Shown here: piece by piece, positions 1-64,000 of the stretch
How the letters are laid out: each line of letters begins with the position of its first letter
Position numbering within the stretch: the first letter of the stretch is position 1
Virus record (IMG/VR): IMGVR_UViG_3300022752_000021
Direction: 5' to 3' (one strand)
Length of the DNA stretch: 64,000 nt
Origin: a virus
Notes under the pieces: generated by a model
The model's database searches: none
The model's input: only the letters and a program-made list of their open reading frames with translations
Told to the model about the DNA's origin: nothing
Position numbers and translations under genes: made by a program

Positions 1-1448
1 TCGAAGAACGAGAACGTCGTAAGATGTCGCAAGATGCGATGGGTGAGATCAATGAAAATGTTGATCTGATTCGCATACTACTTGAAAAGCATTTTGGTAA
101 AGCACCAACTGGCACACTTCCTATGTTGGGGTTGGCAGGAATGCCAAAGATACTATCACCTAATAAGGGTACAACACCTTATGAGTTAGCAGATGAATCA
201 GGTGGAGTAAATCTTGCTCAAGAAGAACAGCAGATAGAGCAACGGGAAGCAGACAAAGAAACACAACTTGAAGTTCAAGAAGAAAACCACGCATTCCTAG
301 AGAAACTGTTTGAAAAATACTTCGGTGTTGCTAAAACAAACGAAGATGAAGCACAAACAAAAGAAAATCAGAGTATGCTTGGAAGCATATTCAGCAAAAT
401 TGCTGGTGCTGTAGATTTTATTAGTGATGTAAAAACTCTTGGTGGAGCAAAACTTCTAAAGAAAATTCCTGGTGCTGCAAGGATTGGTCGTGTATTCGGT
501 TTGGGTGCAGCAGCGACAACTGGTGCAGCAGCGACAACTGGTGCAGCAGCGACAACTGGTGCGGCGGCTACAGGCGCGGCAACGACAACTGGTGCAGCAA
601 CGACAACTAGTGCGACGAAAGCGGGTGCAGCGGCTACAGGAGGAAAAGGATTCTTTGCAAGAATTGGCGGTTCTCTTGGCAAACTAACAGGTAGAGCAAT
701 CGGTGCAGTGAGAAACGCGGGAGCGGGTTTGATGAAAATGGGTATTGGACCATTGGCTAAAAGCATTTTCGCTTTCTTGGGACCGATACTGACAGGTGTT
801 TTTGGCGCAATGGATATTTCAAGCATAAAGCATGATTCGACACTATCTGATAAAGAAAAGAAAGAACAGATAGGACTCAAAATTGGTGGTATGATGACTT
901 CCATGGGCGCACAAATTGCAGCAGCATTGATGGCACCTGGTGCTGGAAATGTTATTGTTGGCGCACTTGATGCTTTTGGTGTGGGACCACAAGCATTGGG
1001 TGAATGGCTAACATCCATGCTTGGCGGTGAGAAACTTTACGATTTTGCATCAGCAATACCTGGAATTAGTTCCTTACTAGAACTTCCCAAGGGAGTAGAT
1101 AGGGAAGGAACTCCAACTATGGAGCCAACACAGCAGAATGTTCCATCTGCTGAAGAGTATAACAAGTTTGGTATGAATACTGGAATGGAAACTCCAGCAA
1201 TAACTCCAACACAAGTAGCCGCCGCAGTTCCGAACATCACGCCAACATCCGCTGCAACATTAGGTAATCTTCAGGTGGAAAGTTCTGCTTTGAAGTCTGC
1301 GCCTCAAATAATGCCACCTGTTGTTGTTCCAACAAACAATGCGGTTGTGAACAACACCAACAATGTATCTTGGATGTCATCATTGACAGCAACAAGATCT
1401 GGTGCCGATCTTGATGAGAAGGTGTTCAAACTTGGTCTTGCATTCTGA
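1..1448 (+). CDS. C-terminal part of a long Ala/Gly-rich virion protein, possibly tape-measure/baseplate-hub-like; 5' truncated
   Basis: Frame is open to the left edge (EERERRKM...); Ala/Gly-rich amphipathic segments, GAAATT repeats and a PVVVPTNNAVVNNTNN tail as seen in T4-like hub/tape proteins. Confidence 0.45.
   Translation, partial: EERERRKMSQDAMGEINENVDLIRILLEKHFGKAPTGTLPMLGLAGMPKILSPNKGTTPYELADESGGVNLAQEEQQIEQREADKETQLEVQEENHAFLEKLFEKYFGVAKTNEDEAQTKENQSMLGSIFSKIAGAVDFISDVKTLGGAKLLKKIPGAARIGRVFGLGAAATTGAAATTGAAATTGAAATGAATTTGAATTTSATKAGAAATGGKGFFARIGGSLGKLTGRAIGAVRNAGAGLMKMGIGPLAKSIFAFLGPILTGVFGAMDISSIKHDSTLSDKEKKEQIGLKIGGMMTSMGAQIAAALMAPGAGNVIVGALDAFGVGPQALGEWLTSMLGGEKLYDFASAIPGISSLLELPKGVDREGTPTMEPTQQNVPSAEEYNKFGMNTGMETPAITPTQVAAAVPNITPTSAATLGNLQVESSALKSAPQIMPPVVVPTNNAVVNNTNNVSWMSSLTATRSGADLDEKVFKLGLAF
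504..640 (+). repeat. In-frame 18-bp tandem repeat GGTGCAGCAGCGACAACT (GAAATT), 3 perfect copies plus degenerate copies
   Basis: Seen directly in the sequence. Confidence 0.9.
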
Positions 1449-1848
1449 GTTTGTTGAATAGTTTCATATCAAACTCATGGATGCCATCATCCATCGTGTA
1501 GAAGATCTTATCGAAACACTTCACACACCAAGGCATACACTTGGGACATGGGCGCGAGATACGCATCTGTCCGTGGCTATTGAAACGAAAGTTCCATAGT
1601 TCAAGACCTTCGCGTTTGTCGCACTTCAGGAATGCATCAAGTTCTGAATGCACTTCGCCAAAAAGATATCCGTGTTTGACTGCAAGAGGGTGTGTCTTGA
1701 AACGGTTGACACCAACAGCAAGGATTCGATTCTTGTGCAGAATGACGCTGCAATGCTTCTTCCTACGAGGAATCTCAAGGCACTTTGCATAGGCAAAGTC
1801 GATCAACTTGCGGTGTTTTTCGGGATCTATCATAATAAAGATCTTCAT
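1426..1848 (-). CDS. Zn-dependent cytidine/dCMP deaminase-family protein
   Basis: HSE (HxE) and RPCPKC (PCxxC) motifs; preceding ILAVGVN strand. Confidence 0.8.
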   Translation of the reverse strand: MKIFIMIDPEKHRKLIDFAYAKCLEIPRRKKHCSVILHKNRILAVGVNRFKTHPLAVKHGYLFGEVHSELDAFLKCDKREGLELWNFRFNSHGQMRISRPCPKCMPWCVKCFDKIFYTMDDGIHEFDMKLFNKLRMQDQV

Positions 1849-1911
1849 CCAATCCCGACACTCCTATTTATGGAGTTGTCAGAGATGCTTCTGAAAACAT
1901 TCTATTCGAAT

Positions 1912-2043
1912 TCAAAAGAATGTTATTGTTGCTTTTGCGAGTGCTGCGAGGATCAACATCGTGAAGGTAAATATCGCTAGTACCTTGGCAACACCTAGTG
2001 CTATCATTGTCGAGTCATCATCGTCTTCCTGTTTCATATTCAT
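1912..2043 (-). CDS. Small membrane protein (43 aa)
   Basis: GGAGG RBS; MNMKQEDDDDSTMIALGVAKVLAIFTFTMLILAALAKATITFF. Confidence 0.55.
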   Translation of the reverse strand: MNMKQEDDDDSTMIALGVAKVLAIFTFTMLILAALAKATITFF

Positions 2044-2271
2044 AACCATACCTCCATATAATGTATGGGTCAAGCAACACCACAAATCAAATCTTTGAAT
2101 GATTTGTTTCTGAATCTATTCGTGCGAGATAAAAACATTCTTTCTCTCACTTCCTTGACTTCCCCAAAGTAGACGTTACTCTTATGTCGATGAAGGTCAT
2201 GGTGTCCTTCGAAGCGCACTTGTTGAGGAAGGGAGTCCTCGACGTATAGATATAGGAAGATTGGTGGCTTT

Positions 2272-2538
2272 GTGAAGTTGTTCCGAATGCTCATAGATAC
2301 TGACTCCAACCCAGATGACGATGTCCCCATTGTCAAAGGAAAGGAGACTGGTATTATGGAGGAGAAGAACATGTTTGAAGGAGTTAGTGACTCTCGCAAG
2401 GAAGCAATGATCCACGATCTCATCCTAGTGGTGAAGTCGGCAATGACGAAAGTGAATGCAAGGGAACAACTTTGGTGCGACATCCTTGCTAAGACTGAAA
2501 ATGACATTCGCAGGGTCGTAAACGAAACGATCCGATGA
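2272..2538 (+). CDS. Hypothetical protein
   Basis: ORF in a co-oriented run; start uncertain. Confidence 0.5.
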   Translation: MKLFRMLIDTDSNPDDDVPIVKGKETGIMEEKNMFEGVSDSRKEAMIHDLILVVKSAMTKVNAREQLWCDILAKTENDIRRVVNETIR

Positions 2539-2549
2539 AGGAGTGAAAC

Positions 2550-2936
2550 ATGAAAATGGAATTCGATCACAAGTTCGTGGCAGCATTCAATACGTTTATG
2601 ACAAGTCTCAAGACGCTTGTCGAAACTTCGACCGCATCGGCTAGCACAGCAGACTACGAAGAAGGATACAAGTACATTCGCATCATTCTTGTTCGAACAG
2701 ATGCGGATGGTTCAAAAAAGAAGTCTGCGTGGGGATTCATCGACAAGCGAAGTGCCGACATTTTCCGCGCGGCAAGTTGGAAGGCTCCATGCCTCAATCA
2801 CATTCGCGGTAATCTTTACGACGATGACAATGGTCTGAAGCATTGCCATTGGACTGGTCCTGCGTACATATGGGCAATCAATGATTCCAAAAAGGAGGCA
2901 GTCGCGGCTCAACCCGCTCCCGAAGGAGGGATCTAA
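2550..2936 (+). CDS. Conserved T4-like phage hypothetical protein
   Basis: AAGGAG RBS; FIDKRSADIFRAASWKAP resembles a motif common in myovirus hypothetical proteins. Confidence 0.65.
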   Translation: MKMEFDHKFVAAFNTFMTSLKTLVETSTASASTADYEEGYKYIRIILVRTDADGSKKKSAWGFIDKRSADIFRAASWKAPCLNHIRGNLYDDDNGLKHCHWTGPAYIWAINDSKKEAVAAQPAPEGGI

Positions 2937-3205
2937 TGGGCTACAGACTGCACATCGACATTCCACTCAATCTCACCGAAGACGAGGCAATCAAGGACAG
3001 CCTTGCTATCATGTCTGCCATCGAAAACATTCTGTTGACGAACGTAAAAACTGAAGCCGATACTATCAACTATCGTCTTGGTCACGACGATGATCGTCAG
3101 AAGTCGAACTACCTCGACAAGAATGAGAATGGACACGTCAGCAACAAGAAGTCAAAGATTCTTGTGAAGAGAGAGTTGACAGCATCCGAAGGCACGATAG
3201 AGTAA
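2936..3205 (+). CDS. Hypothetical protein
   Basis: TAATG stop/start coupling, GGAGG RBS. Confidence 0.6.
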   Translation: MGYRLHIDIPLNLTEDEAIKDSLAIMSAIENILLTNVKTEADTINYRLGHDDDRQKSNYLDKNENGHVSNKKSKILVKRELTASEGTIE

Positions 3206-3616
3206 TCATGAGAGCGAAAGAAGACCATGATCAAACTCCCAGTGACAGTTGGGACAAAGCCCAACAATGTTCTTGGGATCATTAATTTCAGAAATAGTAG
3301 CGGTTTCAGGAAAGGCTTTGACGGGTTTGATATGACACATTTCGACATGCTTATCATAACCGCAGTTTTGGCATTTGGTTATGATTCCTTCGAATGCGTC
3401 TCTTGCATGATAGCGGATTTTGGCGTAACGATTGGATACATGACCTCTCTGATAAGTTGATTCTCCTTTGGTGGTGTTTAAACATGATTCTTTCAACTCT
3501 TTCTTGTTCAACTCCCCACAGGGCTTGCAATACTTGCGCCCCGATCCACACCACGCACCACACCGTTTGCACATAATCTTTCTTCTGTATTCTCTGTTAG
3601 TAGTTCGATTTGACAT
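3206..3616 (-). CDS. HNH homing endonuclease (paralog 1)
   Basis: CQNCGYDKHVEMCHIKP...NIVGLCPNCHWEFDH; N-terminal CxxC pairs; GAGGAGG RBS. Confidence 0.85.
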   Translation of the reverse strand: MSNRTTNREYRRKIMCKRCGAWCGSGRKYCKPCGELNKKELKESCLNTTKGESTYQRGHVSNRYAKIRYHARDAFEGIITKCQNCGYDKHVEMCHIKPVKAFPETATISEINDPKNIVGLCPNCHWEFDHGLLSLS

Positions 3617-3664
3617 ATGAATCCCTCCTCAACTTATATATAAAACTGTTGGGATTCAAACAAC

Positions 3665-3735
3665 GCGCTGAGGGCGGACAGTTTCGCAGGCTCGCTTATA
3701 ACGAGTTCAAGCCAGGGCAGCACTGGATCGGCGTA
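3665..3735 (+). tRNA. tRNA-Ile(UAU)-like gene with non-canonical T-loop
   Basis: Acceptor GCGCTGA/TCGGCGT, D-stem GCG/CGC, anticodon arm GCTCG-CTTATAA-CGAGT, T-arm CCAG-GGCAGCA-CTGG. Confidence 0.65.
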
Positions 3736-3810
3736 TTTCTCAAACAGGCTCTTCGCACATGAGTCGCTGCGACAGAAGCCAAACAATCGCGACTCACAGG
3801 AGATTTTGCA

Positions 3811-4134
3811 ATGTTCGGACTTAGCAATAACAGTGTGTTCAAGTATGTCGGTGTTCTCTCTGCTCTCGTCTTCGTGTGGTTCACGTTCCTCTCACCAGAG
3901 AGCGCAAATGCAGCACAGAAGGCAAACTACGGTTTGATTGCCCTGTTTGCATCTCTTGCACTTTACTACTACTCGCAATTCACTCGCGAGCGTTCATTCC
4001 AAGAGAATGACAGTGTGTATCGTCGCATTGATGATGTTGAGCGTGAGTTCAACCTTCGCATCAATGAAGTTGAGCGTGAAGTCAACGAATGTGTTGATAG
4101 CAAGTGCGCTGATTCTTGCAAGCGCGGTCGCTGA
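3811..4134 (+). CDS. Membrane protein with 2 TM segments and a coiled-coil tail
   Basis: AGGAG RBS; two hydrophobic stretches. Confidence 0.65.
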   Translation: MFGLSNNSVFKYVGVLSALVFVWFTFLSPESANAAQKANYGLIALFASLALYYYSQFTRERSFQENDSVYRRIDDVEREFNLRINEVEREVNECVDSKCADSCKRGR

Positions 4135-4204
4135 TGATTGATGGTGTCCGTCTACCATGAGTGGCGGCAGAGGGTTCGCGCATTCTGCGAATAACGCGAT
4201 TTCG

Positions 4205-4696
4205 TTAGTGGTCTAGTTCCCAGTGACAATTCGGACAAAGAAATGCAATGTTTTTTCTGGAGTTGATCTCTGAAAGCAGAGTATCATCGCTAAAGGATGA
4301 TATTGGTTTTACATGACATAACTCCGTGTGTTTGTCATAGCCGCATTTTTCACAACAATCAGTTTTCCAACCAAACATAGTTGCAAGTCTTTTTCCGTGT
4401 TGCCTTATTTTTTCATATCGGTGCTTTGAGGCATAACTTGAAGAACTACCAACCGAATCTTTTTTTGTTGTCTTGTTTCCGTAGTCAACACAACGACTCT
4501 GTATAGAGCAAGACTTGCAATGTTTAGGTTTGTCAGACTTTTTTCTTCGTGAACACTTTTTACCACATATCACACACTTGTTTTGTGGTTCGGTGCTTCT
4601 TTTTGGAAAAACTTTATTGTTGTGTTTTGCCGCGCAAGATTTTGAGCAAAATTTAGGATTGTTTGTATGTTGTTGGCAGTTTAGACAAAGATTCAT
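4205..4696 (-). CDS. HNH homing endonuclease (paralog 2)
   Basis: KFCSKSCAA zinc finger; CEKCGYDKHTELCHVKP...LCPNCHWELDH; start set at MNLCLNC. Confidence 0.85.
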   Translation of the reverse strand: MNLCLNCQQHTNNPKFCSKSCAAKHNNKVFPKRSTEPQNKCVICGKKCSRRKKSDKPKHCKSCSIQSRCVDYGNKTTKKDSVGSSSSYASKHRYEKIRQHGKRLATMFGWKTDCCEKCGYDKHTELCHVKPISSFSDDTLLSEINSRKNIAFLCPNCHWELDH

Positions 4697-4706
4697 GTTT
4701 TCCCCC

Positions 4707-4777
4707 GTGAGTATGATGTAACGGCAACATGCCACTCTTCCAAAGTGGCTTTACGGGTTCGAATCCCGTTACTCACA
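4707..4777 (+). tRNA. tRNA-Gly(UCC)
   Basis: Canonical cloverleaf; CCACT-CTTCCAA-AGTGG; TTCGAAT T-loop. Confidence 0.92.
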
Positions 4778-4799
4778 TTATATATAATAAGTTGGTAGA

Positions 4800-4822
4800 G
4801 GGTTCGAATCCCGTTACCCGCT
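4800..4822 (+). pseudogene. Orphan 3' fragment of a tRNA-Gly-like gene
   Basis: GGGTTCGAATCCCGTTACCCGCT duplicates the T-arm and acceptor 3' strand of the upstream tRNA-Gly, with no 5' half. Confidence 0.65.
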
Positions 4823-4826
4823 TTTT

Positions 4827-4916
4827 GGACAGATGGCAGAGTGGTCTAATGCTGCGGTTTACTAAACCGCCGATGGTTCTAGAAACCATCCGAGGGTTCG
4901 AATCCTTCTCTGTCCG
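4827..4916 (+). tRNA. tRNA-Ser with ACU anticodon
   Basis: Ser-type body (long variable arm, G73); GCGGT-TTACTAA-ACCGC. Confidence 0.88.
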
Positions 4917-4917
4917 T

Positions 4918-4988
4918 TGTCCGATTGTGTAACGGTAGCACAAGAGATTCTGGTTCTCTTTGTCCTAGTTCGAATCTAGGTCGGACAA
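4918..4988 (+). tRNA. tRNA-Gln(CUG)
   Basis: AGAGA-TTCTGGT-TCTCT; canonical cloverleaf. Confidence 0.92.
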
Positions 4989-4991
4989 TTT

Positions 4992-5073
<82 letters not shown>

Positions 5074-5078
5074 CTCAA

Positions 5079-5150
5079 GCCGCCATAGTATAAAGGCTAT
5101 TACCGTTGATTTGTAATCATCAAATCTGAGTTCGATTCTCAGTGGTGGCT
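5079..5150 (+). tRNA. tRNA-Thr(UGU)
   Basis: TTTGTAA anticodon loop; GCCGCCA/TGGTGGC acceptor. Confidence 0.88.
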
Positions 5151-5153
5151 TTC

Positions 5154-5227
5154 GGTCCTATCGTCTAGTTGGTCTAGGACAGGACACTTTCAATGTCCCA
5201 ACTGGGGTTCGAATCCCCATAGGATCA
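5154..5227 (+). tRNA. tRNA-Glu(UUC)
   Basis: GGACA-CTTTCAA-TGTCC. Confidence 0.92.
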
Positions 5228-5234
5228 TTCTTCC

Positions 5235-5597
5235 ATGCCATGTTATGCAATCTCAATCCGTGAAGACAAGGAACACCTCCTGAGAGATGGGGGTGGTTTC
5301 TTGTTCTTCAAGAAAAAGAATCTCGCAATTCAAATGTGTGATTCAATGAATGCACTTCGTAAATCTATGAAGATTGATCAAGTGTATTCGATATGCAAGA
5401 TAGATGAAAAAGATTGGAAAGGCTTTCCAGTAATCTACGATCAGGAGTACGAAGATGACGCTACCGAGCGAGATGTTTCAGGCTATGCGAAACGCACGGC
5501 ACTTCATGCTGGCGTTGATGGATCCGAAGGAAACTCCAAAGGTTCCAAGAGAAATAAGAAAGCGAGCGAGGGATCGACTCAAGCACTTCCCTTCTGA
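5235..5597 (+). CDS. Hypothetical protein (3' part overlaps the next gene)
   Basis: ORF only. Confidence 0.4.
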   Translation: MPCYAISIREDKEHLLRDGGGFLFFKKKNLAIQMCDSMNALRKSMKIDQVYSICKIDEKDWKGFPVIYDQEYEDDATERDVSGYAKRTALHAGVDGSEGNSKGSKRNKKASEGSTQALPF

Positions 5598-5778
5598 ATA
5601 CGAAATCACCGAATTGGAAAAGATGTATTCATTCAAAGACAAGGATCCAAACATTCTTCTCAATGAGTGCATGAAGCGTCTTGACTCCATTCGCGGAGAA
5701 CTTACCATAGTGAACAAGAAGGTTGGTGATGTCGGCAACGGCATCGTTGAAGTAATTCAAAACTCAAGGAGTCAATGA
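5455..5778 (+). CDS. Conserved phage hypothetical protein
   Basis: TPKVPREIRKRARDRLKHFP motif; AGGAG RBS. Confidence 0.65.
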   Translation: MTLPSEMFQAMRNARHFMLALMDPKETPKVPREIRKRARDRLKHFPSEYEITELEKMYSFKDKDPNILLNECMKRLDSIRGELTIVNKKVGDVGNGIVEVIQNSRSQ

Positions 5779-5779
5779 G

Positions 5780-6034
5780 ATGCCAAACAGTAAAGCAAAG
5801 AGTGTTGCGAGAAAGCATCGCAAAGCACGAAACCGTTGGAAGACCAAGAACCGTGAGAGTCTCACCCATGCAAAGGTGAAATCTCCACCAAAGAAGAAGC
5901 AATCTGTTTTTGAGCGAGCGAAAACATCCCCTCTGGCGGGGGCTTCCCCGTCAGCCGTATCTAACCCGTCAGAGGGGACTCCTCGCACCGCGTCAACGAT
6001 GTTGTTCACTGAACTCAAAGCAAAGGGTGGATGA
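5780..6034 (+). CDS. Basic hypothetical protein
   Basis: AAGGAG RBS; ATGA coupling to the next gene. Confidence 0.55.
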   Translation: MPNSKAKSVARKHRKARNRWKTKNRESLTHAKVKSPPKKKQSVFERAKTSPLAGASPSAVSNPSEGTPRTASTMLFTELKAKGG

Positions 6035-6300
6035 AAATGGAAAAAACACAAATTGTCGAATCACTCCATCAAGGTGTTTGTGAAGTGGTGTTTACAAAAC
6101 AAGACGGCACGGAGCGTACACTTCGATGTACGCGATCTGCAAGCATTGCACCAATCACCAACACTAAAACCCTCCTCAATGAGGAGGGTGGTGGTCCAGA
6201 TGTGATCCCTGTGTGGGACATGGATTCTGCACAATGGCGATCATTCAATATGAACACCATCAAGTCATTCCGCAAGATTGGAACTACTTTGAATGGTTAA
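6031..6300 (+). CDS. WYL-like/SH3-fold small protein of T4-like phages
   Basis: VVFTKQDGTERTLRCT...VWDMDSAQWRSF. Confidence 0.75.
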   Translation: MKMEKTQIVESLHQGVCEVVFTKQDGTERTLRCTRSASIAPITNTKTLLNEEGGGPDVIPVWDMDSAQWRSFNMNTIKSFRKIGTTLNG

Positions 6301-6311
6301 GTGAAAACACC

Positions 6312-6385
6312 GCCCCTCTAACTCAATTGGCAAGAGTAGCGGTCTTTTAAACCGCATTGTCTGGGTTCAAGTCCCAGGGGGGGCA
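6312..6385 (+). tRNA. tRNA-Lys(UUU)
   Basis: GCGGT-CTTTTAA-ACCGC. Confidence 0.92.
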
Positions 6386-6450
6386 TTGATGTGTGAATTT
6401 GGCGCGGTAGACTTTCTCGGATTCATAAATAAGCATGGAGGTTTGAATCC

Positions 6451-6813
6451 ATGCCATATAAAGATCCAGAACAAAAGAAGAAACATCGAAAAGCATACTA
6501 TGAACGGACAAAGGCGCAAGCACACGAATACTACCTAGAAAACAAACTCAAGTTTCGTGATAGAAATCGTGTGGCTAGAAGAAGAAATACCGAATTTGTC
6601 AATGAATACAAAGTAAAACACGGGTGTAGTAAATGCGGATACAAAGCCCATGCTTGTGGCATAGACTTTCATCACACGGAAAAGAAGAAAGAGAATGTAG
6701 CAAGAATGGCAAAATCATGCCTTTCGATAGAAAGTCTTTTGGGGGAGATGTCGAAATGTATTTTACTGTGTGCTACTTGTCACAGAGAAGAACATTACGC
6801 ACATAAATCGTAG
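6451..6813 (+). CDS. HNH endonuclease (distinct subfamily) between tRNA-Lys and tRNA-Leu
   Basis: CSKCG...DFHH...KCILLCATCHREEH; CATAAATA late promoter and GGAGG upstream. Confidence 0.8.
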   Translation: MPYKDPEQKKKHRKAYYERTKAQAHEYYLENKLKFRDRNRVARRRNTEFVNEYKVKHGCSKCGYKAHACGIDFHHTEKKKENVARMAKSCLSIESLLGEMSKCILLCATCHREEHYAHKS

Positions 6814-6821
6814 AAAACTTC

Positions 6822-6904
6822 GCCAGCGTGGTGGAATGGCTTACACGGTTCACTCAAAATGAACTGATCGATAGATCATGCAGGTTCGAATCCTGTCGCT
6901 GGTA
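6822..6904 (+). tRNA. tRNA-Leu(CAA)
   Basis: GTTCA-CTCAAAA-TGAAC; long variable arm. Confidence 0.92.
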
Positions 6905-6906
6905 TT

Positions 6907-7170
6907 ATGAACAGAGAACGCTACATCGAACTAGAACGCACAGGTCAAGGACTAACCAAGGAAGAGTGGGAGCAGGGTTGGCATTGGTGCAACGAATGGG
7001 ATGGAATGCTTGTCGGTCCCAACACCGACGAAGCACTTGTCTGTTCTTGCAACCATCCTGCCATCGAAGCATGGAAGGAATCGGAAGAAGGTAAGAAGAT
7101 GCAGAAGGAACTTGACGAGCGATTCGAAAAACTCACCGAGAAAAACTTCTTGATGGAGGACGGCAAGTGA
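6907..7170 (+). CDS. Hypothetical protein
   Basis: GWHWCNEWDGMLV motif; GTGA coupling. Confidence 0.6.
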   Translation: MNRERYIELERTGQGLTKEEWEQGWHWCNEWDGMLVGPNTDEALVCSCNHPAIEAWKESEEGKKMQKELDERFEKLTEKNFLMEDGK

Positions 7171-7541
7171 GCGACAAGAACTACGAACCAACCTATGAAG
7201 GTCAACTGGACAAGTGCCAAGACGAAAGACACGCACTGCAAATGCAACTTGAGGAATATCAGGAGTGCTTTGCAAATCTCCACAAGGAACACCATGAGTT
7301 GTGGGATGATTTTGAGCGTGTCACGAAGGAACGGGATGAGGCTCGTAGGAGAATCTGCGAAACCACCGACATGACCAACCCCAACGATGACTGCTATGTG
7401 CGATTGACTCCGAAGCAGATTGCAGAGCATTATGGTTGGGATTGCTACAAGAAGCCATATTGCTTTCGTGTAAACGGCGTTGTCGTTTCTAAGGGCAAGG
7501 CAGTCCCACCTAAGTTTGAACTTGGAGAGGATGACGAATGA
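7167..7541 (+). CDS. ERDxARR/GWDC family paralog
   Basis: ERDEARRRIC...YGWDCYK. Confidence 0.7.
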   Translation: MSDKNYEPTYEGQLDKCQDERHALQMQLEEYQECFANLHKEHHELWDDFERVTKERDEARRRICETTDMTNPNDDCYVRLTPKQIAEHYGWDCYKKPYCFRVNGVVVSKGKAVPPKFELGEDDE

Positions 7542-7789
7542 GCGATGATATTGTGGCACGGTTGCGCTACTACACACAGGTAGATACGACAAGTCCTGTC
7601 TTTATAGTCAATGCCGATCTTCTCAAAGCCGCCGACGAGATCGAACGACTTCGCGCGGAACGCGACGAAGCGAGGCGCGAAGTGTGTCAAATGAAAGGAA
7701 CCGTCAGGTGGAATCATTATTTTCCACACTTTGATCCGAAGGGTTATGCGGAGAATCGCGGGTGGGATTGCCACAAGGATTACAAGTGA
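7538..7789 (+). CDS. ERDxARR/GWDC family paralog
   Basis: AADEIERLRAERDEARREVC...RGWDCHK. Confidence 0.7.
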   Translation: MSDDIVARLRYYTQVDTTSPVFIVNADLLKAADEIERLRAERDEARREVCQMKGTVRWNHYFPHFDPKGYAENRGWDCHKDYK

Positions 7790-8112
7790 ACTACGACAAT
7801 GTGACCAACGACAAGTATCTTGGCGAATACTTGGACATTCATCGTGCATTCGGCAGACCCAAGATCGTTGATGAGATGATCCAATCACGATTCGATTACG
7901 ATCCTTTCTTGCGGGATGCAATCTATACCGCTGCATTGCAGATCGAAAAAGTTTGGAAAGAGGAAGAAGTTCGCGAGTTCGTGCTGCGTATGTCGTGGCA
8001 CATCATGCACCTTGAGGAAACACTCAAGCGAAACAACATCACCCACGAACCATACCGAAGTTACTACAACATGCCAAATGAAGAGGAAGCACATAATGAA
8101 ACCAAAGATTAG
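7786..8112 (+). CDS. Hypothetical protein
   Basis: GTG start in CAAGTGA overlap. Confidence 0.55.
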   Translation: MNYDNVTNDKYLGEYLDIHRAFGRPKIVDEMIQSRFDYDPFLRDAIYTAALQIEKVWKEEEVREFVLRMSWHIMHLEETLKRNNITHEPYRSYYNMPNEEEAHNETKD

Positions 8113-8299
8113 ACATACTCTTTATGTTGTGACCATAACAATTCTCACAACAACACTTTTTATGGTGAAGTGTCAAGGGAATTTGTGGGCGCATCAGATT
8201 CGTCCCATTCCCACAGAATCCGAAAAAGTGCGTCCACCAGGAGAAGGTGTCAAACTTGGAACAGGAAAGAATATGCATTACAGGATGAACACACAATGA
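8096..8299 (+). CDS. Small membrane protein
   Basis: GAGGA RBS; one hydrophobic segment. Confidence 0.45.
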   Translation: MKPKIRHTLYVVTITILTTTLFMVKCQGNLWAHQIRPIPTESEKVRPPGEGVKLGTGKNMHYRMNTQ

Positions 8300-8925
8300 A
8301 GACACTAATCGCAGCAGCATTTATCACAACGGCAGCACACGGAACTGGGACGCTCTGCACCTTTGAGAACCTTCCTGCTCCAACAACTCCTAGTATGAGT
8401 TCCGCTACCACGGGATTCTATTGGGATTACCTCTCCTCATATGAGGGATTCCACTTCACAAGTTCATCCTCCCAAGGCAACTTTCAATGGGGATACTACG
8501 ATCTCGTTGGTGGTGGGGGATACGCAGGATACGATGAGGGAATCATCGGGGATCGTGCTTTGTTTACCCCGTGGGGTTCTGAGCAGAACAAGAACTACCG
8601 CATTCGTCGTGATGATCTTTGGATTCTCAACAGCATTGAAGTCACATCAGTTTGGAATTCGACCGCAGTAGTTATAGAGGGATACCGATACGGAGAGGGT
8701 GTGTTTACTTATACTACACAACTCACAGCAGCACAGCGGGTAAAACTAAACATCTCCTCTGGATATCCTGGTCCGCTTAACAACATTACAGAGATCAAAA
8801 TCTACACCAATACATTTAGTTCTCATCTCGCTATCGACAATCTCAACTACACGGTGGTTCCTGCACCATCGGCACTTGCCCTGCTTGCGATTGCTGGTAT
8901 TTCAACTAATCGACGGAGGAAGTAA
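8296..8925 (+). CDS. Secreted protein with PEP-CTERM-type (exosortase) sorting signal
   Basis: Signal peptide MKTLIAAAFITTAAHG; C-terminus VVPAPSALALLAIAGISTNRRRK. Confidence 0.8.
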   Translation: MKTLIAAAFITTAAHGTGTLCTFENLPAPTTPSMSSATTGFYWDYLSSYEGFHFTSSSSQGNFQWGYYDLVGGGGYAGYDEGIIGDRALFTPWGSEQNKNYRIRRDDLWILNSIEVTSVWNSTAVVIEGYRYGEGVFTYTTQLTAAQRVKLNISSGYPGPLNNITEIKIYTNTFSSHLAIDNLNYTVVPAPSALALLAIAGISTNRRRK

Positions 8926-9027
8926 AATGCTTGATCTCATAACCATTGGTTTCTTTATTATCGCCTTCGTATTTGTCTTAGTAGATCTTCGTTTGCGCCG
9001 ACTTGAAAGTAAACAGGGAAAGTAGAA

Positions 9028-9414
9028 ATGATGAAACTCGCAACAATTTTAGCATCCGCTTGTGTTGGAATCGTGGCAGAACCACCGATCCTTCCTTTCA
9101 CAGAAATCAGTGATCAAAAACTCATGACCATGATGCAACACATGGTTGCGGCAGATGAAATCACAACCCAAGATTTCAATGTTGCTCTTCAACTTGAGCA
9201 TATTCGGTGGAAGTATACCGAAATGCGGACTATATTCTACGACACAGCAAAACAATCAGCGGATGGGTCTGTGATCTTCACAAAGGATCTAGGTAAGATC
9301 TTTGATGCCATTGATACTGATTTGGAGAAGCAACGCGAAAAGGCTCTTCAAGAAATTAAGAAGCGTAAGAATGAACAAGAGCAAAAGAAAACTCCTGTTG
9401 GGAATGAAGTATGA
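9028..9414 (+). CDS. Hypothetical exported protein
   Basis: N-terminal hydrophobic segment. Confidence 0.5.
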   Translation: MMKLATILASACVGIVAEPPILPFTEISDQKLMTMMQHMVAADEITTQDFNVALQLEHIRWKYTEMRTIFYDTAKQSADGSVIFTKDLGKIFDAIDTDLEKQREKALQEIKKRKNEQEQKKTPVGNEV

Positions 9415-9579
9415 AAGACATTGCCTATGAACTTCGCGTTCTGAGCAAGAGGCAAGATCTGCCACCGGATGTAATTCGTACAATTTCAGAGGCGTATGCT
9501 GAGATTGTGGAACTTCGCAGTCAAGTAAGCAAATACGCTCTGGAAGCGATCACTCGTTTCGATGAAGAGAATGGGCTTA

Positions 9580-9587
9580 TATAAATA
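9580..9587 (+). promoter_or_regulatory. T4-type late promoter TATAAATA
   Basis: Exact consensus 23 nt upstream of the CDS at 9611. Confidence 0.8.
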
Positions 9588-9610
9588 CCTCCATACAGGA
9601 GGACTTTTCC

Positions 9611-10144
9611 ATGAAGTCGTATAGAGAGTTCATTTCAGAGGCAGCAAGCCGTTCCCTTTCCCGTCTACACGGTCATATTCAGAGTGGTCATATGGTGGGT
9701 TTCATCTCAGCAAGCCGTGGGAATCTTTCTCCTGCCGAGAATAATAAGAGGACGAAGGAACTCAGGACAAGCCTCAAGCAGCATGGATATAGTCCCATCC
9801 CTGTAAAGGGTGAGTACATCGAAGACCACAATGGAGAGAAGAAGAAGGTGAAGGAGAAGACCTTCATGATTCACTCTGGTCAACTACCCCTCCGCTCAAA
9901 GAAGGCAGTAGAAGATCATGCAACGCTTCTTAGTGATCTCAAGAAGCATGGGGAGAAGTATGGTCAGGACACTGTTCTCACCGTCTCCAAGAAGCATGGC
10001 AGCGTGTTCCATGGAACTGGCAAGTCTGATTGGGTTCCAAAGGGTAAGAGAGCGCGTATCGGTGGTGCTGGTATCAGTACCAATGTTGGTGACTTCAATA
10101 CACGATTGAAGCGCAAGAAGTTCATAGTAGGTGGAGGTGCTTAA
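9611..10144 (+). CDS. Putative internal head protein with capsid-targeting leader
   Basis: MKSYREFISEA matches the T4 IP leader pattern; body GFISASRG...ENNKR...KYGQDTVL conserved in T4-like phages. Confidence 0.7.
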   Translation: MKSYREFISEAASRSLSRLHGHIQSGHMVGFISASRGNLSPAENNKRTKELRTSLKQHGYSPIPVKGEYIEDHNGEKKKVKEKTFMIHSGQLPLRSKKAVEDHATLLSDLKKHGEKYGQDTVLTVSKKHGSVFHGTGKSDWVPKGKRARIGGAGISTNVGDFNTRLKRKKFIVGGGA

Positions 10145-10353
10145 TGAGTGGTTTTTTTTCGAAATGGATAGAGAGTTACTTTCAAGGAAAGCGCATATTC
10201 GACAAGAGTCTATTTCGCATGACTGCGAATGAACGAATTGCGAAATATGGAATTGATAAGGTTGCTGAACTTCAAACTATGAGTCCAGCAAAGAGAGTCG
10301 AGATCTACGGAGAGGATTTTGAACAATATCTCTCCTCTGCCAAGAACGCATAA
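10144..10353 (+). CDS. Hypothetical protein
   Basis: TAATG coupling. Confidence 0.5.
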   Translation: MSGFFSKWIESYFQGKRIFDKSLFRMTANERIAKYGIDKVAELQTMSPAKRVEIYGEDFEQYLSSAKNA

Positions 10354-10409
10354 GATTCAGAATCAAATAAACGAAAGTAAGATTCTTTTCGATTCGCGTT
10401 CAAAGAGTA

Positions 10410-10437
10410 TTGACAGCAGAAGATTCCGCGATATACT
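10410..10437 (+). promoter_or_regulatory. Sigma70-like promoter TTGACA-N16-TATACT
   Basis: Consensus match upstream of 10526. Confidence 0.6.
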
Positions 10438-10525
10438 TGTAGCACAACAGTTGAGGAACGCACGGGACTGCGGTGCGAACTCCTCTTTCAAAAGTGAAGC
10501 AGTCAATGTTTAGGAGTGTATAGTT

Positions 10526-10819
10526 ATGGCAACTGCAACCAAGACTCGTTCGACCCGTCCGCTCACCAAGACCCGTCAGGTCATCAATCATCTCCGTTCA
10601 GGTAAGCCAATCACCGCGGATCGCGCACTCAACAAGTTTGGTGTGAAGAACCTTCGTGCGATGATTTCTAGCATTCGCGAAGAGTTTGAGAAGTACGGCA
10701 ACTGGCAAATCACGACAACTCAGAACAACCGTGGTGAGACTGTCTACAACATGATCGACACTCACCCTGGTCAGCGCGTCTACGGCTTTGACGCTCAAGG
10801 CAATCGCTTCCGTCTTTGA
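10526..10819 (+). CDS. Winged helix-turn-helix protein
   Basis: VINHLRSGKPITADRALNKFGVKNLRAMISSIR. Confidence 0.7.
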   Translation: MATATKTRSTRPLTKTRQVINHLRSGKPITADRALNKFGVKNLRAMISSIREEFEKYGNWQITTTQNNRGETVYNMIDTHPGQRVYGFDAQGNRFRL

Positions 10820-10953
10820 CTAAGACAGTTGCGTGATTGACTAGACAATCACATCGGTGTTTGAATTCAGAATATTATTATTTGTCCGCGTGGGAACGGC
10901 AGTCGGGGTCAGCGGATGCTCCGATACTAGAAGTCTAGATCTAGACTAGAACG

Positions 10954-10990
10954 ACGGCAGGGGGTAACTCCCCCTGCCGTTCCCTTTTTA
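10954..10990 (+). terminator. Intrinsic terminator
   Basis: ACGGCAGGGGG/CCCCCTGCCGT hairpin followed by a U-tract. Confidence 0.75.
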
Positions 10991-11002
10991 TGGAGAGACT
11001 GC

Positions 11003-11140
11003 ATGGAAAACAGACGGCACAGCGCAGGAAAGGGTGATTCGTATCGCCCCGTAGATCAGAAGAAGTGGGCAGAGAATTGGGACAGAATCTTCGGTAAGAA
11101 GAAATCGAAGAGAAAGACCTCCCCCAAGAAGCCGAAGTAG
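11003..11140 (+). CDS. Small conserved phage protein
   Basis: AGKGDSYRPVDQKKWAENWDRIF; GGAG RBS. Confidence 0.6.
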   Translation: MENRRHSAGKGDSYRPVDQKKWAENWDRIFGKKKSKRKTSPKKPK

Positions 11141-11146
11141 AATCCT

Positions 11147-11605
11147 TCATTTCGGGTGATCGAACAGCCAATGGCAATTTGGGCATAAAATAAGCAGATT
11201 TTCGTCTGCGTTTATTTCCGACAACATTGTCTTTGGATCAAACTCTGATATTGGTTTTCGATGACAAACCTCAACATGCTTATCCCAACCACACTGCTCA
11301 CAAGATTTTGTTTTTGTGGCTTTTGGGGTTGCTCTTGCTCTGCTTCTAACCAGAGCATATGCAGAGGATCGGTGATGTTTTGTGTATATGGCTTCTTCTA
11401 AAGTCATATCTTTCATAAATCTGTTTTCCACAAAGCATTTTTTGCAGTATTTTCTACTGCTACGCAACGGACATCCGCACGAATGACAACTTCCTTCAAC
11501 CGCTCTTTTGATGTGTATCTTATTGTTGGTTGAAGCGGCACATGAACGAGAACAAAACTTTGGATTGTTTGTTTCTTTTCCACAAGCGATACAAATCTTT
11601 GACAT
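11147..11605 (-). CDS. HNH homing endonuclease (paralog 3)
   Basis: NNPKFCSRSCAA; CEQCGWDKHVEVCHRKP...LCPNCHWLFDH; GGAGG RBS before MSKICIAC. Confidence 0.85.
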   Translation of the reverse strand: MSKICIACGKETNNPKFCSRSCAASTNNKIHIKRAVEGSCHSCGCPLRSSRKYCKKCFVENRFMKDMTLEEAIYTKHHRSSAYALVRSRARATPKATKTKSCEQCGWDKHVEVCHRKPISEFDPKTMLSEINADENLLILCPNCHWLFDHPK

Positions 11606-11663
11606 GAGACGAACCTCCGTTAGACTACATATATAGTCGAAACGAAAGTTCAACTCACAAATT

Positions 11664-11739
11664 GCCCGTGTACCGGCACCGCCTTCTAAGCGGTAGAACC
11701 GTAACTGGATCGATGCAGGTTCGACCCCTGCCACGGGTG
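11664..11739 (+). tRNA. tRNA-Arg(UCU)-like gene lacking a D-arm, with enlarged variable region
   Basis: Acceptor GCCCGTG/CACGGGT; ACCGC-CTTCTAA-GCGGT; GCAGG-TTCGACC-CCTGC; only TACCGGC between acceptor and anticodon stems. Confidence 0.7.
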
Positions 11740-11742
11740 CTT

Positions 11743-11925
11743 ATGGCAGACATTCAACAACTCATAGATCGACTGCAAACTGCAAGAGACGAAGTTAGTA
11801 ATCCCCGCGCAAAGATGCATGAATACACAAGCGAGGATCTTGAAACTCTCTTGGTTGATGTCATCTTCGCCCTTCAAGAGAAGACAGAAATTCATTTTGA
11901 GAACTTGACTCAAGGAGCCGATTGA
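11743..11925 (+). CDS. Hypothetical protein
   Basis: MADIQQLIDRLQ... immediately after the tRNA. Confidence 0.5.
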   Translation: MADIQQLIDRLQTARDEVSNPRAKMHEYTSEDLETLLVDVIFALQEKTEIHFENLTQGAD

Positions 11926-11926
11926 A

Positions 11927-12199
11927 ATGTCCACAATGAAGACTCTCAACTCTCGCTATGGCGACTCTCGTAAGATCACAGACAATGGTCATGGTGTGTG
12001 GACCATCGAAGGAAAAGCACATTACTACCGCGTTGGAATGAATGGTGACAACACAAAGATCGGATACTTCGATCCTGAAGGTGGACCATTCATTTCTGTT
12101 GGTAGCGACTATGGTTTCGGCAAGATTGGCGAAATCATCGTTGAAAATACTGAAGAGGGCAACTTCAAAATTCGTGTTGAAGTTGATGATTCGAATTGA
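11927..12199 (+). CDS. Conserved phage hypothetical protein
   Basis: SRYGDSR...FDPEGGPFI; AAGGAG RBS. Confidence 0.65.
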   Translation: MSTMKTLNSRYGDSRKITDNGHGVWTIEGKAHYYRVGMNGDNTKIGYFDPEGGPFISVGSDYGFGKIGEIIVENTEEGNFKIRVEVDDSN

Positions 12200-12376
12200 C
12201 ACTATTGGCGTTCTGACGAAAACGCGGTCTTGACAAGAGATGCTCTTGCGTAAAACGGTCTGTACTAGTAATCGACCGACAAAGTAAGGTAGATGGTGTA
12301 ATCCATCATAGTGTCATCATTCATAGGTCGAGTGAATCGACCACAAGAGGCTTGCAAAAGCCTCTTGTTTTGTTTC
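12197..12376 (+). ncRNA. Candidate multi-stem structured RNA ending in an intrinsic terminator
   Basis: Closing helix TGACACTAT/ATAGTGTCA encloses four hairpins; then GGTCGA/TCGACC and ACAAGAGGCTT/AAGCCTCTTGT plus U-tract. Confidence 0.5.
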
Positions 12377-12408
12377 AGAACTCTAAATATTCATAGGAGG
12401 ACTGAAAC

Positions 12409-12645
12409 ATGGCAAAAAATCTCAACAAGAAGTCCGCTAGAGAAGCAGATGAATATTTTCTATGCACACATGTGAACTCCGAAGGCTATCAATATGAACT
12501 TTTGCTCACCAAGAGCGAGTTTGATAATGGAGTTGCGCGAGCATTACGCAATCCCGAAGACATTCCTGTGAATTTCATAGTGTTGCAAGGTATCAAGGAC
12601 GAAACGAAGTACCCTTGCCCATGTCGCAAAGACGACAAATTGTGA
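12409..12645 (+). CDS. Hypothetical protein
   Basis: CTAAATA late-type promoter, AGGAGG RBS. Confidence 0.6.
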   Translation: MAKNLNKKSAREADEYFLCTHVNSEGYQYELLLTKSEFDNGVARALRNPEDIPVNFIVLQGIKDETKYPCPCRKDDKL

Positions 12646-12765
12646 AATTTCAAGTGTAAAATGCATATTTGAGCGAAAAAAATCAGTTTTTGGTCATTTT
12701 TCCGAACTATTCGGAAAGAATTTTCACTTTTTTTGGTTTTTTCGCCCATCAGACTCATTAGGGGC

Positions 12766-12793
12766 TTGCATTCTGACGATTTACTGTCATACT
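12766..12793 (+). promoter_or_regulatory. Early sigma70-like promoter with A/T-tract upstream region
   Basis: TTGCAT-N16-CATACT with TG extension; ATG 6 nt after the -10 box. Confidence 0.55.
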
Positions 12794-12799
12794 ACCTAC

Positions 12800-13072
12800 A
12801 TGAGCAACTTCCAAGGTGACATCGAACTTGAACGTCTCGCAAACGATTCCATGCAGGATTGGGGCGATGACTTCGACCCCGAAACCGTGGAGCAAGTGGA
12901 GCAACACGTCATGGAGGAGCATGACGAAGCGCAACGCGATTACCCCGAACGATTCAATTCGCGCGAAGAATGGGATGCCTACAACGAAGAATGCGACCGC
13001 CACGATCTTGAACGGGCGCATCTCAAGGGTAATGACATCGACTTCGGTGATCTTTTCGATCTTTCCTTTTGA
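12800..13072 (+). CDS. Small acidic early protein
   Basis: D/E-rich 90 aa; first gene after the promoter. Confidence 0.6.
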   Translation: MSNFQGDIELERLANDSMQDWGDDFDPETVEQVEQHVMEEHDEAQRDYPERFNSREEWDAYNEECDRHDLERAHLKGNDIDFGDLFDLSF

Positions 13073-13097
13073 GAATCCAAACACAGGAGTTTTCACC

Positions 13098-13403
13098 ATG
13101 AGCAAGACCAAGACTGCAAAGAAGTCCGTCCGCACCAAGGTTTCCGTCAAGGTGACGAAGACCGCAGAGCCGTCGCTGATTTTCGACAAGCCAGGTCCAC
13201 AGACTCACACACGCGAACAGGCAGACGCACGAATTCGTGATCTTCGCGCGAAGGTGAGCAAGATGTACGCAGACGGAAAGTTCAAGTCTTCGATGGCTAT
13301 GACCGTTCCGCTCACACACATCGACAATGCAACCTACTACAAAATGTGCGGATGTTTTGACCGCGCGATTGACATCTGCGACAACTGTGATTCGAATCTC
13401 TGA
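13098..13403 (+). CDS. Hypothetical protein
   Basis: AGGAG RBS before MSKTKTAKK. Confidence 0.6.
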   Translation: MSKTKTAKKSVRTKVSVKVTKTAEPSLIFDKPGPQTHTREQADARIRDLRAKVSKMYADGKFKSSMAMTVPLTHIDNATYYKMCGCFDRAIDICDNCDSNL

Positions 13404-13424
13404 ACAAACAAGGAGAAACACACA

Positions 13425-13862
13425 ATGAACAACGAGAACAACAACATCACAATCGAAATGCAGCACCCCGAACTCGACCTCGACATTGTGGATCGTTTGC
13501 TTACCAAACCTCCACTACACATCCTCACGAACATGGATCTCGTAAAGGCAGCGGACGAGATCCGTGTTCTTCGCGCAATGCAGACTGCGTATCAGATTGA
13601 GATTCAGAAAATCTTTGAGGAGAATACCAAACTCAAGGGCGAGGCAAAGGAACTCCACAATATGGTGGATGATCTTTCGGGTTGGGTTGCAGGGGTCGAA
13701 GCGGACAACGATACGCTCCGCAAGGACATTGCTCGACTCAAGGAAGAGCGTGATTTGGCACGGCGTGAGATTTGCCGATGGGAGGCATCCGCCACGGGTA
13801 AGCGAATCACGGAATGTGCCAAGTTGAACGAATGGGACTGCTTCAAGGAGGAATCCAAGTGA
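13425..13862 (+). CDS. ERDxARR/GWDC family paralog
   Basis: AADEIR...ERDLARREIC...EWDCFKEESK. Confidence 0.7.
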   Translation: MNNENNNITIEMQHPELDLDIVDRLLTKPPLHILTNMDLVKAADEIRVLRAMQTAYQIEIQKIFEENTKLKGEAKELHNMVDDLSGWVAGVEADNDTLRKDIARLKEERDLARREICRWEASATGKRITECAKLNEWDCFKEESK

Positions 13863-13870
13863 GCAACGAA
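13833..13870 (+). repeat. 38-bp gene-junction repeat, copy 1 (copy 2 at 15329-15366)
   Basis: TGGGACTGCTTCAAGGAGGAATCCAAGTGAG[C/T]AACGAA. Confidence 0.9.
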
Positions 13871-14086
13871 GAGCGCGAATGGGAAGAACTAATAGGCAAG
13901 CGGCTACTGCTGACGGACATAATCACAAGAATCCAACGCAATGAATGGACGCTGCTAGAACTAAATTCAAACGGCAGGATTGGAAAGTTCCGCAACGAAC
14001 TTGCCAACACCTGTTTTTGGACTGACCTTGATGATCTCGTCGTGATGGATGTGCTTCCCGAAATGTACAAGCAGGAAACCAAGTGA
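13859..14086 (+). CDS. Hypothetical protein
   Basis: GTG start in CAAGTGA overlap. Confidence 0.55.
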   Translation: MSNEEREWEELIGKRLLLTDIITRIQRNEWTLLELNSNGRIGKFRNELANTCFWTDLDDLVVMDVLPEMYKQETK

Positions 14087-14457
14087 CCACACACATTCTC
14101 AACATCTTGCTTGGGCTTTCCACAGTCGGATTCGTCGTGGTGTCCTTGCTCTACATGATTCACTTGCATGACACCAAGTGGAAACTCTTGAGCAAGGACA
14201 ACAAGATTCGTCATCTTGAATCCGAGTTGCGCCACTACAGCAGTCTCTACTTTTCGGGATGTGCTTGCAAGAAGAACCACGCACACACCGAGGAAGCGGA
14301 TAGCAGCAAGACCAATGAGAAGCCCAGCAGCGGATGGTTTTCGTCCCTGTTGAAAATGGGTGTCTTGGCGGCGATTGCCTACCTTGCCTATTTCCTGTAC
14401 AAGAAGTACAAGCAACGCTCAAAGTCCGTTCCCATCACAGCAGAAGTCATCAACTGA
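14083..14457 (+). CDS. Membrane protein with 2 TM segments
   Basis: GTGA overlap; two hydrophobic segments. Confidence 0.6.
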   Translation: MTTHILNILLGLSTVGFVVVSLLYMIHLHDTKWKLLSKDNKIRHLESELRHYSSLYFSGCACKKNHAHTEEADSSKTNEKPSSGWFSSLLKMGVLAAIAYLAYFLYKKYKQRSKSVPITAEVIN

Positions 14458-14477
14458 AACACAGAAAGGAGAAAGCC

Positions 14478-14579
14478 ATGAATAACTTTTGGAAGTACAT
14501 CAAAGCCGCAGCCATCGTTGCTGGAGTGTCAATGGTGGCATACTACGGCTACAAGAAGATCCGCAAGATGTTTGCTTGA
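14478..14579 (+). CDS. Small membrane peptide
   Basis: AAGGAG RBS; MNNFWKYIKAAAIVAGVSMVAYYGYKK. Confidence 0.55.
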   Translation: MNNFWKYIKAAAIVAGVSMVAYYGYKKIRKMFA

Positions 14580-14604
14580 CAGCACACCATTTACCTGCTA
14601 TACT
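14576..14604 (+). promoter_or_regulatory. Sigma70-like promoter TTGACA-N17-TATACT
   Basis: Consensus match. Confidence 0.7.
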
Positions 14605-14625
14605 CTAACAACAAGGAGACTGACA

Positions 14626-14907
14626 ATGACTAAGACTGCAACAAAGAACAAGACCAACAAGACCGTTACCACAAGTGCATCTGACCTCTACGACATCGCA
14701 AAGACGATGGAGGGTCTGTTCGCAAAGATTACTAAACTCAACAACAATGTCTCGTCACGCTCCATCAGCGGTCGTGATATTGAGAAGGTATGTGATGACA
14801 TCTCAGAGGAGATGGGTGAGGCATTCGACACCCTGAAGACCATCCTCATTCAGAATGAAGTTGTCAGCGGGCCTTCCTACCCCCTCACTCTGCCCAAGAA
14901 GATTTGA
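14626..14907 (+). CDS. Hypothetical protein
   Basis: AAGGAG RBS before MTKTATK. Confidence 0.6.
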   Translation: MTKTATKNKTNKTVTTSASDLYDIAKTMEGLFAKITKLNNNVSSRSISGRDIEKVCDDISEEMGEAFDTLKTILIQNEVVSGPSYPLTLPKKI

Positions 14908-14924
14908 TAACAAGGAGAACAACA

Positions 14925-15098
14925 ATGACTGACACAATCGCCATGACACTCGCACAGAAGTCCGACCGCATCCTCTCCCAAACGCGGGGCTTGAGCGGAG
15001 CGACACCGAACGCCACGCAACTCATCGAGGAACTGCGGTGGGCGTTGGAGGAGAACATGAAGGAAGTGCAGCGGCTACGGAAGGAGGACGGCAAGTGA
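14925..15098 (+). CDS. Hypothetical protein
   Basis: AAGGAG RBS; ends in GGAGGACGGCAAGTGA junction. Confidence 0.55.
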   Translation: MTDTIAMTLAQKSDRILSQTRGLSGATPNATQLIEELRWALEENMKEVQRLRKEDGK

Positions 15099-15358
15099 AA
15101 GACACAGACATCATTGCGGCGATTGCTCCTGACGCGGTATCGCTGATGGACAAGGCAATCGCAGAGATCAAGCGACTTCGGCAGGAGAACGCAACCCTCA
15201 CCGCCGAGCGCGACCATGCGAGGCGGATGTATTGCAAAGCCGTTGCCGATCACTATGAATATGCGTGCAACGCAGAACTTGATGGTGCTGGCCCTTACAC
15301 GCAGAAGGATGCAGCAAAGGATGAAGGTTGGGACTGCTTCAAGGAGGAATCCAAGTGA
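15095..15358 (+). CDS. ERDxARR/GWDC family paralog
   Basis: AIAEIKRLR...ERDHARRMYC...EGWDCFKEESK. Confidence 0.7.
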   Translation: MKDTDIIAAIAPDAVSLMDKAIAEIKRLRQENATLTAERDHARRMYCKAVADHYEYACNAELDGAGPYTQKDAAKDEGWDCFKEESK

Positions 15359-15636
15359 GTAACGAATACGCAAAGTTTCTTCGTGATTTTGCGGATGCGA
15401 ACATTGACTCGTTTGAGGATGAGCAACTTCATATGCTCCGCAATGCGGCCCGTGAGATCGAAAACCTGATCGAAGAACGCGACTCCGCACGATGGGAAGT
15501 CTGTGAACTTTCGGGAAATGGATCAATCGACTCCGCATCACGGGTGGCAGAGGAGCGTGGATGGGATATCACCGAAGAGGATGATGGCGAAGCCAACGCC
15601 AACAACAATCTGTTCCGTTCGACCGACATGTCCTGA
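15355..15636 (+). CDS. ERDxARR family paralog
   Basis: AAREIENLIEERDSARWEVC...RGWD. Confidence 0.65.
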   Translation: MSNEYAKFLRDFADANIDSFEDEQLHMLRNAAREIENLIEERDSARWEVCELSGNGSIDSASRVAEERGWDITEEDDGEANANNNLFRSTDMS

Positions 15637-15653
15637 GACAAGGAAAACACACA

Positions 15654-15974
15654 ATGAACAACGATAACAACAACACCATCACCGCACAAGAGAACATCAA
15701 CAACCTCGACCTCCTTGGCAAGACCATCATGGGCTTTTACACGTCGGGCAAGAGCATTGATCCTGTGACTGCTTCTCTTCTTGTAGTCCTTGTTGCGGAT
15801 TGTCGTGTGTACTCGACCGCGCGTGATGCGGATCGTCTCAACGACATCGGCAGCGACATCATCAAGAAAGTTTTCGAAGAAGTGAATCCTTCAAGCAACG
15901 AAGAAACCAATTCTGTTTCTGACGTTGCAGACTCCATCATCGCTGATCTTCGCAAGAGTGGCATCAACCTTTGA
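15654..15974 (+). CDS. Hypothetical protein
   Basis: AAACACACAATG start motif. Confidence 0.6.
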   Translation: MNNDNNNTITAQENINNLDLLGKTIMGFYTSGKSIDPVTASLLVVLVADCRVYSTARDADRLNDIGSDIIKKVFEEVNPSSNEETNSVSDVADSIIADLRKSGINL

Positions 15975-15985
15975 GAAAACACACA

Positions 15986-16411
15986 ATGAACTTCGCAAAC
16001 TACACACTCACAACGATTCTCGCTTTCACTGTTGCAACAGCGGGTGTTGCTGTTCCACCACCAGCAAATTTCAACCCCGACGAAATTCTTACTGCGATTC
16101 GAAAAGTTGAAACAGGTGGATGCAAAGATCCAAGCAACGCAGTTGGTGATGGTGGCAAGGCAATCGGTCCTTTGCAAATTCACTATTCGTATTGGAAAGA
16201 TGCAGTTGAGTTCGATCCTTCCATCGGTGGCAAGTACTCAGATTGCAAGAGCGAAGCCTACGCGAGAAAGATTGTGATCGCGTACTGGACTCGCTACGCA
16301 CCGAATTGGTCATTTGAAACGCTCTCGCGTGTACATAATGGCGGTCCAAAAGGTCACAAAAAGACCTCAACTCTGGATTATTGGCGGAAAGTGCAGAAAA
16401 AACTCGACTAA
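15986..16411 (+). CDS. Exported lysozyme-like/transglycosylase protein
   Basis: Signal peptide; AIRKVET...GDGGKAIGPLQI...YWKDA...HNGGP. Confidence 0.7.
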   Translation: MNFANYTLTTILAFTVATAGVAVPPPANFNPDEILTAIRKVETGGCKDPSNAVGDGGKAIGPLQIHYSYWKDAVEFDPSIGGKYSDCKSEAYARKIVIAYWTRYAPNWSFETLSRVHNGGPKGHKKTSTLDYWRKVQKKLD

Positions 16412-16430
16412 AACCACGGTTGGTTCCTCC

Positions 16431-16457
16431 GTAAGTCTTTATAAGACCTAGACTTAC
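16431..16457. promoter_or_regulatory. Spaced palindrome GTAAGTC-N13-GACTTAC
   Basis: Same geometry recurs at 23402-23427 and 23471-23497. Confidence 0.6.
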
Positions 16458-16497
16458 AGAAATCTGAACTTTTTTGACCAATTTTCGTCTGACCCCG

Positions 16498-16526
16498 TAG
16501 ACAAACAAGCCAAAGTATCAGATACT
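16498..16526 (+). promoter_or_regulatory. Sigma70-like promoter TAGACA-N17-GATACT
   Basis: ATG 6 nt downstream and no SD. Confidence 0.55.
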
Positions 16527-16532
16527 TATGGC

Positions 16533-17792
16533 ATGTCGATTAAGAACAGCAGCACCAAGTCCGTCCGCAACACCAACAACGGAGTCACCATGTACAGCAA
16601 TCTTCAGACTCGTCAGCGTCGTTTCGTGGATACCATCGTCTCGCTCTACGGCAACGGTGACGGTGAACACAACTACACTCGCTCGCAAGTTCTCACTGCC
16701 TGTGAGAAGTGTGGCATGAGCGGTGCGCCTGTGTGGGTCACGAATGACCCGAAGCGTCGTGCGGGTCGCGGTCTTTACAACATTCCCGAAGCGGTCGCGG
16801 CTTGCGCTCCGTCTGCACCAAAGATTCGCGCGGCGGCAGTTGCGGCAGTTGTCGAGTCTGCTCCTGCACCTACGTCGGTTGCCGCTCTTGTCACTGAGGT
16901 TGAGAAGTTCATCCCTCAGACGAATCCGATCTACGTTCCGTGGGGTCACTTCTCCACTCTGCGCTCCATCGTCAAGTCGAAGGTGTTCTTCCCCGCGTGG
17001 ATCAACGGTCTGTCGGGCAACGGCAAGACTCTCATGGTCGAGCAGATTTGCGCGAAGGAAGGACGCGAGTTCTTCCGCGTCAATATCACGGAAGAGACTG
17101 ACGAAGACGATTTGCTTGGTGGCTTCCGTCTCATCAACGGCAACACTGTGTGGGTCGATGGTCCTGTGGTCGAAGCGATGAAGCGCGGTGCGGTTCTCCT
17201 CCTTGACGAACTTGATCTTGGTTCGTTCAAGACGATGTGCCTTCAGCCAGTGCTTGAAGGTAAGGGTGTCTTCCTCAAGAAGGTTGGTCGCTTCGTCAAG
17301 CCAGAGCGTGGTTTCACCGTGTTCGCAACGGCAAACACCAAGGGTAAGGGTAGCGACGATGGTCGCTTCGTCGGTACTCGCGTTCAGAATGAGGCTTTGC
17401 TTGAACGCTTCAAGGTGACTGTCGATCAACCATATCCGCCAGTTGCTACTGAGATTGCGATTCTCAGCAAGGCGTTCGATGCGCTTGGCGTTGACGCGGC
17501 GGTTGCCACGGTTCTGTCTGAAAACCTCTCGCGTTGGTCAGACTCTGTCCGCAAGGCATACGATGCGGGTGCGGTCGAAGATCTCATCTCAACTCGCCGT
17601 CTCGTTGCGATTGCCGAAGGCTATGTGATCTTCGGTGATCTCAAGACTGCGATGAACCTCGCGCTTGCGCGGTTCGATGAGAACACTCGCGAATCGTTCT
17701 ACTCGTTCTACAGCAAGATTGCGGATACCGCCACGGAACCACAAAAGAATGCGAAGTCTGAAGAGAAGTCTGATCAGACTGTCCCATTCTGA
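16533..17792 (+). CDS. MoxR/CbbQ/CobS-like AAA+ ATPase
   Basis: Walker A GLSGNGKT, Walker B LLLDELD, DDLLGG, ATANTKG, ISTRRL. Confidence 0.92.
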   Translation: MSIKNSSTKSVRNTNNGVTMYSNLQTRQRRFVDTIVSLYGNGDGEHNYTRSQVLTACEKCGMSGAPVWVTNDPKRRAGRGLYNIPEAVAACAPSAPKIRAAAVAAVVESAPAPTSVAALVTEVEKFIPQTNPIYVPWGHFSTLRSIVKSKVFFPAWINGLSGNGKTLMVEQICAKEGREFFRVNITEETDEDDLLGGFRLINGNTVWVDGPVVEAMKRGAVLLLDELDLGSFKTMCLQPVLEGKGVFLKKVGRFVKPERGFTVFATANTKGKGSDDGRFVGTRVQNEALLERFKVTVDQPYPPVATEIAILSKAFDALGVDAAVATVLSENLSRWSDSVRKAYDAGAVEDLISTRRLVAIAEGYVIFGDLKTAMNLALARFDENTRESFYSFYSKIADTATEPQKNAKSEEKSDQTVPF

Positions 17793-17824
17793 AAAAACAC
17801 ACAAACTCCAAGGAGAAACACACA

Positions 17825-18154
17825 ATGAGCAACATTCCAAGTTTCAACAGTGTCTGTGGTACTGTGGTCGAATCCCTCGCGGAGACGATCCTCAATCGTG
17901 AAGCCGTCATCGTTCAACTCCGACAAGAGAACGCGCGTCTTCAGAGTGAAGTTGAGGCAGGAGATACAGACGAGAGAAAGGTTTGGCAACTTCAGGATGA
18001 AGTTCGCACTCTCCGCGAAGACAACGCGGCTCTTCGGCGCGTGATCGAACGACAGAATGGTCGAATCGCAACACAGGCTCGACGTGATCCACGCGGCAAC
18101 ACTCCCTCAGACAGCGATCCGCAAACAGGAGTTCAATACGGAGATTTGACTTGA
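17825..18154 (+). CDS. Coiled-coil hypothetical protein
   Basis: Start motif; heptad pattern. Confidence 0.6.
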   Translation: MSNIPSFNSVCGTVVESLAETILNREAVIVQLRQENARLQSEVEAGDTDERKVWQLQDEVRTLREDNAALRRVIERQNGRIATQARRDPRGNTPSDSDPQTGVQYGDLT

Positions 18155-18238
18155 CCTGAATAGAACTTGTAAGCGACCGCAAACTCAAAATTTGTTTTCT
18201 GTTTTTCAAAATTCAAACTTCAGTAGGAGAAACTCACA

Positions 18239-18505
18239 ATGGCTCGCAAGCCCATCAATCCAAACATCATCAATTGGGACACCGTCGAAAGCACTCTCAA
18301 CAGCGGCAAGACAAACTTCAAGACTCTTGGCAAGTTGACTGGCGTTTCAGCGTCCACCATTCGTCGCCTGATGCTCTCTCGCTACGGTACTCGCATTGCA
18401 CTCAAGCGCGGTCGCGCCGTTGGTGGTATCGTGTGGAACAATCAAACTCCACAGTCTGTGCCACCGCAAAGTTCTGATCAAAACGACGAAACCACCAACT
18501 CCTAA
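18239..18505 (+). CDS. HTH DNA-binding protein
   Basis: [17 protein letters not shown]. Confidence 0.65.
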
Positions 18506-18525
18506 AACACAGAGGGAAACACACA

Positions 18526-18813
18526 ATGAGTTCTGAAACTTACAATGGGTGGTCAAACCACAGCACATGGAACATTTCGCTCTGGCTTTCAAACGACGAG
18601 AATCTTTACAAGACTTCGGTGAATGCTGTTGACAGACTTCATGCCCGTGGTAATCTTCCAACTGCGGAATGGGCAAAGGCATTCGTCAGCATCGCGTTCG
18701 ATGACCACTACCGCAAGCAGCAGACTCCCGATGGAGTCACGGTTGATGACCCGACGATCAACTGGCAGCAGATTGCCGACATGCTTCGCGAACTTGCAAC
18801 TGTCACCTCCTGA
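18526..18813 (+). CDS. Conserved phage early protein
   Basis: [23 protein letters not shown]...TPDGV. Confidence 0.7.
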
Positions 18814-18837
18814 AACTGAGAAAGAGAGAAACACACA

Positions 18838-19140
18838 ATGAGCAACGACGAAGATACCTTCTACCACGATTACCTCGACCGCACCCTCATTGCGCTTGAG
18901 GAGGACTACGACGAAGACGAAGAGGAGTGGGAAGAAGAGGAAGAAGACGAGTGGGGTGACGAGTTGTCTGATGATGACGATGATGAAGAGGACTTCGAAG
19001 AGGAAGACGAAGATGAATGGGACGAAGAAGACCTCGACAGCGAAGAAGACGAATTCGAAGACGAAGAGGACTTCGAAGATGACGAAGAAGAAGAGTGGGA
19101 AGGTGAAGACGAAGATGAGTACTTCGACAACGATGAGTGA
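18838..19140 (+). CDS. Extremely acidic protein (DNA-mimic candidate)
   Basis: Mostly D/E with interspersed W/F/Y; start motif present. Confidence 0.7.
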   Translation: MSNDEDTFYHDYLDRTLIALEEDYDEDEEEWEEEEEDEWGDELSDDDDDEEDFEEEDEDEWDEEDLDSEEDEFEDEEDFEDDEEEEWEGEDEDEYFDNDE

Positions 19141-19196
19141 GTGAATGCATAGTCTGTCTTTCTGAGAACACAAAACTCCAACAAAGGAAACTCACA

Positions 19197-19601
19197 ATGA
19201 GCAGCAACTCGACCGCAAAGACCGTCGCAGAAACCGCCATCCTCAAGTGCATGGAGAGTGAGGTGGGCAAGAAGATCATTGTTTCCAAGATCCTCGCGCT
19301 CAATGATGAGAATCGTCGCCTCAAGAACAAGTACAACGAGGCACGAATTGCAGTGTTCTCTCTCAACGAAGTTTCGCTGATTCTCTCAAAGATCATCGAA
19401 CACAATTACAAGATCTATGCCGATACTGGCATTCCGATGGACTCGACTTCCAAGGTTCTCAACAACAAACTTAAGAACTTCACGTTGGAGAACTTCGGAG
19501 AGACGATGGTGATTCGCATTGAGGAAATTCTCCACGACACCGATGGGGATGATCTGTTGCTTCGTGACCTTGTCGGAAAGGAACCAATTGCCAATGGCTA
19601 A
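19197..19601 (+). CDS. Hypothetical protein
   Basis: AAACTCACAATG start motif. Confidence 0.6.
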   Translation: MSSNSTAKTVAETAILKCMESEVGKKIIVSKILALNDENRRLKNKYNEARIAVFSLNEVSLILSKIIEHNYKIYADTGIPMDSTSKVLNNKLKNFTLENFGETMVIRIEEILHDTDGDDLLLRDLVGKEPIANG

Positions 19602-19959
19602 AATCAAATTTCTGCTTGTCACAGAAGATCTGATTTCATACATCGTCACAACTCCATTTGAGCAAGTCTGCGAACTTGTTGCATGGCTTGAAGGCATTCG
19701 GGGAAATGCAAAGTTCGTAGATGATCCAGTTGCATGGCTACCAAGCGGATCATTTGCAAACATCATCGTCACAGAGGATGATGTTGATGATCTTCCAAAC
19801 AACGCACAAACCGCGATGCTTGGTGAATGCAATCAGATGTTGTATGAGTGTCATGGAACACTGATGGTCGATGACAATGACTCTGTGTTCTATTGGGTGC
19901 GCGACAACAAGAACATCGAAGAGTGGAAGTTACCTTCGATGCTTGCAAAGGGAGAGTAA
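19594..19959 (+). CDS. Hypothetical protein
   Basis: AAGGA RBS; overlaps the previous gene. Confidence 0.55.
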   Translation: MAKIKFLLVTEDLISYIVTTPFEQVCELVAWLEGIRGNAKFVDDPVAWLPSGSFANIIVTEDDVDDLPNNAQTAMLGECNQMLYECHGTLMVDDNDSVFYWVRDNKNIEEWKLPSMLAKGE

Positions 19960-19972
19960 AAGTTTTGGGTTT

Positions 19973-20045
19973 GCTCCCGTAGCGTAGAGGATAGCGCGGG
20001 TCTTTCCTAAAGACCAGGTCATAGGTTCGAATCCTATCGGGAGCG
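19973..20045 (+). tRNA. tRNA-Arg(CCU)
   Basis: GGTCT-TTCCTAA-AGACC; canonical cloverleaf. Confidence 0.92.
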
Positions 20046-20259
20046 TTTGGAGAATTCACAATGCCAAAAGACGAAACTCAAAATGTGGAAACTCGCAAAC
20101 GACTTGATGACATTTACTATGAAGTTCGAATTGGAACTTCAATGTTGGTGTTTCTCATCATCGCAAACATTCTGATTCTTTCTGCTAGTTTGCTTGGCTT
20201 TGTGGTGTGGCTTGACACCACTCAAACCACCAAGTAAGATACACACACAGGAGGCTCAT

Positions 20260-20460
20260 ATGCCAAAGCGAGTCATCGACAGGTTCGACTTGGAAGCGGA
20301 GCGCGAAGGTGCAGCAGTAGTCAAGCACAATCGCACAATCTGCAAGCCGTTCGGAAACGGCAAGGGCATCATCAAGCAACGCAAGATGCACAGTGATGCA
20401 GAGGCAATGATCGAACGCAAGACTGTGAAGTTCTCATTCGAAAGGATCGCATATGCGTAA
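20260..20460 (+). CDS. Hypothetical protein
   Basis: TTGACA-N17-TAAGAT promoter, AGGAGG RBS. Confidence 0.55.
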   Translation: MPKRVIDRFDLEAEREGAAVVKHNRTICKPFGNGKGIIKQRKMHSDAEAMIERKTVKFSFERIAYA

Positions 20461-20665
20461 TTGTGAAGATTGTGGAAATGAGATTCCAACCGCTCGACTT
20501 GAGTTCTTGCCTGATGCAAAGCACTGCGTGAAGTGCAGCGACAAACACACATTCAAGTATCATGCGAGAATCATCTACTCGCACAAGACAGCGGGTGAAT
20601 TGTTCGTGGCACGGACATCACAGGGAGCGCAACGATTGGAACGCGAATACGCGCGTGGTCGGTGA
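20453..20665 (+). CDS. TraR/DksA C4 zinc-finger protein
   Basis: CEDCGNEIPTARLEFLPDAKHCVKC. Confidence 0.8.
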   Translation: MRNCEDCGNEIPTARLEFLPDAKHCVKCSDKHTFKYHARIIYSHKTAGELFVARTSQGAQRLEREYARGR

Positions 20666-20688
20666 AAACTCACACAAGGAAACACACA

Positions 20689-21000
20689 ATGGAAAACACT
20701 GATACCGTTTCTGATTCTCTAAACCGTCTTAACCTTGTCGCCTCTGATTACAATCGCGGGTTCACGATGACTTTCTCCAATCGTGTCACGGTTTCCGTCC
20801 GTTGGGGTAGTGCGAACTACTCTGATGGCAAGACCACCGCAGAGGTCGCGGCATGGGATGCCGATACGCACGAATGGGTACATGTTGTTGGATATGACTA
20901 CGACGGTGATGATGTCCTTGGGCGGCTCACCACGAACGAGGTTGCAAGGTTCCTCTATGCAGCATCGACCATGCCTTCCGCAATGAAGTCAAACTCTTGA
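20689..21000 (+). CDS. Conserved phage hypothetical protein
   Basis: GFTMTFSNRVTVSVRWG...AEVAAW...DDVLG. Confidence 0.65.
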   Translation: MENTDTVSDSLNRLNLVASDYNRGFTMTFSNRVTVSVRWGSANYSDGKTTAEVAAWDADTHEWVHVVGYDYDGDDVLGRLTTNEVARFLYAASTMPSAMKSNS

Positions 21001-21010
21001 GGAGAATCGC

Positions 21011-21319
21011 ATGAGCATACCAAAAGATTACATTCTTGTTCGTGAGCAAGTGGGAGGTCAACCACGAAGCGAGATGGTCTTTCTGATCTACGAAGATTCG
21101 GGTGGAAAATATGGAAGCCTGATTCAATACTGTGGTGTAGAAAGAAAACCAACACCAGAGTTCTACTGTACTCTGAAATCTCCCATAACAGAGAGTGAAT
21201 CCATCGAATTGGTTCAATTTGACAGGTTCTACAACATTGACTTGCTACGCAAACTTTGGGTTTCGATGACTTCCCACCAAGGCTTCGGGGGAAAGAAGTA
21301 CGAGGTTTCGAAAGAATGA
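21011..21319 (+). CDS. Hypothetical protein
   Basis: GAGGAG RBS. Confidence 0.55.
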   Translation: MSIPKDYILVREQVGGQPRSEMVFLIYEDSGGKYGSLIQYCGVERKPTPEFYCTLKSPITESESIELVQFDRFYNIDLLRKLWVSMTSHQGFGGKKYEVSKE

Positions 21320-21690
21320 GACAAGTAAAAACTCACACTTTGCGATACATAGAATTCAACCACAACGTCTGGGTGTTCTCGTTTCAAGACTACGGAGATC
21401 ATTATCGTGTTCGGATGGATGGTCCTTGTGATTTTCCTATCACTCTTCCAACCAATGATCCAGTTGTGAAAGGATGTGAATACAACAAATTCACATTCTT
21501 TTCGGGTGCTGTTTGGAGAGTGCATGTCGATGTGGCACGGGTCATCTACTCTACGCTCGTAGCGCAAGGCTTCGTGAAAGCAGAATACAGTCCTCACATG
21601 GAGAATCGTGATGATGACTCGACGTTCGATTCGTACTATAAGGAAGAGGCAGATGCAAACAATGCATACTTCTTGGGGAACTACAAATGA
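21316..21690 (+). CDS. Hypothetical protein
   Basis: ATGA coupling. Confidence 0.55.
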   Translation: MRQVKTHTLRYIEFNHNVWVFSFQDYGDHYRVRMDGPCDFPITLPTNDPVVKGCEYNKFTFFSGAVWRVHVDVARVIYSTLVAQGFVKAEYSPHMENRDDDSTFDSYYKEEADANNAYFLGNYK

Positions 21691-21902
21691 GTGAAGAACA
21701 AAAACTTCGTGAGAGAATTCGGGATCTAGAACTGCGAATTGGTGATGCTTCAATGTTGCTTGCAGATTGGAATGGCTACTACAATCCCGAAACCCGAACA
21801 GGAAACACAGTCGAACTTGCAAAACTCATAGAGGATGGATATAAAATTCTACAGGGCAAGAGTTGGAGAAACTTCACAAACTACGGAGGAGAACAGCCAT
21901 GA
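21687..21902 (+). CDS. Hypothetical protein
   Basis: ATGA coupling. Confidence 0.55.
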   Translation: MSEEQKLRERIRDLELRIGDASMLLADWNGYYNPETRTGNTVELAKLIEDGYKILQGKSWRNFTNYGGEQP

Positions 21903-22046
21903 CCATGACAGAGATTGGTATCGTGTTAGTGATTGCGGGATGCTCATTCCTCATGGGATGGTATCTAGGCAGAGTTCATCTCATGTTGGATGACATGATC
22001 AAGCGGTATGATAGAAGGAAGTAATAGAGAGAAATAGATAGAGTTG

Positions 22047-22832
22047 ATGCTTACAAAGACCACACTCTTCCTCTCTGACCTCCACCTTGCTTCCAACAAA
22101 TGCAAAGCCTCAAGACTGAAGGAATTCCTAAAGGAAGACGAATCGCACAATGTCTTCCTTGTTGGTGATATCCTCGACATCTGGCGATTCCAACAGGCAT
22201 TTCGAATGGATGCAAAGACACAGACAGATCATGTCGATTGCATACGGAAGTTGCTAAAGAAGGGGAAGTCTGGTGAAGTTCATTACATTTGGGGAAACCA
22301 TGATGAGTTCATGCATCGGTTCTCTGAGTCAAAGTCTTTCGGTGGTATTCACCTACACGAACGCTGCGAGTACACAGCATCGGACGGTCGCCGCTATCTT
22401 GTACTGCACGGACACCAGTTTGATCTAGTGTGCAAATACAAGATCGGAACATTCATTTCCAAGATCGGGGACATGGGGTACGAGATACTCATCGAAGTGA
22501 ATGACTGGTACAATTGGGTGAGGCGGAAACTTGGATTTCGATACTCATCATTGTCAAAGTTCATAAAGGTCAAGTTCAAGAAGGCAACGATGTTCATAGG
22601 AAGTTTCGAAAAGCATCTTGCCGAATACGCAGAGAAGCACGGGTACGATGGAGTGATCTGCGGACACATTCATGAGCCAGCAGACAAGATGATTGGGAAG
22701 ATTCACTACATGAACTGTGGATGCTGGACGGATGAGGAGAACCTGACTTACATTCGTGACATTGGAAAAGGATTAGAACTATGCAAGTACCAACAAAGTG
22801 GCAAAAACTCAGATGGCAAGCAGAAGATGTGA
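22047..22832 (+). CDS. Calcineurin-like metallophosphoesterase, UDP-2,3-diacylglucosamine hydrolase (LpxH-like) family
   Basis: SDLHL, VGDILD, WGNHDE, LHGHQFD, GHIH motifs plus YDGVICG. Confidence 0.8.
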   Translation: MLTKTTLFLSDLHLASNKCKASRLKEFLKEDESHNVFLVGDILDIWRFQQAFRMDAKTQTDHVDCIRKLLKKGKSGEVHYIWGNHDEFMHRFSESKSFGGIHLHERCEYTASDGRRYLVLHGHQFDLVCKYKIGTFISKIGDMGYEILIEVNDWYNWVRRKLGFRYSSLSKFIKVKFKKATMFIGSFEKHLAEYAEKHGYDGVICGHIHEPADKMIGKIHYMNCGCWTDEENLTYIRDIGKGLELCKYQQSGKNSDGKQKM

Positions 22833-22938
22833 TTTTCTATATTCCAATTCATGTGATGTTTCTTCTGGCTGCTATTTGCATGAGTGCATTGTTTCTCGTT
22901 TATGATGGAGTGGAATTCATAGTAAGAAAGATCCTCAA

Positions 22939-23130
22939 ATGAAAACTCTCTTTGCATTCTTCATAGTCTTTTTTGTAATTGCCGTAGTGTTCCGTTGGGC
23001 ATGGAACTTCTTTCTACGAGACTTCTGTATAGTTCTACTGCCACCAAGAGATCATCCAAAGGCAGAGGAGATGGAAGGTTTGTTCAATGCCTATGACAAG
23101 GCATTCACGGAGAAGAAGAGAAAGAACTAG
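22939..23130 (+). CDS. Small membrane protein
   Basis: N-terminal TM segment. Confidence 0.45.
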   Translation: MKTLFAFFIVFFVIAVVFRWAWNFFLRDFCIVLLPPRDHPKAEEMEGLFNAYDKAFTEKKRKN

Positions 23131-23401
23131 GAACTTTGGGAAATCGGTTTGGTGACAAAAAATTGCCAAGCCGATTTTTCATTTTCGACATAGGGCAAAA
23201 TAAAAGTGGGGGTAGGGGGTGGGGGGTGTATGGGAAAGAGATGGGGAGTTTGGGAAATGTTTTTGAGAGGAAAATGGGGAAGGCTGCATTGCCAATTTAC
23301 AGCACCCATGTCAACCCCAAAAACACTGTTCCAAGCAAGATTTTCAAAGATTCTTGCCTTACCGCATGTCCGAATAATACCCCCAAAATCACCGATTTGG
23401 C

Positions 23402-23497
23402 GTAAGTCCTGATATTCCCAAGACTTAGAATCTTTGCCATTTTTGATTCCATACGCTCAAGCGGATTGTCGTAAGTGCCGATTTAGAGTATACTTAC
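23402..23497. promoter_or_regulatory. Two GTAAGT-N15-ACTTA palindromes, the second overlapping a TATACT -10 box
   Basis: 23402-23427 and 23471-23497. Confidence 0.6.
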
Positions 23498-23502
23498 AGC
23501 AT

Positions 23503-26040
23503 ATGGATATCACCATGAACACCGCTAACACCGCTCGCAACTCCATTCTCGCGCGTCTTCTCGCGTCTGAAAATCTCACGGTCGAACATTCGCCGTCTTG
23601 CCAGACTGCGTACTTCGAATTGGATTCTCGCCGTCTTGTCCTTCCTCAATGGGACAACAAGGATCAGAGCGTCTATGACTTCCTTGTGGGTCACGAAGTT
23701 GGTCACGCGAAGTACACTCCCGCTGCTGCATGGAAGGAAGCAAGTGTTCGCATCGGTGGCACGAAGAATGCCATGCTTGCGAAGGACTATATCAATGTGA
23801 TTGAAGACGCTCGCATTGAGCGCATGATCAAGCGCGAGTTTCCTGGTCTTCGTCGCGACTTCGTCAACGGCTACCAAGCACTCAGCAACATGAATCTCTT
23901 CGATCTCAATGGTCGCGACATCGCTTCGTTGTCCACCATCGACCGCTTGAACATTCACTTCAAGATGGGCATTCACCTTGGCGTTGAAGTTCCATTCAGC
24001 GCGGAAGAGATGAAGTTCGTTGAAGCGATCAATGCCGCGCGTACCTTCGATGATGTCGTTGCCATCGCTTCGGAAGTTTATGAATTCGCGAAGAATCAGA
24101 AGCGCGAAGAAGAAGCGCAGACGAACGTCAAGCCACAACAAGGAGAAGACAAGAACGAACGCAAGCAAGAACGCGCTTCGAAGTCTTCGCAAGAGGACGG
24201 CGACAACGGCGAAGAGGAGAACGAACAAAGCCAGAGCGGTGATGAAGATGGCGAAGAGGGTGAATCTTCCGATACTCGCGATGCGGGTGAAGAAGACGGT
24301 GAAGACACCGATGGTCAAGGTGAAGACGCTGAAGGCGAGGAAGACGGCGAGCGTCGTGCTGGTGGCGAAGATTCGGATGAAGAGTCCGATGACGATGGTT
24401 CTACTGCGGAAGCCTCAGACGAGACGGACGAAGCCTCAGCGCAAGATGCTGAAGACGAGAACGAAGTCACCCCTGATGCGGCTTCGACCGTTGGTGAGAT
24501 GGAGAAGGCAATGCAGAAGTTCGTGACCGATTCGAAGATCGATTGGAACATTCGCGTTCCGCAAATTGATATTTCGAAGATCTTGGTTTCGACCGACGAG
24601 TTCATCGAACTGATGAATCGTAGCAAGCCAGCAACAACTCACACTGCCGATGTGAACACTATCGAACGCGCTGGTGGCATGGCAAAGTACCTTGACGAAC
24701 AAGCCGCTGAGATGTTCAAGGAACTCACCGAAGAGAATCGCCGCGCGGTTGATCAGATGTGCCGTCGCTTCGAAACTCGCCGCGCGGCTCGCAACTATGC
24801 GCGTGAGTCGAGCGCGAAGACGGGTCGCATCTCTTGCCGCAATCTCGCAAAGTACAAGTTCAGCGAAGACATCTTTGAGCGCATGACCATCAAGCGCGAC
24901 GAGAAGAACCACGGCATCGTCATCCTCCTCGACTGGTCGGGTTCGATGTCTAGCATGATCAACGAGACGATTAGCCAACTCGCGGCACTCCTGATGTTCT
25001 GCCGTCGCGTCGGTATTCCTGCCGAAGTGTACTTCTTCAACAGCATGTACAGCAAGTTCTGCGATGATCTTTTCAATAAGCAAAATGCAACTGCGATTCT
25101 GAATGCACCAGCAGGAAATGTGCCATCTCGTTCGAACTGCCTTCGTTGGGGTATGAGTACGCAAGGTTGTGTTTGGGATTCGCACAATGAGCGCATCGCG
25201 TTCACCGAACATGTTTGCAAACTTCCTGCTGGCACGGTCAAGCAAGGCTACACCGCGATGTACGAACCGTTCAGTCTTGTTCAGGTCTACAATCAGAACA
25301 TGGACAACAAGACCTTTGCCAATGTGATGGGTCGCTTGGCATTCCTTGGCAAGATGGTCAGCGGTCGCTGCCGCGTCACTCCACCAGACTCGTTGATGCT
25401 TGGTACTACTCCACTTGATGAGTCGATCCTTGCAATGCGTGACATTGTCAACAACTTCCGAAAGTCCAGCAATAGCAAGGTGACTCTCATCACCCTCACC
25501 GATGGTGAAGGCATGAGCGTCATCAATCGCGTTCATGCTCCAGATTCGCTCAGGGAGCATAAGACTGAGAGCGGTCGCATTCGCCGCGTCTCTAACGTGA
25601 TGATCGATGCAGCGAATGGTCGCCGTTACACCGATACGCACAGCAACACCGCTGTGGTCAACATGTTCAAGGATGCCACGGGTTGTGATGTGGTTGGCAT
25701 CATGATGGTTGCTAGCAAACTCTCCTACTGCTCGACTCTTGATCGTCTTGCAACGAAGGACAATGACACTTTCGAAATTCGTCGCCAGAAGATCGAAGCC
25801 TGTTACAAGAAGTTCGAAGAAGAAAAGTTCGTTGCAGTGAATGCAGAGGGATACGCGGGATACTTCTTCGTGCAAATTGAGAATCGTCTCATGGCAGACC
25901 GCGAAGCCAAGGTGGAAGAGCGCAAGTTGGAGAAGATGAAGAACAAGAAGGTTGCCGCGACTCGCGCATTCATTGCTGCGATGAAGCGTCAAGAAGTCAA
26001 TCGCATGTTCCTCAACCGTCTCATGGACATCGTTGCCTAA
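23503..26040 (+). CDS. Metallopeptidase-like + acidic linker + vWA domain protein (CobT-like partner of the MoxR ATPase)
   Basis: GHEVGH, NVIEDARIE, acidic linker, MIDAS DWSGSM, TPL, LTDGE. Confidence 0.88.
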   Translation: MDITMNTANTARNSILARLLASENLTVEHSPSCQTAYFELDSRRLVLPQWDNKDQSVYDFLVGHEVGHAKYTPAAAWKEASVRIGGTKNAMLAKDYINVIEDARIERMIKREFPGLRRDFVNGYQALSNMNLFDLNGRDIASLSTIDRLNIHFKMGIHLGVEVPFSAEEMKFVEAINAARTFDDVVAIASEVYEFAKNQKREEEAQTNVKPQQGEDKNERKQERASKSSQEDGDNGEEENEQSQSGDEDGEEGESSDTRDAGEEDGEDTDGQGEDAEGEEDGERRAGGEDSDEESDDDGSTAEASDETDEASAQDAEDENEVTPDAASTVGEMEKAMQKFVTDSKIDWNIRVPQIDISKILVSTDEFIELMNRSKPATTHTADVNTIERAGGMAKYLDEQAAEMFKELTEENRRAVDQMCRRFETRRAARNYARESSAKTGRISCRNLAKYKFSEDIFERMTIKRDEKNHGIVILLDWSGSMSSMINETISQLAALLMFCRRVGIPAEVYFFNSMYSKFCDDLFNKQNATAILNAPAGNVPSRSNCLRWGMSTQGCVWDSHNERIAFTEHVCKLPAGTVKQGYTAMYEPFSLVQVYNQNMDNKTFANVMGRLAFLGKMVSGRCRVTPPDSLMLGTTPLDESILAMRDIVNNFRKSSNSKVTLITLTDGEGMSVINRVHAPDSLREHKTESGRIRRVSNVMIDAANGRRYTDTHSNTAVVNMFKDATGCDVVGIMMVASKLSYCSTLDRLATKDNDTFEIRRQKIEACYKKFEEEKFVAVNAEGYAGYFFVQIENRLMADREAKVEERKLEKMKNKKVAATRAFIAAMKRQEVNRMFLNRLMDIVA

Positions 26041-26060
26041 ACCAAAGGAGGAAACTCACA

Positions 26061-26405
26061 ATGGAAACTACAACAAACATTCCACGCATCACTCATGGTC
26101 AACCACACATTTACCAAACTTCAACCGAAATGGTGATCAGCCACCATTGGATTGACAAGGGAGACACGGCTCTTCTCTTCAGGGTGATTCAAGAGACATA
26201 TCATGGAACCCCATTCACCCTGTGCAGCATTGCCGCGTACACGAAATTTGAGGATGGAGTTGCATACGGTGGTGCAAGAGATATTCAGGTTGGAAACCTC
26301 AAGATCCTCACCTCTCTCACGGGTCGATGGAAACTTGAGGAAGCAAGAAAGATGTGGAGGGTCTTGACCGCAAATGGATGGGGAATCATGGGTCAACCTA
26401 AATAA
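26061..26405 (+). CDS. Hypothetical protein
   Basis: GGAGGAAACTCACAATG start motif. Confidence 0.6.
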   Translation: METTTNIPRITHGQPHIYQTSTEMVISHHWIDKGDTALLFRVIQETYHGTPFTLCSIAAYTKFEDGVAYGGARDIQVGNLKILTSLTGRWKLEEARKMWRVLTANGWGIMGQPK

Positions 26406-26424
26406 AAACTAGGAGGGATTTGAG

Positions 26425-26880
26425 ATGATTCGTACACTCAACAACTCAAGCCCCGAAGCGAAGAACTTCCTAAAGTTCATTCGTACTGACCTACGAAACA
26501 ACAGAGTGATGTTGAAGTTCTCTAAGAGTAGAGATGTACGCTTCGACAGCAACACAATAACCGCTGCATACTTCCAAGAGCCTTGTCTGAAAAGACAGGG
26601 CATTATTCGTATTGGGACAGGCAATAGAAAACCCATCAATGTTCTCACCAATCTCATTCATGAGTATTGCCACTTCCTTCAATGGAAGAATCGTGATACC
26701 CTATGGATGGACACAGATGCATCCTCTGGCATTCGTGGAGAGAAATACATTCGTCTTGAGGAACAAACAGAACGTGAAGCAATCTCCCTCATTCGTCAAT
26801 GGCATCTACCCGTCAATCTCTCTGCAATTCGCAAGAGATCTCGTTCTTACATCGCACATCTTCGTACCACAGAGAAATAA
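26425..26880 (+). CDS. HEXXH metallopeptidase-like protein
   Basis: LIHEYCHFLQW...LEEQTE. Confidence 0.65.
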   Translation: MIRTLNNSSPEAKNFLKFIRTDLRNNRVMLKFSKSRDVRFDSNTITAAYFQEPCLKRQGIIRIGTGNRKPINVLTNLIHEYCHFLQWKNRDTLWMDTDASSGIRGEKYIRLEEQTEREAISLIRQWHLPVNLSAIRKRSRSYIAHLRTTEK

Positions 26881-26905
26881 ATATTGAAACAGGAGATTTT
26901 TCATC

Positions 26906-27196
26906 ATGCCCACCTATGACTACAAATGTTCCCGATGCGATCACTCATTCGAACTTTTCCAATCCATTTCGAATCGTGATACCCCATGCTCCCATCCATG
27001 CCCCCATTGTGGTGTCTCTGAATCCATTCAAAGGGATTGGATCGGATCACCCGCAGCAGCAGTGGATATGAATCTAACACCTGGTGCAGATTTCAAAGAG
27101 GTCATGAAAAAGGTATCCAAAGGTGTTCCGAAACGATTCCGTGACAACCTCGACCAAGCCGCATCTCGTCGTGGCACCGTATGGGGTAATGGCTGA
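26906..27196 (+). CDS. FmdB-like zinc-ribbon protein
   Basis: MPTYDYKCSRCDHSFE...CPHCG. Confidence 0.8.
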   Translation: MPTYDYKCSRCDHSFELFQSISNRDTPCSHPCPHCGVSESIQRDWIGSPAAAVDMNLTPGADFKEVMKKVSKGVPKRFRDNLDQAASRRGTVWGNG

Positions 27197-27291
27197 AATC
27201 ATGCCTAACCCATATTTTTTCTACATATAAATGTATTTCTAAACCTACAAATTGGCATCAACTACCCAAACTTACATAAGGAAATGGAAAA

Positions 27292-27732
27292 ATGAGATAC
27301 TCAGAAGCACGACAGATTTTAGCAGAAGCCATTGGTTATCTTGATGAAGCCTTTAAGGACACAAGCGACAAAGCCAATCGTTCGATGTTGGCACAATCGG
27401 CAAAACGCCACCCAATGACTCACACCCCATTGAATTTAGACAGACGGGGTGCATCCCATGATGAAAAGACCTCAGCAGCAAACATTCGAACATGGCAAGG
27501 TCACATTGACCGAGTGCATGATCTCGTCAAGCACCATCAAAGCAGGAAGCCAGGTTGGAGTGACACATACCGTGGGAATGTGTCACAAAAGGATATCAAT
27601 GCCAAGGTCAAGGAACTCAAGGGCATTCACAAGAAACTCACGGCAAGGCAAAAGAAGGCAGTCGCAAACCACAAGGCAGGAAACTTCGAAGCAAATCGTG
27701 ATCACTACATGTTGAACACGGACTTCGAATAA
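27292..27732 (+). CDS. Putative internal head protein
   Basis: TATAAATG late-type promoter; ILAE^A and YLDE^A sites followed by a basic His-rich body. Confidence 0.6.
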   Translation: MRYSEARQILAEAIGYLDEAFKDTSDKANRSMLAQSAKRHPMTHTPLNLDRRGASHDEKTSAANIRTWQGHIDRVHDLVKHHQSRKPGWSDTYRGNVSQKDINAKVKELKGIHKKLTARQKKAVANHKAGNFEANRDHYMLNTDFE

Positions 27733-27759
27733 AGTCACAGACTTCACAAAAGGAACAAG

Positions 27760-28644
27760 ATGAACAACCAATTCCTAAATCACCTAAACTCAATCACACC
27801 CCAAGGCAGAGCCAAGGATACATCCATCTTTGTTCCCGCGAAGGATCTCAATGAAGCCGTTCCTGATGTTGGACAGAACATCAGAGGAACACCAAAGAAG
27901 GCAGCAAGAAAATTTGCACAAGCCTTGCACAACTTGGCACAGGATCGCGGAAGTCTTGAGAACTACCAAGCCGCAAGAGAGCGTCTTACCAAGAAGAAGG
28001 CAAGCAATGCACAACGTCAAGGTCGAAACCTTGATAGGGCAGTTCAAAGTTTCAAGAAGAGAATGAGAATGGATGAAGCCCCCAAGTATGCACAGGATGC
28101 CATTCCCGCAGTTCCTGAACTTCTCATGCTCACCTACAGCAACAAGCACAAGCGAGATTCGGATGGCTTGAAGAAGTTTGTTGGCAAGGGTAAGAAGAAT
28201 CCAATGCCAGTTTATGAAGGTGCAGTGAAGGCTTCGATGGAGGATTGGTTGTCTGATCTTCCAAAGCCAGTGATCCGCGAACTCAAGGCAAAGCACGGCA
28301 AGATACTTGCCCGTACTGGTGGGCATGTTAAGGGAATCGGTGGAATCGGGGCGAAGAATTCAGCGAAACTTCATCAAAGCATTCAAGGTATTCTTCAAAA
28401 GCATAATGTTCCTAAACTGATGGGTTCACATGCGGAAGGTTCCAATGCCATTCAGATGTCGTTCCACACATACCACGGCGATCTCCATGAGTCGGAGGAT
28501 GAGAAGAGAGAATCAACCAAGAGCATGATTGCTCGTTTGGTTGCAAGGGGTCACAAGAAGATTGGAAAGCCAATTCCAAAGAATGTTCTTCGTGACATTG
28601 AGAAGGAACACAAGAACGAAGATGATGACTACGAGGACGATTGA
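27760..28644 (+). CDS. Putative internal head polyprotein with MNNQFL leader
   Basis: Leader shared with 34380; LNE^A, MDE^A, VYE^G, LHE^S sites. Confidence 0.6.
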   Translation: MNNQFLNHLNSITPQGRAKDTSIFVPAKDLNEAVPDVGQNIRGTPKKAARKFAQALHNLAQDRGSLENYQAARERLTKKKASNAQRQGRNLDRAVQSFKKRMRMDEAPKYAQDAIPAVPELLMLTYSNKHKRDSDGLKKFVGKGKKNPMPVYEGAVKASMEDWLSDLPKPVIRELKAKHGKILARTGGHVKGIGGIGAKNSAKLHQSIQGILQKHNVPKLMGSHAEGSNAIQMSFHTYHGDLHESEDEKRESTKSMIARLVARGHKKIGKPIPKNVLRDIEKEHKNEDDDYEDD

Positions 28645-28646
28645 AC

Positions 28647-28961
28647 ATGAAGTCATTCAATCAGTTTCTCACCGAAGCATCTTCCAATGAAAGATATGTG
28701 AAGATTAAGCAATCTGGTCATGGTGCGAATATTCGCAAGATCAATGACACTACATCCATGTTCTCACATCGTGGCATCGTCGGTCATGTGGTCAAGGGAT
28801 GGAGTCGCATGGGTGGTTGGGGATATCAGGTAGGGAACATTCGTGTGAATGGTAAGGACATTGGTCTAAATACCATACACGGAACTCATAAGACCATGAA
28901 TGATGCCATTCATAATGCATATTTGCATACGACACATCACATGGCAAAGGGAAATAAATGA
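28647..28961 (+). CDS. Putative internal head protein with capsid-targeting leader
   Basis: MKSFNQFLTE^A. Confidence 0.65.
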   Translation: MKSFNQFLTEASSNERYVKIKQSGHGANIRKINDTTSMFSHRGIVGHVVKGWSRMGGWGYQVGNIRVNGKDIGLNTIHGTHKTMNDAIHNAYLHTTHHMAKGNK

Positions 28962-29326
28962 AGTCATTCAATCGTTTCATCGCAGAGGCAAACGAGCAGA
29001 CGATTCAGAACTTTGTTGATTTTGCTGCACAGGAACTTGGTCTTGCAAATACACCAAATGTTCGTTTGGTTCAGGTGCGTGAAAACGGTATGACCACGGC
29101 ATCGTATTGTCCAGAGGACAAGAGCATTCGCGTTGTGAGTGGCAACAGAGCCACATTCGACATCTGCCGTTCTATTGCACACGAACTCGTCCATCAGATG
29201 CAGGATGAATGTGGTGATGAACTCGACGGAGACACAGGATCACCATGCGAGGACGAAGCAAATGCAATTGCTGGTCGTCTTATTCGGTTGTATGGCGGAA
29301 GCAACGAAGGCTTCTACGAGGAATAA
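28958..29326 (+). CDS. HEXXH metallopeptidase-like protein with capsid-targeting leader
   Basis: MKSFNRFIAE^A; SIAHELVHQMQ...EDEANA. Confidence 0.7.
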   Translation: MKSFNRFIAEANEQTIQNFVDFAAQELGLANTPNVRLVQVRENGMTTASYCPEDKSIRVVSGNRATFDICRSIAHELVHQMQDECGDELDGDTGSPCEDEANAIAGRLIRLYGGSNEGFYEE

Positions 29327-29329
29327 GAC

Positions 29330-30364
29330 ATGAAGACTTACAGAGAGTTCATCACAGAAGCAACTACCGTTGTAAAAGCAAAGAAACCCCCTCTCTCCTA
29401 TGCTGACAAGTTCAAGAAGTTGCGCGGCAGTCTTGCCAAGAGCAGCGATATCACAGCACAGGTAGCATCTGGTGATCATGGATCATGGATTCTTACGGGA
29501 CACGATTCTGATAGTAGTCTATCATCAGAAACTATTCGCAAGGCAAAGGATAGAGTATTTGGTAAGCGACAGGGCGACAGTCAGATTCTGTTCTTCCATA
29601 GAACTCACGGCATCGTAACTCACCCAGCAATTGGTCAATTGACTCACCAAGATATTCATACGAATCCAAGGCACCTCAGTCATCATATAGATCAAAATGT
29701 TCGTGCGAAAGTCACTGGAATGGAGAAGGCTGACATAATTGGACAAGGAAGAATCGAACATCACAAGAATGGTGGTGGGATGATTTCCATTGTGGGACGC
29801 AACCATGAAGGTGATGAGGCACCACTTCATCCATCCGTGCTTAGAACTCTTCGCAGGGCATACCCAAAGCACTTCATTCATGATGGACATGGTAATGAAC
29901 TCCATGAGAACTGGTCGTATGCACACGACTTTCATGAGATGCCGAACTCAGAGAAGCAGAAGTATGTCTACCATGTGACTACAGCCGCAAGAGCCGCGAA
30001 GATCGTCAAGGGTGGACTCAAGCCACGAAGTCCGAAAGGACGCACCAACTATCCAAGCCAAAAGGAACACACGCAGGGACACGCATTCGTGACCAACCAT
30101 CATGGCGTGGGGTATTGGGTGGATCAGACAGCCCATGCAGTCAATCGCCGCAAGCGTGAGGTTGGTGAGCGCGACTACGAAAACATTCATGTTGTGAAGT
30201 TCCCAATCGCAAATCTCAGCAAGTCCGCACGAAGAAAGTTCAAGTCTGACGATCTTGGAACCAAGGACTCGCGAAAGCACAGCGACTATGCCCGTGATCC
30301 GATCATAGATCCCTCGACGCATGAAGCACCATCCGCATTCAAGGTCAAGAAGAAAATCCGTTGA
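29330..30364 (+). CDS. Capsid-targeted two-module protein; C-terminal module ADP-ribosyltransferase-fold-like
   Basis: MKTYREFITE^A; internal LHE^N; YVYHVT...KIVKGGLKP...AFVT. Confidence 0.6.
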   Translation: MKTYREFITEATTVVKAKKPPLSYADKFKKLRGSLAKSSDITAQVASGDHGSWILTGHDSDSSLSSETIRKAKDRVFGKRQGDSQILFFHRTHGIVTHPAIGQLTHQDIHTNPRHLSHHIDQNVRAKVTGMEKADIIGQGRIEHHKNGGGMISIVGRNHEGDEAPLHPSVLRTLRRAYPKHFIHDGHGNELHENWSYAHDFHEMPNSEKQKYVYHVTTAARAAKIVKGGLKPRSPKGRTNYPSQKEHTQGHAFVTNHHGVGYWVDQTAHAVNRRKREVGERDYENIHVVKFPIANLSKSARRKFKSDDLGTKDSRKHSDYARDPIIDPSTHEAPSAFKVKKKIR

Positions 30365-30467
30365 ACCCATCAATCCACATAGCATTGATGGATTGATAGG
30401 TGGATTCGATACTGCCGAATGGTGGTATATGTCGGAACACGAAGATAACTAATCCCAGTCAGACGCA

Positions 30468-30501
30468 CAGGTGGGGGACACAATCCCCCACCTTGTTTTT
30501 T
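30468..30501 (+). terminator. Intrinsic terminator
   Basis: AGGTGGGGGA/TCCCCCACCT plus U-tract. Confidence 0.75.
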
Positions 30502-30513
30502 CTAAATATCAGT

Positions 30514-33309
30514 ATGAAAACAATACACATAGTTCCCATTGATGAAGCAAGCAAGCCCAAGCCATCTGGCAAGGCATTCCTCCTTCCTGGCTCCTACAGC
30601 CCATACACCATTGGACACCATGAGATGGCAAGGCAAGCCGCTGCACATGCTGCCTCGACGGGTCATACGCACTTCTACCATGGCATCGGTGCCGCATCGA
30701 AGCAATCGGCAGATGATCCGTTGACGCATGGACAAAAGCGTTCCGTCATTCGTTCTGGTCACAGGGACATTGCCAAGGAACACAAGGGAATGCAGTTTCA
30801 TACGACTGAAAAGGAACATGTGAGTCCATTCCATCAAGTGGCACATCTCGCAAGACAGGGACACAAGCACATCACCATCGGTCTTGGATCAGATCAGATG
30901 AAAGAAGGTGGTGTCAAGACCGCAATAGAGAGGCATGTGAAAAAGTACGGTGGAATATTGGACAAGGATGGCAAGGTTCACAAGGCAACGGTGAGTTTCC
31001 ATCAGATGGGTGCGGAGAGGCATGAAGGAGACATGCCAAGGCACGAAGTCCTTGCAAGGCTTCGCAAGGGAGACATGAGCGTGGCAAAGGCAGGACGGCT
31101 TCGCAAGGCAGTTGCATCTGGCGACACAGAACTCGCGCATGAACTCATGCCAAAACACATCAACAAGCCGAAGTACTTCAGCCTGATAAAGAAGCAACAG
31201 GCACGGGTAGCAAAGCCAAAGAAGAAGGCACTCGTCAAGGAAGGATGCATGTCGTTCCTTGATTTCATTGGGGAGGACATCGAACTCACCCATTCTATTG
31301 GGCGAAATACGGTAGAACCAACAAAACATTTTGGTTCCGAATACCTAAAGAAAAAAGAAGCAACCACATTTGGTGGCAATCAAAAGTTTCTCCACCACAA
31401 AAATCTTGGCGAGTTTCATCCCAATTATGAACTCCATAGGCATTCATATGAAGAACGAACTCCCACACGCGATGGTGTGGGGAAAAGACATATTCATGAT
31501 TACAGCATAGTACACAAGCCATCCAACACGGTTGTTGGCGGATTTGTTGGAAATGGTGGTAAGGTATCACGAAAGAGTGGATTCAAAGAGGGTAAGGGAG
31601 ATGATGTAAGCATCATCAACCTTCATATTCACCCAACACATTCCAAGAAGAAGATTGGTGCATCTCTACCAATTCAGGCATACAAGCACTTGCATAAACT
31701 AGGACACTCCGTTGAGAGTGGTTCATTGCAGTCGCCTGGTGGAGCGCATGTTTGGAATACATTGCGTAAAGATCCTGAAGTCAAGAAGCATGTGCGATAT
31801 CATGATCCATTTGAAGGAAGATCATATGCTGCACACAAACTCCCGACAGGGGAGATATGGCAAGACGAACAGGATGATAGAACATTGATTCTACATCGTA
31901 AGCCAAAGAAGAAGGCACTCGTCGCTGAAAGATACATGTCGTTTCTTGATTTCATTGGGGAGGACATCGAACTCATTCCCGTACATCGTGATACGCATGT
32001 TGAGAAGAGGAAGGCAGCAGATGTCCACAAGGCATATGGTTCAAAAACCTATTCATCCGACAAGGTGGTGAAGAGAAAGAATCTTGGGCAGATTCATCCA
32101 GGATATGATTTGCATCAACATTCTGTCGAGATAAACACAGGTCGTGGCGACCAAAGGGCAGTCAAGCACAAGTTCACAATCGTGCATAGGGCAAGCGGAG
32201 ATGTCGCTGGTGAAATGCACGCTTGGGGCGGAAAGTTGCACCCGACAAAAGGAATTGTATATGGAACCAAGGGTAAAGGTCTGAAAGTATCGCACCTTGA
32301 AGTTCATCCAGATCACCGCGAAAAGAAGATAGGCACATCATTGCCAGTAGAGATGTATCGTCATCTTCATCGCCGTGGTCATGCCATTCAGTCCGATGCC
32401 ATACAAAGCCATGGTGCTGCTAATGTGTGGAACACCATGCGTCATGATCGTGAACTAAAGAAGCATATGATGATTCATGACAGCGGTGGTGAGAAGAATA
32501 GTAGGGGAAATGCATTTGAACCTCGCGCACACAAAAGACCAGAAAGCCATATCTGGTATCAACACAGCAGATCGTGGAGTCGCGGTGGCGAAAAAGTCGA
32601 GGGATCGGGTGGTGATGAACCAGAAACCGTCAAGACACTCATTCTCTCTGGCAAGAAGCGCAAGAAGAAGACCGTCAAGGAAGACATTGAAATGGCAGAT
32701 GTGTCACAGAAACCAACAACTAGCAAACATGCTCTTCGTTGGAAAACGAGAGCAGACCTACCAAAGTCAAAAGCATCAAGGTTGACAAAGGGATACACAA
32801 TACACACTTTTCATGGACCACACGATTCACCAAAGAATCCCGTAACACAATACCACACCATAGTTCATGATGCATCAGGAGATGTTGTTGGTGAACTTGA
32901 GACTGCTAGACGTGAACGTGGTGGTAATATGGAACATGCCGTGACTAGCACAAGAATACATGCCGATCACACACAAAAGAAGATTGGAAAGTCTCTTGCT
33001 TTAGCAGCATACAAGCATCTCGCAAAGACAAGAATTTTGTCAAGTTCAATATTGCAGAGTCCTGGTGGAGCCTCTGTGTGGAATAGATTGAGAAAAGATC
33101 CAAAACTAAAGGGTAGAGTGTTTCACCATAGCACAAGTGGAGTAGTACCCGCACATGATATTCCAGATAAAATGATCTGGGCGCATGAGACAAAAGTCAC
33201 AAAGAGCAAGGGAACCCCCGAATCTCTTCCCCCATCCAAACGCCATGCATCCGAGCATAGCAAGGTTCTTGGTTCACGCCTCACAATTCGACCTTTGCAG
33301 AAATCATAA
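30514..33309 (+). CDS. Polyprotein-like: cytidylyltransferase-like domain plus three GNAT-like repeats
   Basis: GSYSPYTIGH (HxGH-class-like); three units of (I/V)Hxxxx(K/E)KKIGxSL...Y(K/R)HL...QSxG(G/A)xxVWN; repeated linkers. Confidence 0.65.
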   Translation: MKTIHIVPIDEASKPKPSGKAFLLPGSYSPYTIGHHEMARQAAAHAASTGHTHFYHGIGAASKQSADDPLTHGQKRSVIRSGHRDIAKEHKGMQFHTTEKEHVSPFHQVAHLARQGHKHITIGLGSDQMKEGGVKTAIERHVKKYGGILDKDGKVHKATVSFHQMGAERHEGDMPRHEVLARLRKGDMSVAKAGRLRKAVASGDTELAHELMPKHINKPKYFSLIKKQQARVAKPKKKALVKEGCMSFLDFIGEDIELTHSIGRNTVEPTKHFGSEYLKKKEATTFGGNQKFLHHKNLGEFHPNYELHRHSYEERTPTRDGVGKRHIHDYSIVHKPSNTVVGGFVGNGGKVSRKSGFKEGKGDDVSIINLHIHPTHSKKKIGASLPIQAYKHLHKLGHSVESGSLQSPGGAHVWNTLRKDPEVKKHVRYHDPFEGRSYAAHKLPTGEIWQDEQDDRTLILHRKPKKKALVAERYMSFLDFIGEDIELIPVHRDTHVEKRKAADVHKAYGSKTYSSDKVVKRKNLGQIHPGYDLHQHSVEINTGRGDQRAVKHKFTIVHRASGDVAGEMHAWGGKLHPTKGIVYGTKGKGLKVSHLEVHPDHREKKIGTSLPVEMYRHLHRRGHAIQSDAIQSHGAANVWNTMRHDRELKKHMMIHDSGGEKNSRGNAFEPRAHKRPESHIWYQHSRSWSRGGEKVEGSGGDEPETVKTLILSGKKRKKKTVKEDIEMADVSQKPTTSKHALRWKTRADLPKSKASRLTKGYTIHTFHGPHDSPKNPVTQYHTIVHDASGDVVGELETARRERGGNMEHAVTSTRIHADHTQKKIGKSLALAAYKHLAKTRILSSSILQSPGGASVWNRLRKDPKLKGRVFHHSTSGVVPAHDIPDKMIWAHETKVTKSKGTPESLPPSKRHASEHSKVLGSRLTIRPLQKS
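31213..31288 (+). repeat. 76-bp linker repeat, copy 1 (copy 2 at 31900-31975)
   Basis: Encodes KPKKKALVxExxMSFLDFIGEDIEL. Confidence 0.9.
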
Positions 33310-33341
33310 ATAATAGAAGCGTTCTAAAATAGGAAACAAAT

Positions 33342-34367
33342 ATGAACTCACCAAATCTGCAACAGAGAATCTATCTTGCGAAGGCACTCAACGAGAACAC
33401 CGATACACTTTTCGATCATCCTGAGATGAACGAAGCAGTGACTCGCAAGCACTTTCAACAAGTCGCTGACCTCATCAAGGCACACCCAGATGCAAAGAAG
33501 AGGGCAGAACTAGCCGCTCACCATGCTGAAATCTTCAAGAAGCAGAATCCAAGATTCGATCATGAACGATTCTTCAAGGCAGCAAATGCCGAGAAGCCGA
33601 TGAATGAAGAAGAAATGGGTGAAGAGTCCATCACCGAAGGTGCAAAGCGCAAGGCTCGACTCCTTCGTGCGATGACGAGTGGAAAAAATTTCGGCAATCT
33701 AGAAATTGCTAAGAAACGAGAAACTGCTTATGATTCAGAGTTGGGTCGTAGAGTTGCTCGCAAACTCCGCAAGGGTGGCGCACCAAAGAGAACCATAGCA
33801 AAGTTCTTCAACAAAGACACGAAGACATCTCCTGCGGTTGACAAGGCAATTGCCAAGTTCAATGAAAAGGAACTTGCAATACAACAAAAACTACGCGCAA
33901 TGGGCAAGAATATTTCTGAAGGTATGGATCTTGATGAGGGTTCCTATGTCCACTCAAAGGGTCAACTCAAGAAGTCAATCAAGGGATCGAAGCGTGAAAT
34001 CGTTAAAGCAATGAAGAAGGGCAACAAGAAGGAAGCCTCATTCTGGATGCAGAACAAGAAGGATGCAGAGGAGCAACTCAATGAAGGTTCCCTTGGTCAG
34101 AAGCGTGTTAAGCGTGTTTTCAAATCTAAGCGCGACGATAGGAAATTTCGAAACTCTGCCATGGCAAAGGTTCTGAATTTGACTACAAGAAAAGTCTTGC
34201 GTGCTGGTGCTGATCCGCGAGACGTTGCTACACGAATGAAGGATTCATCGGCTAATCTACGCACTTTGAATGCTCTTCAGCGATTCAATGACCTAGCAAG
34301 AATTAAGAAGTCACAGGGACTTGTGAGAACTATTTCTGCCAAAAGAGCGAAGTCTGCACAAAAGTAA
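33342..34367 (+). CDS. Putative internal head polyprotein
   Basis: CATAAATA promoter; LNE, MNE^A, MNE, ITE^G, ISE^G, LDE^G, LNE^G sites separating basic modules. Confidence 0.65.
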   Translation: MNSPNLQQRIYLAKALNENTDTLFDHPEMNEAVTRKHFQQVADLIKAHPDAKKRAELAAHHAEIFKKQNPRFDHERFFKAANAEKPMNEEEMGEESITEGAKRKARLLRAMTSGKNFGNLEIAKKRETAYDSELGRRVARKLRKGGAPKRTIAKFFNKDTKTSPAVDKAIAKFNEKELAIQQKLRAMGKNISEGMDLDEGSYVHSKGQLKKSIKGSKREIVKAMKKGNKKEASFWMQNKKDAEEQLNEGSLGQKRVKRVFKSKRDDRKFRNSAMAKVLNLTTRKVLRAGADPRDVATRMKDSSANLRTLNALQRFNDLARIKKSQGLVRTISAKRAKSAQK

Positions 34368-34379
34368 GAAATAACCAAC

Positions 34380-35069
34380 ATGAACAATCAATTCCTACAA
34401 CATCTCAACTCCATCACTCCACAAGGTAGAGCAAAAGACACCAAGATCTTTATTCCTGCTGAAGAAATTCAAGAAGGATCGCGTGGTACGGCTAGACATG
34501 AACGCCGTATCAAGTCACTAGAGCGCAAGAAGAAAGCCCTTTATGGTTACTTGGAAAATAGACCAAGAGGAATACGGATGAGTCCAGAACAAGAAAAAGA
34601 AGGCGAAAGAGTACGGTCACAACCTGGCTACGAAGCAAAGAAAGAAAAATATCGCAAGTTGTCTAAAGGTTTGTTTTCAGCAGACTATGCACAGATCGCT
34701 CGCGAACGCCGTCGTGCGGGACTTCACCCAGAACCACCTACCCGAACTCTGAAGACTACTATAGACAGAACAGGTTCATCCCGCATAACATCACAACCAA
34801 CATTCAAGCCAGACGTAGACTCTGGTTATGTTGCACCCCGCGTACCAAAGAAGGTTCTCAAGTACCGTGAAACAAGCAAATTCAAGGGACAAGTGGGAAG
34901 AGCCGCAAAAAAGATGAACGAAGAAGTTAAGAAGAAGTCTGCGAAGAAGGTGGTTCGCAAATTGAAGAAGACTGGTCGTTCGATCAAAAGAGCAATAAAG
35001 GGTCTATCAAACATTCTTTCCACACCACAAGATAACGTCGATTACATGATGACAGGTAGAAAGTTCTAA
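34380..35069 (+). CDS. Putative internal head protein with MNNQFL leader
   Basis: Leader shared with 27760; IQE^G, MNE^E sites. Confidence 0.6.
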   Translation: MNNQFLQHLNSITPQGRAKDTKIFIPAEEIQEGSRGTARHERRIKSLERKKKALYGYLENRPRGIRMSPEQEKEGERVRSQPGYEAKKEKYRKLSKGLFSADYAQIARERRRAGLHPEPPTRTLKTTIDRTGSSRITSQPTFKPDVDSGYVAPRVPKKVLKYRETSKFKGQVGRAAKKMNEEVKKKSAKKVVRKLKKTGRSIKRAIKGLSNILSTPQDNVDYMMTGRKF

Positions 35070-35084
35070 AAAGGAAAATCAAAA

Positions 35085-36230
35085 ATGCGTACAAGAGATA
35101 TCAAGGCACTCACCGAAACAATCGCATCTGTAGTCGATCCCGTCGATGCTGATCGTGCAAAGGCTCTCCAAGAGGGCTACCTCAACTCACTCACAGAGAA
35201 GGCTCGTCAGGTTATATCTGAGGCAGTTGAAACGAAGAATGAAGATGAAGTAGAAGCCATAATGAAGCGTCTTGCTGCCAAGGCACTCAAGAAAGCAAAG
35301 AAGAAGGCAAGAAGATCATCTGGTGATGCTGCCTATGCTGGCATTAATCCTTCGGCAGCAAAAACTGATCCCGATATGAAGAACCCAGGCAGAGTTGCAG
35401 AAGAACTCATTAATGAAGTCGCAGCACCTGGCATGGAAGATTGGGCATCCGATCCCAAGGTCAAGGCATCCTTCAAGAAGCAATACGGCAAGAGGTGGAA
35501 GGAAGTCATGTACGGTCGCTCATGGAACCTTGCCAAGAAGGAAAAGGAATTGGGCGTTAATGAGGAAGCCGAACTCGACCTCGCAGAGGGAGTCAGTGCA
35601 AAGCGTATGCGAATCATTCGCAAGCATCATGTGTCGGGGAAGCCCATCAAAGGCGAAGTCGCAGACTTCATGCAGCGTTCCTTCAAGAAGAAGTTCTACA
35701 AGGACAAGGAAAAGTTCGGTGGAGCAACATCAGCAGTTCTTGGAAGAGCAAGGCTCAAGCACTCTGCTATGAAGGCAAAGGGTCTTGCTGAAGCCGAGCA
35801 GTTGGATGAGGCTGGTTACAAGAAGTTGATGCGTCTCAAGAAGAAGGCATACAACACAAGAAATCCAAAACTCGTAAGAGCAGCAGCAGAACAAGAAGCC
35901 AAGGTTGCCGCAAACATGGCTAGACGTGGTGGAGCATCTGCTGAGGCAGTCAAGGCTGGTGGAAGTCGCATTGGCAAGAGTGGCAAGTACACTCAGAAGG
36001 CAGGACAACTTGCCAATCAGCGCGACCGTGCATTTAGAAAGTTCCGTGGTAGAGCCGCAGGAGCAGAAGTATTCAATGCACCTGGTCCTGAAAAGAGAAA
36101 GCGTCAACAGGCTCAGGCTGAATTCAGCAACCGCGCTCGTAGCGGTGACTTCGGACAGAACAACCAAGAGGGTATGCGTCCTCGCTATAACTATCTCAAG
36201 AGAACTGGTAAACTCAAGACATACAAGTAA
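35085..36230 (+). CDS. Putative internal head polyprotein
   Basis: LQE^G, ISE^A, INE^V, LAE^G, LAE^A, LDE^A sites; basic modules. Confidence 0.6.
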   Translation: MRTRDIKALTETIASVVDPVDADRAKALQEGYLNSLTEKARQVISEAVETKNEDEVEAIMKRLAAKALKKAKKKARRSSGDAAYAGINPSAAKTDPDMKNPGRVAEELINEVAAPGMEDWASDPKVKASFKKQYGKRWKEVMYGRSWNLAKKEKELGVNEEAELDLAEGVSAKRMRIIRKHHVSGKPIKGEVADFMQRSFKKKFYKDKEKFGGATSAVLGRARLKHSAMKAKGLAEAEQLDEAGYKKLMRLKKKAYNTRNPKLVRAAAEQEAKVAANMARRGGASAEAVKAGGSRIGKSGKYTQKAGQLANQRDRAFRKFRGRAAGAEVFNAPGPEKRKRQQAQAEFSNRARSGDFGQNNQEGMRPRYNYLKRTGKLKTYK

Positions 36231-36436
36231 AAGGAGACTATATCATGGCAAAAGTGAAGACACCAGCAAGACCAAGAATCCGTGACCTCAAGCATCAGTT
36301 GTTTATCAAGACACTGAACCGAAAGAAGAACCTTGAGGGTTGCACTTTAAGAAATGCTAAATATTCAAACAAGTGTTGATATTCTAGAACCTATCAGCAC
36401 AATCACATAGTTTCGAAACTACGAAAGGTAAGAACA

Positions 36437-36946
36437 ATGGCAATCAATCGCAAGGGATACACATCACTCATCGAATCTGTTCAAGAAGCAGTTTCACAAC
36501 CAGTAACCGAAGCAACTCGCTCCAAGGCTATGAAGACCTATCGCATGAACAAGGCTGCAAGGGCTGCTGGAAAAGCAGTTCCATCACTAAGGGAAGCACG
36601 ATGGGCAAGTGGTGAAGCACTCTCACACCAATTAAATAATATGCAGAATAATGCTCCAACACCAACCGCTTCAGACTCAGGAAAGGGCAAAGTTCGTAGT
36701 CGCAAGAATCCACTAGCAAGAACTTCTAGTGGAACTAGTTCAAGCACTAATGCTTCTTCAAGCCCAAAAGGTCCAGCAGCATCAAGTGCATCTTCAGTCG
36801 TTTCTGAAGATTGGGACATCCTTGACGAGATTCTTGCAGAGGGAATGGAACTCTATGGTGAAGACGGTCTTGCAGAGATCCTTGCTGATTTCGCGGAGAC
36901 TGGCGAGATCTCAGACGAACTCGCACTTCTTCTCAGCGACGAATAA
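36437..36946 (+). CDS. Putative internal head/core protein
   Basis: VQE^A, VTE^A, VSE^D sites; basic core and acidic tail. Confidence 0.55.
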   Translation: MAINRKGYTSLIESVQEAVSQPVTEATRSKAMKTYRMNKAARAAGKAVPSLREARWASGEALSHQLNNMQNNAPTPTASDSGKGKVRSRKNPLARTSSGTSSSTNASSSPKGPAASSASSVVSEDWDILDEILAEGMELYGEDGLAEILADFAETGEISDELALLLSDE

Positions 36947-36970
36947 ACCTTAGGCTACAAGGTGGTATGC

Positions 36971-37005
36971 AAACAAGGGAGAGGGAAACCTCTCTCTTGT
37001 TTTTT
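36971..37005. terminator. Bidirectional terminator
   Basis: AAACAAGGGAGAGG/CCTCTCTCTTGTTT between convergent genes. Confidence 0.7.
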
Positions 37006-37570
37006 AAGCGGATTCAGCCTTCGCTTTATTGGCTTCATACCAAGCCTTGCTGGAAGTCTTCATCTTGTCCTTGTTGACTTGGTAATAATCCTTGTGATAA
37101 TCCTTCCTCTTGTCTCTATTTCTTTCATACCAAATCTTGTTCACAGCCTTCCTCTTGACCTTATTGACTTCGTAATATTTCTTGTGATAATCCTTGTTCT
37201 TGTCCTTGTTGGCTTCGCGGTAAGCCTTCCAATAAACCTTCCGTCGTTCTTTCCGTTCCTTCTCAGTCAATCCCTTCGAACTCCCATCTCCACCCATGGT
37301 CACATTGTATTCACCCAGACTACAATGTGTCCTATACAACCAAATGTAATGGTGTTCCATATAGTTCAATGTATGTTCACCATCCTCAGACTCATATAAA
37401 GTCTCTATGGTAAATGAGTCAACACCATACTTTTTTATGGCATGGTGTAATGGGTATTTTGGTTTTTTAAAGTTCTTTAGGTGTTCTTTCCAGCGTTCTT
37501 TGACAGACTTACTGGTATACCCAACATAAACTGGTTTAGAGTCCTTGCGGACAAGATAAATAGTATGCAT
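37004..37570 (-). CDS. GIY-YIG (Seg-like) homing endonuclease, copy A
   Basis: TIYLV...VYVGYT...RWKEH...AIKKYG...YNVTMGGDG. Confidence 0.88.
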   Translation of the reverse strand: MHTIYLVRKDSKPVYVGYTSKSVKERWKEHLKNFKKPKYPLHHAIKKYGVDSFTIETLYESEDGEHTLNYMEHHYIWLYRTHCSLGEYNVTMGGDGSSKGLTEKERKERRKVYWKAYREANKDKNKDYHKKYYEVNKVKRKAVNKIWYERNRDKRKDYHKDYYQVNKDKMKTSSKAWYEANKAKAESA

Positions 37571-37588
37571 TCGATCCTCCTAAGATCA

Positions 37589-37628
37589 GTGCCATGCCCC
37601 TGGATGCTCCAACATCGCAGGGGGTTTC
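37589..37628 (-). promoter_or_regulatory. Conserved leader hairpin upstream of GIY-YIG copy A
   Basis: AAACCCCCTGCGATGTTGGAGCATCCAGGGGCATGGCAC; homologous to 43711-43751. Confidence 0.65.
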
Positions 37629-37705
37629 TTTTCTACATATTATGTATTGATTATGACTATTTGGAACAAACCTTTTATTTCATAAATGCTCATTGGAGGT
37701 TTATT

Positions 37706-38275
37706 ATGGGGAACTCTTCAAACTCCCTGTACACTAGCATCACTCGCGTTCTTATGGAGAGCAATGACCCTGATTTATCAGGGAAATATACATTGTTTAC
37801 TCTTTATGCAGACAACACTTCTGTATTGCACATTTTTGAGGATAGGGAAACCTTTGAAGCCATGAAATACAAGTTTACATCAAACGACGGCATCAAGCGT
37901 CTTGGCGCATCAAAACTACCAGAGAACACAACTTTCAAGAAACTCTCAGAATCAATAGAGCGCAAGTTCAATGTGCCAAAGGAAACAATCTCAGTCCGCA
38001 CACATGAACCCGCAAGACGAGAAGAGCCACAGCCTAGACAGGTTGTGAATGAAATGCCGACCGCTCCAAAGCCACAACAGAAGAAGCCCAAGAGTGGATC
38101 GGTTCTAGAGGGCGTTCTGAACGGCAGAGAAAGATTCAGAAACCAACCGATGCAAGGGATGCCAATGGCACAGCCAGAGAGGACAGAGCCTACAATCAAC
38201 TCTTTCCGCCCTGCAACGAATCAAAAGATTGACCTATCAAAACTCAACAATGGCGATAGACCATTGCTAGGATGA
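37706..38275 (+). CDS. Hypothetical late protein
   Basis: CATAAATG, GGAGG RBS; LME^S, VNE^M sites. Confidence 0.6.
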   Translation: MGNSSNSLYTSITRVLMESNDPDLSGKYTLFTLYADNTSVLHIFEDRETFEAMKYKFTSNDGIKRLGASKLPENTTFKKLSESIERKFNVPKETISVRTHEPARREEPQPRQVVNEMPTAPKPQQKKPKSGSVLEGVLNGRERFRNQPMQGMPMAQPERTEPTINSFRPATNQKIDLSKLNNGDRPLLG

Positions 38276-38279
38276 CCAC

Positions 38280-38744
38280 ATGGCAGAAAAGAAAGAACCA
38301 AAATCATCAAACGAAAAAACATACCTTGTTCGGTATAGACTTCCTGGTGAAAAAGGAAGAAATCCGCGCAAGGTTGTGATTCAAGCACTGAATCAGTCTG
38401 ATGCAAAGAAGACTGCCATTGCAACCATACCAAGCGCAGAGATCGTCGGTGGTCCAAAAGAACTTGATGAAAATGTTCTTGATTTTGCCAAACGTGTGGG
38501 ACAGTTTGCTGCAAGATGTGCGGGAAAAGTTTGCCATGCTTATGCAAAGACTCCCGTCAATGCCAAGGCAGGAACAGTATCACAGATTCGTAAGCAGATG
38601 ACGCGAGAAATAGCGCGTGGAACTGGTGATAAACTCATCACTGCTGGTGGTGGAGTACCAGAAAGAATCAGGATTCAAATAAAGAATCCAAAGAAGCAAA
38701 AGAGTTCAAGATCACCAAAGAGAAAACTTCGTAAGAAGAAGTGA
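38280..38744 (+). CDS. Basic hypothetical protein
   Basis: ORF; LDE^N site. Confidence 0.55.
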   Translation: MAEKKEPKSSNEKTYLVRYRLPGEKGRNPRKVVIQALNQSDAKKTAIATIPSAEIVGGPKELDENVLDFAKRVGQFAARCAGKVCHAYAKTPVNAKAGTVSQIRKQMTREIARGTGDKLITAGGGVPERIRIQIKNPKKQKSSRSPKRKLRKKK

Positions 38745-39500
38745 TCAAATAAACGGATTGGAAAAGTTGTTCTCCAATACAGTCACATCTCCCTTTTTTC
38801 CGCTGAGTGGAGCAATGTTGTATGGGGATTTGGAATTCACCGGAATTCTAAACGATAATTCAAATGTGAATTGATATGTTTTGCCACCTGTGCTTTTGGG
38901 TTGAACCCTTACTCTATAGTCAAGAGTTGCCGATGTGCCAAATCTTGGAATTGGTTTCATTCCTGCCTTCTTAAGACGAGCATTGAGTCTATTTGGGTCT
39001 GCTCCACCCAGGAGAAAAAACCCATGAGAACCTATGTTCAAATAATAGGTTTTTTTCTTATTGTAATAGTCTTCCATGTTTGTTGCAGGAATGCTCTTTC
39101 TTATCTCACGGAACTTCTTTCTATCCACATCATAATTTGGCTTTACTGTTGGTCGTTGTGGATTTGTCTTCAATGGCAACAGTTTCCATTGCTTGTTTAT
39201 CTCTCGGAGTGCGCCGACTTCTGTCGCAAGATTTGCAAGGAACATCTTCTCTTCGTCTTCGGGTGAGATATCTCCAAACGACCATTTCTTTTCTGATAAA
39301 TCATACTTCAATGCAAGAGAACCACCAGATGCGGCGGAAATTTTGAGTTCTACATTCACTGCCGTTCCATTGCTTTTTATCACAAGATCTGGAACATCAG
39401 ATTTCGCAGATGCCGGTACAAATGATGCTTCCACAAGTTTCTTCTTTTTAAGAAACTTTACTGCATTGTTTTCATACATGAACCCTTGTTGTGTTGCCAT
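38745..39500 (-). CDS. PD-(D/E)XK nuclease-like protein
   Basis: GFMYE...VPDLVI...NVELK. Confidence 0.6.
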   Translation of the reverse strand: MATQQGFMYENNAVKFLKKKKLVEASFVPASAKSDVPDLVIKSNGTAVNVELKISAASGGSLALKYDLSEKKWSFGDISPEDEEKMFLANLATEVGALREINKQWKLLPLKTNPQRPTVKPNYDVDRKKFREIRKSIPATNMEDYYNKKKTYYLNIGSHGFFLLGGADPNRLNARLKKAGMKPIPRFGTSATLDYRVRVQPKSTGGKTYQFTFELSFRIPVNSKSPYNIAPLSGKKGDVTVLENNFSNPFI

Positions 39501-39563
39501 GTTTTATTCTCCGTTGAAATATCTAGGAATCTAAAGAACATCAAAATAGCCATACATATTCAC

Positions 39564-40139
39564 ATGACCCATACACTTCACAAGATCGCAGGAATCGACT
39601 ATTCTCTCTGTGGTCCTTGCATCTGCGTCTTCGAAGGCGGTGGAAGATTCTCGTTCGATGACTGCTGCTTCTACTTCCTCAGCGATACAAAGAAGTATGC
39701 CAAGGTCTTCATGGGAAACATTCATGGAGAGTTGTTCTCCGAATGGGAAGAGGACATGGAGAGGTATCAGAGCATCGCTGATTGGGCAATAGACATCCTC
39801 AAGGATGTCAAGCAAGTCGCCCTAGAAGGCTATGCGTACTCGGCAACTGGCAAGGTGTTTCATATCGCTGAGAACACTGGTGTGCTGAAGTACAAGTTGT
39901 TTCAAGAAGGTATTCCCGTTACCATCATTCCACCCACAGAAGTAAAGAAGTTTGGTTGTGGTAAGGGCAACGGAGACAAGACTGCTATGCACGAAGCATT
40001 TCTCAAGGAAACTGGCATAGATCTCAAGTCAATCATGACACCCGACAAGAAGGACATTACATCACCAGTATCAGATGTGATAGATGCCTATTACATCTGC
40101 AAGAAGATGCATGGCGAGATTCTTCTCGCCACTATTTGA
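39564..40139 (+). CDS. RuvC-like Holliday junction resolvase
   Basis: IAGIDYS, VALEGY, VKKFGCGKGNGDK, DVIDAY. Confidence 0.85.
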   Translation: MTHTLHKIAGIDYSLCGPCICVFEGGGRFSFDDCCFYFLSDTKKYAKVFMGNIHGELFSEWEEDMERYQSIADWAIDILKDVKQVALEGYAYSATGKVFHIAENTGVLKYKLFQEGIPVTIIPPTEVKKFGCGKGNGDKTAMHEAFLKETGIDLKSIMTPDKKDITSPVSDVIDAYYICKKMHGEILLATI

Positions 40140-41001
40140 CCAACTTTGATCGAATCTCCTTGACGATTCTCTGTGTAGATTGCTTCTGCACTTTTGTTGC
40201 AAGACCACCATCACCAAAGATCTTGACCTTTGCCTCTTCGGGAATCTCAGTCTTGATGTCCTCAAGCAACTTGACATTGTCTGCTACTGCCTCTTCCGTC
40301 TTCTTGTTCTTGAAGATAAAGTATCCTACTGAAATCGCAGACGCGAGGAATCCGATTATGAATACAACAAGACCAACCGTGGCAATCTCCTGATAGTAGT
40401 ATTGGTTTGCTGCTGCAAGACCAACTGAAACAAATCCCGCACACAGAATAATTCCACCAATGACCTTGTGGAAATATGCCACGATCATTCCAGCGACAAT
40501 CATTGCAAATCCAACCATCCAAAAGATTCTCACGATCTTCTGAATCTCGGCAGTGGATGCTGCAACAAGATCATCGTACTTCTTTTTCCAATCGCTGTTG
40601 GTGTTCTCAAGTTTCTCAATCTGCTCAAGAAGAGGTTGAACATTCTCCGCAGAAAGATCCTTCTGCACCATGTCAACTTCCTTTTGTATTGAGATGGCAG
40701 CATTCTCTACCTTGTTGCTCTCAACTACAATCTTGTTTGCCTCTTCAGCAACAACAGGATCTTCAGTCTTGTCTTTTATGACAGTAGCAGATTGCGTGAT
40801 TGCAATAGATGAATTCTGAATCTCTTCTGCGTTTGCTTTTACAACCGCATTTGATTCTGTTACTTTCTTGACATCATCGTATACAACTGTTGCTACAGGA
40901 GTTTCTGGTTTTATGATAGATGGTGTTGATGTGCATTTTGCACCAATCATCATGATTCCCATTGAAAGGATTGCCGCAACTCTAGTCACAATACTATTCA
41001 T
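40132..41001 (-). CDS. Membrane protein: lipoprotein-like N-terminus, coiled coil, C-terminal TM segments
   Basis: ILSMGIMMIGAKC; heptads; about 3 hydrophobic segments. Confidence 0.6.
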   Translation of the reverse strand: MNSIVTRVAAILSMGIMMIGAKCTSTPSIIKPETPVATVVYDDVKKVTESNAVVKANAEEIQNSSIAITQSATVIKDKTEDPVVAEEANKIVVESNKVENAAISIQKEVDMVQKDLSAENVQPLLEQIEKLENTNSDWKKKYDDLVAASTAEIQKIVRIFWMVGFAMIVAGMIVAYFHKVIGGIILCAGFVSVGLAAANQYYYQEIATVGLVVFIIGFLASAISVGYFIFKNKKTEEAVADNVKLLEDIKTEIPEEAKVKIFGDGGLATKVQKQSTQRIVKEIRSKLVK

Positions 41002-42011
41002 CTTCGCACCATCGACTTTCTTTTCTTCAGGGACTTTGCTCTCTTACGATTTGCTGCTGCTCTGTTCTTCTTTGCTTTTCGTGCGGCTTTCTTTGCTTGC
41101 TTTGAGCGGCGAGCCTTTTCTGCTCCACCCATCTTCACACAAGCCTTCCCACCCTTCTTAGCAAGTTTCTGTCCTGCTGGACACTTGAACACGATTTTCT
41201 TCTTTCCACCACGAATGACAATCTTGCGCTTTGCTCCTTCAGCAAGCATCTCAAGTTCTTCTGATGGAATGAGCGAGAGAACTTGATCAACACTGATGGT
41301 ATCAACACCATAAATCACATAATGCGTTTCCATCAATGATGTGTTTGCGATGTCAAGAGATAGTTTCATTTCAACATCCTCATTCGTCGGCTGTGGTGCC
41401 TTAGCAAACTTTGGATTTGCATAATTCTTTGATGGGAATCCACCTGGTCCTTCACGAACCAACTTCACTTGAACTTGCTTCTTTCCTTTTCCTATAGTAG
41501 AGACAAGACCTTCATGTTCCTCACCACCATGGGTATCGATGTCGAACTGATGCTGATGCTTCTTGAACTGATCAAGCATATGATGCTTTGCCATGTTGAT
41601 GTGGTGGTGTGCCTGAAACATGGCATGAAGATGGTGTGCATTCGAATCTATCTCACCATGCACAGCAGCGAGTGCATTGGCACGACCTTTCTCGCTCTTG
41701 TTTGTCTTTTCCACGAACTTTGTGGCATGTGCCTTGAGTCCTTCTACGCTTCTCTTGCCGGTTGTTCGTGCTGCCGTGTTGGAATACTGCCTGACTATGT
41801 CGTGAAGTCTCTTGTTGCCAACCAACTTGCGGGAGAACTCATGAACCTCTGGTGTAAGATGCTTCTGTGCAGCAGCAAGATGCTTCGTGATCGCGGCATC
41901 TCTCTTTGGAGACAGAGATAGTTTGGTCTTCTTACTGATGGCAAGATCTGGGGCATGAATGCCTTCTCCCTGCAACTGAGAAACATCTGGATGGTTAGTG
42001 ATCTTCTTCAT
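40998..42011 (-). CDS. C-terminal half of an RNA-ligase-like nucleotidyltransferase fused to basic modules
   Basis: EEHEGLV...VKLVR...FPSKNY; LME^T, LAE^G sites. Confidence 0.55.
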   Translation of the reverse strand: MKKITNHPDVSQLQGEGIHAPDLAISKKTKLSLSPKRDAAITKHLAAAQKHLTPEVHEFSRKLVGNKRLHDIVRQYSNTAARTTGKRSVEGLKAHATKFVEKTNKSEKGRANALAAVHGEIDSNAHHLHAMFQAHHHINMAKHHMLDQFKKHQHQFDIDTHGGEEHEGLVSTIGKGKKQVQVKLVREGPGGFPSKNYANPKFAKAPQPTNEDVEMKLSLDIANTSLMETHYVIYGVDTISVDQVLSLIPSEELEMLAEGAKRKIVIRGGKKKIVFKCPAGQKLAKKGGKACVKMGGAEKARRSKQAKKAARKAKKNRAAANRKRAKSLKKRKSMVRR

Positions 42012-42769
42012 GCCTTTGCTCCTGGCTTTGGAAGAGCATACTGCGAATGTGCAGCCAGAGTCAGTTTCTTTCCGCTCTTCACCTTGTATGTGATTGTGTT
42101 TGGCTTTGCCGTTGTCTGATTCTCACCATCTGCCTCATGATGCACAAGATCTGCCTGAAACGCATGACCAGGCTTGATGTTCATGGTCTTGACATGATGA
42201 AGGAGAGGGACAAGGTGCTTTACATAGTGTTCCTTGCCAGTTGCATGAACATCCTCTGGAGTCTTGAAGACATGCTCGACCTGTCCATGCTTTGACTTGA
42301 CAAAATGGGTTCCATCATGCTCTCTGCCTACCACCACGCTCATTCCACCATCGACCTTGAGCGAAGGCTCATGCCCCTTGGTGTGCTTTCCCTTGAACCT
42401 TTGATGCATGGCAGTCATGTGCCTGATTGCCTCGCTTGGGTTTCCGTGGTAGATCATGTCCCCGACATGCTCAAGGTGTCCCGTGAATGGCTTCGGCTTC
42501 TTTTTCTGCGTTGCTTCGAAGATTGGTGCCTTCTTCTTCTTTCTTCGCCAGATTCCCTTGCCAAACTGCTTTTGGCTATACTTCGGTGATACAGGCTCTC
42601 CGTCCGAAACCACTGCAATGCCAGGAGCAGATGCCGTATTTGCAACCTCTTCGTTGAGTATTAGTTCTAGGATGTCCATCTTGTCCTGATCCTCAAGTGC
42701 CTCGGACATGAGTCTACGGGCTTCTTCGTTCAGGTTTTTTCGCATGAAGTTTTGGTATGTTTCTTTCAT
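42008..42769 (-). CDS. N-terminal half of an RNA-ligase-like nucleotidyltransferase with head-protein-like leader
   Basis: GHLEH...LKVDG (KxDG)...FQADL...PNTITY; LNE^E, IFE^A sites. Confidence 0.6.
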   Translation of the reverse strand: MKETYQNFMRKNLNEEARRLMSEALEDQDKMDILELILNEEVANTASAPGIAVVSDGEPVSPKYSQKQFGKGIWRRKKKKAPIFEATQKKKPKPFTGHLEHVGDMIYHGNPSEAIRHMTAMHQRFKGKHTKGHEPSLKVDGGMSVVVGREHDGTHFVKSKHGQVEHVFKTPEDVHATGKEHYVKHLVPLLHHVKTMNIKPGHAFQADLVHHEADGENQTTAKPNTITYKVKSGKKLTLAAHSQYALPKPGAKA

Positions 42770-43143
42770 ATCTTCCTCAGTTCTTGCAAAAGAGAATCTT
42801 CCATTGGTATTACTGCAAGATCTGCCTCTGGTATTTCGTGACGAAGCACATTGAGATAGTAGAGGAATGTCTTGAGTCTCGGATGGAACTTCTCCTCCAT
42901 CCTATAGAACAATATTCTATTTCCAACCTCTATTCCAAACACATTCGTAAGGACAATGAGGTGGTTTATGATCAATCGGTTTCGTTGTGCAATATCCCCA
43001 TCATCACGATTCATCAATCTCTTCAAATACTTGATTCTGTCTATATCTTCATAGAACTCTTCAAGAGAAGAGCATTGTGGGTTATCATAGTTTTCAAGTG
43101 CGAAGGTCAAAAAGTCTTCATCACGAATACGGTTGTCCGACAT
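42766..43143 (-). CDS. Conserved T4-like hypothetical protein
   Basis: YDNPQC...EFYEDIDRIKYLKRL...RLIINHLIVLTNVFG. Confidence 0.8.
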   Translation of the reverse strand: MSDNRIRDEDFLTFALENYDNPQCSSLEEFYEDIDRIKYLKRLMNRDDGDIAQRNRLIINHLIVLTNVFGIEVGNRILFYRMEEKFHPRLKTFLYYLNVLRHEIPEADLAVIPMEDSLLQELRKI

Positions 43144-43150
43144 TAGAAAC

Positions 43151-43669
43151 TCAGTCGTGGTTCTTCTTTTCTGATGTCATGTAGAGTTCTGCATCGATCA
43201 TGTAGAGTCCACCAGGAACCATAGATGTGTTGATCTTCAACTTACCATGCATACGAGAACGAAGGAAGATTTCATCGTCAACATATGGATCACCAGAGAT
43301 TGGGTTATCGCTTTCGCGTCTTCCATACTGATAGACATTGAATGTGCCGTTTGTGGCATCCTTGACACCGAAATTCATGTCACCATCATCCACATGAAGA
43401 CCGATTGTTTGCAACTGAAGGAATAGGCGGTTCAAACGATCCATTGGGTCGAGGTGCTGACCAGTGAGGAACCTCTTGATGAATGCATTGATGACTTGCA
43501 TGTTCTCTGGCTTCTCGACATAGAACAAGGCTCTATCATCCAACGCAGAGCGGTGGTTTGTGTTATATGTGGATTCCAATAGTGCTTCGACAAGTGTCTG
43601 ATTCTTGCTCTTGTCAAGAGTATTTGCGGCAACATTGGATAATGAGTCTCTGCGAGTGAATGGGTTCAT
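43151..43669 (-). CDS. Hypothetical protein
   Basis: GGAG RBS before MNPFTRR; LVE^A, LLE^S sites. Confidence 0.6.
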   Translation of the reverse strand: MNPFTRRDSLSNVAANTLDKSKNQTLVEALLESTYNTNHRSALDDRALFYVEKPENMQVINAFIKRFLTGQHLDPMDRLNRLFLQLQTIGLHVDDGDMNFGVKDATNGTFNVYQYGRRESDNPISGDPYVDDEIFLRSRMHGKLKINTSMVPGGLYMIDAELYMTSEKKNHD

Positions 43670-43710
43670 TTGAATCTCCAAATTGTTATGGAAATATATA
43701 TAAAGATATA

Positions 43711-43751
43711 GAAAACCCCTGCGGTGTATCCAGCACCCAGGGGCATGGCAC
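43711..43751 (+). promoter_or_regulatory. Conserved leader hairpin upstream of GIY-YIG copy B
   Basis: GAAAACCCCTGCGGTGTATCCAGCACCCAGGGGCATGGCAC. Confidence 0.65.
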
Positions 43752-43769
43752 AGAGAGAAAGGACAATCT

Positions 43770-44327
43770 ATGCACACTATTTATCTCGTCTGTAAGGACT
43801 CCAAGCCTGTATATGTTGGATATACCGGCAGATCCGTTCGCCACAGATGGTATGAACATATTCACGATTCCAAAAAACGCCCCAAAAATCCGCTTCATCG
43901 CGCTATAAGCAAGTATGGGGCTAAATCCTTTCATGTAGAAATCCTCTACGAGAGTGAGGATGAAAATCACACAAAAAACTTTATGGAGCATCATTTTATT
44001 TGGCTTCACAAAACACACATTAGTAATGGGGGATACAACTTAACCTTTGGGGGAGAAGGAAATCCTAGAACACGAACCGAAAAAGAAAAAAAGGATAGGG
44101 CAAAAATATGGTATGAAACTAACAAAGAGAAATGTAAAGACAGGAGAAGAGATTACAATAAAATGTGGCGGAACCTTAATAAAGACCGAAATCGAGAAAT
44201 GAAAAAGAAATATTATGAAGAGAATAAGGAAAAAGTTAGTGCTTACCATAAGGCGTATTATGAATCCCACAAAGAGCAGAAAAGAGAGTATAGTAATGCT
44301 CATTACAAAAGAAAATCTATAGAGTAA
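43770..44327 (+). CDS. GIY-YIG (Seg-like) homing endonuclease, copy B
   Basis: MHTIYLVCKDSKPVYVGYT...GYNLTFGGEG; paralog of 37004-37570. Confidence 0.88.
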   Translation: MHTIYLVCKDSKPVYVGYTGRSVRHRWYEHIHDSKKRPKNPLHRAISKYGAKSFHVEILYESEDENHTKNFMEHHFIWLHKTHISNGGYNLTFGGEGNPRTRTEKEKKDRAKIWYETNKEKCKDRRRDYNKMWRNLNKDRNREMKKKYYEENKEKVSAYHKAYYESHKEQKREYSNAHYKRKSIE

Positions 44328-44387
44328 ACAAAACATCGGCAATTTTGATTGCCGATGTTTCGTGTGGTTGGTACTACCCAGGTCAGT

Positions 44388-44504
44388 TTATTGACGGGAC
44401 CAAGGGAACTTCTTGGAAACCCAATTCCAAAGTGGGGTGCCGATTGCAGCACCAGCGACAAACATGAGAATGCTCCACCAAGTTGTCCCTAAAAAATCTG
44501 CCAT
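44388..44504 (-). CDS. Small membrane protein (38 aa)
   Basis: AAGGAG RBS; MADFLGTTWWSILMFVAGAAIGTPLWNWVSKKFPWSRQ. Confidence 0.6.
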   Translation of the reverse strand: MADFLGTTWWSILMFVAGAAIGTPLWNWVSKKFPWSRQ

Positions 44505-44604
44505 TTGGTTCTCCTTTATAAAATGAAACCATGTAACTCTATATATCGACCCATTTCAAGATTTCCCAAATCGTTGCTTTGCTAAATATGACAGGAGGAT
44601 TACT

Positions 44605-44829
44605 ATGGACAGACAATATTCAGAATCATTTTCCATCCCAACGGGTGGATGGACGGGTGGGGCAAATGCGATTATGTGTACAGCAACTGCTCTAACAACA
44701 GGCATAACCGCAGATGTCAAATTGTGGAGAGATAGCGCAACCACGCGCATTGTCATGGCACCAGGAGAGATCCTACCACTCAAGGTTCGTTACATCAATC
44801 ACAACTCGACAGTAATCGGATTCAACTGA
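44605..44829 (+). CDS. Small late protein
   Basis: CTAAATA promoter, AGGAGG RBS. Confidence 0.55.
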   Translation: MDRQYSESFSIPTGGWTGGANAIMCTATALTTGITADVKLWRDSATTRIVMAPGEILPLKVRYINHNSTVIGFN

Positions 44830-45476
44830 TACCACTGGTTGTACAACTGAAGAGAACTAAGAAGCCCGGGGACATATTCCACGGGCTTTTTTACGAACTC
44901 CTGTAAAACTCCCGTCTCGCAAGCCACAAGAATCACAATCTGCTCGACCTTTCGACCAGTGAGTTCTTGGAACATCAAAGAGTATGCCGTGGCTTGCTGA
45001 AAGTAGTTCTTGATTCCTCCTGAATACTTCTCTCGCGTTGAACCTTTGAAGTCCACCACAGAAAGTTTACCATCGTAATCACAGATGCAGTCAACTCTGC
45101 CAGCAAGTCCTACACTCTCACTCCACATGTGTTGTTCAAGTGCATAGACATTGTCGATCTTTGTCTCGACATGGTTCTTCAGCATTTCGTAGAGTTCATT
45201 GACATCAGAATGTTCGCAAAGAACAACATCCTCATTCTTGAGAAGATGCTCCATCATTGAGTGGATGATGTTTCCGCGATCACAGACTCGCTGTGCCTCG
45301 CGAGGATTTGCCCTACGCCAAATCTCTATGCCGTCCTTACCTTCGAAGCCTGTTACCGTCGTAACAGACGGCAGATGCTTTCCTGAAGGTGTAACGTAGA
45401 CTCTCCCATGCTTGCTCTCAAGCACACGGAGTTCGGGAAGGTTTAGTTGTACAGGTTGGTAGTTGTATGTTTTCAA
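44799..45476 (-). CDS. PD-(D/E)XK exonuclease
   Basis: PSVTTV, RGNIIH, AGRVDCI, VVDFK, YFQQATAY. Confidence 0.88.
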   Translation of the reverse strand: MKTYNYQPVQLNLPELRVLESKHGRVYVTPSGKHLPSVTTVTGFEGKDGIEIWRRANPREAQRVCDRGNIIHSMMEHLLKNEDVVLCEHSDVNELYEMLKNHVETKIDNVYALEQHMWSESVGLAGRVDCICDYDGKLSVVDFKGSTREKYSGGIKNYFQQATAYSLMFQELTGRKVEQIVILVACETGVLQEFVKKPVEYVPGLLSSLQLYNQWYQLNPITVEL

Positions 45477-45779
45477 TCATCTATCTATTTCACAGGGAGG
45501 AGTTGGAAAGTCCTTGCTCCTCTTTGATATATCCATGGTTTGACCAGGTGTTTTCACTCTAGTCTTCTTTTCTACATCTTTCTTCTCGGAAATAACTTCC
45601 TTGAAGTAAGCCACGGTTTCACTCACACTCATATTAGTATAACGTGCTTCTCTGATGATGTCAACATACTTCTGATTAGAAACTATTGCTTGCCACGGAA
45701 GATTCATTCTATCGGCACAGCGACGAGCAAACTGATAGTCTGACTCATGCTTCTCGGTCAATTTCTTCTTTTGTGCCAT
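45477..45779 (-). CDS. Hypothetical protein
   Basis: AAGGA RBS before MAQKKK. Confidence 0.5.
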   Translation of the reverse strand: MAQKKKLTEKHESDYQFARRCADRMNLPWQAIVSNQKYVDIIREARYTNMSVSETVAYFKEVISEKKDVEKKTRVKTPGQTMDISKRSKDFPTPPCEIDR

Positions 45780-45951
45780 TTGTAGTCTTCCTTTTCGTGG
45801 GTTTTGGGTTGAACAAAGATTCTTTTTCTTTTTCATTCAAACCAAAAAATCCAATATCAATGAGCAACTTTGCTCTTTCTTTCTTCAACTCATCGGTTGA
45901 TGAAAGGATTGTTTTCAATGATTCAATCAATGCTTTGTTGCTCTTCTTCAT
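45745..45951 (-). CDS. Hypothetical protein
   Basis: ATAAATA just upstream of MKKSNK. Confidence 0.45.
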   Translation of the reverse strand: MKKSNKALIESLKTILSSTDELKKERAKLLIDIGFFGLNEKEKESLFNPKPTKRKTTNGTKEEIDREA

Positions 45952-45979
45952 ACCACTATTTATCCTTATCATGTTCTGA

Positions 45980-46133
45980 AATAAAACAAGGGTCTGCAAT
46001 GAAGCAGACCCTTGGGTAGCGAAACCCCTTGTCAGGAACGAGTAAGTTACTCTCGTCCGATGTGCGATGAACAGCGTAATGACTTGCCCTGTCATCCACG
46101 ACCGACTCGGTAAACGAACGGTTGGGGCATTAC
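45980..46133 (-). ncRNA. Candidate late structured small RNA
   Basis: TATAAATA at 46141-46134, multiple stems, CAAGGGTCTGC/GCAGACCCTTG terminator. Confidence 0.5.
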
Positions 46134-46200
46134 TATTTATAAAAAAGAAAATCCCCGATCTCTCGGGGACTTCTCAAGACCATAACAAATAAATCAAAAC

Positions 46201-47139
46201 TCACTCATTTGCCAACTTCTTGAAGTACGACAATGCATCATCCTCATCGTCATCTTCACTTACCTTGGTCTTTGGCTTTGCTTCCCGACCAGGAGCCTTC
46301 GCTTCGGCAGTTGGGAACTTCGGGGTGAACTTCTTCTCCGAAACATCCTCTTCTTCCTCTGAAATATCCATGTCCTCTGCCTTCTGAGACTGAGAACCAT
46401 TGATGACTGATTGGAACTTCGTCTTGAGTTCCCCGTAAGCCTTGAACTGATCTGGCTTCACGAAGTCAAGCAATGAGTATTCCTTGCGCCACAGAGCCTC
46501 AAGTGCCTTGTCATCTCCGTCGAGGAGAGGTGAAGATGCAGAGAACTCCGACTTGTCGTAGTTGCGATATCCATCGACATTGCGAATCTTGATCTTGAAG
46601 TTCGCTCCCTGCCAGAAGTCGAATGGATTCACAGCATCCTCGTCCTTGTACTGAGGATTCATCTTGTCATTGATCTTGTCGAAGATCTTCTTACCATAGC
46701 GGTAGAGGAAAACCTTTCCATTGTTGGCAGGATTGACAGGATCTTCAATCACAAGGACATTGCTGATGTAGGACAACTTACGCTTGCGATCCCGTGCAAT
46801 GTTCTTGTCATCGTCATTTCCGCTGTTCCACAACTCATTGTTTGCTTCACAGACAGGACACTTCTGACCGATTGTAGTGGGGCAGTTCTCAATGTACCAA
46901 CCGCCCTTTGCTTGAAATCCGTGGCTGAAGACACGAACCCAAGGAAGATCCTCATTTGGAGGTGCGGGGAGGAAACGGATGACTGCATATCCGTTGCCAG
47001 TCTTGTCAACTTCAGGTTGCCAGAGGCGATCATCCTTATAGGAGTTTTCGCCTCCACCCTTTGTGACCTTCTCTAGTTCCTTGGCAATCTTGCCAAGGTT
47101 GTTCTTTGAACTCTTCTTGAAACTTGCGAAATCTGACAT
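46201..47139 (-). CDS. gp32: Single-stranded DNA-binding protein, T4 gp32-like
   Basis: DDRLWQPEVDKTGNGYAVIRFLP, WYIENCPTT, YGKKIFDKI, GANFKIKI, acidic tail. Confidence 0.96.
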   Translation of the reverse strand: MSDFASFKKSSKNNLGKIAKELEKVTKGGGENSYKDDRLWQPEVDKTGNGYAVIRFLPAPPNEDLPWVRVFSHGFQAKGGWYIENCPTTIGQKCPVCEANNELWNSGNDDDKNIARDRKRKLSYISNVLVIEDPVNPANNGKVFLYRYGKKIFDKINDKMNPQYKDEDAVNPFDFWQGANFKIKIRNVDGYRNYDKSEFSASSPLLDGDDKALEALWRKEYSLLDFVKPDQFKAYGELKTKFQSVINGSQSQKAEDMDISEEEEDVSEKKFTPKFPTAEAKAPGREAKPKTKVSEDDDEDDALSYFKKLANE

Positions 47140-47210
47140 CGTATTGCTCCTTTTGCTAGGTGTACTGAGTATCTGACAATGTGCTGAGTATACAGCGTGT
47201 ACGGCGTATG

Positions 47211-47426
47211 TCAAGCGAATGGTAGCGACTTCTTGCGTGGTAATAGATTCACTTGTCGTGCTTCGTTCTCAATGTTTTCAATGATGGGACGAGACAAGTG
47301 CTTTGCCACAAGTGAAGCATCAATCGAATGCTCTTCGCAAATTTCCAAAACTGCCTCCATGTAGGAGATCTTTCTATTGGAAACCATTCGTTCTATGAGA
47401 TTTGATATTTGTGTTGGGTCAATCAT
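47211..47426 (-). CDS. gp33: Late transcription coactivator, T4 gp33-like
   Basis: YMEAVLEICEEHSID...IENEARQVNLL; adjacent to gp32. Confidence 0.85.
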   Translation of the reverse strand: MIDPTQISNLIERMVSNRKISYMEAVLEICEEHSIDASLVAKHLSRPIIENIENEARQVNLLPRKKSLPFA

Positions 47427-47464
47427 GATGAGGATTATACTCTATGTATTGTGATGTCAAGCCA

Positions 47465-47472
47465 TATAAATA
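47465..47472 (+). promoter_or_regulatory. T4-type late promoter TATAAATA
   Basis: Exact consensus upstream of the structural operon. Confidence 0.8.
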
Positions 47473-47505
47473 ATCAAGATCACAGAATCATAAAAAGGAA
47501 CTAAA

Positions 47506-49101
47506 ATGGCTTTTGACACAGACAACAATGTAGCAGTATCAGGATTTTCGGGAGAAGCAGTAATAGCAACAGATTACTCTGCATCAGAGGGTAATCATTT
47601 TCAAGTAATGAAGATTGCTTATGGTGCTACTGGTGAAGGTGGCACAAGAGTCACATCATCAAACGGTTTGCCAGTTGCTATCGTAAACACTCCAACGGTT
47701 GCTGTGTCGAGTGTTGGTGGAACTGTAACTGTAACAGGAACTGTGAGTGTAACTCAACCCGTTGGAGTCACAGCAACAGATCTTGATATTAGAACACTAA
47801 CCGCAGGAGATCCAACAACTGCTGGTGCAATCACTCAAGATGTTGTTCGTGTGGTTGGATACTCTGGTGGTTGGGCAGTTGGAGTCACAGCAACAAACTT
47901 TGGAATTCGTGCATTGACAGCAGGAGATCCCACGACTGCTGGTGCAGCGGGTCAAGATGTTGTCAGAATCGTCGGATACTCTGGTGGTTGGGCAGTTGGA
48001 GTTACTGCTGTTGACCTCGATATTCGATCTTTGACTGGAACCTCAGACAGTGTTGCTATATACGGCACAGTATCGGTTCAGGCTGTAACAGGACCATTTG
48101 ATGCAACAGATCCAAATGTTGGATTTCAAACACGACTTCTCAGGGCAACAAGAGATGCTACTGGAGCAATCAGTGATTTAGATTTGAGTGGTCGATTGAG
48201 CGCACAAGGAATAGTAGAAGATAGTGTCCGCGTCATTGGTCTTTCTGGTGCCTGGCCCGTTTCAGTCTTCTCACATGGTCTTACAAACATCACCAACTAC
48301 GATACCAAAATCCCATTCCATGTTGACAGTACTGGTGCGTTGTTTGTGAACCTTGCGAGTGGGTCGATTGGTGTCACTGCAAATATTGCAAGTGTTACCG
48401 TTGGTGCTGTAACAATAAGTGGATTATCTCTAGCAAGTGCAACAGCAGCAAGCGAAGTATTGCAAATTAATGGGTATACGGGTGCTGGTTCTATACCAGT
48501 TACTGTTGGAGGAACGGTTAATATTGGTGGAACAGGTCTTTCGTATATTAATAACATAAAAGATATACTTTTTGGATCTACGGGATCTGGCATACTTGTT
48601 GATGCCACAGGCGACTTAGAGACGAAATTTATTGATAAGATTTCATTCCATGAAGAGACGAATGAAAAATGGCTACGAGTCGCTGGCTATAAAGATGCGA
48701 GTATGAATGATGCACTTGGTTCTATACAGACTGATGTAGATGATCTGCGTAAGATATTTCTTACTAACACATCAGCAACATCTGTGGTATCATCCAATGG
48801 ATTGTTGAAAGTTGATGTTCAGGCAATAGCACAACCAACAGGTGGAACTTCAAATAGGGTTGCGGTTTCTAACAGTTCACCAACCACATTCGCATCTGTT
48901 GCTCTATCAAGTGGTATACACTTCCGCAGTGATCTAAACAATAGTGGAACTATATTTGTTGGATTCTCTTCCGCAGTTTCGTCTCAGAATGGATTCCCAT
49001 TGTATGCGGGAGATCAAATCTTCATCGAAACAGACAACTTGAATAGACTTCAGACATGGTCAACAATCAACGGTGCTACTCTCTATTACATAGGAACCTA
49101 A
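47506..49101 (+). CDS. Virion structural/fibre-like protein with internal repeats
   Basis: Beta-rich G/T/V composition; repeated GVTATxxxIRxLTAGDPTTAG unit. Confidence 0.6.
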   Translation: MAFDTDNNVAVSGFSGEAVIATDYSASEGNHFQVMKIAYGATGEGGTRVTSSNGLPVAIVNTPTVAVSSVGGTVTVTGTVSVTQPVGVTATDLDIRTLTAGDPTTAGAITQDVVRVVGYSGGWAVGVTATNFGIRALTAGDPTTAGAAGQDVVRIVGYSGGWAVGVTAVDLDIRSLTGTSDSVAIYGTVSVQAVTGPFDATDPNVGFQTRLLRATRDATGAISDLDLSGRLSAQGIVEDSVRVIGLSGAWPVSVFSHGLTNITNYDTKIPFHVDSTGALFVNLASGSIGVTANIASVTVGAVTISGLSLASATAASEVLQINGYTGAGSIPVTVGGTVNIGGTGLSYINNIKDILFGSTGSGILVDATGDLETKFIDKISFHEETNEKWLRVAGYKDASMNDALGSIQTDVDDLRKIFLTNTSATSVVSSNGLLKVDVQAIAQPTGGTSNRVAVSNSSPTTFASVALSSGIHFRSDLNNSGTIFVGFSSAVSSQNGFPLYAGDQIFIETDNLNRLQTWSTINGATLYYIGT

Positions 49102-49104
49102 TAC

Positions 49105-49488
49105 ATGCGTAGTGACTTTATAAACAAACGATTCATCAGCAATAAAAGACTATTATCTCAAACGCAGTTTGTTGATACTGAAATCATAGTCATACCAGAG
49201 TTTGATACTTTCTATTACCACAATCCACCATCAGCCTTTGTAGATAAATGGGGTGGAATTATTAGTGGAAATTTTGAAGAAGCAACACAAATTCCAATCG
49301 GACTATTGAATCCGTGGAATGATGGAGACGATGCCCCAGCAGAGGGTGGAATGCTTGGCGCATCCATTCCAGTGAGAACACCAACAAGAACAGCAATGGC
49401 TTTTAACTTGTCATCGCTTCCAGCAAATGCAAATATAACTGACGCAAAACTTATCCTTACAGTATCAAGTAAAAGAGATTGGGATTAA
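49105..49488 (+). CDS. Protein ending in the N-terminal half of a DNRLRE/CBM96-like domain
   Basis: RTAMAFNLSSLPANANITDAKLILTV. Confidence 0.55.
   Translation: MRSDFINKRFISNKRLLSQTQFVDTEIIVIPEFDTFYYHNPPSAFVDKWGGIISGNFEEATQIPIGLLNPWNDGDDAPAEGGMLGASIPVRTPTRTAMAFNLSSLPANANITDAKLILTVSSKRDWD
49459..49488 (+). repeat. 30-bp direct repeat (copy 2 at 54310-54339) preceding each large paralog
   Basis: ACAGTATCAAGTAAAAGAGATTGGGATTAA. Confidence 0.9.
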
Positions 49489-49509
49489 AAATCAAAAGGT
49501 ACTTTAGTA

Positions 49510-52500
49510 ATGTTCAATCCACCCGTCATAGTTCCGTCAAGTCTGATCAATCAGTTTACCACAACATCACAACCATACATGGTGGACGACAATGGTGTTT
49601 GGAGAGGAGTAACTGAGCCTCTAATAGCAGATAAATTGACAGAAAATGGTATACTGCCTGATATGATCGACGATATTGATCCTATTCACTATCCTCTTCG
49701 TACACCAGGTTTAAATAAAAATGTAATTTGCAGATGGCTAACACCATCATATCAGACTATTGGTGGAGAAAGAAACCCATCATATCTTGATGTTGGGGTT
49801 ATCGCGTTTCATCATAGTGGAATAGATAAGGTTGTTTTTTATCTCAATGGAATATCAAATCCAATAATAGTTACAGAAGTAACATATAATCCAGAGCAGG
49901 ATGTAAGTGCCTATTGGGTGCGTTTAGATTCCTCTTTGTTTCCGATTGATAGTGGTGATATAATTTCTAGAGGAGAAACGACCTCTGCTTTGCCAAAACC
50001 AACATCAATAGAAATAAAACCACACCATGAATTGCAAGCCGTGATATATCCAAAAAATGGAAAACCAAGAATACTTGTTGGAAAGCATAACAACAATAAA
50101 AATACTTTAGCATACAATGCAATATCTGAATATACAGATCCAGATACTGGTCTAATGGTGGGGACATCAGAAAATACTGGAATACGATCTTTCTATTTTT
50201 CGACAAACACATCAAATACATTATTCAATAAAGCCGTTTATGTTGATGCAACTTCAAATGGCATTGATGATATTTCTAGATCTGGTTCATCTGATCAGCC
50301 ATTTAAAACCATTGAATTTGCCATCAAGCGGCTGATGGCTTTTAAGCATAAACACTACAATCCATTTTCAACTACAGAAATTAAAACTATGGGAGATGTT
50401 GGTGGAGGGACAATATATCTCAAAGATCTTGGTGAAGGATCAGAATTATACAATGGTCACAAATGGGGAGCCATTTCTTGGACAGGATCCCCACAATATA
50501 AATCTTTTGCGAGAATGCGTTGGTTGACTATTGAGCGAGATCCAATGGTTGCTGATGGTAAACATGCCAAAATAAAAGGGTGTCATCTTCAAAGCACAGG
50601 GAAACTCACAAAAGAAAATATGGGCAAAGGTATTTGTGTCCAACTAATAAAACTAAACAATTGTGTCGTGGAGATGGACTGGCCCTGGTCGGAATATGCG
50701 TTTGGTATTGGTCCGGAACTAGATTATTCTCATATAAATCAAGGCGTTGCACCAGATGCTAATTTACAGAATAATTTTAAAATATGGAAGATTAAAAGAG
50801 GAACATCAAATTTCAACACCCCAACTATAAGTGCAACAGATCAAGAATTTCCAGTACTCTCATTTAATGAAACATCACTAAATTCATTTGAATATGATTC
50901 ATCACTTGAAATATTAGTGTCATCAGCATTGGGGTTTGTGCCACCATATCAATGGTTGAACCACACTGTAGTTGATGGTGGGGAAAGAAATAGGCATAAA
51001 ATATACGAATGGGCTAAAGCAAATGGAATGACCTATTCCACCACTATGGTACCAGTACCAGATTTTAAAACCAATCTTTCGGTTCAATTTTCAGAAAATA
51101 AGAAAGGTGTATTTGCTTCAGACGGTATCACGCCAATACCAAGTGGGTTGTCTCTCAGCAGTGTTCCAGCCATATTTGTAAAGGCTCAATCAGATATGGT
51201 TGGGTTCACAACATCTATGGGATATACATTTGAATTTCCGTGGACAGATCCAGAAGGGTCAAGCCCAAATGCCCAGATATGGAACAATACTGCTCTGTAT
51301 GCATTTATAACAAACTCGGTAATTAAGCATGTGCAAGAACCAGCAAAATTGGCGATTGATATCTTGGTTAATTCTACCATAGATCAATGGGAAGCAGACA
51401 TTATTAGAGCAAGTGGAGTTTATTATCAACTGTTTACCATAAACGGATTTAGAACTCACAACTATGTTAATGCTTCTGGTGCGCCCCTGTTTAGAATACA
51501 CTCAGATTTATTTCAAACGAATAGTGGCTATTATTCGTTCAAATCAAAAATTGCTGGTATAAACAATCTAATAATCCACAGATTCAATAACCCAAGCCCA
51601 AGAAGCAAAAGATATTACGATATAGATGCTAGACATGGAGTTTCTGGAGAAGGACCATTAGTTGATATAAGACAAGAAGGACAATGGTCTATTTCAGGAA
51701 GAATAATAAATGCGCTGTCAGACAGATTGCATAACTATTCTATAGCCGAAGGTGGAGATGGACTAACTTATGAATTTTTCGGAGGTAGATATGTTAGAGA
51801 TATAGTGTTTTCTGATTGCCTTTTGAAGACATCAGATGGATCTCAACAAATAGTTCTAACATGTCCACAGGAAAATGTTCTGTTTTATAACACACAGATT
51901 GTGTCTGGTGTATCAACTCGACCAATACCCAACAACAGTTTTCTTGGACAAAGCACCTTTGGGGGTAGCGTATATCGTTATAAAGATGCAGTTCCATCAG
52001 CACCATCTTTGAATTATCCAAGTGGAGGAAATAATTTAAATAATGATGATTGTCTACACTATGATCTAGTTGTTTTTGATAATGTTCAACAATACTGCAT
52101 GTCAGACATAGATGAAAGTCTTTTAGATCCTTATGAAAGGCAACTGATTATATTTGTTGGTGATGGAACATCAAATCCAAATAATTTGAAAAGTGTTAAT
52201 ATAGATTTTAGAGGTAGACCAGATGGTAGCAGACCGAAATACATGCGAGAGGCTAGAACTCTTCTTTCCGATTTGAATTATCCATTTGAAAGAGTGAATG
52301 GTCAGGCTGGACCAAACCAATCAGTAGGAACGAATGCAAATATATTCTTCCCCGTTCTAGCAACAGATAAAGATCATGCAATAGCAAATAATATTGGATT
52401 AGTTGAAAACCAACCAAATAGTACTACAAGAGGTATTTGGTATCAAAATACATTAGAGGGAGATTTTGTCGGGGCAAATTATGGGTGGATGCCATCAGCA

Positions 52501-54234
52501 ATAACTTATGAAAACTTCATTCTTCCGAAAAATCCAAGCACTGGAATAACTCTTTCTAAAACGAATGCAGAAATATTAAATCTAGATCCAAACAATCAAT
52601 TTTTAAATAAGCAAAAACTTGGTTGGCAAGAAAATCCTAATCAAAGAGGATTCAAAAACAATCTACAGTATAGATTCACAAACTTTGATTACGATGGTAC
52701 TAGATCTGAGTTTGGAGAAATTCTTCAGAGAAGTGCATTCGAAGAAGATCAAACAGGAACCATAACCAATCCACCACCTATTTCAAACCATCCCATCACT
52801 ATCAGCCTCACCACAACAGACATACAAAAAGACATCTCATGGGCAAGTAAAGACACGTTCAATGGTATAACTCACGGAAAAGATTCTTTCTACACCCAAA
52901 CACTACAGATACCAAACTACCTAGAAAGAATTGAAGACATCACGGATCCAGCAGATGATCCTGAAATTGGTCCTAGTAGAAGCAATGAAATATCAGGAAA
53001 CAGTGACATAACACCAAATCAAGGTGGTGTTTATGTTACGGGTGGATCGGTTGACATAACACTAAATACAACTATTGGTGCTGTAAACTCAATCGACGTA
53101 AAGAACCTTGCAACTAAATTTCAATCTGTAGTCAGAACTGCTAATGGAAATACCTTTGCAGTTATTCTTCATGGCAAGACTATACCAAACACGGAATTTG
53201 GTGAGTACAAATATGTTGCACCACAATCTATGTCAAGAGAAGAATGGGAGCAACTAGGTAGTCCACCCGATATAGATCCAGACGGGCTTCACTATCAAAA
53301 TTTCTACAAAGAGTTTGCGTACATTGCATTCAACAGTAAAGAATCACCAATAACCTCATCTATAACAAGCAATCAGATATCATTCCGTAAATCACCACAC
53401 CACACTTATATCAATTTTTCACAACCGGAAATGGACGGGCTTTCATTGTCAAGTGGTGCTACGGGTCTTTCTTATGTTGATCTTGTGACGGGATCGCCAT
53501 TTGTGGCAACAAAGATTACTAAACTACAAGCACTTCTCAAGGGTATAACTTGTAACATTAATTCTTATGGCGAATTTACAAGCGCAAGTAAAACAAATAC
53601 TGCGGGAACAAACCCACAAGTTATAACTTGTACAAATAAGACAAGAAAGTTTGTGGATTTGATAGAGAATGGAAACAAGATTGTTTTTCAGGGTATTCTT
53701 GCGAGCGGTAGTAGTTCCATTTTCAATTCAACTACTCCGAGATATGAACACAATGGTTCAATGGGATCGGTCAATGCAGCATATCAACAAAATCCACTCA
53801 ACCAAGCAACACCACACTATGTTATACCGCCACCAATAATTGATCAAGATGGCAATATCTCATCACCAATAACTATTCATTTCAGATTCCTAAACCCCAT
53901 ATCGTTTGGAAATAAGAATCTTCTTGCATATAAAGTTCCAGTCGGTGGAACAAGATTGTTTGGTGGAACATCAAATTTAGGAATCACTGCTGGTTCTTAT
54001 GTAAGAATAAGCAACTCTACATCAAATAATGGAATCTATCAAGTACTCTCTGTTGCTGATGGTATTGAAGGTGATACTGCTTCAAATACCAAGACGGGTG
54101 GTTCAACCGAATATCAATATCTTGAGTTGAGTAGAACAATAGTTCCCGAAGAACAGGCTGGTAGTAACAGTATAAAAATTGAAAATGTGTCTCATCTGCC
54201 TATACTACACATCAAGTATAGACAACCAGTATAA
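49510..54234 (+). CDS. Large virion/receptor-binding-like protein, paralog A
   Basis: GVIAFHHSGIDKV; VYVD...GSSDQPFKTI (beta-helix entry motif); C-terminal about 480 aa shared with paralog B. Confidence 0.65.
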   Translation: MFNPPVIVPSSLINQFTTTSQPYMVDDNGVWRGVTEPLIADKLTENGILPDMIDDIDPIHYPLRTPGLNKNVICRWLTPSYQTIGGERNPSYLDVGVIAFHHSGIDKVVFYLNGISNPIIVTEVTYNPEQDVSAYWVRLDSSLFPIDSGDIISRGETTSALPKPTSIEIKPHHELQAVIYPKNGKPRILVGKHNNNKNTLAYNAISEYTDPDTGLMVGTSENTGIRSFYFSTNTSNTLFNKAVYVDATSNGIDDISRSGSSDQPFKTIEFAIKRLMAFKHKHYNPFSTTEIKTMGDVGGGTIYLKDLGEGSELYNGHKWGAISWTGSPQYKSFARMRWLTIERDPMVADGKHAKIKGCHLQSTGKLTKENMGKGICVQLIKLNNCVVEMDWPWSEYAFGIGPELDYSHINQGVAPDANLQNNFKIWKIKRGTSNFNTPTISATDQEFPVLSFNETSLNSFEYDSSLEILVSSALGFVPPYQWLNHTVVDGGERNRHKIYEWAKANGMTYSTTMVPVPDFKTNLSVQFSENKKGVFASDGITPIPSGLSLSSVPAIFVKAQSDMVGFTTSMGYTFEFPWTDPEGSSPNAQIWNNTALYAFITNSVIKHVQEPAKLAIDILVNSTIDQWEADIIRASGVYYQLFTINGFRTHNYVNASGAPLFRIHSDLFQTNSGYYSFKSKIAGINNLIIHRFNNPSPRSKRYYDIDARHGVSGEGPLVDIRQEGQWSISGRIINALSDRLHNYSIAEGGDGLTYEFFGGRYVRDIVFSDCLLKTSDGSQQIVLTCPQENVLFYNTQIVSGVSTRPIPNNSFLGQSTFGGSVYRYKDAVPSAPSLNYPSGGNNLNNDDCLHYDLVVFDNVQQYCMSDIDESLLDPYERQLIIFVGDGTSNPNNLKSVNIDFRGRPDGSRPKYMREARTLLSDLNYPFERVNGQAGPNQSVGTNANIFFPVLATDKDHAIANNIGLVENQPNSTTRGIWYQNTLEGDFVGANYGWMPSAITYENFILPKNPSTGITLSKTNAEILNLDPNNQFLNKQKLGWQENPNQRGFKNNLQYRFTNFDYDGTRSEFGEILQRSAFEEDQTGTITNPPPISNHPITISLTTTDIQKDISWASKDTFNGITHGKDSFYTQTLQIPNYLERIEDITDPADDPEIGPSRSNEISGNSDITPNQGGVYVTGGSVDITLNTTIGAVNSIDVKNLATKFQSVVRTANGNTFAVILHGKTIPNTEFGEYKYVAPQSMSREEWEQLGSPPDIDPDGLHYQNFYKEFAYIAFNSKESPITSSITSNQISFRKSPHHTYINFSQPEMDGLSLSSGATGLSYVDLVTGSPFVATKITKLQALLKGITCNINSYGEFTSASKTNTAGTNPQVITCTNKTRKFVDLIENGNKIVFQGILASGSSSIFNSTTPRYEHNGSMGSVNAAYQQNPLNQATPHYVIPPPIIDQDGNISSPITIHFRFLNPISFGNKNLLAYKVPVGGTRLFGGTSNLGITAGSYVRISNSTSNNGIYQVLSVADGIEGDTASNTKTGGSTEYQYLELSRTIVPEEQAGSNSIKIENVSHLPILHIKYRQPV

Positions 54235-54252
54235 AGCAAAAGGGCATAAATC

Positions 54253-54339
54253 ATGCAATTATTTTCACCACCAATTATTGAAGCGCATTCTAGCAGAAAC
54301 ACTTTCACAACAGTATCAAGTAAAAGAGATTGGGATTAA
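54253..54339 (+). CDS. Chimeric mini-ORF (28 aa), possibly a relic
   Basis: MQLFSPPIIEAHSSRNTFTTVSSKRDWD. Confidence 0.35.
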   Translation: MQLFSPPIIEAHSSRNTFTTVSSKRDWD

Positions 54340-54342
54340 GAA

Positions 54343-57300
54343 ATGGCATTACCAAATATTCCGATTGGTCAAAATTTTGAATCTCTTATCAGTGCTTTTG
54401 AAGCAATAGGAGGATCGACTGCATCTGCAATCGCTCGTTGGGTTGATGTTCCGTTTCAAATGGCAGCAGGAAAGTTTGAAATAGGAGTAGTTGCTTTTCA
54501 TGCGGATGGAATTGATAAAGTAGAGTTTTCTGCCAACGGTGGTACTTTTATACCCGTAACAGAACCAACATTCAGTGAAAAGTTCAATCTACCTTGTTAT
54601 CGCGCGGAGATTGATCTCGACACAGTTGCAGAAGGGAAGCAGATAGAAATAAGAGCAGTTGTTACCCCCATACAGGGAATACCTCTTATTTTACAAAATT
54701 CGGAAGGACTCACGGGGTTCACGGCGAATACTGGAAAGCATTCATTTTATGTAACTCGTAGAACAAGCAATCCCCGTGAAATATTCGTAGCAAATAGTGG
54801 CTCTTCAACAAATAGTGGATTGACCACCGCATCTCCAAAACAAACTATTCTGCAAGCACTACAAACACTTCGTGGGTCAAATGCTGCACAGATTGGTGGT
54901 GATTTCATCACCATCACCGAACCAGGAATTTACACCATACCAAACGACAAAGGTTCTGCCTGTAGTAACTCAACTTGGACCACTATAAGAATATCGGATG
55001 GATTGACCACTGGCGATGTTTCTATTTCTGCCATTCCATTTGGAATGACTTCACCCGATGGATTTACTGGAGAGATTACTACTAATGATAGAGATGGTAG
55101 AGGAATAATAAGAACAAAGTGGACAAGACTTTGTTTTACAAACATGTTGTTTGATATGAAGAATTTGAACACTTATTATTTGTCTCCTGGTCAAAATCTT
55201 TGGTTTGATAAGTGTATTCTCAATGATAGCAATGGTCCTGGCAATCATTATCTTGATAGAACATATACTAGTAGACAACAACACCTACATAAAGGCTCGT
55301 TTGCAACCGATTCAATCGCAGCAAATCTGCCGTATGCATTTTGTGGAATATCTCTCGTTCGTGGGTGCCACACTGTTAAAATATTTGGAGATAACTATGC
55401 AAATAGCCCTTGTGTTCTTGCTTGCTCTATGCAAGATACACTTGGTTCTTTGACCGACAATCCACACAGTGACATATTTCAATATTTTGTTCCGCTTAGT
55501 AATGCTGTTGTCTATAAATTTCATGCGTGGAATGTAGAACACGAAACTCAAAATTTTTATTGGGATGATCTTCCAGCGGCTGGATTTTTTGATTCGGCAT
55601 GGGTGGATATTGTTATTCAAAATAATCACACCCTCAGCCCATCAGTTCCAAAATCTCAATTCAGCAACGAACATGATAATGTTTTATTTTTCAATATTAC
55701 TGCCCCAAACCAATACTGGACTTTACGAGATGATTGGTTAGATCCAGAAAAACAATTCCGTGTAGTCGGAAACAAGGTTATCATTAGAAACTGTGTGCTT
55801 GAGTATATTTCAAGAGGAGGCGCACAACCAGGTCTGCCACCAGGAGTTTCTGTTGAGTACACACATTTTTCAAATCCAAATTCAATAACAGAAATGGGTG
55901 TAGACACCCCTGGTCTTATTGAACCCACCAGTGGTAAAGTTTTAGTTTCTGTTTCAGATTCACCAACATCAGAGATGTGGGGTATTGTTGGGGATGGAGC
56001 AGCAGCAACGATAGCCAGCGGCATAGAGATCCCAAAACTAACATCACCAAACCCAAATAGAGGATTTGTATCAGAGGAAGGATTTGTAACTCCAGGATAT
56101 TTGCTTCTACCAAAAGTTACAAATATCTCAAATCCACAACCAACCTCTAATCACCCCATCACCATAAGTCTTACCACAACCGATATCAAAAAGGATATTA
56201 GTTGGGCAAGTAAAGACACGTCCAATGGTATAACTCATGGTGCAGATTCTTTCTACACCCAAACACTACAGATACCAAACTACCTAGAAAGAATTGAGGA
56301 TGTCACGGATCCAGCAGATGATCCTGATATTGGACCAAGTAGAAGCAATGAAATATCAGGAAATACTGCGGCAATACCAAATCAAGGTGGGGTTTACATT
56401 TCAGGCGGAACAGTTGATATAACATTGAATACAACTATCGGTGCTGTAAACTCAATCGACGTAAAGAACCTTGCAACAAAGTTCCAAACATCAGTTCGAA
56501 GTGCCAATGGAAATACCTTTGCAGTCATTCTTCATGGTAAATCTGTACCAAATCCATTTTTGGGTGAGTACAAATATGTTGCACCACAATCTATGTCAAG
56601 AGATGAGTGGGAAGAGTTGGGTCGCCCATCCAATGTAGATCCAGACGGAGTTCACTATGAAAATTTCTACAAAGAGTTTGCGTACATTGCATTCAACAGT
56701 AAAGAATCACCAATAACCTCATCTATAACAAGTAATCAAATATCATTCCGTAAATCACCACACCACACTTATATCAACTTCCCAAGATCGGAAATGGATG
56801 GCTTGTCCTTGTCCAATGGAGCAACTGGCTTATCGTATATTGATCTTGTAACAGGAACATCGTCCGTAGCAACGAAGATTGCTAAACTACAAGCACTTCC
56901 AACAGGAATAACATGCAATATAAATTCCTATAGTGGTGAGTTTACAAATGCTGGAAAAAGAAATGCAGCAGGAACAAATCCACCTTCAATCACATGCACA
57001 AATAAGCCAAGAAAATTCGTTGGAGTTGTAGAAAATGGAAACAAAATTGTAATACAGGGAATTGCTGCAAGTGGAAGTAATTCTATTTTCAGTGGTGTAA
57101 ACAGATACGAACATAATGGGGGAGTGGGATCAGTAAATCCAAATTATCAACTATTTACACTAGATGATCCAACCATTCCACACTATGCTCTTGCAGAACC
57201 ATCAATAGATCCACCAGGTCCACAAGAAACTATTCACTTCAGATTCCTAAATCCTGTATCGTTTGGAAATAAGAATCTTCTTGCGTATAAAGTTCCAGTC

Positions 57301-57591
57301 GGTGGAACAAGATTGTTTGGTGCTTCACCGAATATAGGAATCACTGCTGGTTCTTATGTAAGAATAAGTGGTTCTGCGTCGAACAGTGGAATCTATCAAG
57401 TACTCTCTGTTGCAGATGGTATTGAAGGTGATACTGCTTCAAATATCAAGACAAATGGATCGACCGAGTATCAGTATCTTGAACTAAGTAGAGGGATTAC
57501 ACCTGTAGAACAGGCTGTTGGTAACAGTATAAAAATTGAAAATGTGTCTCATCTGCCTATACTACACATCAAGTATAGACAACCAGTATAA
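54343..57591 (+). CDS. Large virion/receptor-binding-like protein, paralog B
   Basis: GVVAFHADGIDKV; IFVANSGS...GLTTASPKQTI; HSDIFQ; near-identical C-terminus HLPILHIKYRQPV. Confidence 0.65.
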   Translation: MALPNIPIGQNFESLISAFEAIGGSTASAIARWVDVPFQMAAGKFEIGVVAFHADGIDKVEFSANGGTFIPVTEPTFSEKFNLPCYRAEIDLDTVAEGKQIEIRAVVTPIQGIPLILQNSEGLTGFTANTGKHSFYVTRRTSNPREIFVANSGSSTNSGLTTASPKQTILQALQTLRGSNAAQIGGDFITITEPGIYTIPNDKGSACSNSTWTTIRISDGLTTGDVSISAIPFGMTSPDGFTGEITTNDRDGRGIIRTKWTRLCFTNMLFDMKNLNTYYLSPGQNLWFDKCILNDSNGPGNHYLDRTYTSRQQHLHKGSFATDSIAANLPYAFCGISLVRGCHTVKIFGDNYANSPCVLACSMQDTLGSLTDNPHSDIFQYFVPLSNAVVYKFHAWNVEHETQNFYWDDLPAAGFFDSAWVDIVIQNNHTLSPSVPKSQFSNEHDNVLFFNITAPNQYWTLRDDWLDPEKQFRVVGNKVIIRNCVLEYISRGGAQPGLPPGVSVEYTHFSNPNSITEMGVDTPGLIEPTSGKVLVSVSDSPTSEMWGIVGDGAAATIASGIEIPKLTSPNPNRGFVSEEGFVTPGYLLLPKVTNISNPQPTSNHPITISLTTTDIKKDISWASKDTSNGITHGADSFYTQTLQIPNYLERIEDVTDPADDPDIGPSRSNEISGNTAAIPNQGGVYISGGTVDITLNTTIGAVNSIDVKNLATKFQTSVRSANGNTFAVILHGKSVPNPFLGEYKYVAPQSMSRDEWEELGRPSNVDPDGVHYENFYKEFAYIAFNSKESPITSSITSNQISFRKSPHHTYINFPRSEMDGLSLSNGATGLSYIDLVTGTSSVATKIAKLQALPTGITCNINSYSGEFTNAGKRNAAGTNPPSITCTNKPRKFVGVVENGNKIVIQGIAASGSNSIFSGVNRYEHNGGVGSVNPNYQLFTLDDPTIPHYALAEPSIDPPGPQETIHFRFLNPVSFGNKNLLAYKVPVGGTRLFGASPNIGITAGSYVRISGSASNSGIYQVLSVADGIEGDTASNIKTNGSTEYQYLELSRGITPVEQAVGNSIKIENVSHLPILHIKYRQPV

Positions 57592-57742
57592 AGCAAAACC
57601 CCCCGTGTGAAGAGCGGGGGGTTTGCACATGTGGGTGTCAAATCATAACCCACTCGACAGTATTTATGGAAAGAAACAACCCCCGAGAAATCGGGGGTTG
57701 TCGGGCAAGAGATGCTATCTCAAGCGGGGTTGTTGTGTATAT

Positions 57743-58408
57743 TTAGCGACGGCGGCGACCGATCAGACCAGCCATACCAAGAAGAGCAATCGCTCCTGGA
57801 GTTGGTGCAGAAAGGACAAATGCTCCACCCGCTGTATTGCCGATGAATGTTGGAAGTTGTCGCCAATCTCCCCAATCATACTGACCATTATCGTCTGTGA
57901 ACCAGAAGTCTTGGACATTTTGACCTTGTGACCAAACAAATTGATCGCCAGCAGAATCGTTGAGGTAAGCACCAATGTTCATGTAATATGAACCAGCAGC
58001 GAGTTGAGTCACAAATGGTACATAAAATTCATAAACTGGTTCACCAAAGAAGTTGAATTCGCCTGTATCAACAACAGAAATGTTGCTGATGTTGATATTG
58101 GTTGAACTAACTGGCGAACTAAAGTCTGAATTCCACACAATGACTTGGAATCCAGTAATGTTTCCGATACCTTGACCATTGAAACCATTCGAAGAACCCC
58201 ACCACCTCAAAGAAGAAGTTGTGTATGAATCTTCAAGATCAAATCCTTGCGCTCCGCTTTGTGCATAAGTGTATGAACCACTCGACTTGTATGCATCAGA
58301 GTAGAAGCCAACCGTGTCAACTACTGGATTGTTCACGACGATGAAATCTGCACTTGCGACTGAGCCACACGACACGGCTGCTACCAAACCAACGATAAAG
58401 TTTCTCAT
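57743..58408 (-). CDS. Secreted protein with PEP-CTERM-type sorting signal
   Basis: Signal peptide ending ASA^D; C-terminus SAPTPGAIALLGMAGLIGRRRR. Confidence 0.85.
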   Translation of the reverse strand: MRNFIVGLVAAVSCGSVASADFIVVNNPVVDTVGFYSDAYKSSGSYTYAQSGAQGFDLEDSYTTSSLRWWGSSNGFNGQGIGNITGFQVIVWNSDFSSPVSSTNINISNISVVDTGEFNFFGEPVYEFYVPFVTQLAAGSYYMNIGAYLNDSAGDQFVWSQGQNVQDFWFTDDNGQYDWGDWRQLPTFIGNTAGGAFVLSAPTPGAIALLGMAGLIGRRRR

Positions 58409-58484
58409 TCTATCTCCTTTTTTTAGATATCACAGCAACCACCATGGTTCCTGATATGGACATTGTATCATATTTATGTCACTG

Positions 58485-60428
58485 TCAAGTGGTAAGATCA
58501 ACGATTTCACATTTATCACCAGAGCAAGCAAATGTTTGTGAACTCTTGGTACTATCTGTCTTTTCGTAATTCTTCAACAGTGACCAATCTACATTTTTAG
58601 GCATTTCTACAGCCAAAGCGGTGTATGCAATCTTGGTGCATTCCTGATATGGTGCTTGCTGATACGAGTGATCTGAATGTGGCAAGAACGAAATGCCACT
58701 GATCTCATCGAAATGCTTATACACGAATGCTCCTACCTCCATCCATTCATGTTCACGCACGGTAATGGTGATGGATGGCTTGTGTTCGCACCAATGACGC
58801 TGATACTCAAGCCACAACTGAAGATGCTGAATTGCAGTAAGATCGTTACGAGTAATAGATCCTTCTGCCTTCATTGGGAACGAGAAAACCATTGTGTGGT
58901 CTGGCTTCATCACGCAAGGCTCTGCGGGGAATCCCATGTCGATCATCATCTGACACAGAGGATCTTTGCGATCTGCACGAACAGTGCGAATGTAATATTC
59001 ACTATGTCGTGGGTGAATTCCCGATGCAGAGTCTGTTAGTTGTGAAACAGTTCCACTTGGCTTGATGCATGTGATTGCCGCAGCAGGATTGATTCCAATC
59101 TTTGCTGCCCATTCTTTATTTGTATTGATTGCTTCTTCTTTTAGAGAAGTCAAAATTTCTGATAGTGGTGCTGTAGAAACTACAGTTTCTCCACGCATCA
59201 TCTTATTATCAAGAATGCCTGTGAGAGAAACACCTAGAAGTGCTTCTTCTTCACAGTTCTTCTGCCACGATGATGAGAGATATGGGAAATGTGTAAGAGA
59301 TGCTTGCCATGTTCCCAGAATTGATGCAAGTCGAACCTTACGGCATAGTGATTCATAGGTGTCTTCAGGACGAACAACAACTTCCGTGAGGTTGCAGAAC
59401 TCGCAATCACGAAGGATGATCTCGCTGCATGGATTCGTTCCAAACTCATAGTTTGGATCGCGACGATCACCCAACTTCGCAACAGTCTTCTGTGCTGCCG
59501 CACGATTGAAGATTCCACGCTCTCCGCTCTTGGACTTGTAGAGCGAAACCCACTCGTCCATGAACACGCCGATCTCAGGCTTCTCCTTGTATGCAACTGA
59601 GTTGTTTGCAAGTGCGCGTTGCGGATTGTCATTCCACCATGCACCTGTCTTTGCATCTCTCATTCTTTCATCTGTGAGATTTGAGAGTGAGATAAGAGCA
59701 GAACGTCGGACTCCTCCAACAACGACAATCTCCGCAATCTTGCAGACGATATCATGGCATTCGATGCTAGTAAGTTTTCGTCCTGCTGCGCGTCTAAAGG
59801 TGTCAACGGTGAATCTAAACAGATCCTCCAATGGCTTTGGTCCGCTCGCGCGACCTCCAAAAGTCTTAAGTCTTGCTCCCGCAGGACGAATCTTTGACAG
59901 ATCCCATTGGGGTACTTGACCTCCAATAAGAAGAGAGACGAGTTCCCTGAAAGCCTTTGCCCAACCCGCCTTCGAATCCTGCACCACAATCGTGGTATCA
60001 GAGTCAGTGAATGCTTCAGCGATTGTAGGAAGTTTCTCGACATATTGCCTCTCCACGGAAAAGCCTACGCCTGTGCCGCACATCAATATGTAGAGGATCT
60101 CATCAAATGCACGAACACGGTTTACGGCAACATATGAACAGTTGTAGCCAGCGGTATTATCTCGCTTGAGTGCCTCTCCTGCGGTCATGAGAGAACGCAT
60201 GGAAGGCATGATCTCAAGGTTGAGGACAGCGGTCTTGAGTTCCTGACGAAGTGCAGGATCAAGGTTGTACTTCCTATTGTTCACAAGGTGTTCATCGAAG
60301 AACTTGAAGTAGCGTTCCACAGTCTCTTCCCATGTCTCTCGCCTACCCTCCTTTTCTAGCCATCTTGAATACCTTGAGATGAAAATAAAGTGTTGATATG
60401 GGGTAGGAAGCATTTGGAAAGAACTCAT
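58485..60428 (-). CDS. nrdJ: Class II (adenosylcobalamin-dependent) ribonucleotide reductase
   Basis: YNCSY, GTGVGFSV, VVVGGVRRSA, TNPCSEI, CNLTE, CIKPSGT, C-terminal CSGDKC. Confidence 0.93.
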   Translation of the reverse strand: MSSFQMLPTPYQHFIFISRYSRWLEKEGRRETWEETVERYFKFFDEHLVNNRKYNLDPALRQELKTAVLNLEIMPSMRSLMTAGEALKRDNTAGYNCSYVAVNRVRAFDEILYILMCGTGVGFSVERQYVEKLPTIAEAFTDSDTTIVVQDSKAGWAKAFRELVSLLIGGQVPQWDLSKIRPAGARLKTFGGRASGPKPLEDLFRFTVDTFRRAAGRKLTSIECHDIVCKIAEIVVVGGVRRSALISLSNLTDERMRDAKTGAWWNDNPQRALANNSVAYKEKPEIGVFMDEWVSLYKSKSGERGIFNRAAAQKTVAKLGDRRDPNYEFGTNPCSEIILRDCEFCNLTEVVVRPEDTYESLCRKVRLASILGTWQASLTHFPYLSSSWQKNCEEEALLGVSLTGILDNKMMRGETVVSTAPLSEILTSLKEEAINTNKEWAAKIGINPAAAITCIKPSGTVSQLTDSASGIHPRHSEYYIRTVRADRKDPLCQMMIDMGFPAEPCVMKPDHTMVFSFPMKAEGSITRNDLTAIQHLQLWLEYQRHWCEHKPSITITVREHEWMEVGAFVYKHFDEISGISFLPHSDHSYQQAPYQECTKIAYTALAVEMPKNVDWSLLKNYEKTDSTKSSQTFACSGDKCEIVDLTT

Positions 60429-60578
60429 GTGAAACTGTACTCCTTGGTTTTGTTGTGCTGTCTATTTAGCGTCGAGCGATGGATATCGTACACCGAATCC
60501 ATCTGGATTCAAGCATACTAAAATATTGTTTGATAGAAAGTTATTTGTGGTCAGACATTCTCAGCAAAGATGAAATCA

Positions 60579-60986
60579 TCAACCCATTACCTCAAGTTTC
60601 CTCTGCTCAGTCAAAATACCAATCGAAACAAGGTAATTCATACCAGCGATTGTTGTTGGATCATCCGTGTAGATTTCCTGTGCAGCACCAGCCAATTGCT
60701 GAAAATCTGCCACTAGAGAATCCGTGATTGCCTCAGCACGAAATGCTGCTCGTTCCTCTGCTGTAAATCTGAGCAGAAACTGATATGAAGTATAGACTCG
60801 TTGGATTGGCGTTGGTGTCCCTGTAAACCTAGGAGAACCCCTGTCGTTGTAAAGTTGTCCCAACAGACATTCTTCATCATCGACAAGAGGAACCAGGAAA
60901 AACCCCAAGCCAGGATCCCAAGATGGTTCGGCTATTGCAATGGTTTCAACGATGTTTGTTTCTGAATTTATGACTGCACAGCGCAT
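60579..60986 (-). CDS. Tail-fibre-associated small protein
   Basis: YQFLLRFTAEERAA...LVSIGILTEQR; follows the fibre genes. Confidence 0.6.
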   Translation of the reverse strand: MRCAVINSETNIVETIAIAEPSWDPGLGFFLVPLVDDEECLLGQLYNDRGSPRFTGTPTPIQRVYTSYQFLLRFTAEERAAFRAEAITDSLVADFQQLAGAAQEIYTDDPTTIAGMNYLVSIGILTEQRKLEVMG

Positions 60987-60990
60987 TTTA

Positions 60991-61932
60991 TTACCTCGCC
61001 CAGATGATTACATATCCGTTTCCACCTCTACCACCAGCACCAGCATTGATGGTGTTCAACGAACCACCGCCACCGCCGCCACCGCCGCCACGATAGCCAG
61101 CACCACCGGCATTTGCCGATGTTGTTTGACCACCACCCCCGCCAGGACCACCATGCCCCGGTCCCATTTGACCTCCCCACCAAATTGAGTTGATAGTATT
61201 TGCATCCAATGGGTTTGTGGCAGAGTTAATAACTCCACCAGCAAGGGCATTTCCTGCTCTTGCTATATCTGAATTTGTCACTGTGGTGGTAGTTGATGTA
61301 GGATACGATATTGCTCCTCCCGAACCAGCCGTTGGAGTGGTGGAGACTCCTCCACCACCAGCACCACCATTTGTGAATGGCGTTGAAATTGTTATCGAAG
61401 TTCCTCCAAGGTTTGTTCCTCCAGCACCTCCACCACCAGAGGAAACAACCAGACCTTTCATCATTCTGTTTCCAGCACCACCCGCTGTTCCCGCTGTGTT
61501 TGACCCACCAGAGCCGAATGCTCCTCCAGCAGCGACCATGAGTATTCCAGGTTTTCCTGGAATTGTTATGGTTGTAGCACTACCAGGACTTCCGTTTGAT
61601 CCGCTATTAGTATCGGATGAACTAGCAGCACCACCCGCTCCTCCAGCACCAATCGTTATGAGAAGCGTGTTTCCTGCCTTAAGACCCATCGTGTGAATGT
61701 CAAAATCCTCGTAGCACATTGCGCCACCCGCGCCACCCCCACCCCCAAAGGAGTTAACACCGCTTGCTCTACGACCTCCTCCACCTCCACCCCCTCCTCC
61801 ACCAACTGCGAGGATGGAGAGGATTTTAGTTCCAGGCGGAATTGCAAAGGAACCGCTTGAATCGAATTCCTGCACACTGAGGTACGAGTTCGAACCATTG
61901 CCAATAGGAAAAGCAAAAAAGCCATTGTTCAT
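60991..61932 (-). CDS. Glycine-rich tail-fibre domain protein
   Basis: FDSSGSFAIP...AVGGGGGG...GGRGGNGYVIIW. Confidence 0.75.
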   Translation of the reverse strand: MNNGFFAFPIGNGSNSYLSVQEFDSSGSFAIPPGTKILSILAVGGGGGGGGGGRRASGVNSFGGGGGAGGAMCYEDFDIHTMGLKAGNTLLITIGAGGAGGAASSSDTNSGSNGSPGSATTITIPGKPGILMVAAGGAFGSGGSNTAGTAGGAGNRMMKGLVVSSGGGGAGGTNLGGTSITISTPFTNGGAGGGGVSTTPTAGSGGAISYPTSTTTTVTNSDIARAGNALAGGVINSATNPLDANTINSIWWGGQMGPGHGGPGGGGGQTTSANAGGAGYRGGGGGGGGGSLNTINAGAGGRGGNGYVIIWAR

Positions 61933-62342
61933 AGAAGACCCGACTCCACAAGGATATTGAATGTTTCGGTGTTATTTGTGGATGCACGAAGAAGTGCCTG
62001 ACCACCACCAGGCAACATGGTTCCAACCAACTCGGAAACTTCCATTCTAAATGCAGCGACCGATGTGCTTGGTGTGATTGCAGGAACTAGTTTTTCACAA
62101 ATCAAACGGTTTGTTGTTCCGTTGTCCAAGGAAATGAAGAAACGGATAACGCCAGCAGTGGTTGTGCCTGTTGCACAAACTGTTACTCTTATTATTCGTT
62201 CACCGACTCCATCAGCGGCTGCTGCGGCTGGTCCTGTCGCTATGGTTACCAGAGTTCCTGTTCCATCACGATTGGTATTTGCAGTTGTTACTTGACTGAT
62301 CTCTAGATTTGGTTGTGCTGTATATTGTGCTGTCGTTGCCAT
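61929..62342 (-). CDS. Tail-fibre-associated protein
   Basis: TANTNRDGTGT...TTAGVIRFF; coupled operon. Confidence 0.6.
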   Translation of the reverse strand: MATTAQYTAQPNLEISQVTTANTNRDGTGTLVTIATGPAAAAADGVGERIIRVTVCATGTTTAGVIRFFISLDNGTTNRLICEKLVPAITPSTSVAAFRMEVSELVGTMLPGGGQALLRASTNNTETFNILVESGLL

Positions 62343-62351
62343 TTTGTACTC

Positions 62352-64000
62352 CTATATTATTCCCATTGCCATCAAAACAAAATCCGGAACACGGCTGGAA
62401 ACTGTGAGTGTGTTTCCACTTTGTGTGATTGTAACATTTGTTCCAGCCGTAATTCCTATCGCACCAGTCTTCCCATTCACCGAATTCACAATGTTTGGTG
62501 CAAAAACATTGACCCCAAAGTTTGCCTCTATATTGCTGATGCTGAATAGATTTGTGCCAGTATTATCAACTCCGTTGTATATTGTAAAAACACCAATATT
62601 GTTCTCAAGGTAAGTATTGGTTGCTGTCGTTCCACTTCTGCCTAGTCTTATACCACCAACTCTACTCGCACCACCAGATGCTGCCTGTGCAATGCGTAAA
62701 CCTGCTCCATCGGTGGAAGCAATGATATCCACCGTGTTTGTCGTTGATGTGGCAGCAATCGTTGAATCGAATGTCGCACCGCTTGTCACATACAGATTCG
62801 AAGCAGTCAAACCACCATCAATAACAACAACAGAATTTGCTGGATCTAGTATTATAGATCCATCACCAGTTGCTATCGTTGCATTCGATGTATCGTGGTT
62901 AATTCTAACATAGTCATTAGCAGTGCTGCCACCAGCATAAATGTATAAAGTTGGATGTGCATGATCTGTTGTTGGTATTCTATTAGAACTTGTTCTTTGA
63001 TTATTTTGAACTAAAACCAAAGAACCACTTGATGATGAATTTTGATCCCCTGTCAATAGACCAATGGACAAACATTGTTGTCCGCCACTACTTCTCTGTG
63101 AAAGTGTGTAATATGATGATGCACCAAAAGTAAAATCTTTGCCGTCGCTAATATTACAATTGGTATCATATAAAAAACTACCAGCATTTAGTGTGCCATC
63201 GGAAGATCTAACAGTTCCTAATTTTACACCATATGTCCATGTTGTCGTATCAATATACATTCCATAAGCACTAGCACTGGTCGGTGCTGGCATGATGTCA
63301 ACTCTACCATTTGTTGAATTTTGTATATACTCATCATTTGGTAGTATCAAAGTTCCAGTAGTTAAATCCACATTTCCGCTAACGATTACTGAATCAGATG
63401 GATTGGATAAAAATAGTTGATTGGAACCATCATTAACAAATATGTAAGTGCTATTTCCATCACCATTGTAATCGCCTATGGAAGTTGTGTTAAATGCATC
63501 ACCAATGTTTAAATTTGATATTGAAGTCAAATTACCACTGCCATTAAACTTTATCGTTGATCCAGAACTAAATGTTGCACCAGAAGCAGAAATACCAGCA
63601 GAAAAAGATTGTAATTGTGTAAAGGTTTGTGCTATATTTGTTTTCGCAACATTCGTAACAGCACCAGTTGCACCATTGACTGAAGTAACATAATCCGTTG
63701 GAATAGCACCTGTTGCACCTGTGTTGCCTTGAATTCCTTGAGAACCTGTTGCACCTGTTGCACCTGTTGCTCCTTGAGAACCTGTAGCACCTATTGCACC
63801 TGTGGCTCCAGTTGGTCCAAGTTGAGTATACATTACCTGATGAGCAGTAAGAATTACCGATGGGATTGCTGGTCTAGTAGGACTAGTTCCCGCTGGATCT
63901 GCAATAAGTTCTAAACGAGTATCTGATGTTCGCCACATCAATTCAACATAATCGTTAGCACTAACTTGGAGCATATAGTTCCAAGCAGCAACGGTTTTTG
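62352..64000 (-). CDS. Tail fibre protein with collagen-like repeats; 5' truncated
   Basis: G-X-Y repeats (GATGATGSQG), VTSVNGATGAV motifs; frame open to the right edge. Confidence 0.8.
   Translation of the reverse strand, partial: KTVAAWNYMLQVSANDYVELMWRTSDTRLELIADPAGTSPTRPAIPSVILTAHQVMYTQLGPTGATGAIGATGSQGATGATGATGSQGIQGNTGATGAIPTDYVTSVNGATGAVTNVAKTNIAQTFTQLQSFSAGISASGATFSSGSTIKFNGSGNLTSISNLNIGDAFNTTSIGDYNGDGNSTYIFVNDGSNQLFLSNPSDSVIVSGNVDLTTGTLILPNDEYIQNSTNGRVDIMPAPTSASAYGMYIDTTTWTYGVKLGTVRSSDGTLNAGSFLYDTNCNISDGKDFTFGASSYYTLSQRSSGGQQCLSIGLLTGDQNSSSSGSLVLVQNNQRTSSNRIPTTDHAHPTLYIYAGGSTANDYVRINHDTSNATIATGDGSIILDPANSVVVIDGGLTASNLYVTSGATFDSTIAATSTTNTVDIIASTDGAGLRIAQAASGGASRVGGIRLGRSGTTATNTYLENNIGVFTIYNGVDNTGTNLFSISNIEANFGVNVFAPNIVNSVNGKTGAIGITAGTNVTITQSGNTLTVSSRVPDFVLMAMGII

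What the first reader, a model, noticed from the sequence alone, without database searches (positions are those of the whole stretch)
11664..11739. D-arm-less tRNA-Arg(UCU) with a D-loop-like motif 3' of the anticodon arm
Seen: strong acceptor, anticodon and T arms and a normal 76-nt length, yet only 7 nt (TACCGGC) replace the D-arm. A 20-nt variable region carries AACTGGAT, resembling a tRNA-Arg D-loop, and CCGG could pair with CTGG. Inference: a rearranged tRNA architecture that rebuilds the elbow from the variable region, or a decoy for anticodon nucleases. Standard tRNA scanners may miss it.
Basis: partly seen in the sequence, partly recalled or inferred. Interest (0 to 1): 0.7.

Follow-up and report, generated by a model that had tools for sequence, protein, structure and literature searches.

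The report
Phage arginine tRNA with rewired core
This 76-base gene is very probably a working phage arginine tRNA in which half of the D-arm has been moved to the far side of the anticodon arm, a layout that breaks the textbook cloverleaf, recurs in over 150 distinct sequences on phage contigs, and is missed or mislabelled by standard tRNA finders.

Summary
Window 11664-11739(+) has a 7-bp acceptor stem, an anticodon arm (UCU) and a T arm. Only 7 nt sit where the D-arm belongs, and a D-loop-like UAACUGGAU follows the anticodon arm. ARAGORN and Rfam miss it.

It is not a wreck. I collected 154 distinct relatives, almost all from phage contigs; the searched bacterial genomes yielded one.
- All four helices covary, including a 3-bp helix (11674-11676 with 11699-11701) that encloses the anticodon arm.
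- The base at "position 15" covaries with the base just 5' of the T stem (A/U, G/C), like the canonical Levitt pair.

Best reading: nt 10-21 (D-stem 5' strand plus D-loop) sit between 47 and 48, so the L-shape is threaded in a different order.

Evidence for use in translation:
- U8, A14, G18G19, A20 and C35 are kept.
- AGA is this phage's commonest Arg codon.
- A sigma70-like promoter is conserved upstream.
- Rewired and ordinary tRNA-Arg(UCU) rarely share a tRNA cluster.

Charging and decoding are untested.

I found no paper describing this. Earlier agents of this scan reported the same family on other DNA (Felix O1-like and giant phages).

The parts
11599..11626 (+). Sigma70-like promoter, TTGACA - 16 nt - TAGACT, about 37 nt upstream of the tRNA 5' end. 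Its -35 box overlaps the start codon of the divergent HNH gene.
   Evidence: Consensus scan, 10 of 12 matches. In the syntenic relative L017 the -35 box is identical and the -10 box reads TATACT. Function is inferred, not shown.
11664..11739 (+). The whole rewired tRNA-Arg(UCU) gene, 76 nt. No CCA is encoded; CTT follows.
   Evidence: It scores 90.7 bits with family model R1, against 33 bits or less for ordinary tRNAs. The window sequence was one of the 31 used to build R1.
11664..11670 (+). Acceptor stem, 5' strand (nt 1-7). It pairs with 11732-11738.
   Evidence: 7 of 7 pairs covary across 31 sequences and 99.5% of cells are paired.
11671..11673 (+). U8 and A9 (invariant), then C, which corresponds to canonical position 22 and faces U11702.
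   Evidence: U8 and A9 are invariant in A1. In all 154 members the connector starts with UA.
11674..11676 (+). Helix X, 5' strand (CGG), corresponding to canonical D-stem positions 23-25. It pairs with 11699-11701.
   Evidence: 3 of 3 pairs change on both sides and 90% of cells are paired. Replicated on a second set, A3.
11677..11677 (+). Single nucleotide between helix X and the anticodon stem, corresponding to position 26.
   Evidence: This spacer is always 1 nt in the 154 members.
11678..11694 (+). Anticodon arm: a 5-bp stem and the loop CUUCUAA. The anticodon UCU lies at 11685-11687, with U33, A37 and A38.
   Evidence: 5 of 5 stem pairs covary. One compensatory pair change relative to L017.
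11695..11698 (+). A-rich linker AGAA, corresponding to variable-loop positions 44-47.
   Evidence: The linker is 3-5 nt in 148 of 154 members and is A-rich.
11699..11702 (+). Helix X, 3' strand (CCG), corresponding to positions 10-12, followed by the invariant U that corresponds to position 13.
   Evidence: In all 154 members the next two nucleotides are UA.
11703..11713 (+). Relocated D-loop AACUGGAUCGA, read as A14, A15, G18 G19, A20 and a final A (A21-like).
   Evidence: The A before position 48 is present in 153 of 154 members. In members not fixed by the search patterns, the Arg ones have A after GG.
11714..11714 (+). U48-equivalent, the proposed Levitt-pair partner of A15 (11704).
   Evidence: Position 15 / position 48 combinations: A/U 126, G/C 16, G/G 11, G/U 1. 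In the 19 members not fixed by the patterns: A/U 16, G/C 3.
11715..11731 (+). T arm: GCAGG-UUCGACC-CCUGC, with the canonical GTTCGA T-loop motif.
   Evidence: 99.4% of cells are paired.
11732..11739 (+). Acceptor stem, 3' strand, and discriminator G73.
11147..11605 (-). Divergent HNH endonuclease gene (152 aa, with a GGAGG ribosome-binding site). It travels together with the tRNA.
   Evidence: PHROG 8048, E = 1.8e-6. The HNH-plus-tRNA unit is syntenic in L017, and synteny ends 5 nt after the tRNA. A paralogue at 4205-4735 is 44% identical.
11743..11925 (+). 60-aa ORF that starts 3 nt after the tRNA 3' end. It is probably co-transcribed and is not part of the RNA element.
   Evidence: No relatives were found, and it is not conserved in L017.

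Best explanation
Window 11664-11739(+) is a genuine, selectively maintained phage tRNA gene with anticodon UCU, reading AGA and, by wobble, AGG. It belongs to a phage-specific family in which the segment corresponding to canonical nt 10-21 (the D-stem 5' strand plus the D-loop) lies between positions 47 and 48 rather than between 9 and 22.

Chain order: 1-9 | 22-26 | anticodon arm 27-43 | 44-47 | 10-13 | 14-21 | 48 | T arm | acceptor 3' strand.

Shown by comparison:
- The four helices, including the D-stem-like helix X that encloses the anticodon arm.
- The covariation between positions 15 and 48.
- The invariant U8, A9, A14 and A21-like A.

Inferred:
- Helix X stacks on the anticodon stem as a normal D-stem does.
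- The relocated loop puts G18 G19 against the T-loop. U8-A14 and N15-N48 form, giving an ordinary L-shape threaded in a different order.
- The RNA is transcribed from the sigma70-like promoter at 11599-11626, 5'-trimmed by RNase P, and given CCA by the host enzyme.
- It is charged by host ArgRS through A20, C35 and U36, and supplies the phage's most used arginine codon, AGA.
For: 1. Family size. 31 distinct UCU relatives came from one pattern scan. Two further scans and model R1 brought the total to 154 distinct members, covering all six Arg anticodons.
2. Covariation on the MAFFT alignment A1. 96.6% of cells are paired. The covariation score is 0.937, against 0.254 in shuffles (0 of 500 reach it) and about 0.15 for slid controls. 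In helix X, 3 of 3 pairs change on both sides. This was replicated on A3.
3. Tertiary signal. Position 15 / position 48 combinations are A/U 126, G/C 16, G/G 11. The A before position 48 is present in 153 of 154 members, although no search pattern fixed it.
4. About half of the first 31 members, and 66 of 98 in a strict parse, encode CCA.
5. 141 of 157 carrier loci also hold ordinary tRNAs, with a median of 7. The element therefore sits in tRNA clusters.
6. Complementarity. A canonical Arg(UCU) occurs in 5 of 58 clusters that have a rewired UCU, against 25 of 64 that do not (Fisher p = 1e-4).
7. Moving the segment back in silico makes ARAGORN of 154 (104 as Arg). It of 154 in the native order and 56 of 154 with a shuffled segment.
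8. In this window:
   - AGA makes up 29.5% of Arg codons, the commonest.
   - No canonical Arg(UCU) is found in the 64 kb.
   - The promoter is conserved in L017.
   - The tRNA is 71 of 76 identical to L017's, with one compensatory pair change, while the neighbouring HNH gene is only about 70% identical.
9. The family is present in cultured phages: Mildred21, Wildcat, Bas93 and Slicko01 score 57-72 bits.
Against: - There is no expression, processing, aminoacylation or decoding data.
- The three-dimensional model is inferred from sequence only.
- Nearest-neighbour folding does not pick the family structure. It scores -25.6 kcal/mol against an MFE of -27.3, with z = -1.4 for the whole RNA.
- Helix X is only 3 bp. 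Its third pair is unpaired in 9 of 31 members.
- G15/G48 in 11 members is not isosteric with the usual Levitt pair.
- A20 and the UAACUGGA motif were fixed by my search patterns in most members. Their conservation is informative only in the 19 unconstrained ones.
- Members are phylogenetically related, so the counts are not independent events.
- The complementarity test used partial loci of 15 kb or less.
- The shuffled-segment control still gave 56 of 154 ARAGORN calls, so that test is supportive rather than decisive.
Confidence: 0.75

Rival explanations
1. A tRNA-shaped decoy or anti-defence RNA. It mimics tRNA-Arg to soak up or mislead a host anticodon nuclease or another tRNA-binding defence protein, but is not itself used in translation.
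For: - The family is confined to phages.
- It is strongly biased to arginine in my sample.
- Some phages carry both a canonical and a rewired UCU gene: L005, L014 and L036.
- Some phages carry arrays of several rewired Arg isoacceptors.
Against: - Rewired and canonical genes with the same anticodon tend to exclude each other (5 of 58 against 25 of 64). That fits substitution, not addition.
- Everything needed for charging and decoding is kept: a 7-bp acceptor stem, the discriminator, an often-encoded CCA, the T-loop, A20, C35 and a 7-nt anticodon loop with U33 and A37.
- AGA is this phage's commonest Arg codon, and no other UCU tRNA is in the window.
- The arginine bias is partly an artefact of search patterns that fixed an Arg-type D-loop.
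Confidence: 0.1
2. A D-armless tRNA with a class-II-like extra arm. The 20 nt after the anticodon arm would fold on themselves, as in Rfam's tRNA-Sec alignment or the reader's CCGG:CUGG idea, and the 5' connector would be unpaired. This resembles mitochondrial D-armless tRNAs.
For: - The best Rfam match aligns the region as a variable arm.
- The MFE fold of the single sequence pairs parts of this region differently from the family structure.
Against: - CCGG:CUGG is paired in only 72.6% of cells, and 0 of 4 pairs change on both sides.
- The 3 nt before UAACUGGAU vary (CCG, GAG, GGA, GGG, GUG, GCG and others) in step with nt 11-13, not with the constant UGG.
- The Rfam score is half the family's threshold.
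Confidence: 0.05
3. A cis element rather than a tRNA. It could be a tRNA-like processing signal (an RNase P punctuation mark) for the downstream mRNA, or the homing target or remnant associated with the adjacent HNH endonuclease.
For: - The downstream ORF starts 3 nt after the element.
- An HNH gene is adjacent here, in L017 and in Bas93.
- Synteny with L017 ends 5 nt after the element.
Against: - In most of the 157 carrier loci the element sits among ordinary tRNA genes, without this ORF and without an obligatory HNH gene.
- The conserved anticodon loop, the restriction to Arg anticodons and the encoded CCA are not needed for a processing signal.
- HNH genes commonly lodge in phage tRNA clusters (general knowledge). 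Paralogues in this window also sit next to ordinary tRNAs.
Confidence: 0.05
4. A decayed tRNA pseudogene or a chance tRNA-like arrangement.
For: Standard finders do not call it. The T5-like phages carry a degenerate look-alike that scores only 29 bits.
Against: There are 154 distinct relatives with compensatory changes in every helix. The element is more conserved than its protein-coding neighbour.
Confidence: 0.02

Closest known systems
Canonical class I tRNA-Arg (Rfam RF00005), e.g. E. coli argU tRNA-Arg(UCU), phage T4 tRNA-Arg, and this window's own tRNA-Arg(CCU) at 19972-20046
   Same: - 7-bp acceptor stem.
- 5-bp anticodon stem with a 7-nt loop (U33, C35, A37).
- 5-bp T stem with a GTTCGA loop.
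- U8, A14, G18 G19, an Arg-type A20, an A21-like A and a Y48-type base.
- Overall length 73-82 nt.
- Location in phage tRNA clusters.
- When the segment is moved back in silico, ARAGORN of 154 as tRNA-Arg.
   Different: - Segment order differs. The D-stem 5' strand plus D-loop lie after the anticodon arm, so the D-stem closes around the anticodon arm rather than around the D-loop.
- It fails the Rfam tRNA gathering score in this window. Two cultured-phage members pass barely, at 29.5-29.7 against 29.
- ARAGORN of 154 in the native order, none of them as Arg.
Metazoan mitochondrial D-armless tRNAs, e.g. human mt-tRNA-Ser(AGY) (PMC9427863) and Ascaris mt-tRNA-Ser(UCU) (review PMC7609411)
   Same: There is no hairpin between the acceptor and anticodon stems. 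The anticodon arm is effectively extended by extra base pairs.
   Different: - Per those papers, the mitochondrial tRNAs are shortened, lack G18 G19 and the D-loop/T-loop contact, and need adapted partner proteins.
- This family keeps full length, a D-loop sequence, a canonical T-loop and a covarying 15/48 pair.
- It must work with ordinary bacterial enzymes.
Circularly permuted and split tRNA genes (red alga Cyanidioschyzon; Archaea, PMC3218864)
   Same: The order of tRNA segments in the gene departs from the standard order.
   Different: - There the whole gene is permuted or split, and processing restores a canonical mature tRNA.
- Here the 5' and 3' acceptor strands are in normal order. Only an internal segment is displaced, so the mature RNA itself would have the new topology.
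Allo-tRNAs and other 8/4 or 9/3 tRNAs of bacteria and phages (PMC5389517), and tRNA-Sec (RF01852, the best Rfam match)
   Same: Naturally occurring non-canonical tRNA designs, some in phage tRNA clusters, found by custom searches.
   Different: - Those change the lengths of the acceptor and T stems and keep the D-arm in place with a long variable arm.
- This family keeps 7/5 stems, has no variable hairpin and relocates half of the D-arm.
- The tRNA-Sec score is 25.3 against a threshold of 47.

Membership tests
tRNA (functional elongator tRNA, Rfam RF00005 clan) | 7-bp acceptor stem with a discriminator base and a 3' CCA (encoded or added) | tested here: met
   7 of 7 pairs, all covarying. Discriminator is G. 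CCA is not encoded in the window but is encoded in about half of the relatives.
tRNA (functional elongator tRNA, Rfam RF00005 clan) | 5-bp anticodon stem and 7-nt loop with U33 and a purine at 37 | tested here: met
   ACCGC-CUUCUAA-GCGGU. 5 of 5 stem pairs covary.
tRNA (functional elongator tRNA, Rfam RF00005 clan) | 5-bp T stem with a GTTCRA T-loop | tested here: met
   GCAGG-UUCGACC-CCUGC.
tRNA (functional elongator tRNA, Rfam RF00005 clan) | D-arm hairpin between position 9 and the anticodon arm (cloverleaf order) | tested here: not met
   Only UACCGGC lies there. The D-stem partner and the D-loop lie 3' of the anticodon arm.
tRNA (functional elongator tRNA, Rfam RF00005 clan) | Score at or above the curated Rfam threshold, or a call by ARAGORN | tested here: not met
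   No match at gathering score. ARAGORN is silent.
tRNA (functional elongator tRNA, Rfam RF00005 clan) | Core tertiary contacts that build the L-shape: U8-A14, N15-N48, and G18 G19 with the T-loop | tested here: inconclusive
   The bases are present. Positions 15 and 48 covary: A/U 126, G/C 16, G/G 11. No structural data exist.
tRNA (functional elongator tRNA, Rfam RF00005 clan) | Expressed, processed, aminoacylated and used on the ribosome | not testable with these tools
tRNA-Arg identity (bacterial ArgRS substrates) | A20 in the D-loop, C35, and U36 or G36. These identity elements are from established knowledge; the review PMC9976931 was listed in searches but not read here. | tested here: met
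   In the window, G18 G19 A20 reads GGA at 11708-11710, with C35 and U36. In members not fixed by the search patterns, 17 of 18 Arg members have A directly after GG (the other reads GGGA), and the Ile member has U. Charging itself was not tested.
   The window scores 90.7 bits, though it was one of the 31 sequences used to build R1. Other members score 45-94 bits and ordinary tRNAs 33 bits or less.
Mitochondrial-type D-armless tRNA | No D-stem equivalent, loss of the G18 G19 / T-loop contact, reduced length | tested here: not met
   Helix X covaries. GG and a canonical T-loop are present. Length is 76 nt.
Permuted or split tRNA gene | The 3' half is encoded upstream of the 5' half, or on another locus. 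The mature tRNA is canonical after processing. | tested here: not met
   The acceptor 5' and 3' strands are in normal order within one 76-nt unit.
tRNA-Sec (RF01852) | 8/5 or 9/4 acceptor/T stems, 6-bp D-stem, long variable arm, anticodon UCA | tested here: not met
   7/5 stems, anticodon UCU, and 25.3 bits against a threshold of 47.

The most novel reading that the evidence does not exclude
These would be the first natural tRNAs whose mature chain threads the L-shape in a different order, through an internal circular permutation of the D/anticodon domain, while still working with ordinary bacterial ArgRS, EF-Tu and ribosomes. On this reading phages keep the design because it makes their own arginine tRNAs invisible to a host defence or toxin that recognises the canonical D-arm side of tRNA-Arg. 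They could then replace a depleted host pool.
Probability: 0.2. Interest if true: 0.9.

Novelty: new variant of a known kind. Interest (0 to 1): 0.78.

Why it matters
The cloverleaf order of tRNA segments is treated as universal outside animal mitochondria. A large phage-borne class that keeps every core contact but strings the segments differently has three consequences.

1. It would show that the L-shape, not the cloverleaf connectivity, is what the translation apparatus requires.
2. Phage tRNA repertoires are being under-counted. The AGA reader of this phage is invisible to ARAGORN and Rfam. In GenBank, relatives are labelled 'tRNA-OTHER' or 'tRNA-Ser', or are not annotated at all.
3. It offers a natural scaffold for tRNA engineering, and a test case for which enzymes read the D-arm side of a tRNA: RNase P, ArgRS, the t6A and D-loop modification enzymes, and anticodon nucleases.

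Carriers include cultured phages of E. coli (AidaStucki_Bas93), Mycobacterium smegmatis (Wildcat) and Streptomyces (Mildred21). The question is therefore directly testable at the bench.

Tried and rejected
- **DNA similarity.** A blastn search of 10500-13000 against 50,697 phage records found no match.
- **Whole genome.** None is held for this window.
- **Exact 28-mer.** A search for a 28-mer of the element in IMG/VR found 0 hits.
- **Neighbour-gene routes.**
  - The 90-aa ORF at 11927-12199 led to L001, which is not syntenic upstream and has no tRNA.
  - The 60-aa ORF has no relatives.
- **Single-sequence folding.** The MFE differs from the family structure and z is only -1.4. Thermodynamics alone neither finds nor supports the fold.
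- **Coding reading.** The + strand frame is open through the element (TTG at 11662 to 11925). However, 27 open codons are expected by chance in roughly a quarter of frames, and the downstream part is not conserved in L017. Rejected.
- **Reverse-strand tRNA.** Considered by eye (loop UUAGAAG) and rejected, because it has no T arm and all relatives keep the + strand features.
Rejected.
- **Bacterial genomes.** 4 of the 5 pattern hits were chance matches.
- **Literature.** Seven full-text searches and two papers checked by term search gave no description of this architecture. The library lacks most subscription journals, so this is absence of evidence only.
- **Window 3620-3830.** It has no Rfam match at E of 1 or less, no ARAGORN call and no R1 match.

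Full report
**What is there**

The stretch 11664-11739(+) reads, in order:
- GCCCGUG
- UA
- C
- CGG
- C
- ACCGC-CUUCUAA-GCGGU
- AGAA
- CCG
- U
- AACUGGAUCGA
- U
- GCAGG-UUCGACC-CCUGC
- CACGGGU
- G

The acceptor stem (7 bp), the anticodon arm (UCU) and the T arm are textbook. No hairpin stands where the D-arm belongs, and a D-loop-like UAACUGGAU follows the anticodon arm.

ARAGORN finds nine ordinary tRNAs in the window but not this one. Rfam at gathering score does not report it either. The best sub-threshold match is tRNA-Sec at 25.3 bits, against a threshold of 47.

The window is phage DNA. It carries a CobS-like protein, a large peptidase about 30% identical to cyanomyovirus proteins, and HNH endonucleases. 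No whole genome is held for it.

The element lies between a divergent HNH endonuclease gene (11147-11605, minus strand) and a 60-aa ORF that starts 3 nt after it.

**It is a family, not an accident**

A pattern demanding only CUUCUAA, then AACUGGAU, then GGUUCGA, with flexible gaps, found 36 IMG/VR loci. Each has a 6-7-bp acceptor stem of different sequence, UA at positions 8-9, and the same layout. That gives 31 distinct sequences including the window, about half with an encoded CCA.

ARAGORN calls none of them, although most sit among ordinary tRNA genes.

The same pattern over one genome from each of 185,579 bacterial and archaeal species gave 5 sites. Only one is a true member, on a 16-kb MAG contig. 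The family is therefore essentially phage-borne.

A covariance model built from the 31 sequences (R1) separates members (45-94 bits) from ordinary tRNAs (33 bits or less).

Two further scans that did not fix the anticodon raised the count to 154 distinct members. Their anticodons:

| Anticodon | Members |
|---|---|
| UCU | 76 |
| ACG | 43 |
| UCG | 12 |
| CCU | 10 |
| CCG | 8 |
| GCG | 4 |
| UAU | 1 |

The search patterns fixed an Arg-type D-loop, so this arginine bias is partly built in. Model hits in the same loci also include Ile(UAU), Lys(CUU) and CAU members.

Cultured phages carry the family:

| Phage | GenBank annotation | Notes |
|---|---|---|
| Streptomyces phage Mildred21 | 'tRNA-OTHER' | |
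| Alishewanella phage Slicko01 | 'tRNA-Ser' | |
| Mycobacteriophage Wildcat | unannotated | anticodon CCU |
| E. coli phage AidaStucki_Bas93 | unannotated | next to an HNH gene |

**Secondary structure**

On the MAFFT alignment A1, the structure has four helices: acceptor, helix X (nt 11-13 with the 3 nt just 5' of UAACUGGAU), anticodon stem and T stem.
- 96.6% of cells are paired.
- The covariation score is 0.937, against 0.254 in shuffles (0 of 500 reach it) and about 0.15 when partners are slid.
- All three helix X pairs change on both sides: C-G, U-A, G-C and A-U types.
- A second, largely different set (A3) gives the same result. A3 was aligned to the model and so leans towards it.

In the window, helix X is 11674-11676 (CGG) with 11699-11701 (CCG).

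Thermodynamic folding of the single sequence does not select this fold: -25.6 kcal/mol against an MFE of -27.3, with z = -1.4. The support is therefore comparative.

**Tertiary signal and the permutation model**

After helix X every member continues with U-A. The next base, "position 15", covaries with the base immediately 5' of the T stem, "position 48":
- In all 154 members: A/U 126, G/C 16, G/G 11, G/U 1.
- In the 19 members whose D-loop was not fixed by my patterns: A/U 16, G/C 3.
- One Ile member shows U/A.

A/U and G/C are the two usual forms of the canonical 15-48 Levitt pair. From my own knowledge, G/G is known from E. coli tRNA-Cys.

The base before position 48 is A in 153 of 154 members, although no pattern fixed it.

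Read against standard numbering, the chain is: 1-7, U8, A9, then 22-25 and 26, the anticodon arm 27-43, a 3-5-nt A-rich linker (44-47), then 10-13, A14, N15, G18 G19, A20, A21, then N48 and the T arm.

In other words, the segment 10-21 sits between 47 and 48 instead of between 9 and 22. This is a circular permutation of the D/anticodon domain.

In canonical tRNA structures the three places where the chain is re-joined are neighbours. A9 lies against the D-stem at 12-23. Positions 44 and 45 lie at 26 and 10-25. A21 lies next to U8-A14 and 48. These contacts are established structural knowledge. Their application here is my inference.

As a computational check, I moved the segment back in silico for all 154 members. 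ARAGORN then (104 as tRNA-Arg). It in the native order and 56 when the moved segment is shuffled.

**Is it used as a tRNA?**

This is not shown directly. The indirect evidence favours translation:
1. The identity elements of bacterial tRNA-Arg (A20, C35, U36 or G36) are present. In unconstrained members, A follows GG in the Arg members, whereas three of four non-Arg members have U.
2. 141 of 157 carrier loci contain ordinary tRNA genes, with a median of 7.
3. Among tRNA clusters, a canonical Arg(UCU) is present in 5 of 58 that have a rewired UCU, against 25 of 64 that do not (Fisher p = 1e-4). ACG shows the same tendency. For example, the 32-tRNA array of L015 lacks a canonical UCU and has the rewired one. 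This is the pattern of substitutes, not of an added decoy. The caveats are partial loci and related phages.
4. In this window, AGA is the commonest arginine codon (29.5% of Arg codons, 15.9 per thousand). No other UCU tRNA is present in the 64 kb.
5. A sigma70-like promoter, TTGACA-16-TAGACT, lies at 11599-11626. It is conserved in the closest relative, L017, where the -10 box reads TATACT.
6. In L017 the tRNA is 71 of 76 identical with one compensatory stem change, the adjoining HNH gene is only about 70% identical, and synteny stops 5 nt after the tRNA.

**Mechanism proposed, with status of each step**

| Step | Status |
|---|---|
| Transcription from the promoter | inferred |
| RNase P and 3' trimming, with CCA addition because none is encoded here | inferred |
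| Folding into four helices | shown by covariation |
| Stacking of helix X on the anticodon stem, and docking of the relocated G18 G19 loop on the T-loop | inferred; supported by the 15/48 covariation and the invariant U8, A14 and A21-like A |
| Charging by host ArgRS | inferred from identity elements |
| Reading AGA | inferred from the anticodon and codon usage |

A plausible origin is duplication of nt 10-21 into the variable loop, followed by loss of the original copy. This is speculation.

**Rivals**

- **Decoy or anti-defence RNA:** about 0.10. It is disfavoured by the complementarity and by the retention of all charging features. It is not excluded, and some phages do carry both forms.
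- **D-armless tRNA with an extra arm:** about 0.05. Contradicted.
- **Processing signal or homing remnant:** about 0.05. Contradicted by the varied contexts.
- **Pseudogene or chance:** about 0.02. Contradicted by the covariation.

**Comparison and novelty**

The element works like an ordinary class I tRNA-Arg, but it fails the defining cloverleaf order and the curated Rfam score.

It is not a mitochondrial-type D-armless tRNA, because it keeps a D-stem equivalent, GG, a canonical T-loop and full length. It is not a permuted or split tRNA gene, because the acceptor strands are in normal order. It is not an allo-tRNA or tRNA-Sec, because it has 7/5 stems and no variable hairpin.

Seven full-text searches and two papers checked by term search found no description. 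The library is incomplete, so publication elsewhere cannot be excluded.

Earlier agents of this same scan reached the same reading on other DNA, in Felix O1-like and giant phages. I saw those notes only after recording my own reading, and I do not count them as evidence.

I rate this a new variant of a known kind: real, widespread, apparently undescribed, and directly testable in cultured phages.

Noticed in passing
L029:3583-3659(-), L036:3144-3223(-), L236:10911-10987(+), L010:11003-11080(-), L036:2612-2688(-): The same rewired layout occurs with non-arginine anticodons: Ile UAU (three members), Lys CUU and CAU. They score 45-59 bits with R1. Their relocated loops differ from the Arg type: most have U rather than A after GG, and one has U15/A48. 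The design is therefore not restricted to tRNA-Arg.
   Followed up: partly
L004:9282-9372, L010:10655-10744, L011:3880-3971, L015:6134-6225 (all minus strand): ARAGORN calls unusually long (90-92 nt) tRNA-Ile(UAU) genes, with the anticodon at position 31-33, in several carrier phages. This may be the 'two anticodon arms' Ile tRNA that an earlier scan note (e1-121598) describes.
   Followed up: no
A hairpin with loop CUUAUAA and a CACUGGAU motif are there. However, I see no T arm, and ARAGORN, Rfam (E of 1 or less) and model R1 all find nothing. Unresolved.
   Followed up: partly
window 3206-3616(-), 4205-4735(-), 11147-11605(-): Small HNH endonuclease genes lie head-to-head with tRNA genes. 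The 4205-4735 gene is 44% identical to the 11147-11605 gene, and its 5' end abuts tRNA-Gly at 4707. I did not compare the 3206-3616 ORF. The HNH-plus-tRNA unit at 11147-11739 is syntenic in L017, with the break 5 nt after the tRNA. Bas93 also has an HNH gene beside its rewired tRNA.
   Followed up: partly
L044:2974-3045 (Escherichia phage DaisyDussoix; similar sites in many T5-like Salmonella and E. coli phages): T5-like phages hold a weak relative: R1 29 bits, Rfam tRNA 29.3 bits. It has UAACUGG and a good T arm, but two acceptor mismatches and no clear anticodon arm. It overlaps an annotated hypothetical CDS on the opposite strand. It may be a decayed copy.
   Followed up: partly
L046:1994-2066 (mycobacteriophage Wildcat, between tRNA-Gly gene 116 and tRNA-Gln gene 117): An unannotated rewired tRNA-Arg(CCU) whose anticodon loop reads CCCCUAC, so it has C rather than the near-universal U at position 33.
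   Followed up: no
e.g. L203:4022-4095, L204:2273-2346, L210:5780-5853, L164:5955-6028: A subgroup, mostly with CCG and CCU anticodons, has G15 with G rather than C at the position before the T stem (11-13 members). This recalls the G15-G48 pair of E. coli tRNA-Cys.
   Followed up: no
L043:1501-1575 (Mildred21), L047:1997-2075 (Slicko01), L045:1986-2064 (Bas93): Public annotation of family members is inconsistent. The three examples are labelled 'tRNA-OTHER', 'tRNA-Ser' (although the anticodon is UCU), and not annotated at all.
   Followed up: yes

Follow-up and report, generated by a model that had tools for sequence, protein, structure and literature searches.

The window analysed here, a 64,000-nt stretch of DNA from a virus in IMG/VR, contains between positions 27292 and 43669 the genes and features listed in Table 1. 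A preliminary description of this DNA had counted about 14 late genes for K/R/H-rich proteins in that span. Eleven basic proteins (K+R+H 22-27%, pI 9.6-10.6; 27292, 27760, 28647, 29330, 30514, 33342, 34380, 35085 and 38280, and 40998 and 42008 on the minus strand) bear this out in part, but four others are acidic or neutral (28958, 36437, 37706 and, on the minus strand, 43151), and at least five genes in the span are unrelated to the locus. The minus-strand genes are tentatively included as members. Neither megablast with the whole span, run on 50,697 phage records, nor tblastn with the 35085 protein gave a match; the lineage has no cultured close relative.

Table 1. Genes, modules and signals of the locus, with one further leader-bearing gene of the window. 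The caret marks the putative cut.
Position	Strand	Feature	Remarks
9611..10144	+	CTS-led (MKSYREFISE^A) SAM-lyase-family protein	Pfam PF23780, E 2.8e-14; outside 27292-43669
27292..27732	+	Leader class 3 and basic cargo	Leader common to L002/L004 paralogs
27760..28644	+	Leader class 2 polyprotein, at least 3 modules	Alignment A2
28647..28961	+	CTS-led (MKSFNQFLTE^A) basic His-rich protein, 104 aa	Orthologs in L002, L004
28958..29326	+	CTS-led (MKSFNRFIAE^A) acidic HExxH protein, possible metallopeptidase	
29330..30364	+	CTS-led (MKTYREFITE^A) two-module protein	His-rich module, LHE^N, conserved 155-aa module (putatively ART-like)
30469..30493	+	Strong intrinsic-terminator-like hairpin	Ends first transcription unit
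30514..31242	+	931-aa polyprotein, module 1: HIGH-type cytidylyltransferase-like, N-terminal IDE^A	Alignment A6
31213..31275	+	Long linker 1, KPKKKALVKE^GC-MSFLDFIGE^DIEL	Vestigial internal CTS
31276..31962	+	GNAT-like module 1	Holds long linker 2 (31900-31962); alignment A3
31963..32682	+	GNAT-like module 2	Closes with short linker KKRKKKTVKE^DIEM; AF2 pLDDT 84.5
32683..33309	+	GNAT-like module 3	Alignment A3
33342..34367	+	Basic polyprotein	8 [LIVM]xE sites, 5 then A/G/S
34380..35069	+	Leader class 2 basic protein	Conserved tail ...TPQDNVDYMMTGRKF
35085..36230	+	Basic polyprotein	10 [LIVM]xE sites; alignment A1
36437..36946	+	Acidic/Ser-rich protein	8 [LIVM]xE sites; repeat number varies in relatives
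36977..36998	+	Terminator-like hairpin	Ends second unit
37004-37570	-	GIY-YIG endonuclease	Unrelated to locus
37706..38744	+	Two conserved genes, 189 and 154 aa	Tentative members; no leader class recognised
38745-39500	-	PD-(D/E)xK-like ORF	Unrelated
39564-40139		RuvC-like resolvase	Unrelated
40132-41001	-	Membrane protein	Unrelated
40998..42769	-	DUF6267 over two overlapping ORFs	Pfam DUF6267, E 5e-12 and 2e-6
42766-43143	-	DUF7207	Unrelated
43151..43669	-	172-aa protein	LVE^A and LLE^S near N-terminus; tentative member

With regard to transcription, a T4-type late-promoter-like motif (TATAAATA) lies at 9580..9587 (+), 24 nt upstream of 9611, and weaker variants precede 27292, 30514, 33342 and 37706. 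These motifs weakly suggest late expression of the locus genes; their count in the window was not above that of shuffles, and a sigma-70 promoter scan was at shuffle level. The sequence TCTAAATA lies between the first hairpin and 30514.

Three classes of N-terminal leader were recognised. A six-frame search of the whole window with MK[ST][FYW]xxF[LIVM]xE gave exactly four matches, every one at an ORF start (9611, 28647, 28958 and 29330), where roughly 0.001 would be expected by chance. The T4 CTS is MKTYQEFIAE (PMC8442874), and in T4 IPIII its residues 4 and 7 govern targeting and residues 8 and 10 processing (PMC9026906). The four leaders, already described as T4-type, are all confirmed and keep all these residues: an aromatic one at 4, F at 7, I or L at 8 and E at 10. 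Other locus genes bear different leaders, and at least four of them use one of two other conserved classes. Class 2 is MNNQFLNHLNSITPQGRAKDT...LNE^A in the 27760 protein and MNNQFLQHLNSITPQG...IQE^G in the 34380 protein. Class 3 (MRYSEARQILAE^A, LDE^A) also heads two paralogs in the relative L002 and three in L004, whose cargo is unrelated and includes a GNAT-like module. Homologs of the 9611 protein with CTS-like starts are found in cyanophage P-TIM68 and a Paraglaciecola phage.

The proteins had also been said to be punctuated by x-x-E linkers, and the statistics agree. Sixteen locus proteins together contain 38 copies of [LIVM]-x-E-[AGS]; composition-preserving shuffles give 11.9 +/- 3.4, and none of 2000 reached 38, whereas 24 control proteins of the same window contain 23 against 24.8 expected. 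For [LI]xE[AG], the locus proteins have 23 against 5.0 expected, and the residue following [LIVM]xE is A or G at 44% of their sites versus 13% of control sites. In the 931-aa protein, for instance, the [LIVM]xE sites at residues 131, 300 and 794 are inside folded domains; several sites are placed in this way and cannot all be cut. Acidic residues are, moreover, frequent in linkers generally, which counts against the protease-site reading.

Comparison with related IMG/VR contigs revealed that modules are inserted, lost, duplicated or moved among the proteins. Because global MAFFT alignment placed arbitrary gaps in the low-complexity families (27292, 33342, 34380 and 36437), only indels with conserved flanks were used. 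About 13 of 22 module junctions lie at x-x-E where 4 were expected, and the suggested check, whether module boundaries in homologs coincide with E sites, thus came out positive. The module AVPDVGQN... is N-terminal in the 27760 protein and C-terminal in L004, and AVSTNDPNRG...FPMTE is found in the 27760-type protein of L002 but in the 34380-type protein of L004; additional modules of 27760-type proteins in both relatives have LKE^A, MTE^A and LHE^ at their borders. Orthologs of the 34380 protein have 82 aa (L002), 342 aa (L004) or 569 aa (L001), with a common leader and tail and different modules between. The 33342 protein holds a module of ~50 aa (GSYVHSKGQLKK...QLNE^G) that is duplicated in tandem in L004, and indels of the 35085 type are bounded by AVE^/INE^V and EVE^/LAE^G. 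The 155-aa module of the 29330 protein stands alone behind the CTS in L004, and the module order is swapped in P0155 relative to P0153.

The 931-aa protein (30514-33309) joins a HIGH-type nucleotidyltransferase (NTase)-like domain and three GNAT folds in one chain, the combination of several conflict-type domains that characterises polyvalent proteins. Its N-terminus, MKTIHIVPIDE^A, is without the canonical CTS, which speaks against the interpretation favoured below. The NTase module carries the motif GSYSPYTIGH; its Pfam match to CTP_transf_like (PF01467, E 0.06) does not reach the cut-off, 26 of 30 named Atlas matches are CTP_transf_like viral clusters (0.93-0.94), and a PDB profile search was empty. 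The modules at 31276-33309 are assigned the GNAT fold with a predicted acetyl-CoA-binding motif A region. All 50 best VIA matches of module 2 are GNAT acetyltransferases (Z 6.1-8.4, 110-150 residues aligned), the best Foldseek matches are GNATs but weak (E at least 0.014), Pfam GNAT families match 16 of 50 members of the family, and there is a profile match to RibT (E 0.001). Among short members of the family, 52 of 91 start with a CTS followed by DIEL; distant members lie within proteins of 1.5-1.9 kaa with NUDIX, SAM-lyase or mCpol domains.

The linkers of this protein are informative about how its modules might be separated. The two long ones are near-identical in DNA over ~75 nt, while the GNAT modules that flank them are only 40% identical, and they contain ATG, the first of which is preceded by AAGGAAGG. 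Long linker 1 is comparable to the beginning of stand-alone relatives of the GNAT module, MKSFLSFISEDIEL. The short linkers TVKE^DIEM and AVTE^DIEL have neither Met nor SD, yet stand at equivalent junctions. We therefore rejected internal translation starts as a general way to separate the GNAT modules; cutting, not internal initiation, is the common denominator of the linkers.

Of the cargo labels in the preliminary description (GNAT, NTase, ART, peptidase and ligase), the GNAT fold is supported and the last three are weak. The ART-like module (29885-30361) has an Atlas feature lead to PARP/Arr clusters (0.91), which is weak, and no match to Pfam, PHROG or PDB sequences; the Glu of its conserved SSHE varies among relatives, and the single-sequence AF2 model of the 29330 protein has a pLDDT of 37.6. 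The peptidase label comes down to the HExxH motif with a Pfam Peptidase_M78 match short of the cut-off (E 0.013), and the ligase label to a motif, DUF6267 being the solid assignment there. In PDB, neither sequence nor profile searches with the ART-like module, the HExxH protein, the N-terminal half of DUF6267 and the NTase module yielded a usable match. In P0161 the HExxH form is fused behind an ART-like module and an internal leader, and this chain thereby also combines domains in the polyvalent manner. A MuF-type polymorphic toxin architecture was rejected, as no locus protein matched the N-terminal MuF domain (Phage_Mu_F) at E <= 0.1.

On the minus strand, the N-terminal DUF6267 ORF has a CTS-like start (MKETYQNFM) and 6 [LIVM]xE sites in its first 85 aa, and the basic end domain of the C-terminal ORF (40998) matches the head-scaffold family phrog_3503 (E 1.3e-5). 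L001 keeps only the leader and tail ORFs of this pair, and elsewhere in IMG/VR an unsplit DUF6267 follows a canonical CTS. The CTS DNA pattern marks at least 120 loci of IMG/VR, whose cargo falls into 42 clusters, including CTP_transf_like, DUF6267, SAM lyase and GNAT; in other IMG/VR phages a canonical CTS immediately precedes each of the NTase, DUF6267, SAM-lyase and GNAT domains.

The protease is known from G001, a relative at 46% identity with the same locus; none is encoded within the window. In G001, a gp21-type Peptidase_S77 (E 3e-39) is encoded near the portal, scaffold and gp23. Ranked genome-wide by motif excess, 7 of the 11 top ORFs of G001 are locus homologs (orthologs of 33342 first, 43151 fifth and 37706 sixth), with the scaffold at rank 4 and the protease at rank 11.

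We propose, with a probability of roughly 0.68, that an uncultured freshwater myovirus of the T4-like kind has, at 27292-43669, an enlarged set of internal-protein genes, whose products would be loaded into the head, cut by the protease and ejected. Found directly were the leaders, the site enrichment, the shuffling at E sites, the GNAT fold, the protease of the relative and, in other phages, the occurrence of such domains with the CTS; from these sequences we infer packaging, cleavage, ejection and function of the locus proteins, and from the leaders their delivery with the DNA. The proteins would be made late and enter the prohead core via their N-terminal leaders (four of the T4-type CTS, at least four of the two other classes). 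The gp21-type prohead protease would remove the leader and also cut exposed [LIVM]-x-E^[A/G/S/D/E] linkers, so that several products per gene stay in the head beside the DNA. The set would comprise small basic peptides as well as enzyme domains: the HIGH-type nucleotidyltransferase, three GNAT folds, the SAM-lyase-family and HExxH proteins, and others. On infection these would enter the host by ejection and most likely serve counter-defence or early takeover. The polyproteins may have arisen when genes that each had their own CTS were fused in frame, the CTS persisting as an internal linker cassette that doubles as a recombination joint for shuffling modules.

A different and unlikely reading is that the products are not effectors but head-core or DNA-condensing components, basic scaffold accessories like T4 gp22/gp67/gp68 or IPIII, which aid prohead building or neutralise DNA charge and whose cut peptides mostly leave the head. 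The low-complexity 33342, 34380 and 35085 proteins, with 23-27% K/R/H and no recognisable fold, would suit such a role, as would the scaffold match of the 40998 ORF and the motif excess of the true scaffold of G001, and a T4 IPIII mutant is slow in head assembly (PMC9026906). On the other hand, three GNATs, an NTase, a SAM lyase and an HExxH protein have no obvious part in assembly, and a gene content that varies highly among close relatives is typical of arms-race cargo rather than of structural parts. For the basic peptide modules alone, the head-core role may well apply, which is compatible with our main reading.

Slightly less probable again, the chains might stay uncut, as ordinary multidomain proteins or nested genes with internal starts, with x-x-E being recombination joints or flexible acidic linkers. 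The near-identical DNA of the long linkers and their ATG codons fit this idea, and delivery without cutting is possible for polyvalent proteins of other phages (PMC5512222). However, the Met-less short linkers do not, the biases for a hydrophobic P3 and for Ala/Gly at P1' exceed those of a generic acidic linker, and the known protease substrates of G001 show this motif excess too. A cytoplasmic location without any entry into the head, the shared N-termini reflecting common descent or a translation-initiation region, is very improbable. Only 10 residues are shared, but this decapeptide with its functional residues heads 42 unrelated cargo clusters besides T4 internal proteins, and the leader nucleotide sequences differ; its presence on unrelated cargo therefore indicates that the peptide itself is under selection and does not reflect whole genes being inherited.

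Returning to the internal-protein reading, the phage probably injects a shuffled set of enzymes and basic peptides alongside its DNA. A wider proposal, to which we give a little less than even odds, is that the CTS serves T4-like phages in nature in two ways, as an address and as a cassette for cutting and joining. Independent CTS-led effector genes would be fused in frame and shuffled and their products separated by the head protease, so that one promoter loads the capsid with a stoichiometric, rapidly re-assortable enzyme cocktail (acetyltransferases, nucleotidyltransferase and SAM lyase) delivered before phage gene expression.

Phage proteins injected with the DNA act before phage gene expression, as a first-line counter-defence. 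To our knowledge, a role has been assigned to few of them, namely Ip1-3 of T4 (against GmrSD), Alt and the Dar proteins of P1. The locus suggests that the T4 address tag is in use far beyond T-even coliphages, that enzymes (a SAM lyase, a nucleotidyltransferase and GNAT acetyltransferases) are apparently among what it loads and that evolution concatenates and reshuffles cargo at protease sites. The SAM lyase could starve SAM-dependent restriction or BREX on entry. If the wider proposal holds, the CTS and x-x-E grammar would be a rule by which hundreds of injected effectors of phages could be picked out of metagenomes from sequence alone. T4 capsids already serve as delivery vehicles, and the locus would offer natural designs for their multi-cargo loading.

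Finally, the locus is a variant of the T4 internal-protein system that resembles polyvalent proteins; this claim is narrower than that of a new system because both CTS-tagged T-even internal proteins and polyvalent proteins are already known. T4 Alt is a head-packaged ADP-ribosyltransferase, trimmed by gp21 at both ends and injected. It is a single enzyme with a different leader, and our ART-like module is a candidate that, if real, would belong to a different clade, as its PARP/Arr lead suggests. The T-even IPI, IPII and IPIII share with the locus a near-identical decapeptide with its functional positions, a gp21-type protease in the lineage, many basic products, a hypervariable locus and presumed ejection for counter-defence (PMC3012670; PMC9026906; PMC12373910). 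Known Ips are, however, single small non-enzymatic inhibitors that are cut once (Ip1-3 inhibit GmrSD), whereas this locus of a distant uncultured freshwater phage has enzyme folds, multi-module genes with internal sites, two extra leader classes and a CTS reused as internal linker. Polyvalent proteins similarly carry several conflict-type domains (GNAT, NTase, ART and peptidase) per chain, and a journey alongside the DNA is predicted for them (Iyer et al., 2017, PMC5512222), but they were mainly described with MPTase or other peptidase domains of their own, where we propose the head-maturation protease acting at x-x-E and targeting by the CTS. In the giant phages phiKZ, 201phi2-1 and SPN3US, a prohead protease related to gp21 likewise recognises a short motif in ejection or inner-body proteins and cuts behind its Glu, in some of them at several sites, and propeptides target these proteins (PMC5694885). 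These propeptides exceed 100 aa and lack the T4-type decapeptide, the proteins are unrelated to those of the locus, and module shuffling at cut sites is not reported for them.

The preliminary description had proposed that some of the internal-protein-like genes of this locus (mainly 27292-43669) begin with T4-type capsid-targeting sequences (CTS) and that most of the products are punctuated by x-x-E linkers, and both features proved to be real. The T4 CTS is MKTYQEFIAE (PMC8442874), and in T4 IPIII targeting is governed by residues 4 and 7 and processing by residues 8 and 10 (PMC9026906). A six-frame search of the window for MK[ST][FY]xxF[LI]xE gave four matches, all of them ORF starts (9611, 28647, 28958 and 29330; genes are named by start coordinate) and all retaining the four determinant positions. 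Two leader classes besides the CTS, MNNQFLNHLNSITPQG... and MRYSEARQILAE, were found: MNNQFL[NQ]HLNSITPQGRAKDT...[LI]xE^[AG] (^, presumed cleavage position) heads 27760 and 34380, and MRYSEARQILAE^A heads 27292. Both types recur in related contigs, each time with differing cargo behind. In 16 locus proteins, [LIVM]xE[AGS] occurs 38 times vs 11.9 +/- 3.4 expected (0 of 2000 shuffles reach 38) and [LI]xE[AG] 23 times vs 5.0 expected by shuffling, whereas the 24 other window proteins used as control show 23 vs 24.8 and 8 vs 10.2, respectively. Ala or Gly directly follows 44% of the locus sites vs 13% of the control sites. It is evident that this punctuation is beyond chance.

A Peptidase_S77 gene (E 3e-39), the type of the T4 prohead protease gp21, is present in G001, the relative's 156.6-kb record (86% complete) behind the related locus L004, where it lies between the portal and a 374-aa acidic scaffold, with gp23 next; the protease gene is at L011 7876-8523 on the minus strand. 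This gp23 carries ...ALRE^AAAP at the position of the T4 gp23 cleavage site FLTE^AEIGG. The propeptide of T4 gp23 has 65 residues (PMC9026906). When all 167 ORFs of G001 were ranked by [LIVM]xE[AGS] excess, seven of the top eleven were locus homologs, the scaffold ranked 4 and the protease itself 11; thus, the motif marks the expected protease substrates together with the locus. Ranks 2 and 3 fell outside the locus and head cluster, to 107612-108136 (-), a deaminase-type enzyme by appearance, and 15014-16408 (+), probably by chance. In T4, replacing the P1 Glu by Asp prevents cleavage and leaves targeting intact. We infer that the locus proteins are packaged, cut and ejected.

A related-locus search from the window found six IMG/VR loci; L002/L003, L004/L005/L006 and L001 are syntenic with our locus and differ by entire modules. 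In the window and L002, the leader (LNE^A) is followed by the module AVPDVGQN..., which in L004 is C-terminal, after SVAE^A; the L004 leader abuts APKYVQDAIPAVP (INE^A). Similarly, L002 has AVSTNDPNRG...RLFPMTE^ in its 27760-type protein and L004 has it in its 34380-type protein. In the 29330 protein, the leader is followed by a His-rich module, LHE^N and a conserved 155-aa module, the last of which is directly behind the leader in L004; the L002 homolog P0153 has an extra module downstream of it, after IQE^A, and P0155 has this extra module upstream instead. Moreover, L004 carries a tandem duplication of GSYVHSK...E^G, a ~50-aa module of the 33342 protein. Counting only indels with conserved flanks, read by eye from the alignments, Glu is at P1 within one residue in ~13 of 22 junctions, against 4.2 by chance (Glu frequency 6.8%; binomial p ~4e-5). 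Module boundaries in homologs thus coincide with E sites, on which the proposal of protease-cut polyproteins had been staked. A further protein, P0161, joins in one chain an ART-like module, ...KTFMRYLNE^A and the HExxH protein, which the window encodes separately behind its own CTS.

The 931-aa protein (30514-33309) joins a cytidylyltransferase-like domain, which has the HIGH motif (GSYSPYTIGH), to a module present in three diverged copies. Its long internal linkers, KPKKKALV[KA]E-[GR][CY]-MSFLDFIGE-DIEL, resemble a start: MK[TSR][FY]x[QE][FYL][IL]xE begins 52 of 91 short Met-starting matches to the module profile, usually with DIE[LVM] next. By this comparison the internal linker appears to be a former N-terminal CTS retained in frame, so that the polyprotein would have arisen by fusion of CTS-led genes. 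P0161 is apparently a second fusion, independent of this one. Shorter linkers at other junctions (KKRKKKTVKE-DIEM; AVTE-DIEL in L001) lack Met, which rules out an internal start as the common junction feature; the [VLI]-x-E site is common to all. The long linkers at 31213-31275 and 31900-31962 are near-identical over ~75 nt, although the modules on either side share only 40% protein identity, suggesting recent cassette copy or gene conversion.

The enzymatic labels of the preliminary description fared unequally. The repeated module is, on its predicted structure, a GNAT fold: in the AlphaFold model (pLDDT 84.5) the best 50 VIA matches are all GNAT acetyltransferases (Z 6.1-8.4), and the top Foldseek matches are GNATs with weak E-values. 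Of 50 family members, 16 have matches to Pfam GNAT families, and the profile retrieves only 159 proteins at E <= 1e-3 from 1.84 billion representatives. The cytidylyltransferase-like identity is moderately supported (Pfam E 0.06 only; PF01467 viral clusters in 26 of 30 named Atlas matches). The other labels are weak: ART, for the conserved module of the 29330 protein, from a single Atlas lead, to PARP/Arr clusters (0.91); peptidase, from HExxH and a sub-threshold Pfam match; and ligase, from only the motifs KVDG and EGLV in a protein whose DUF6267 assignment is solid. This DUF6267 gene (40998-42769, -) is two ORFs overlapping by ATGA, a split kept in L002 and L004; in L001 (10185-10795, -) the core is absent, leaving an 80-aa leader ORF and a 123-aa basic tail ORF, and L045 (947-2098, -) has an unsplit 384-aa form with a canonical CTS ahead.

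A degenerate DNA pattern for MK[ST][FY]x[QE]FIxEA matched at least 120 IMG/VR loci, nearly always at ORF starts. Among the matches listed, ORFs of 60 aa or longer numbered 121 and the CTS-led ORFs formed 42 cargo clusters, the largest being CTP_transf_like (30 members); further Pfam families were DUF6267, S-AdoMet lyase, GNAT, glucosaminidase, DPBB lytic transglycosylase, DUF6321 and DUF5661. Thus, every recognisable locus domain also occurs elsewhere as cargo immediately following a canonical CTS. The commonest cargo among these matches (L124 4096-5427 and 29 similar ORFs) is ~440 aa, starts MKSFFQFISEATS..QAQRLGL.GDGHGGWYD and has a cytidylyltransferase-like domain at residues 125-228. The 9611 protein matches the S-AdoMet lyase family PF23780 (E 2.8e-14), and its homologs in cyanophage P-TIM68 and a Paraglaciecola phage start with MKTYKEFIQD and MKTFSEFLGE, respectively.

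The source of the window is a T4-like myovirus (table), and searches against phage records found no close cultured relative. Ten tightly packed plus-strand genes (27292-36946) form two units, each with an upstream T4-late-promoter-like motif (TATAAATG at 27226; TCTAAATA before 30514). Five genes within the locus span are unrelated to the internal-protein set, and membership is tentative for the minus-strand genes 40998-42769 and 43151-43669 and for those at 37706-38744. The CobT-like protein has a ~150-residue, highly acidic, low-complexity insert rich in D/E/G/S, also in L002 and L004. Paralogous GIY-YIG homing-endonuclease-like genes (37004-37570, -; 43770-44327, +), both beginning MHTIYLV.KDSKPVYVGYT, flank a variable block (37.6-43.7 kb). 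The slot between the 38280 gene and a RuvC-like gene is variable: in the window it holds a 251-aa ORF (38745-39500, -) whose PD...ELK motif is PD-(D/E)xK-like, and L002 (18373-19725) and L004 (17766-18917) each have a different, unrelated gene in it.

Marker genes and putative transcription signals in the window
Feature	Position	Remark
CobS	16533-17792	T4-like myovirus gene
CobT	23434-26040	T4-like myovirus gene
Strong terminator-like hairpin	30469-30493	closes first unit
T4-late-promoter-like motif	before 33342	CATAAATA
Strong terminator-like hairpin	36977-36998	closes second unit
gp32	46201-47214	T4-like myovirus gene
Ribonucleotide reductase	58485-60428	T4-like myovirus gene

Distant members of the GNAT family occur in giant proteins, P0080 (1697 aa; NUDIX, several GNATs and SAM-lyase/DUF3293), P0135 (1769 aa; NUDIX and GNAT) and P0048 (987 aa; mCpol and GNAT), which are polyvalent-protein-like chains.

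A literature search of limited scope found no published account of enzyme cargo, segmented chains and shuffling together. Diverse CTS-tagged internal proteins are known in T-even phages (PMC3012670), T4 Ip1-3 are GmrSD inhibitors (PMC12373910), and giant phages have ejection proteins cut after Glu (PMC5694885). Polyvalent proteins combine GNAT, ART, NTase and peptidase domains (PMC5512222), and such giants include distant relatives of our GNAT module with NUDIX, SAM-lyase or mCpol domains. What is new is, as a combination, the placing of enzyme cargo behind the T4 tag by distant T4-like phages from the environment, together with the apparent segmentation of multi-module chains by head-protease-type sites, the probable reuse of the CTS as an internal cassette and the documented module shuffling at these sites.
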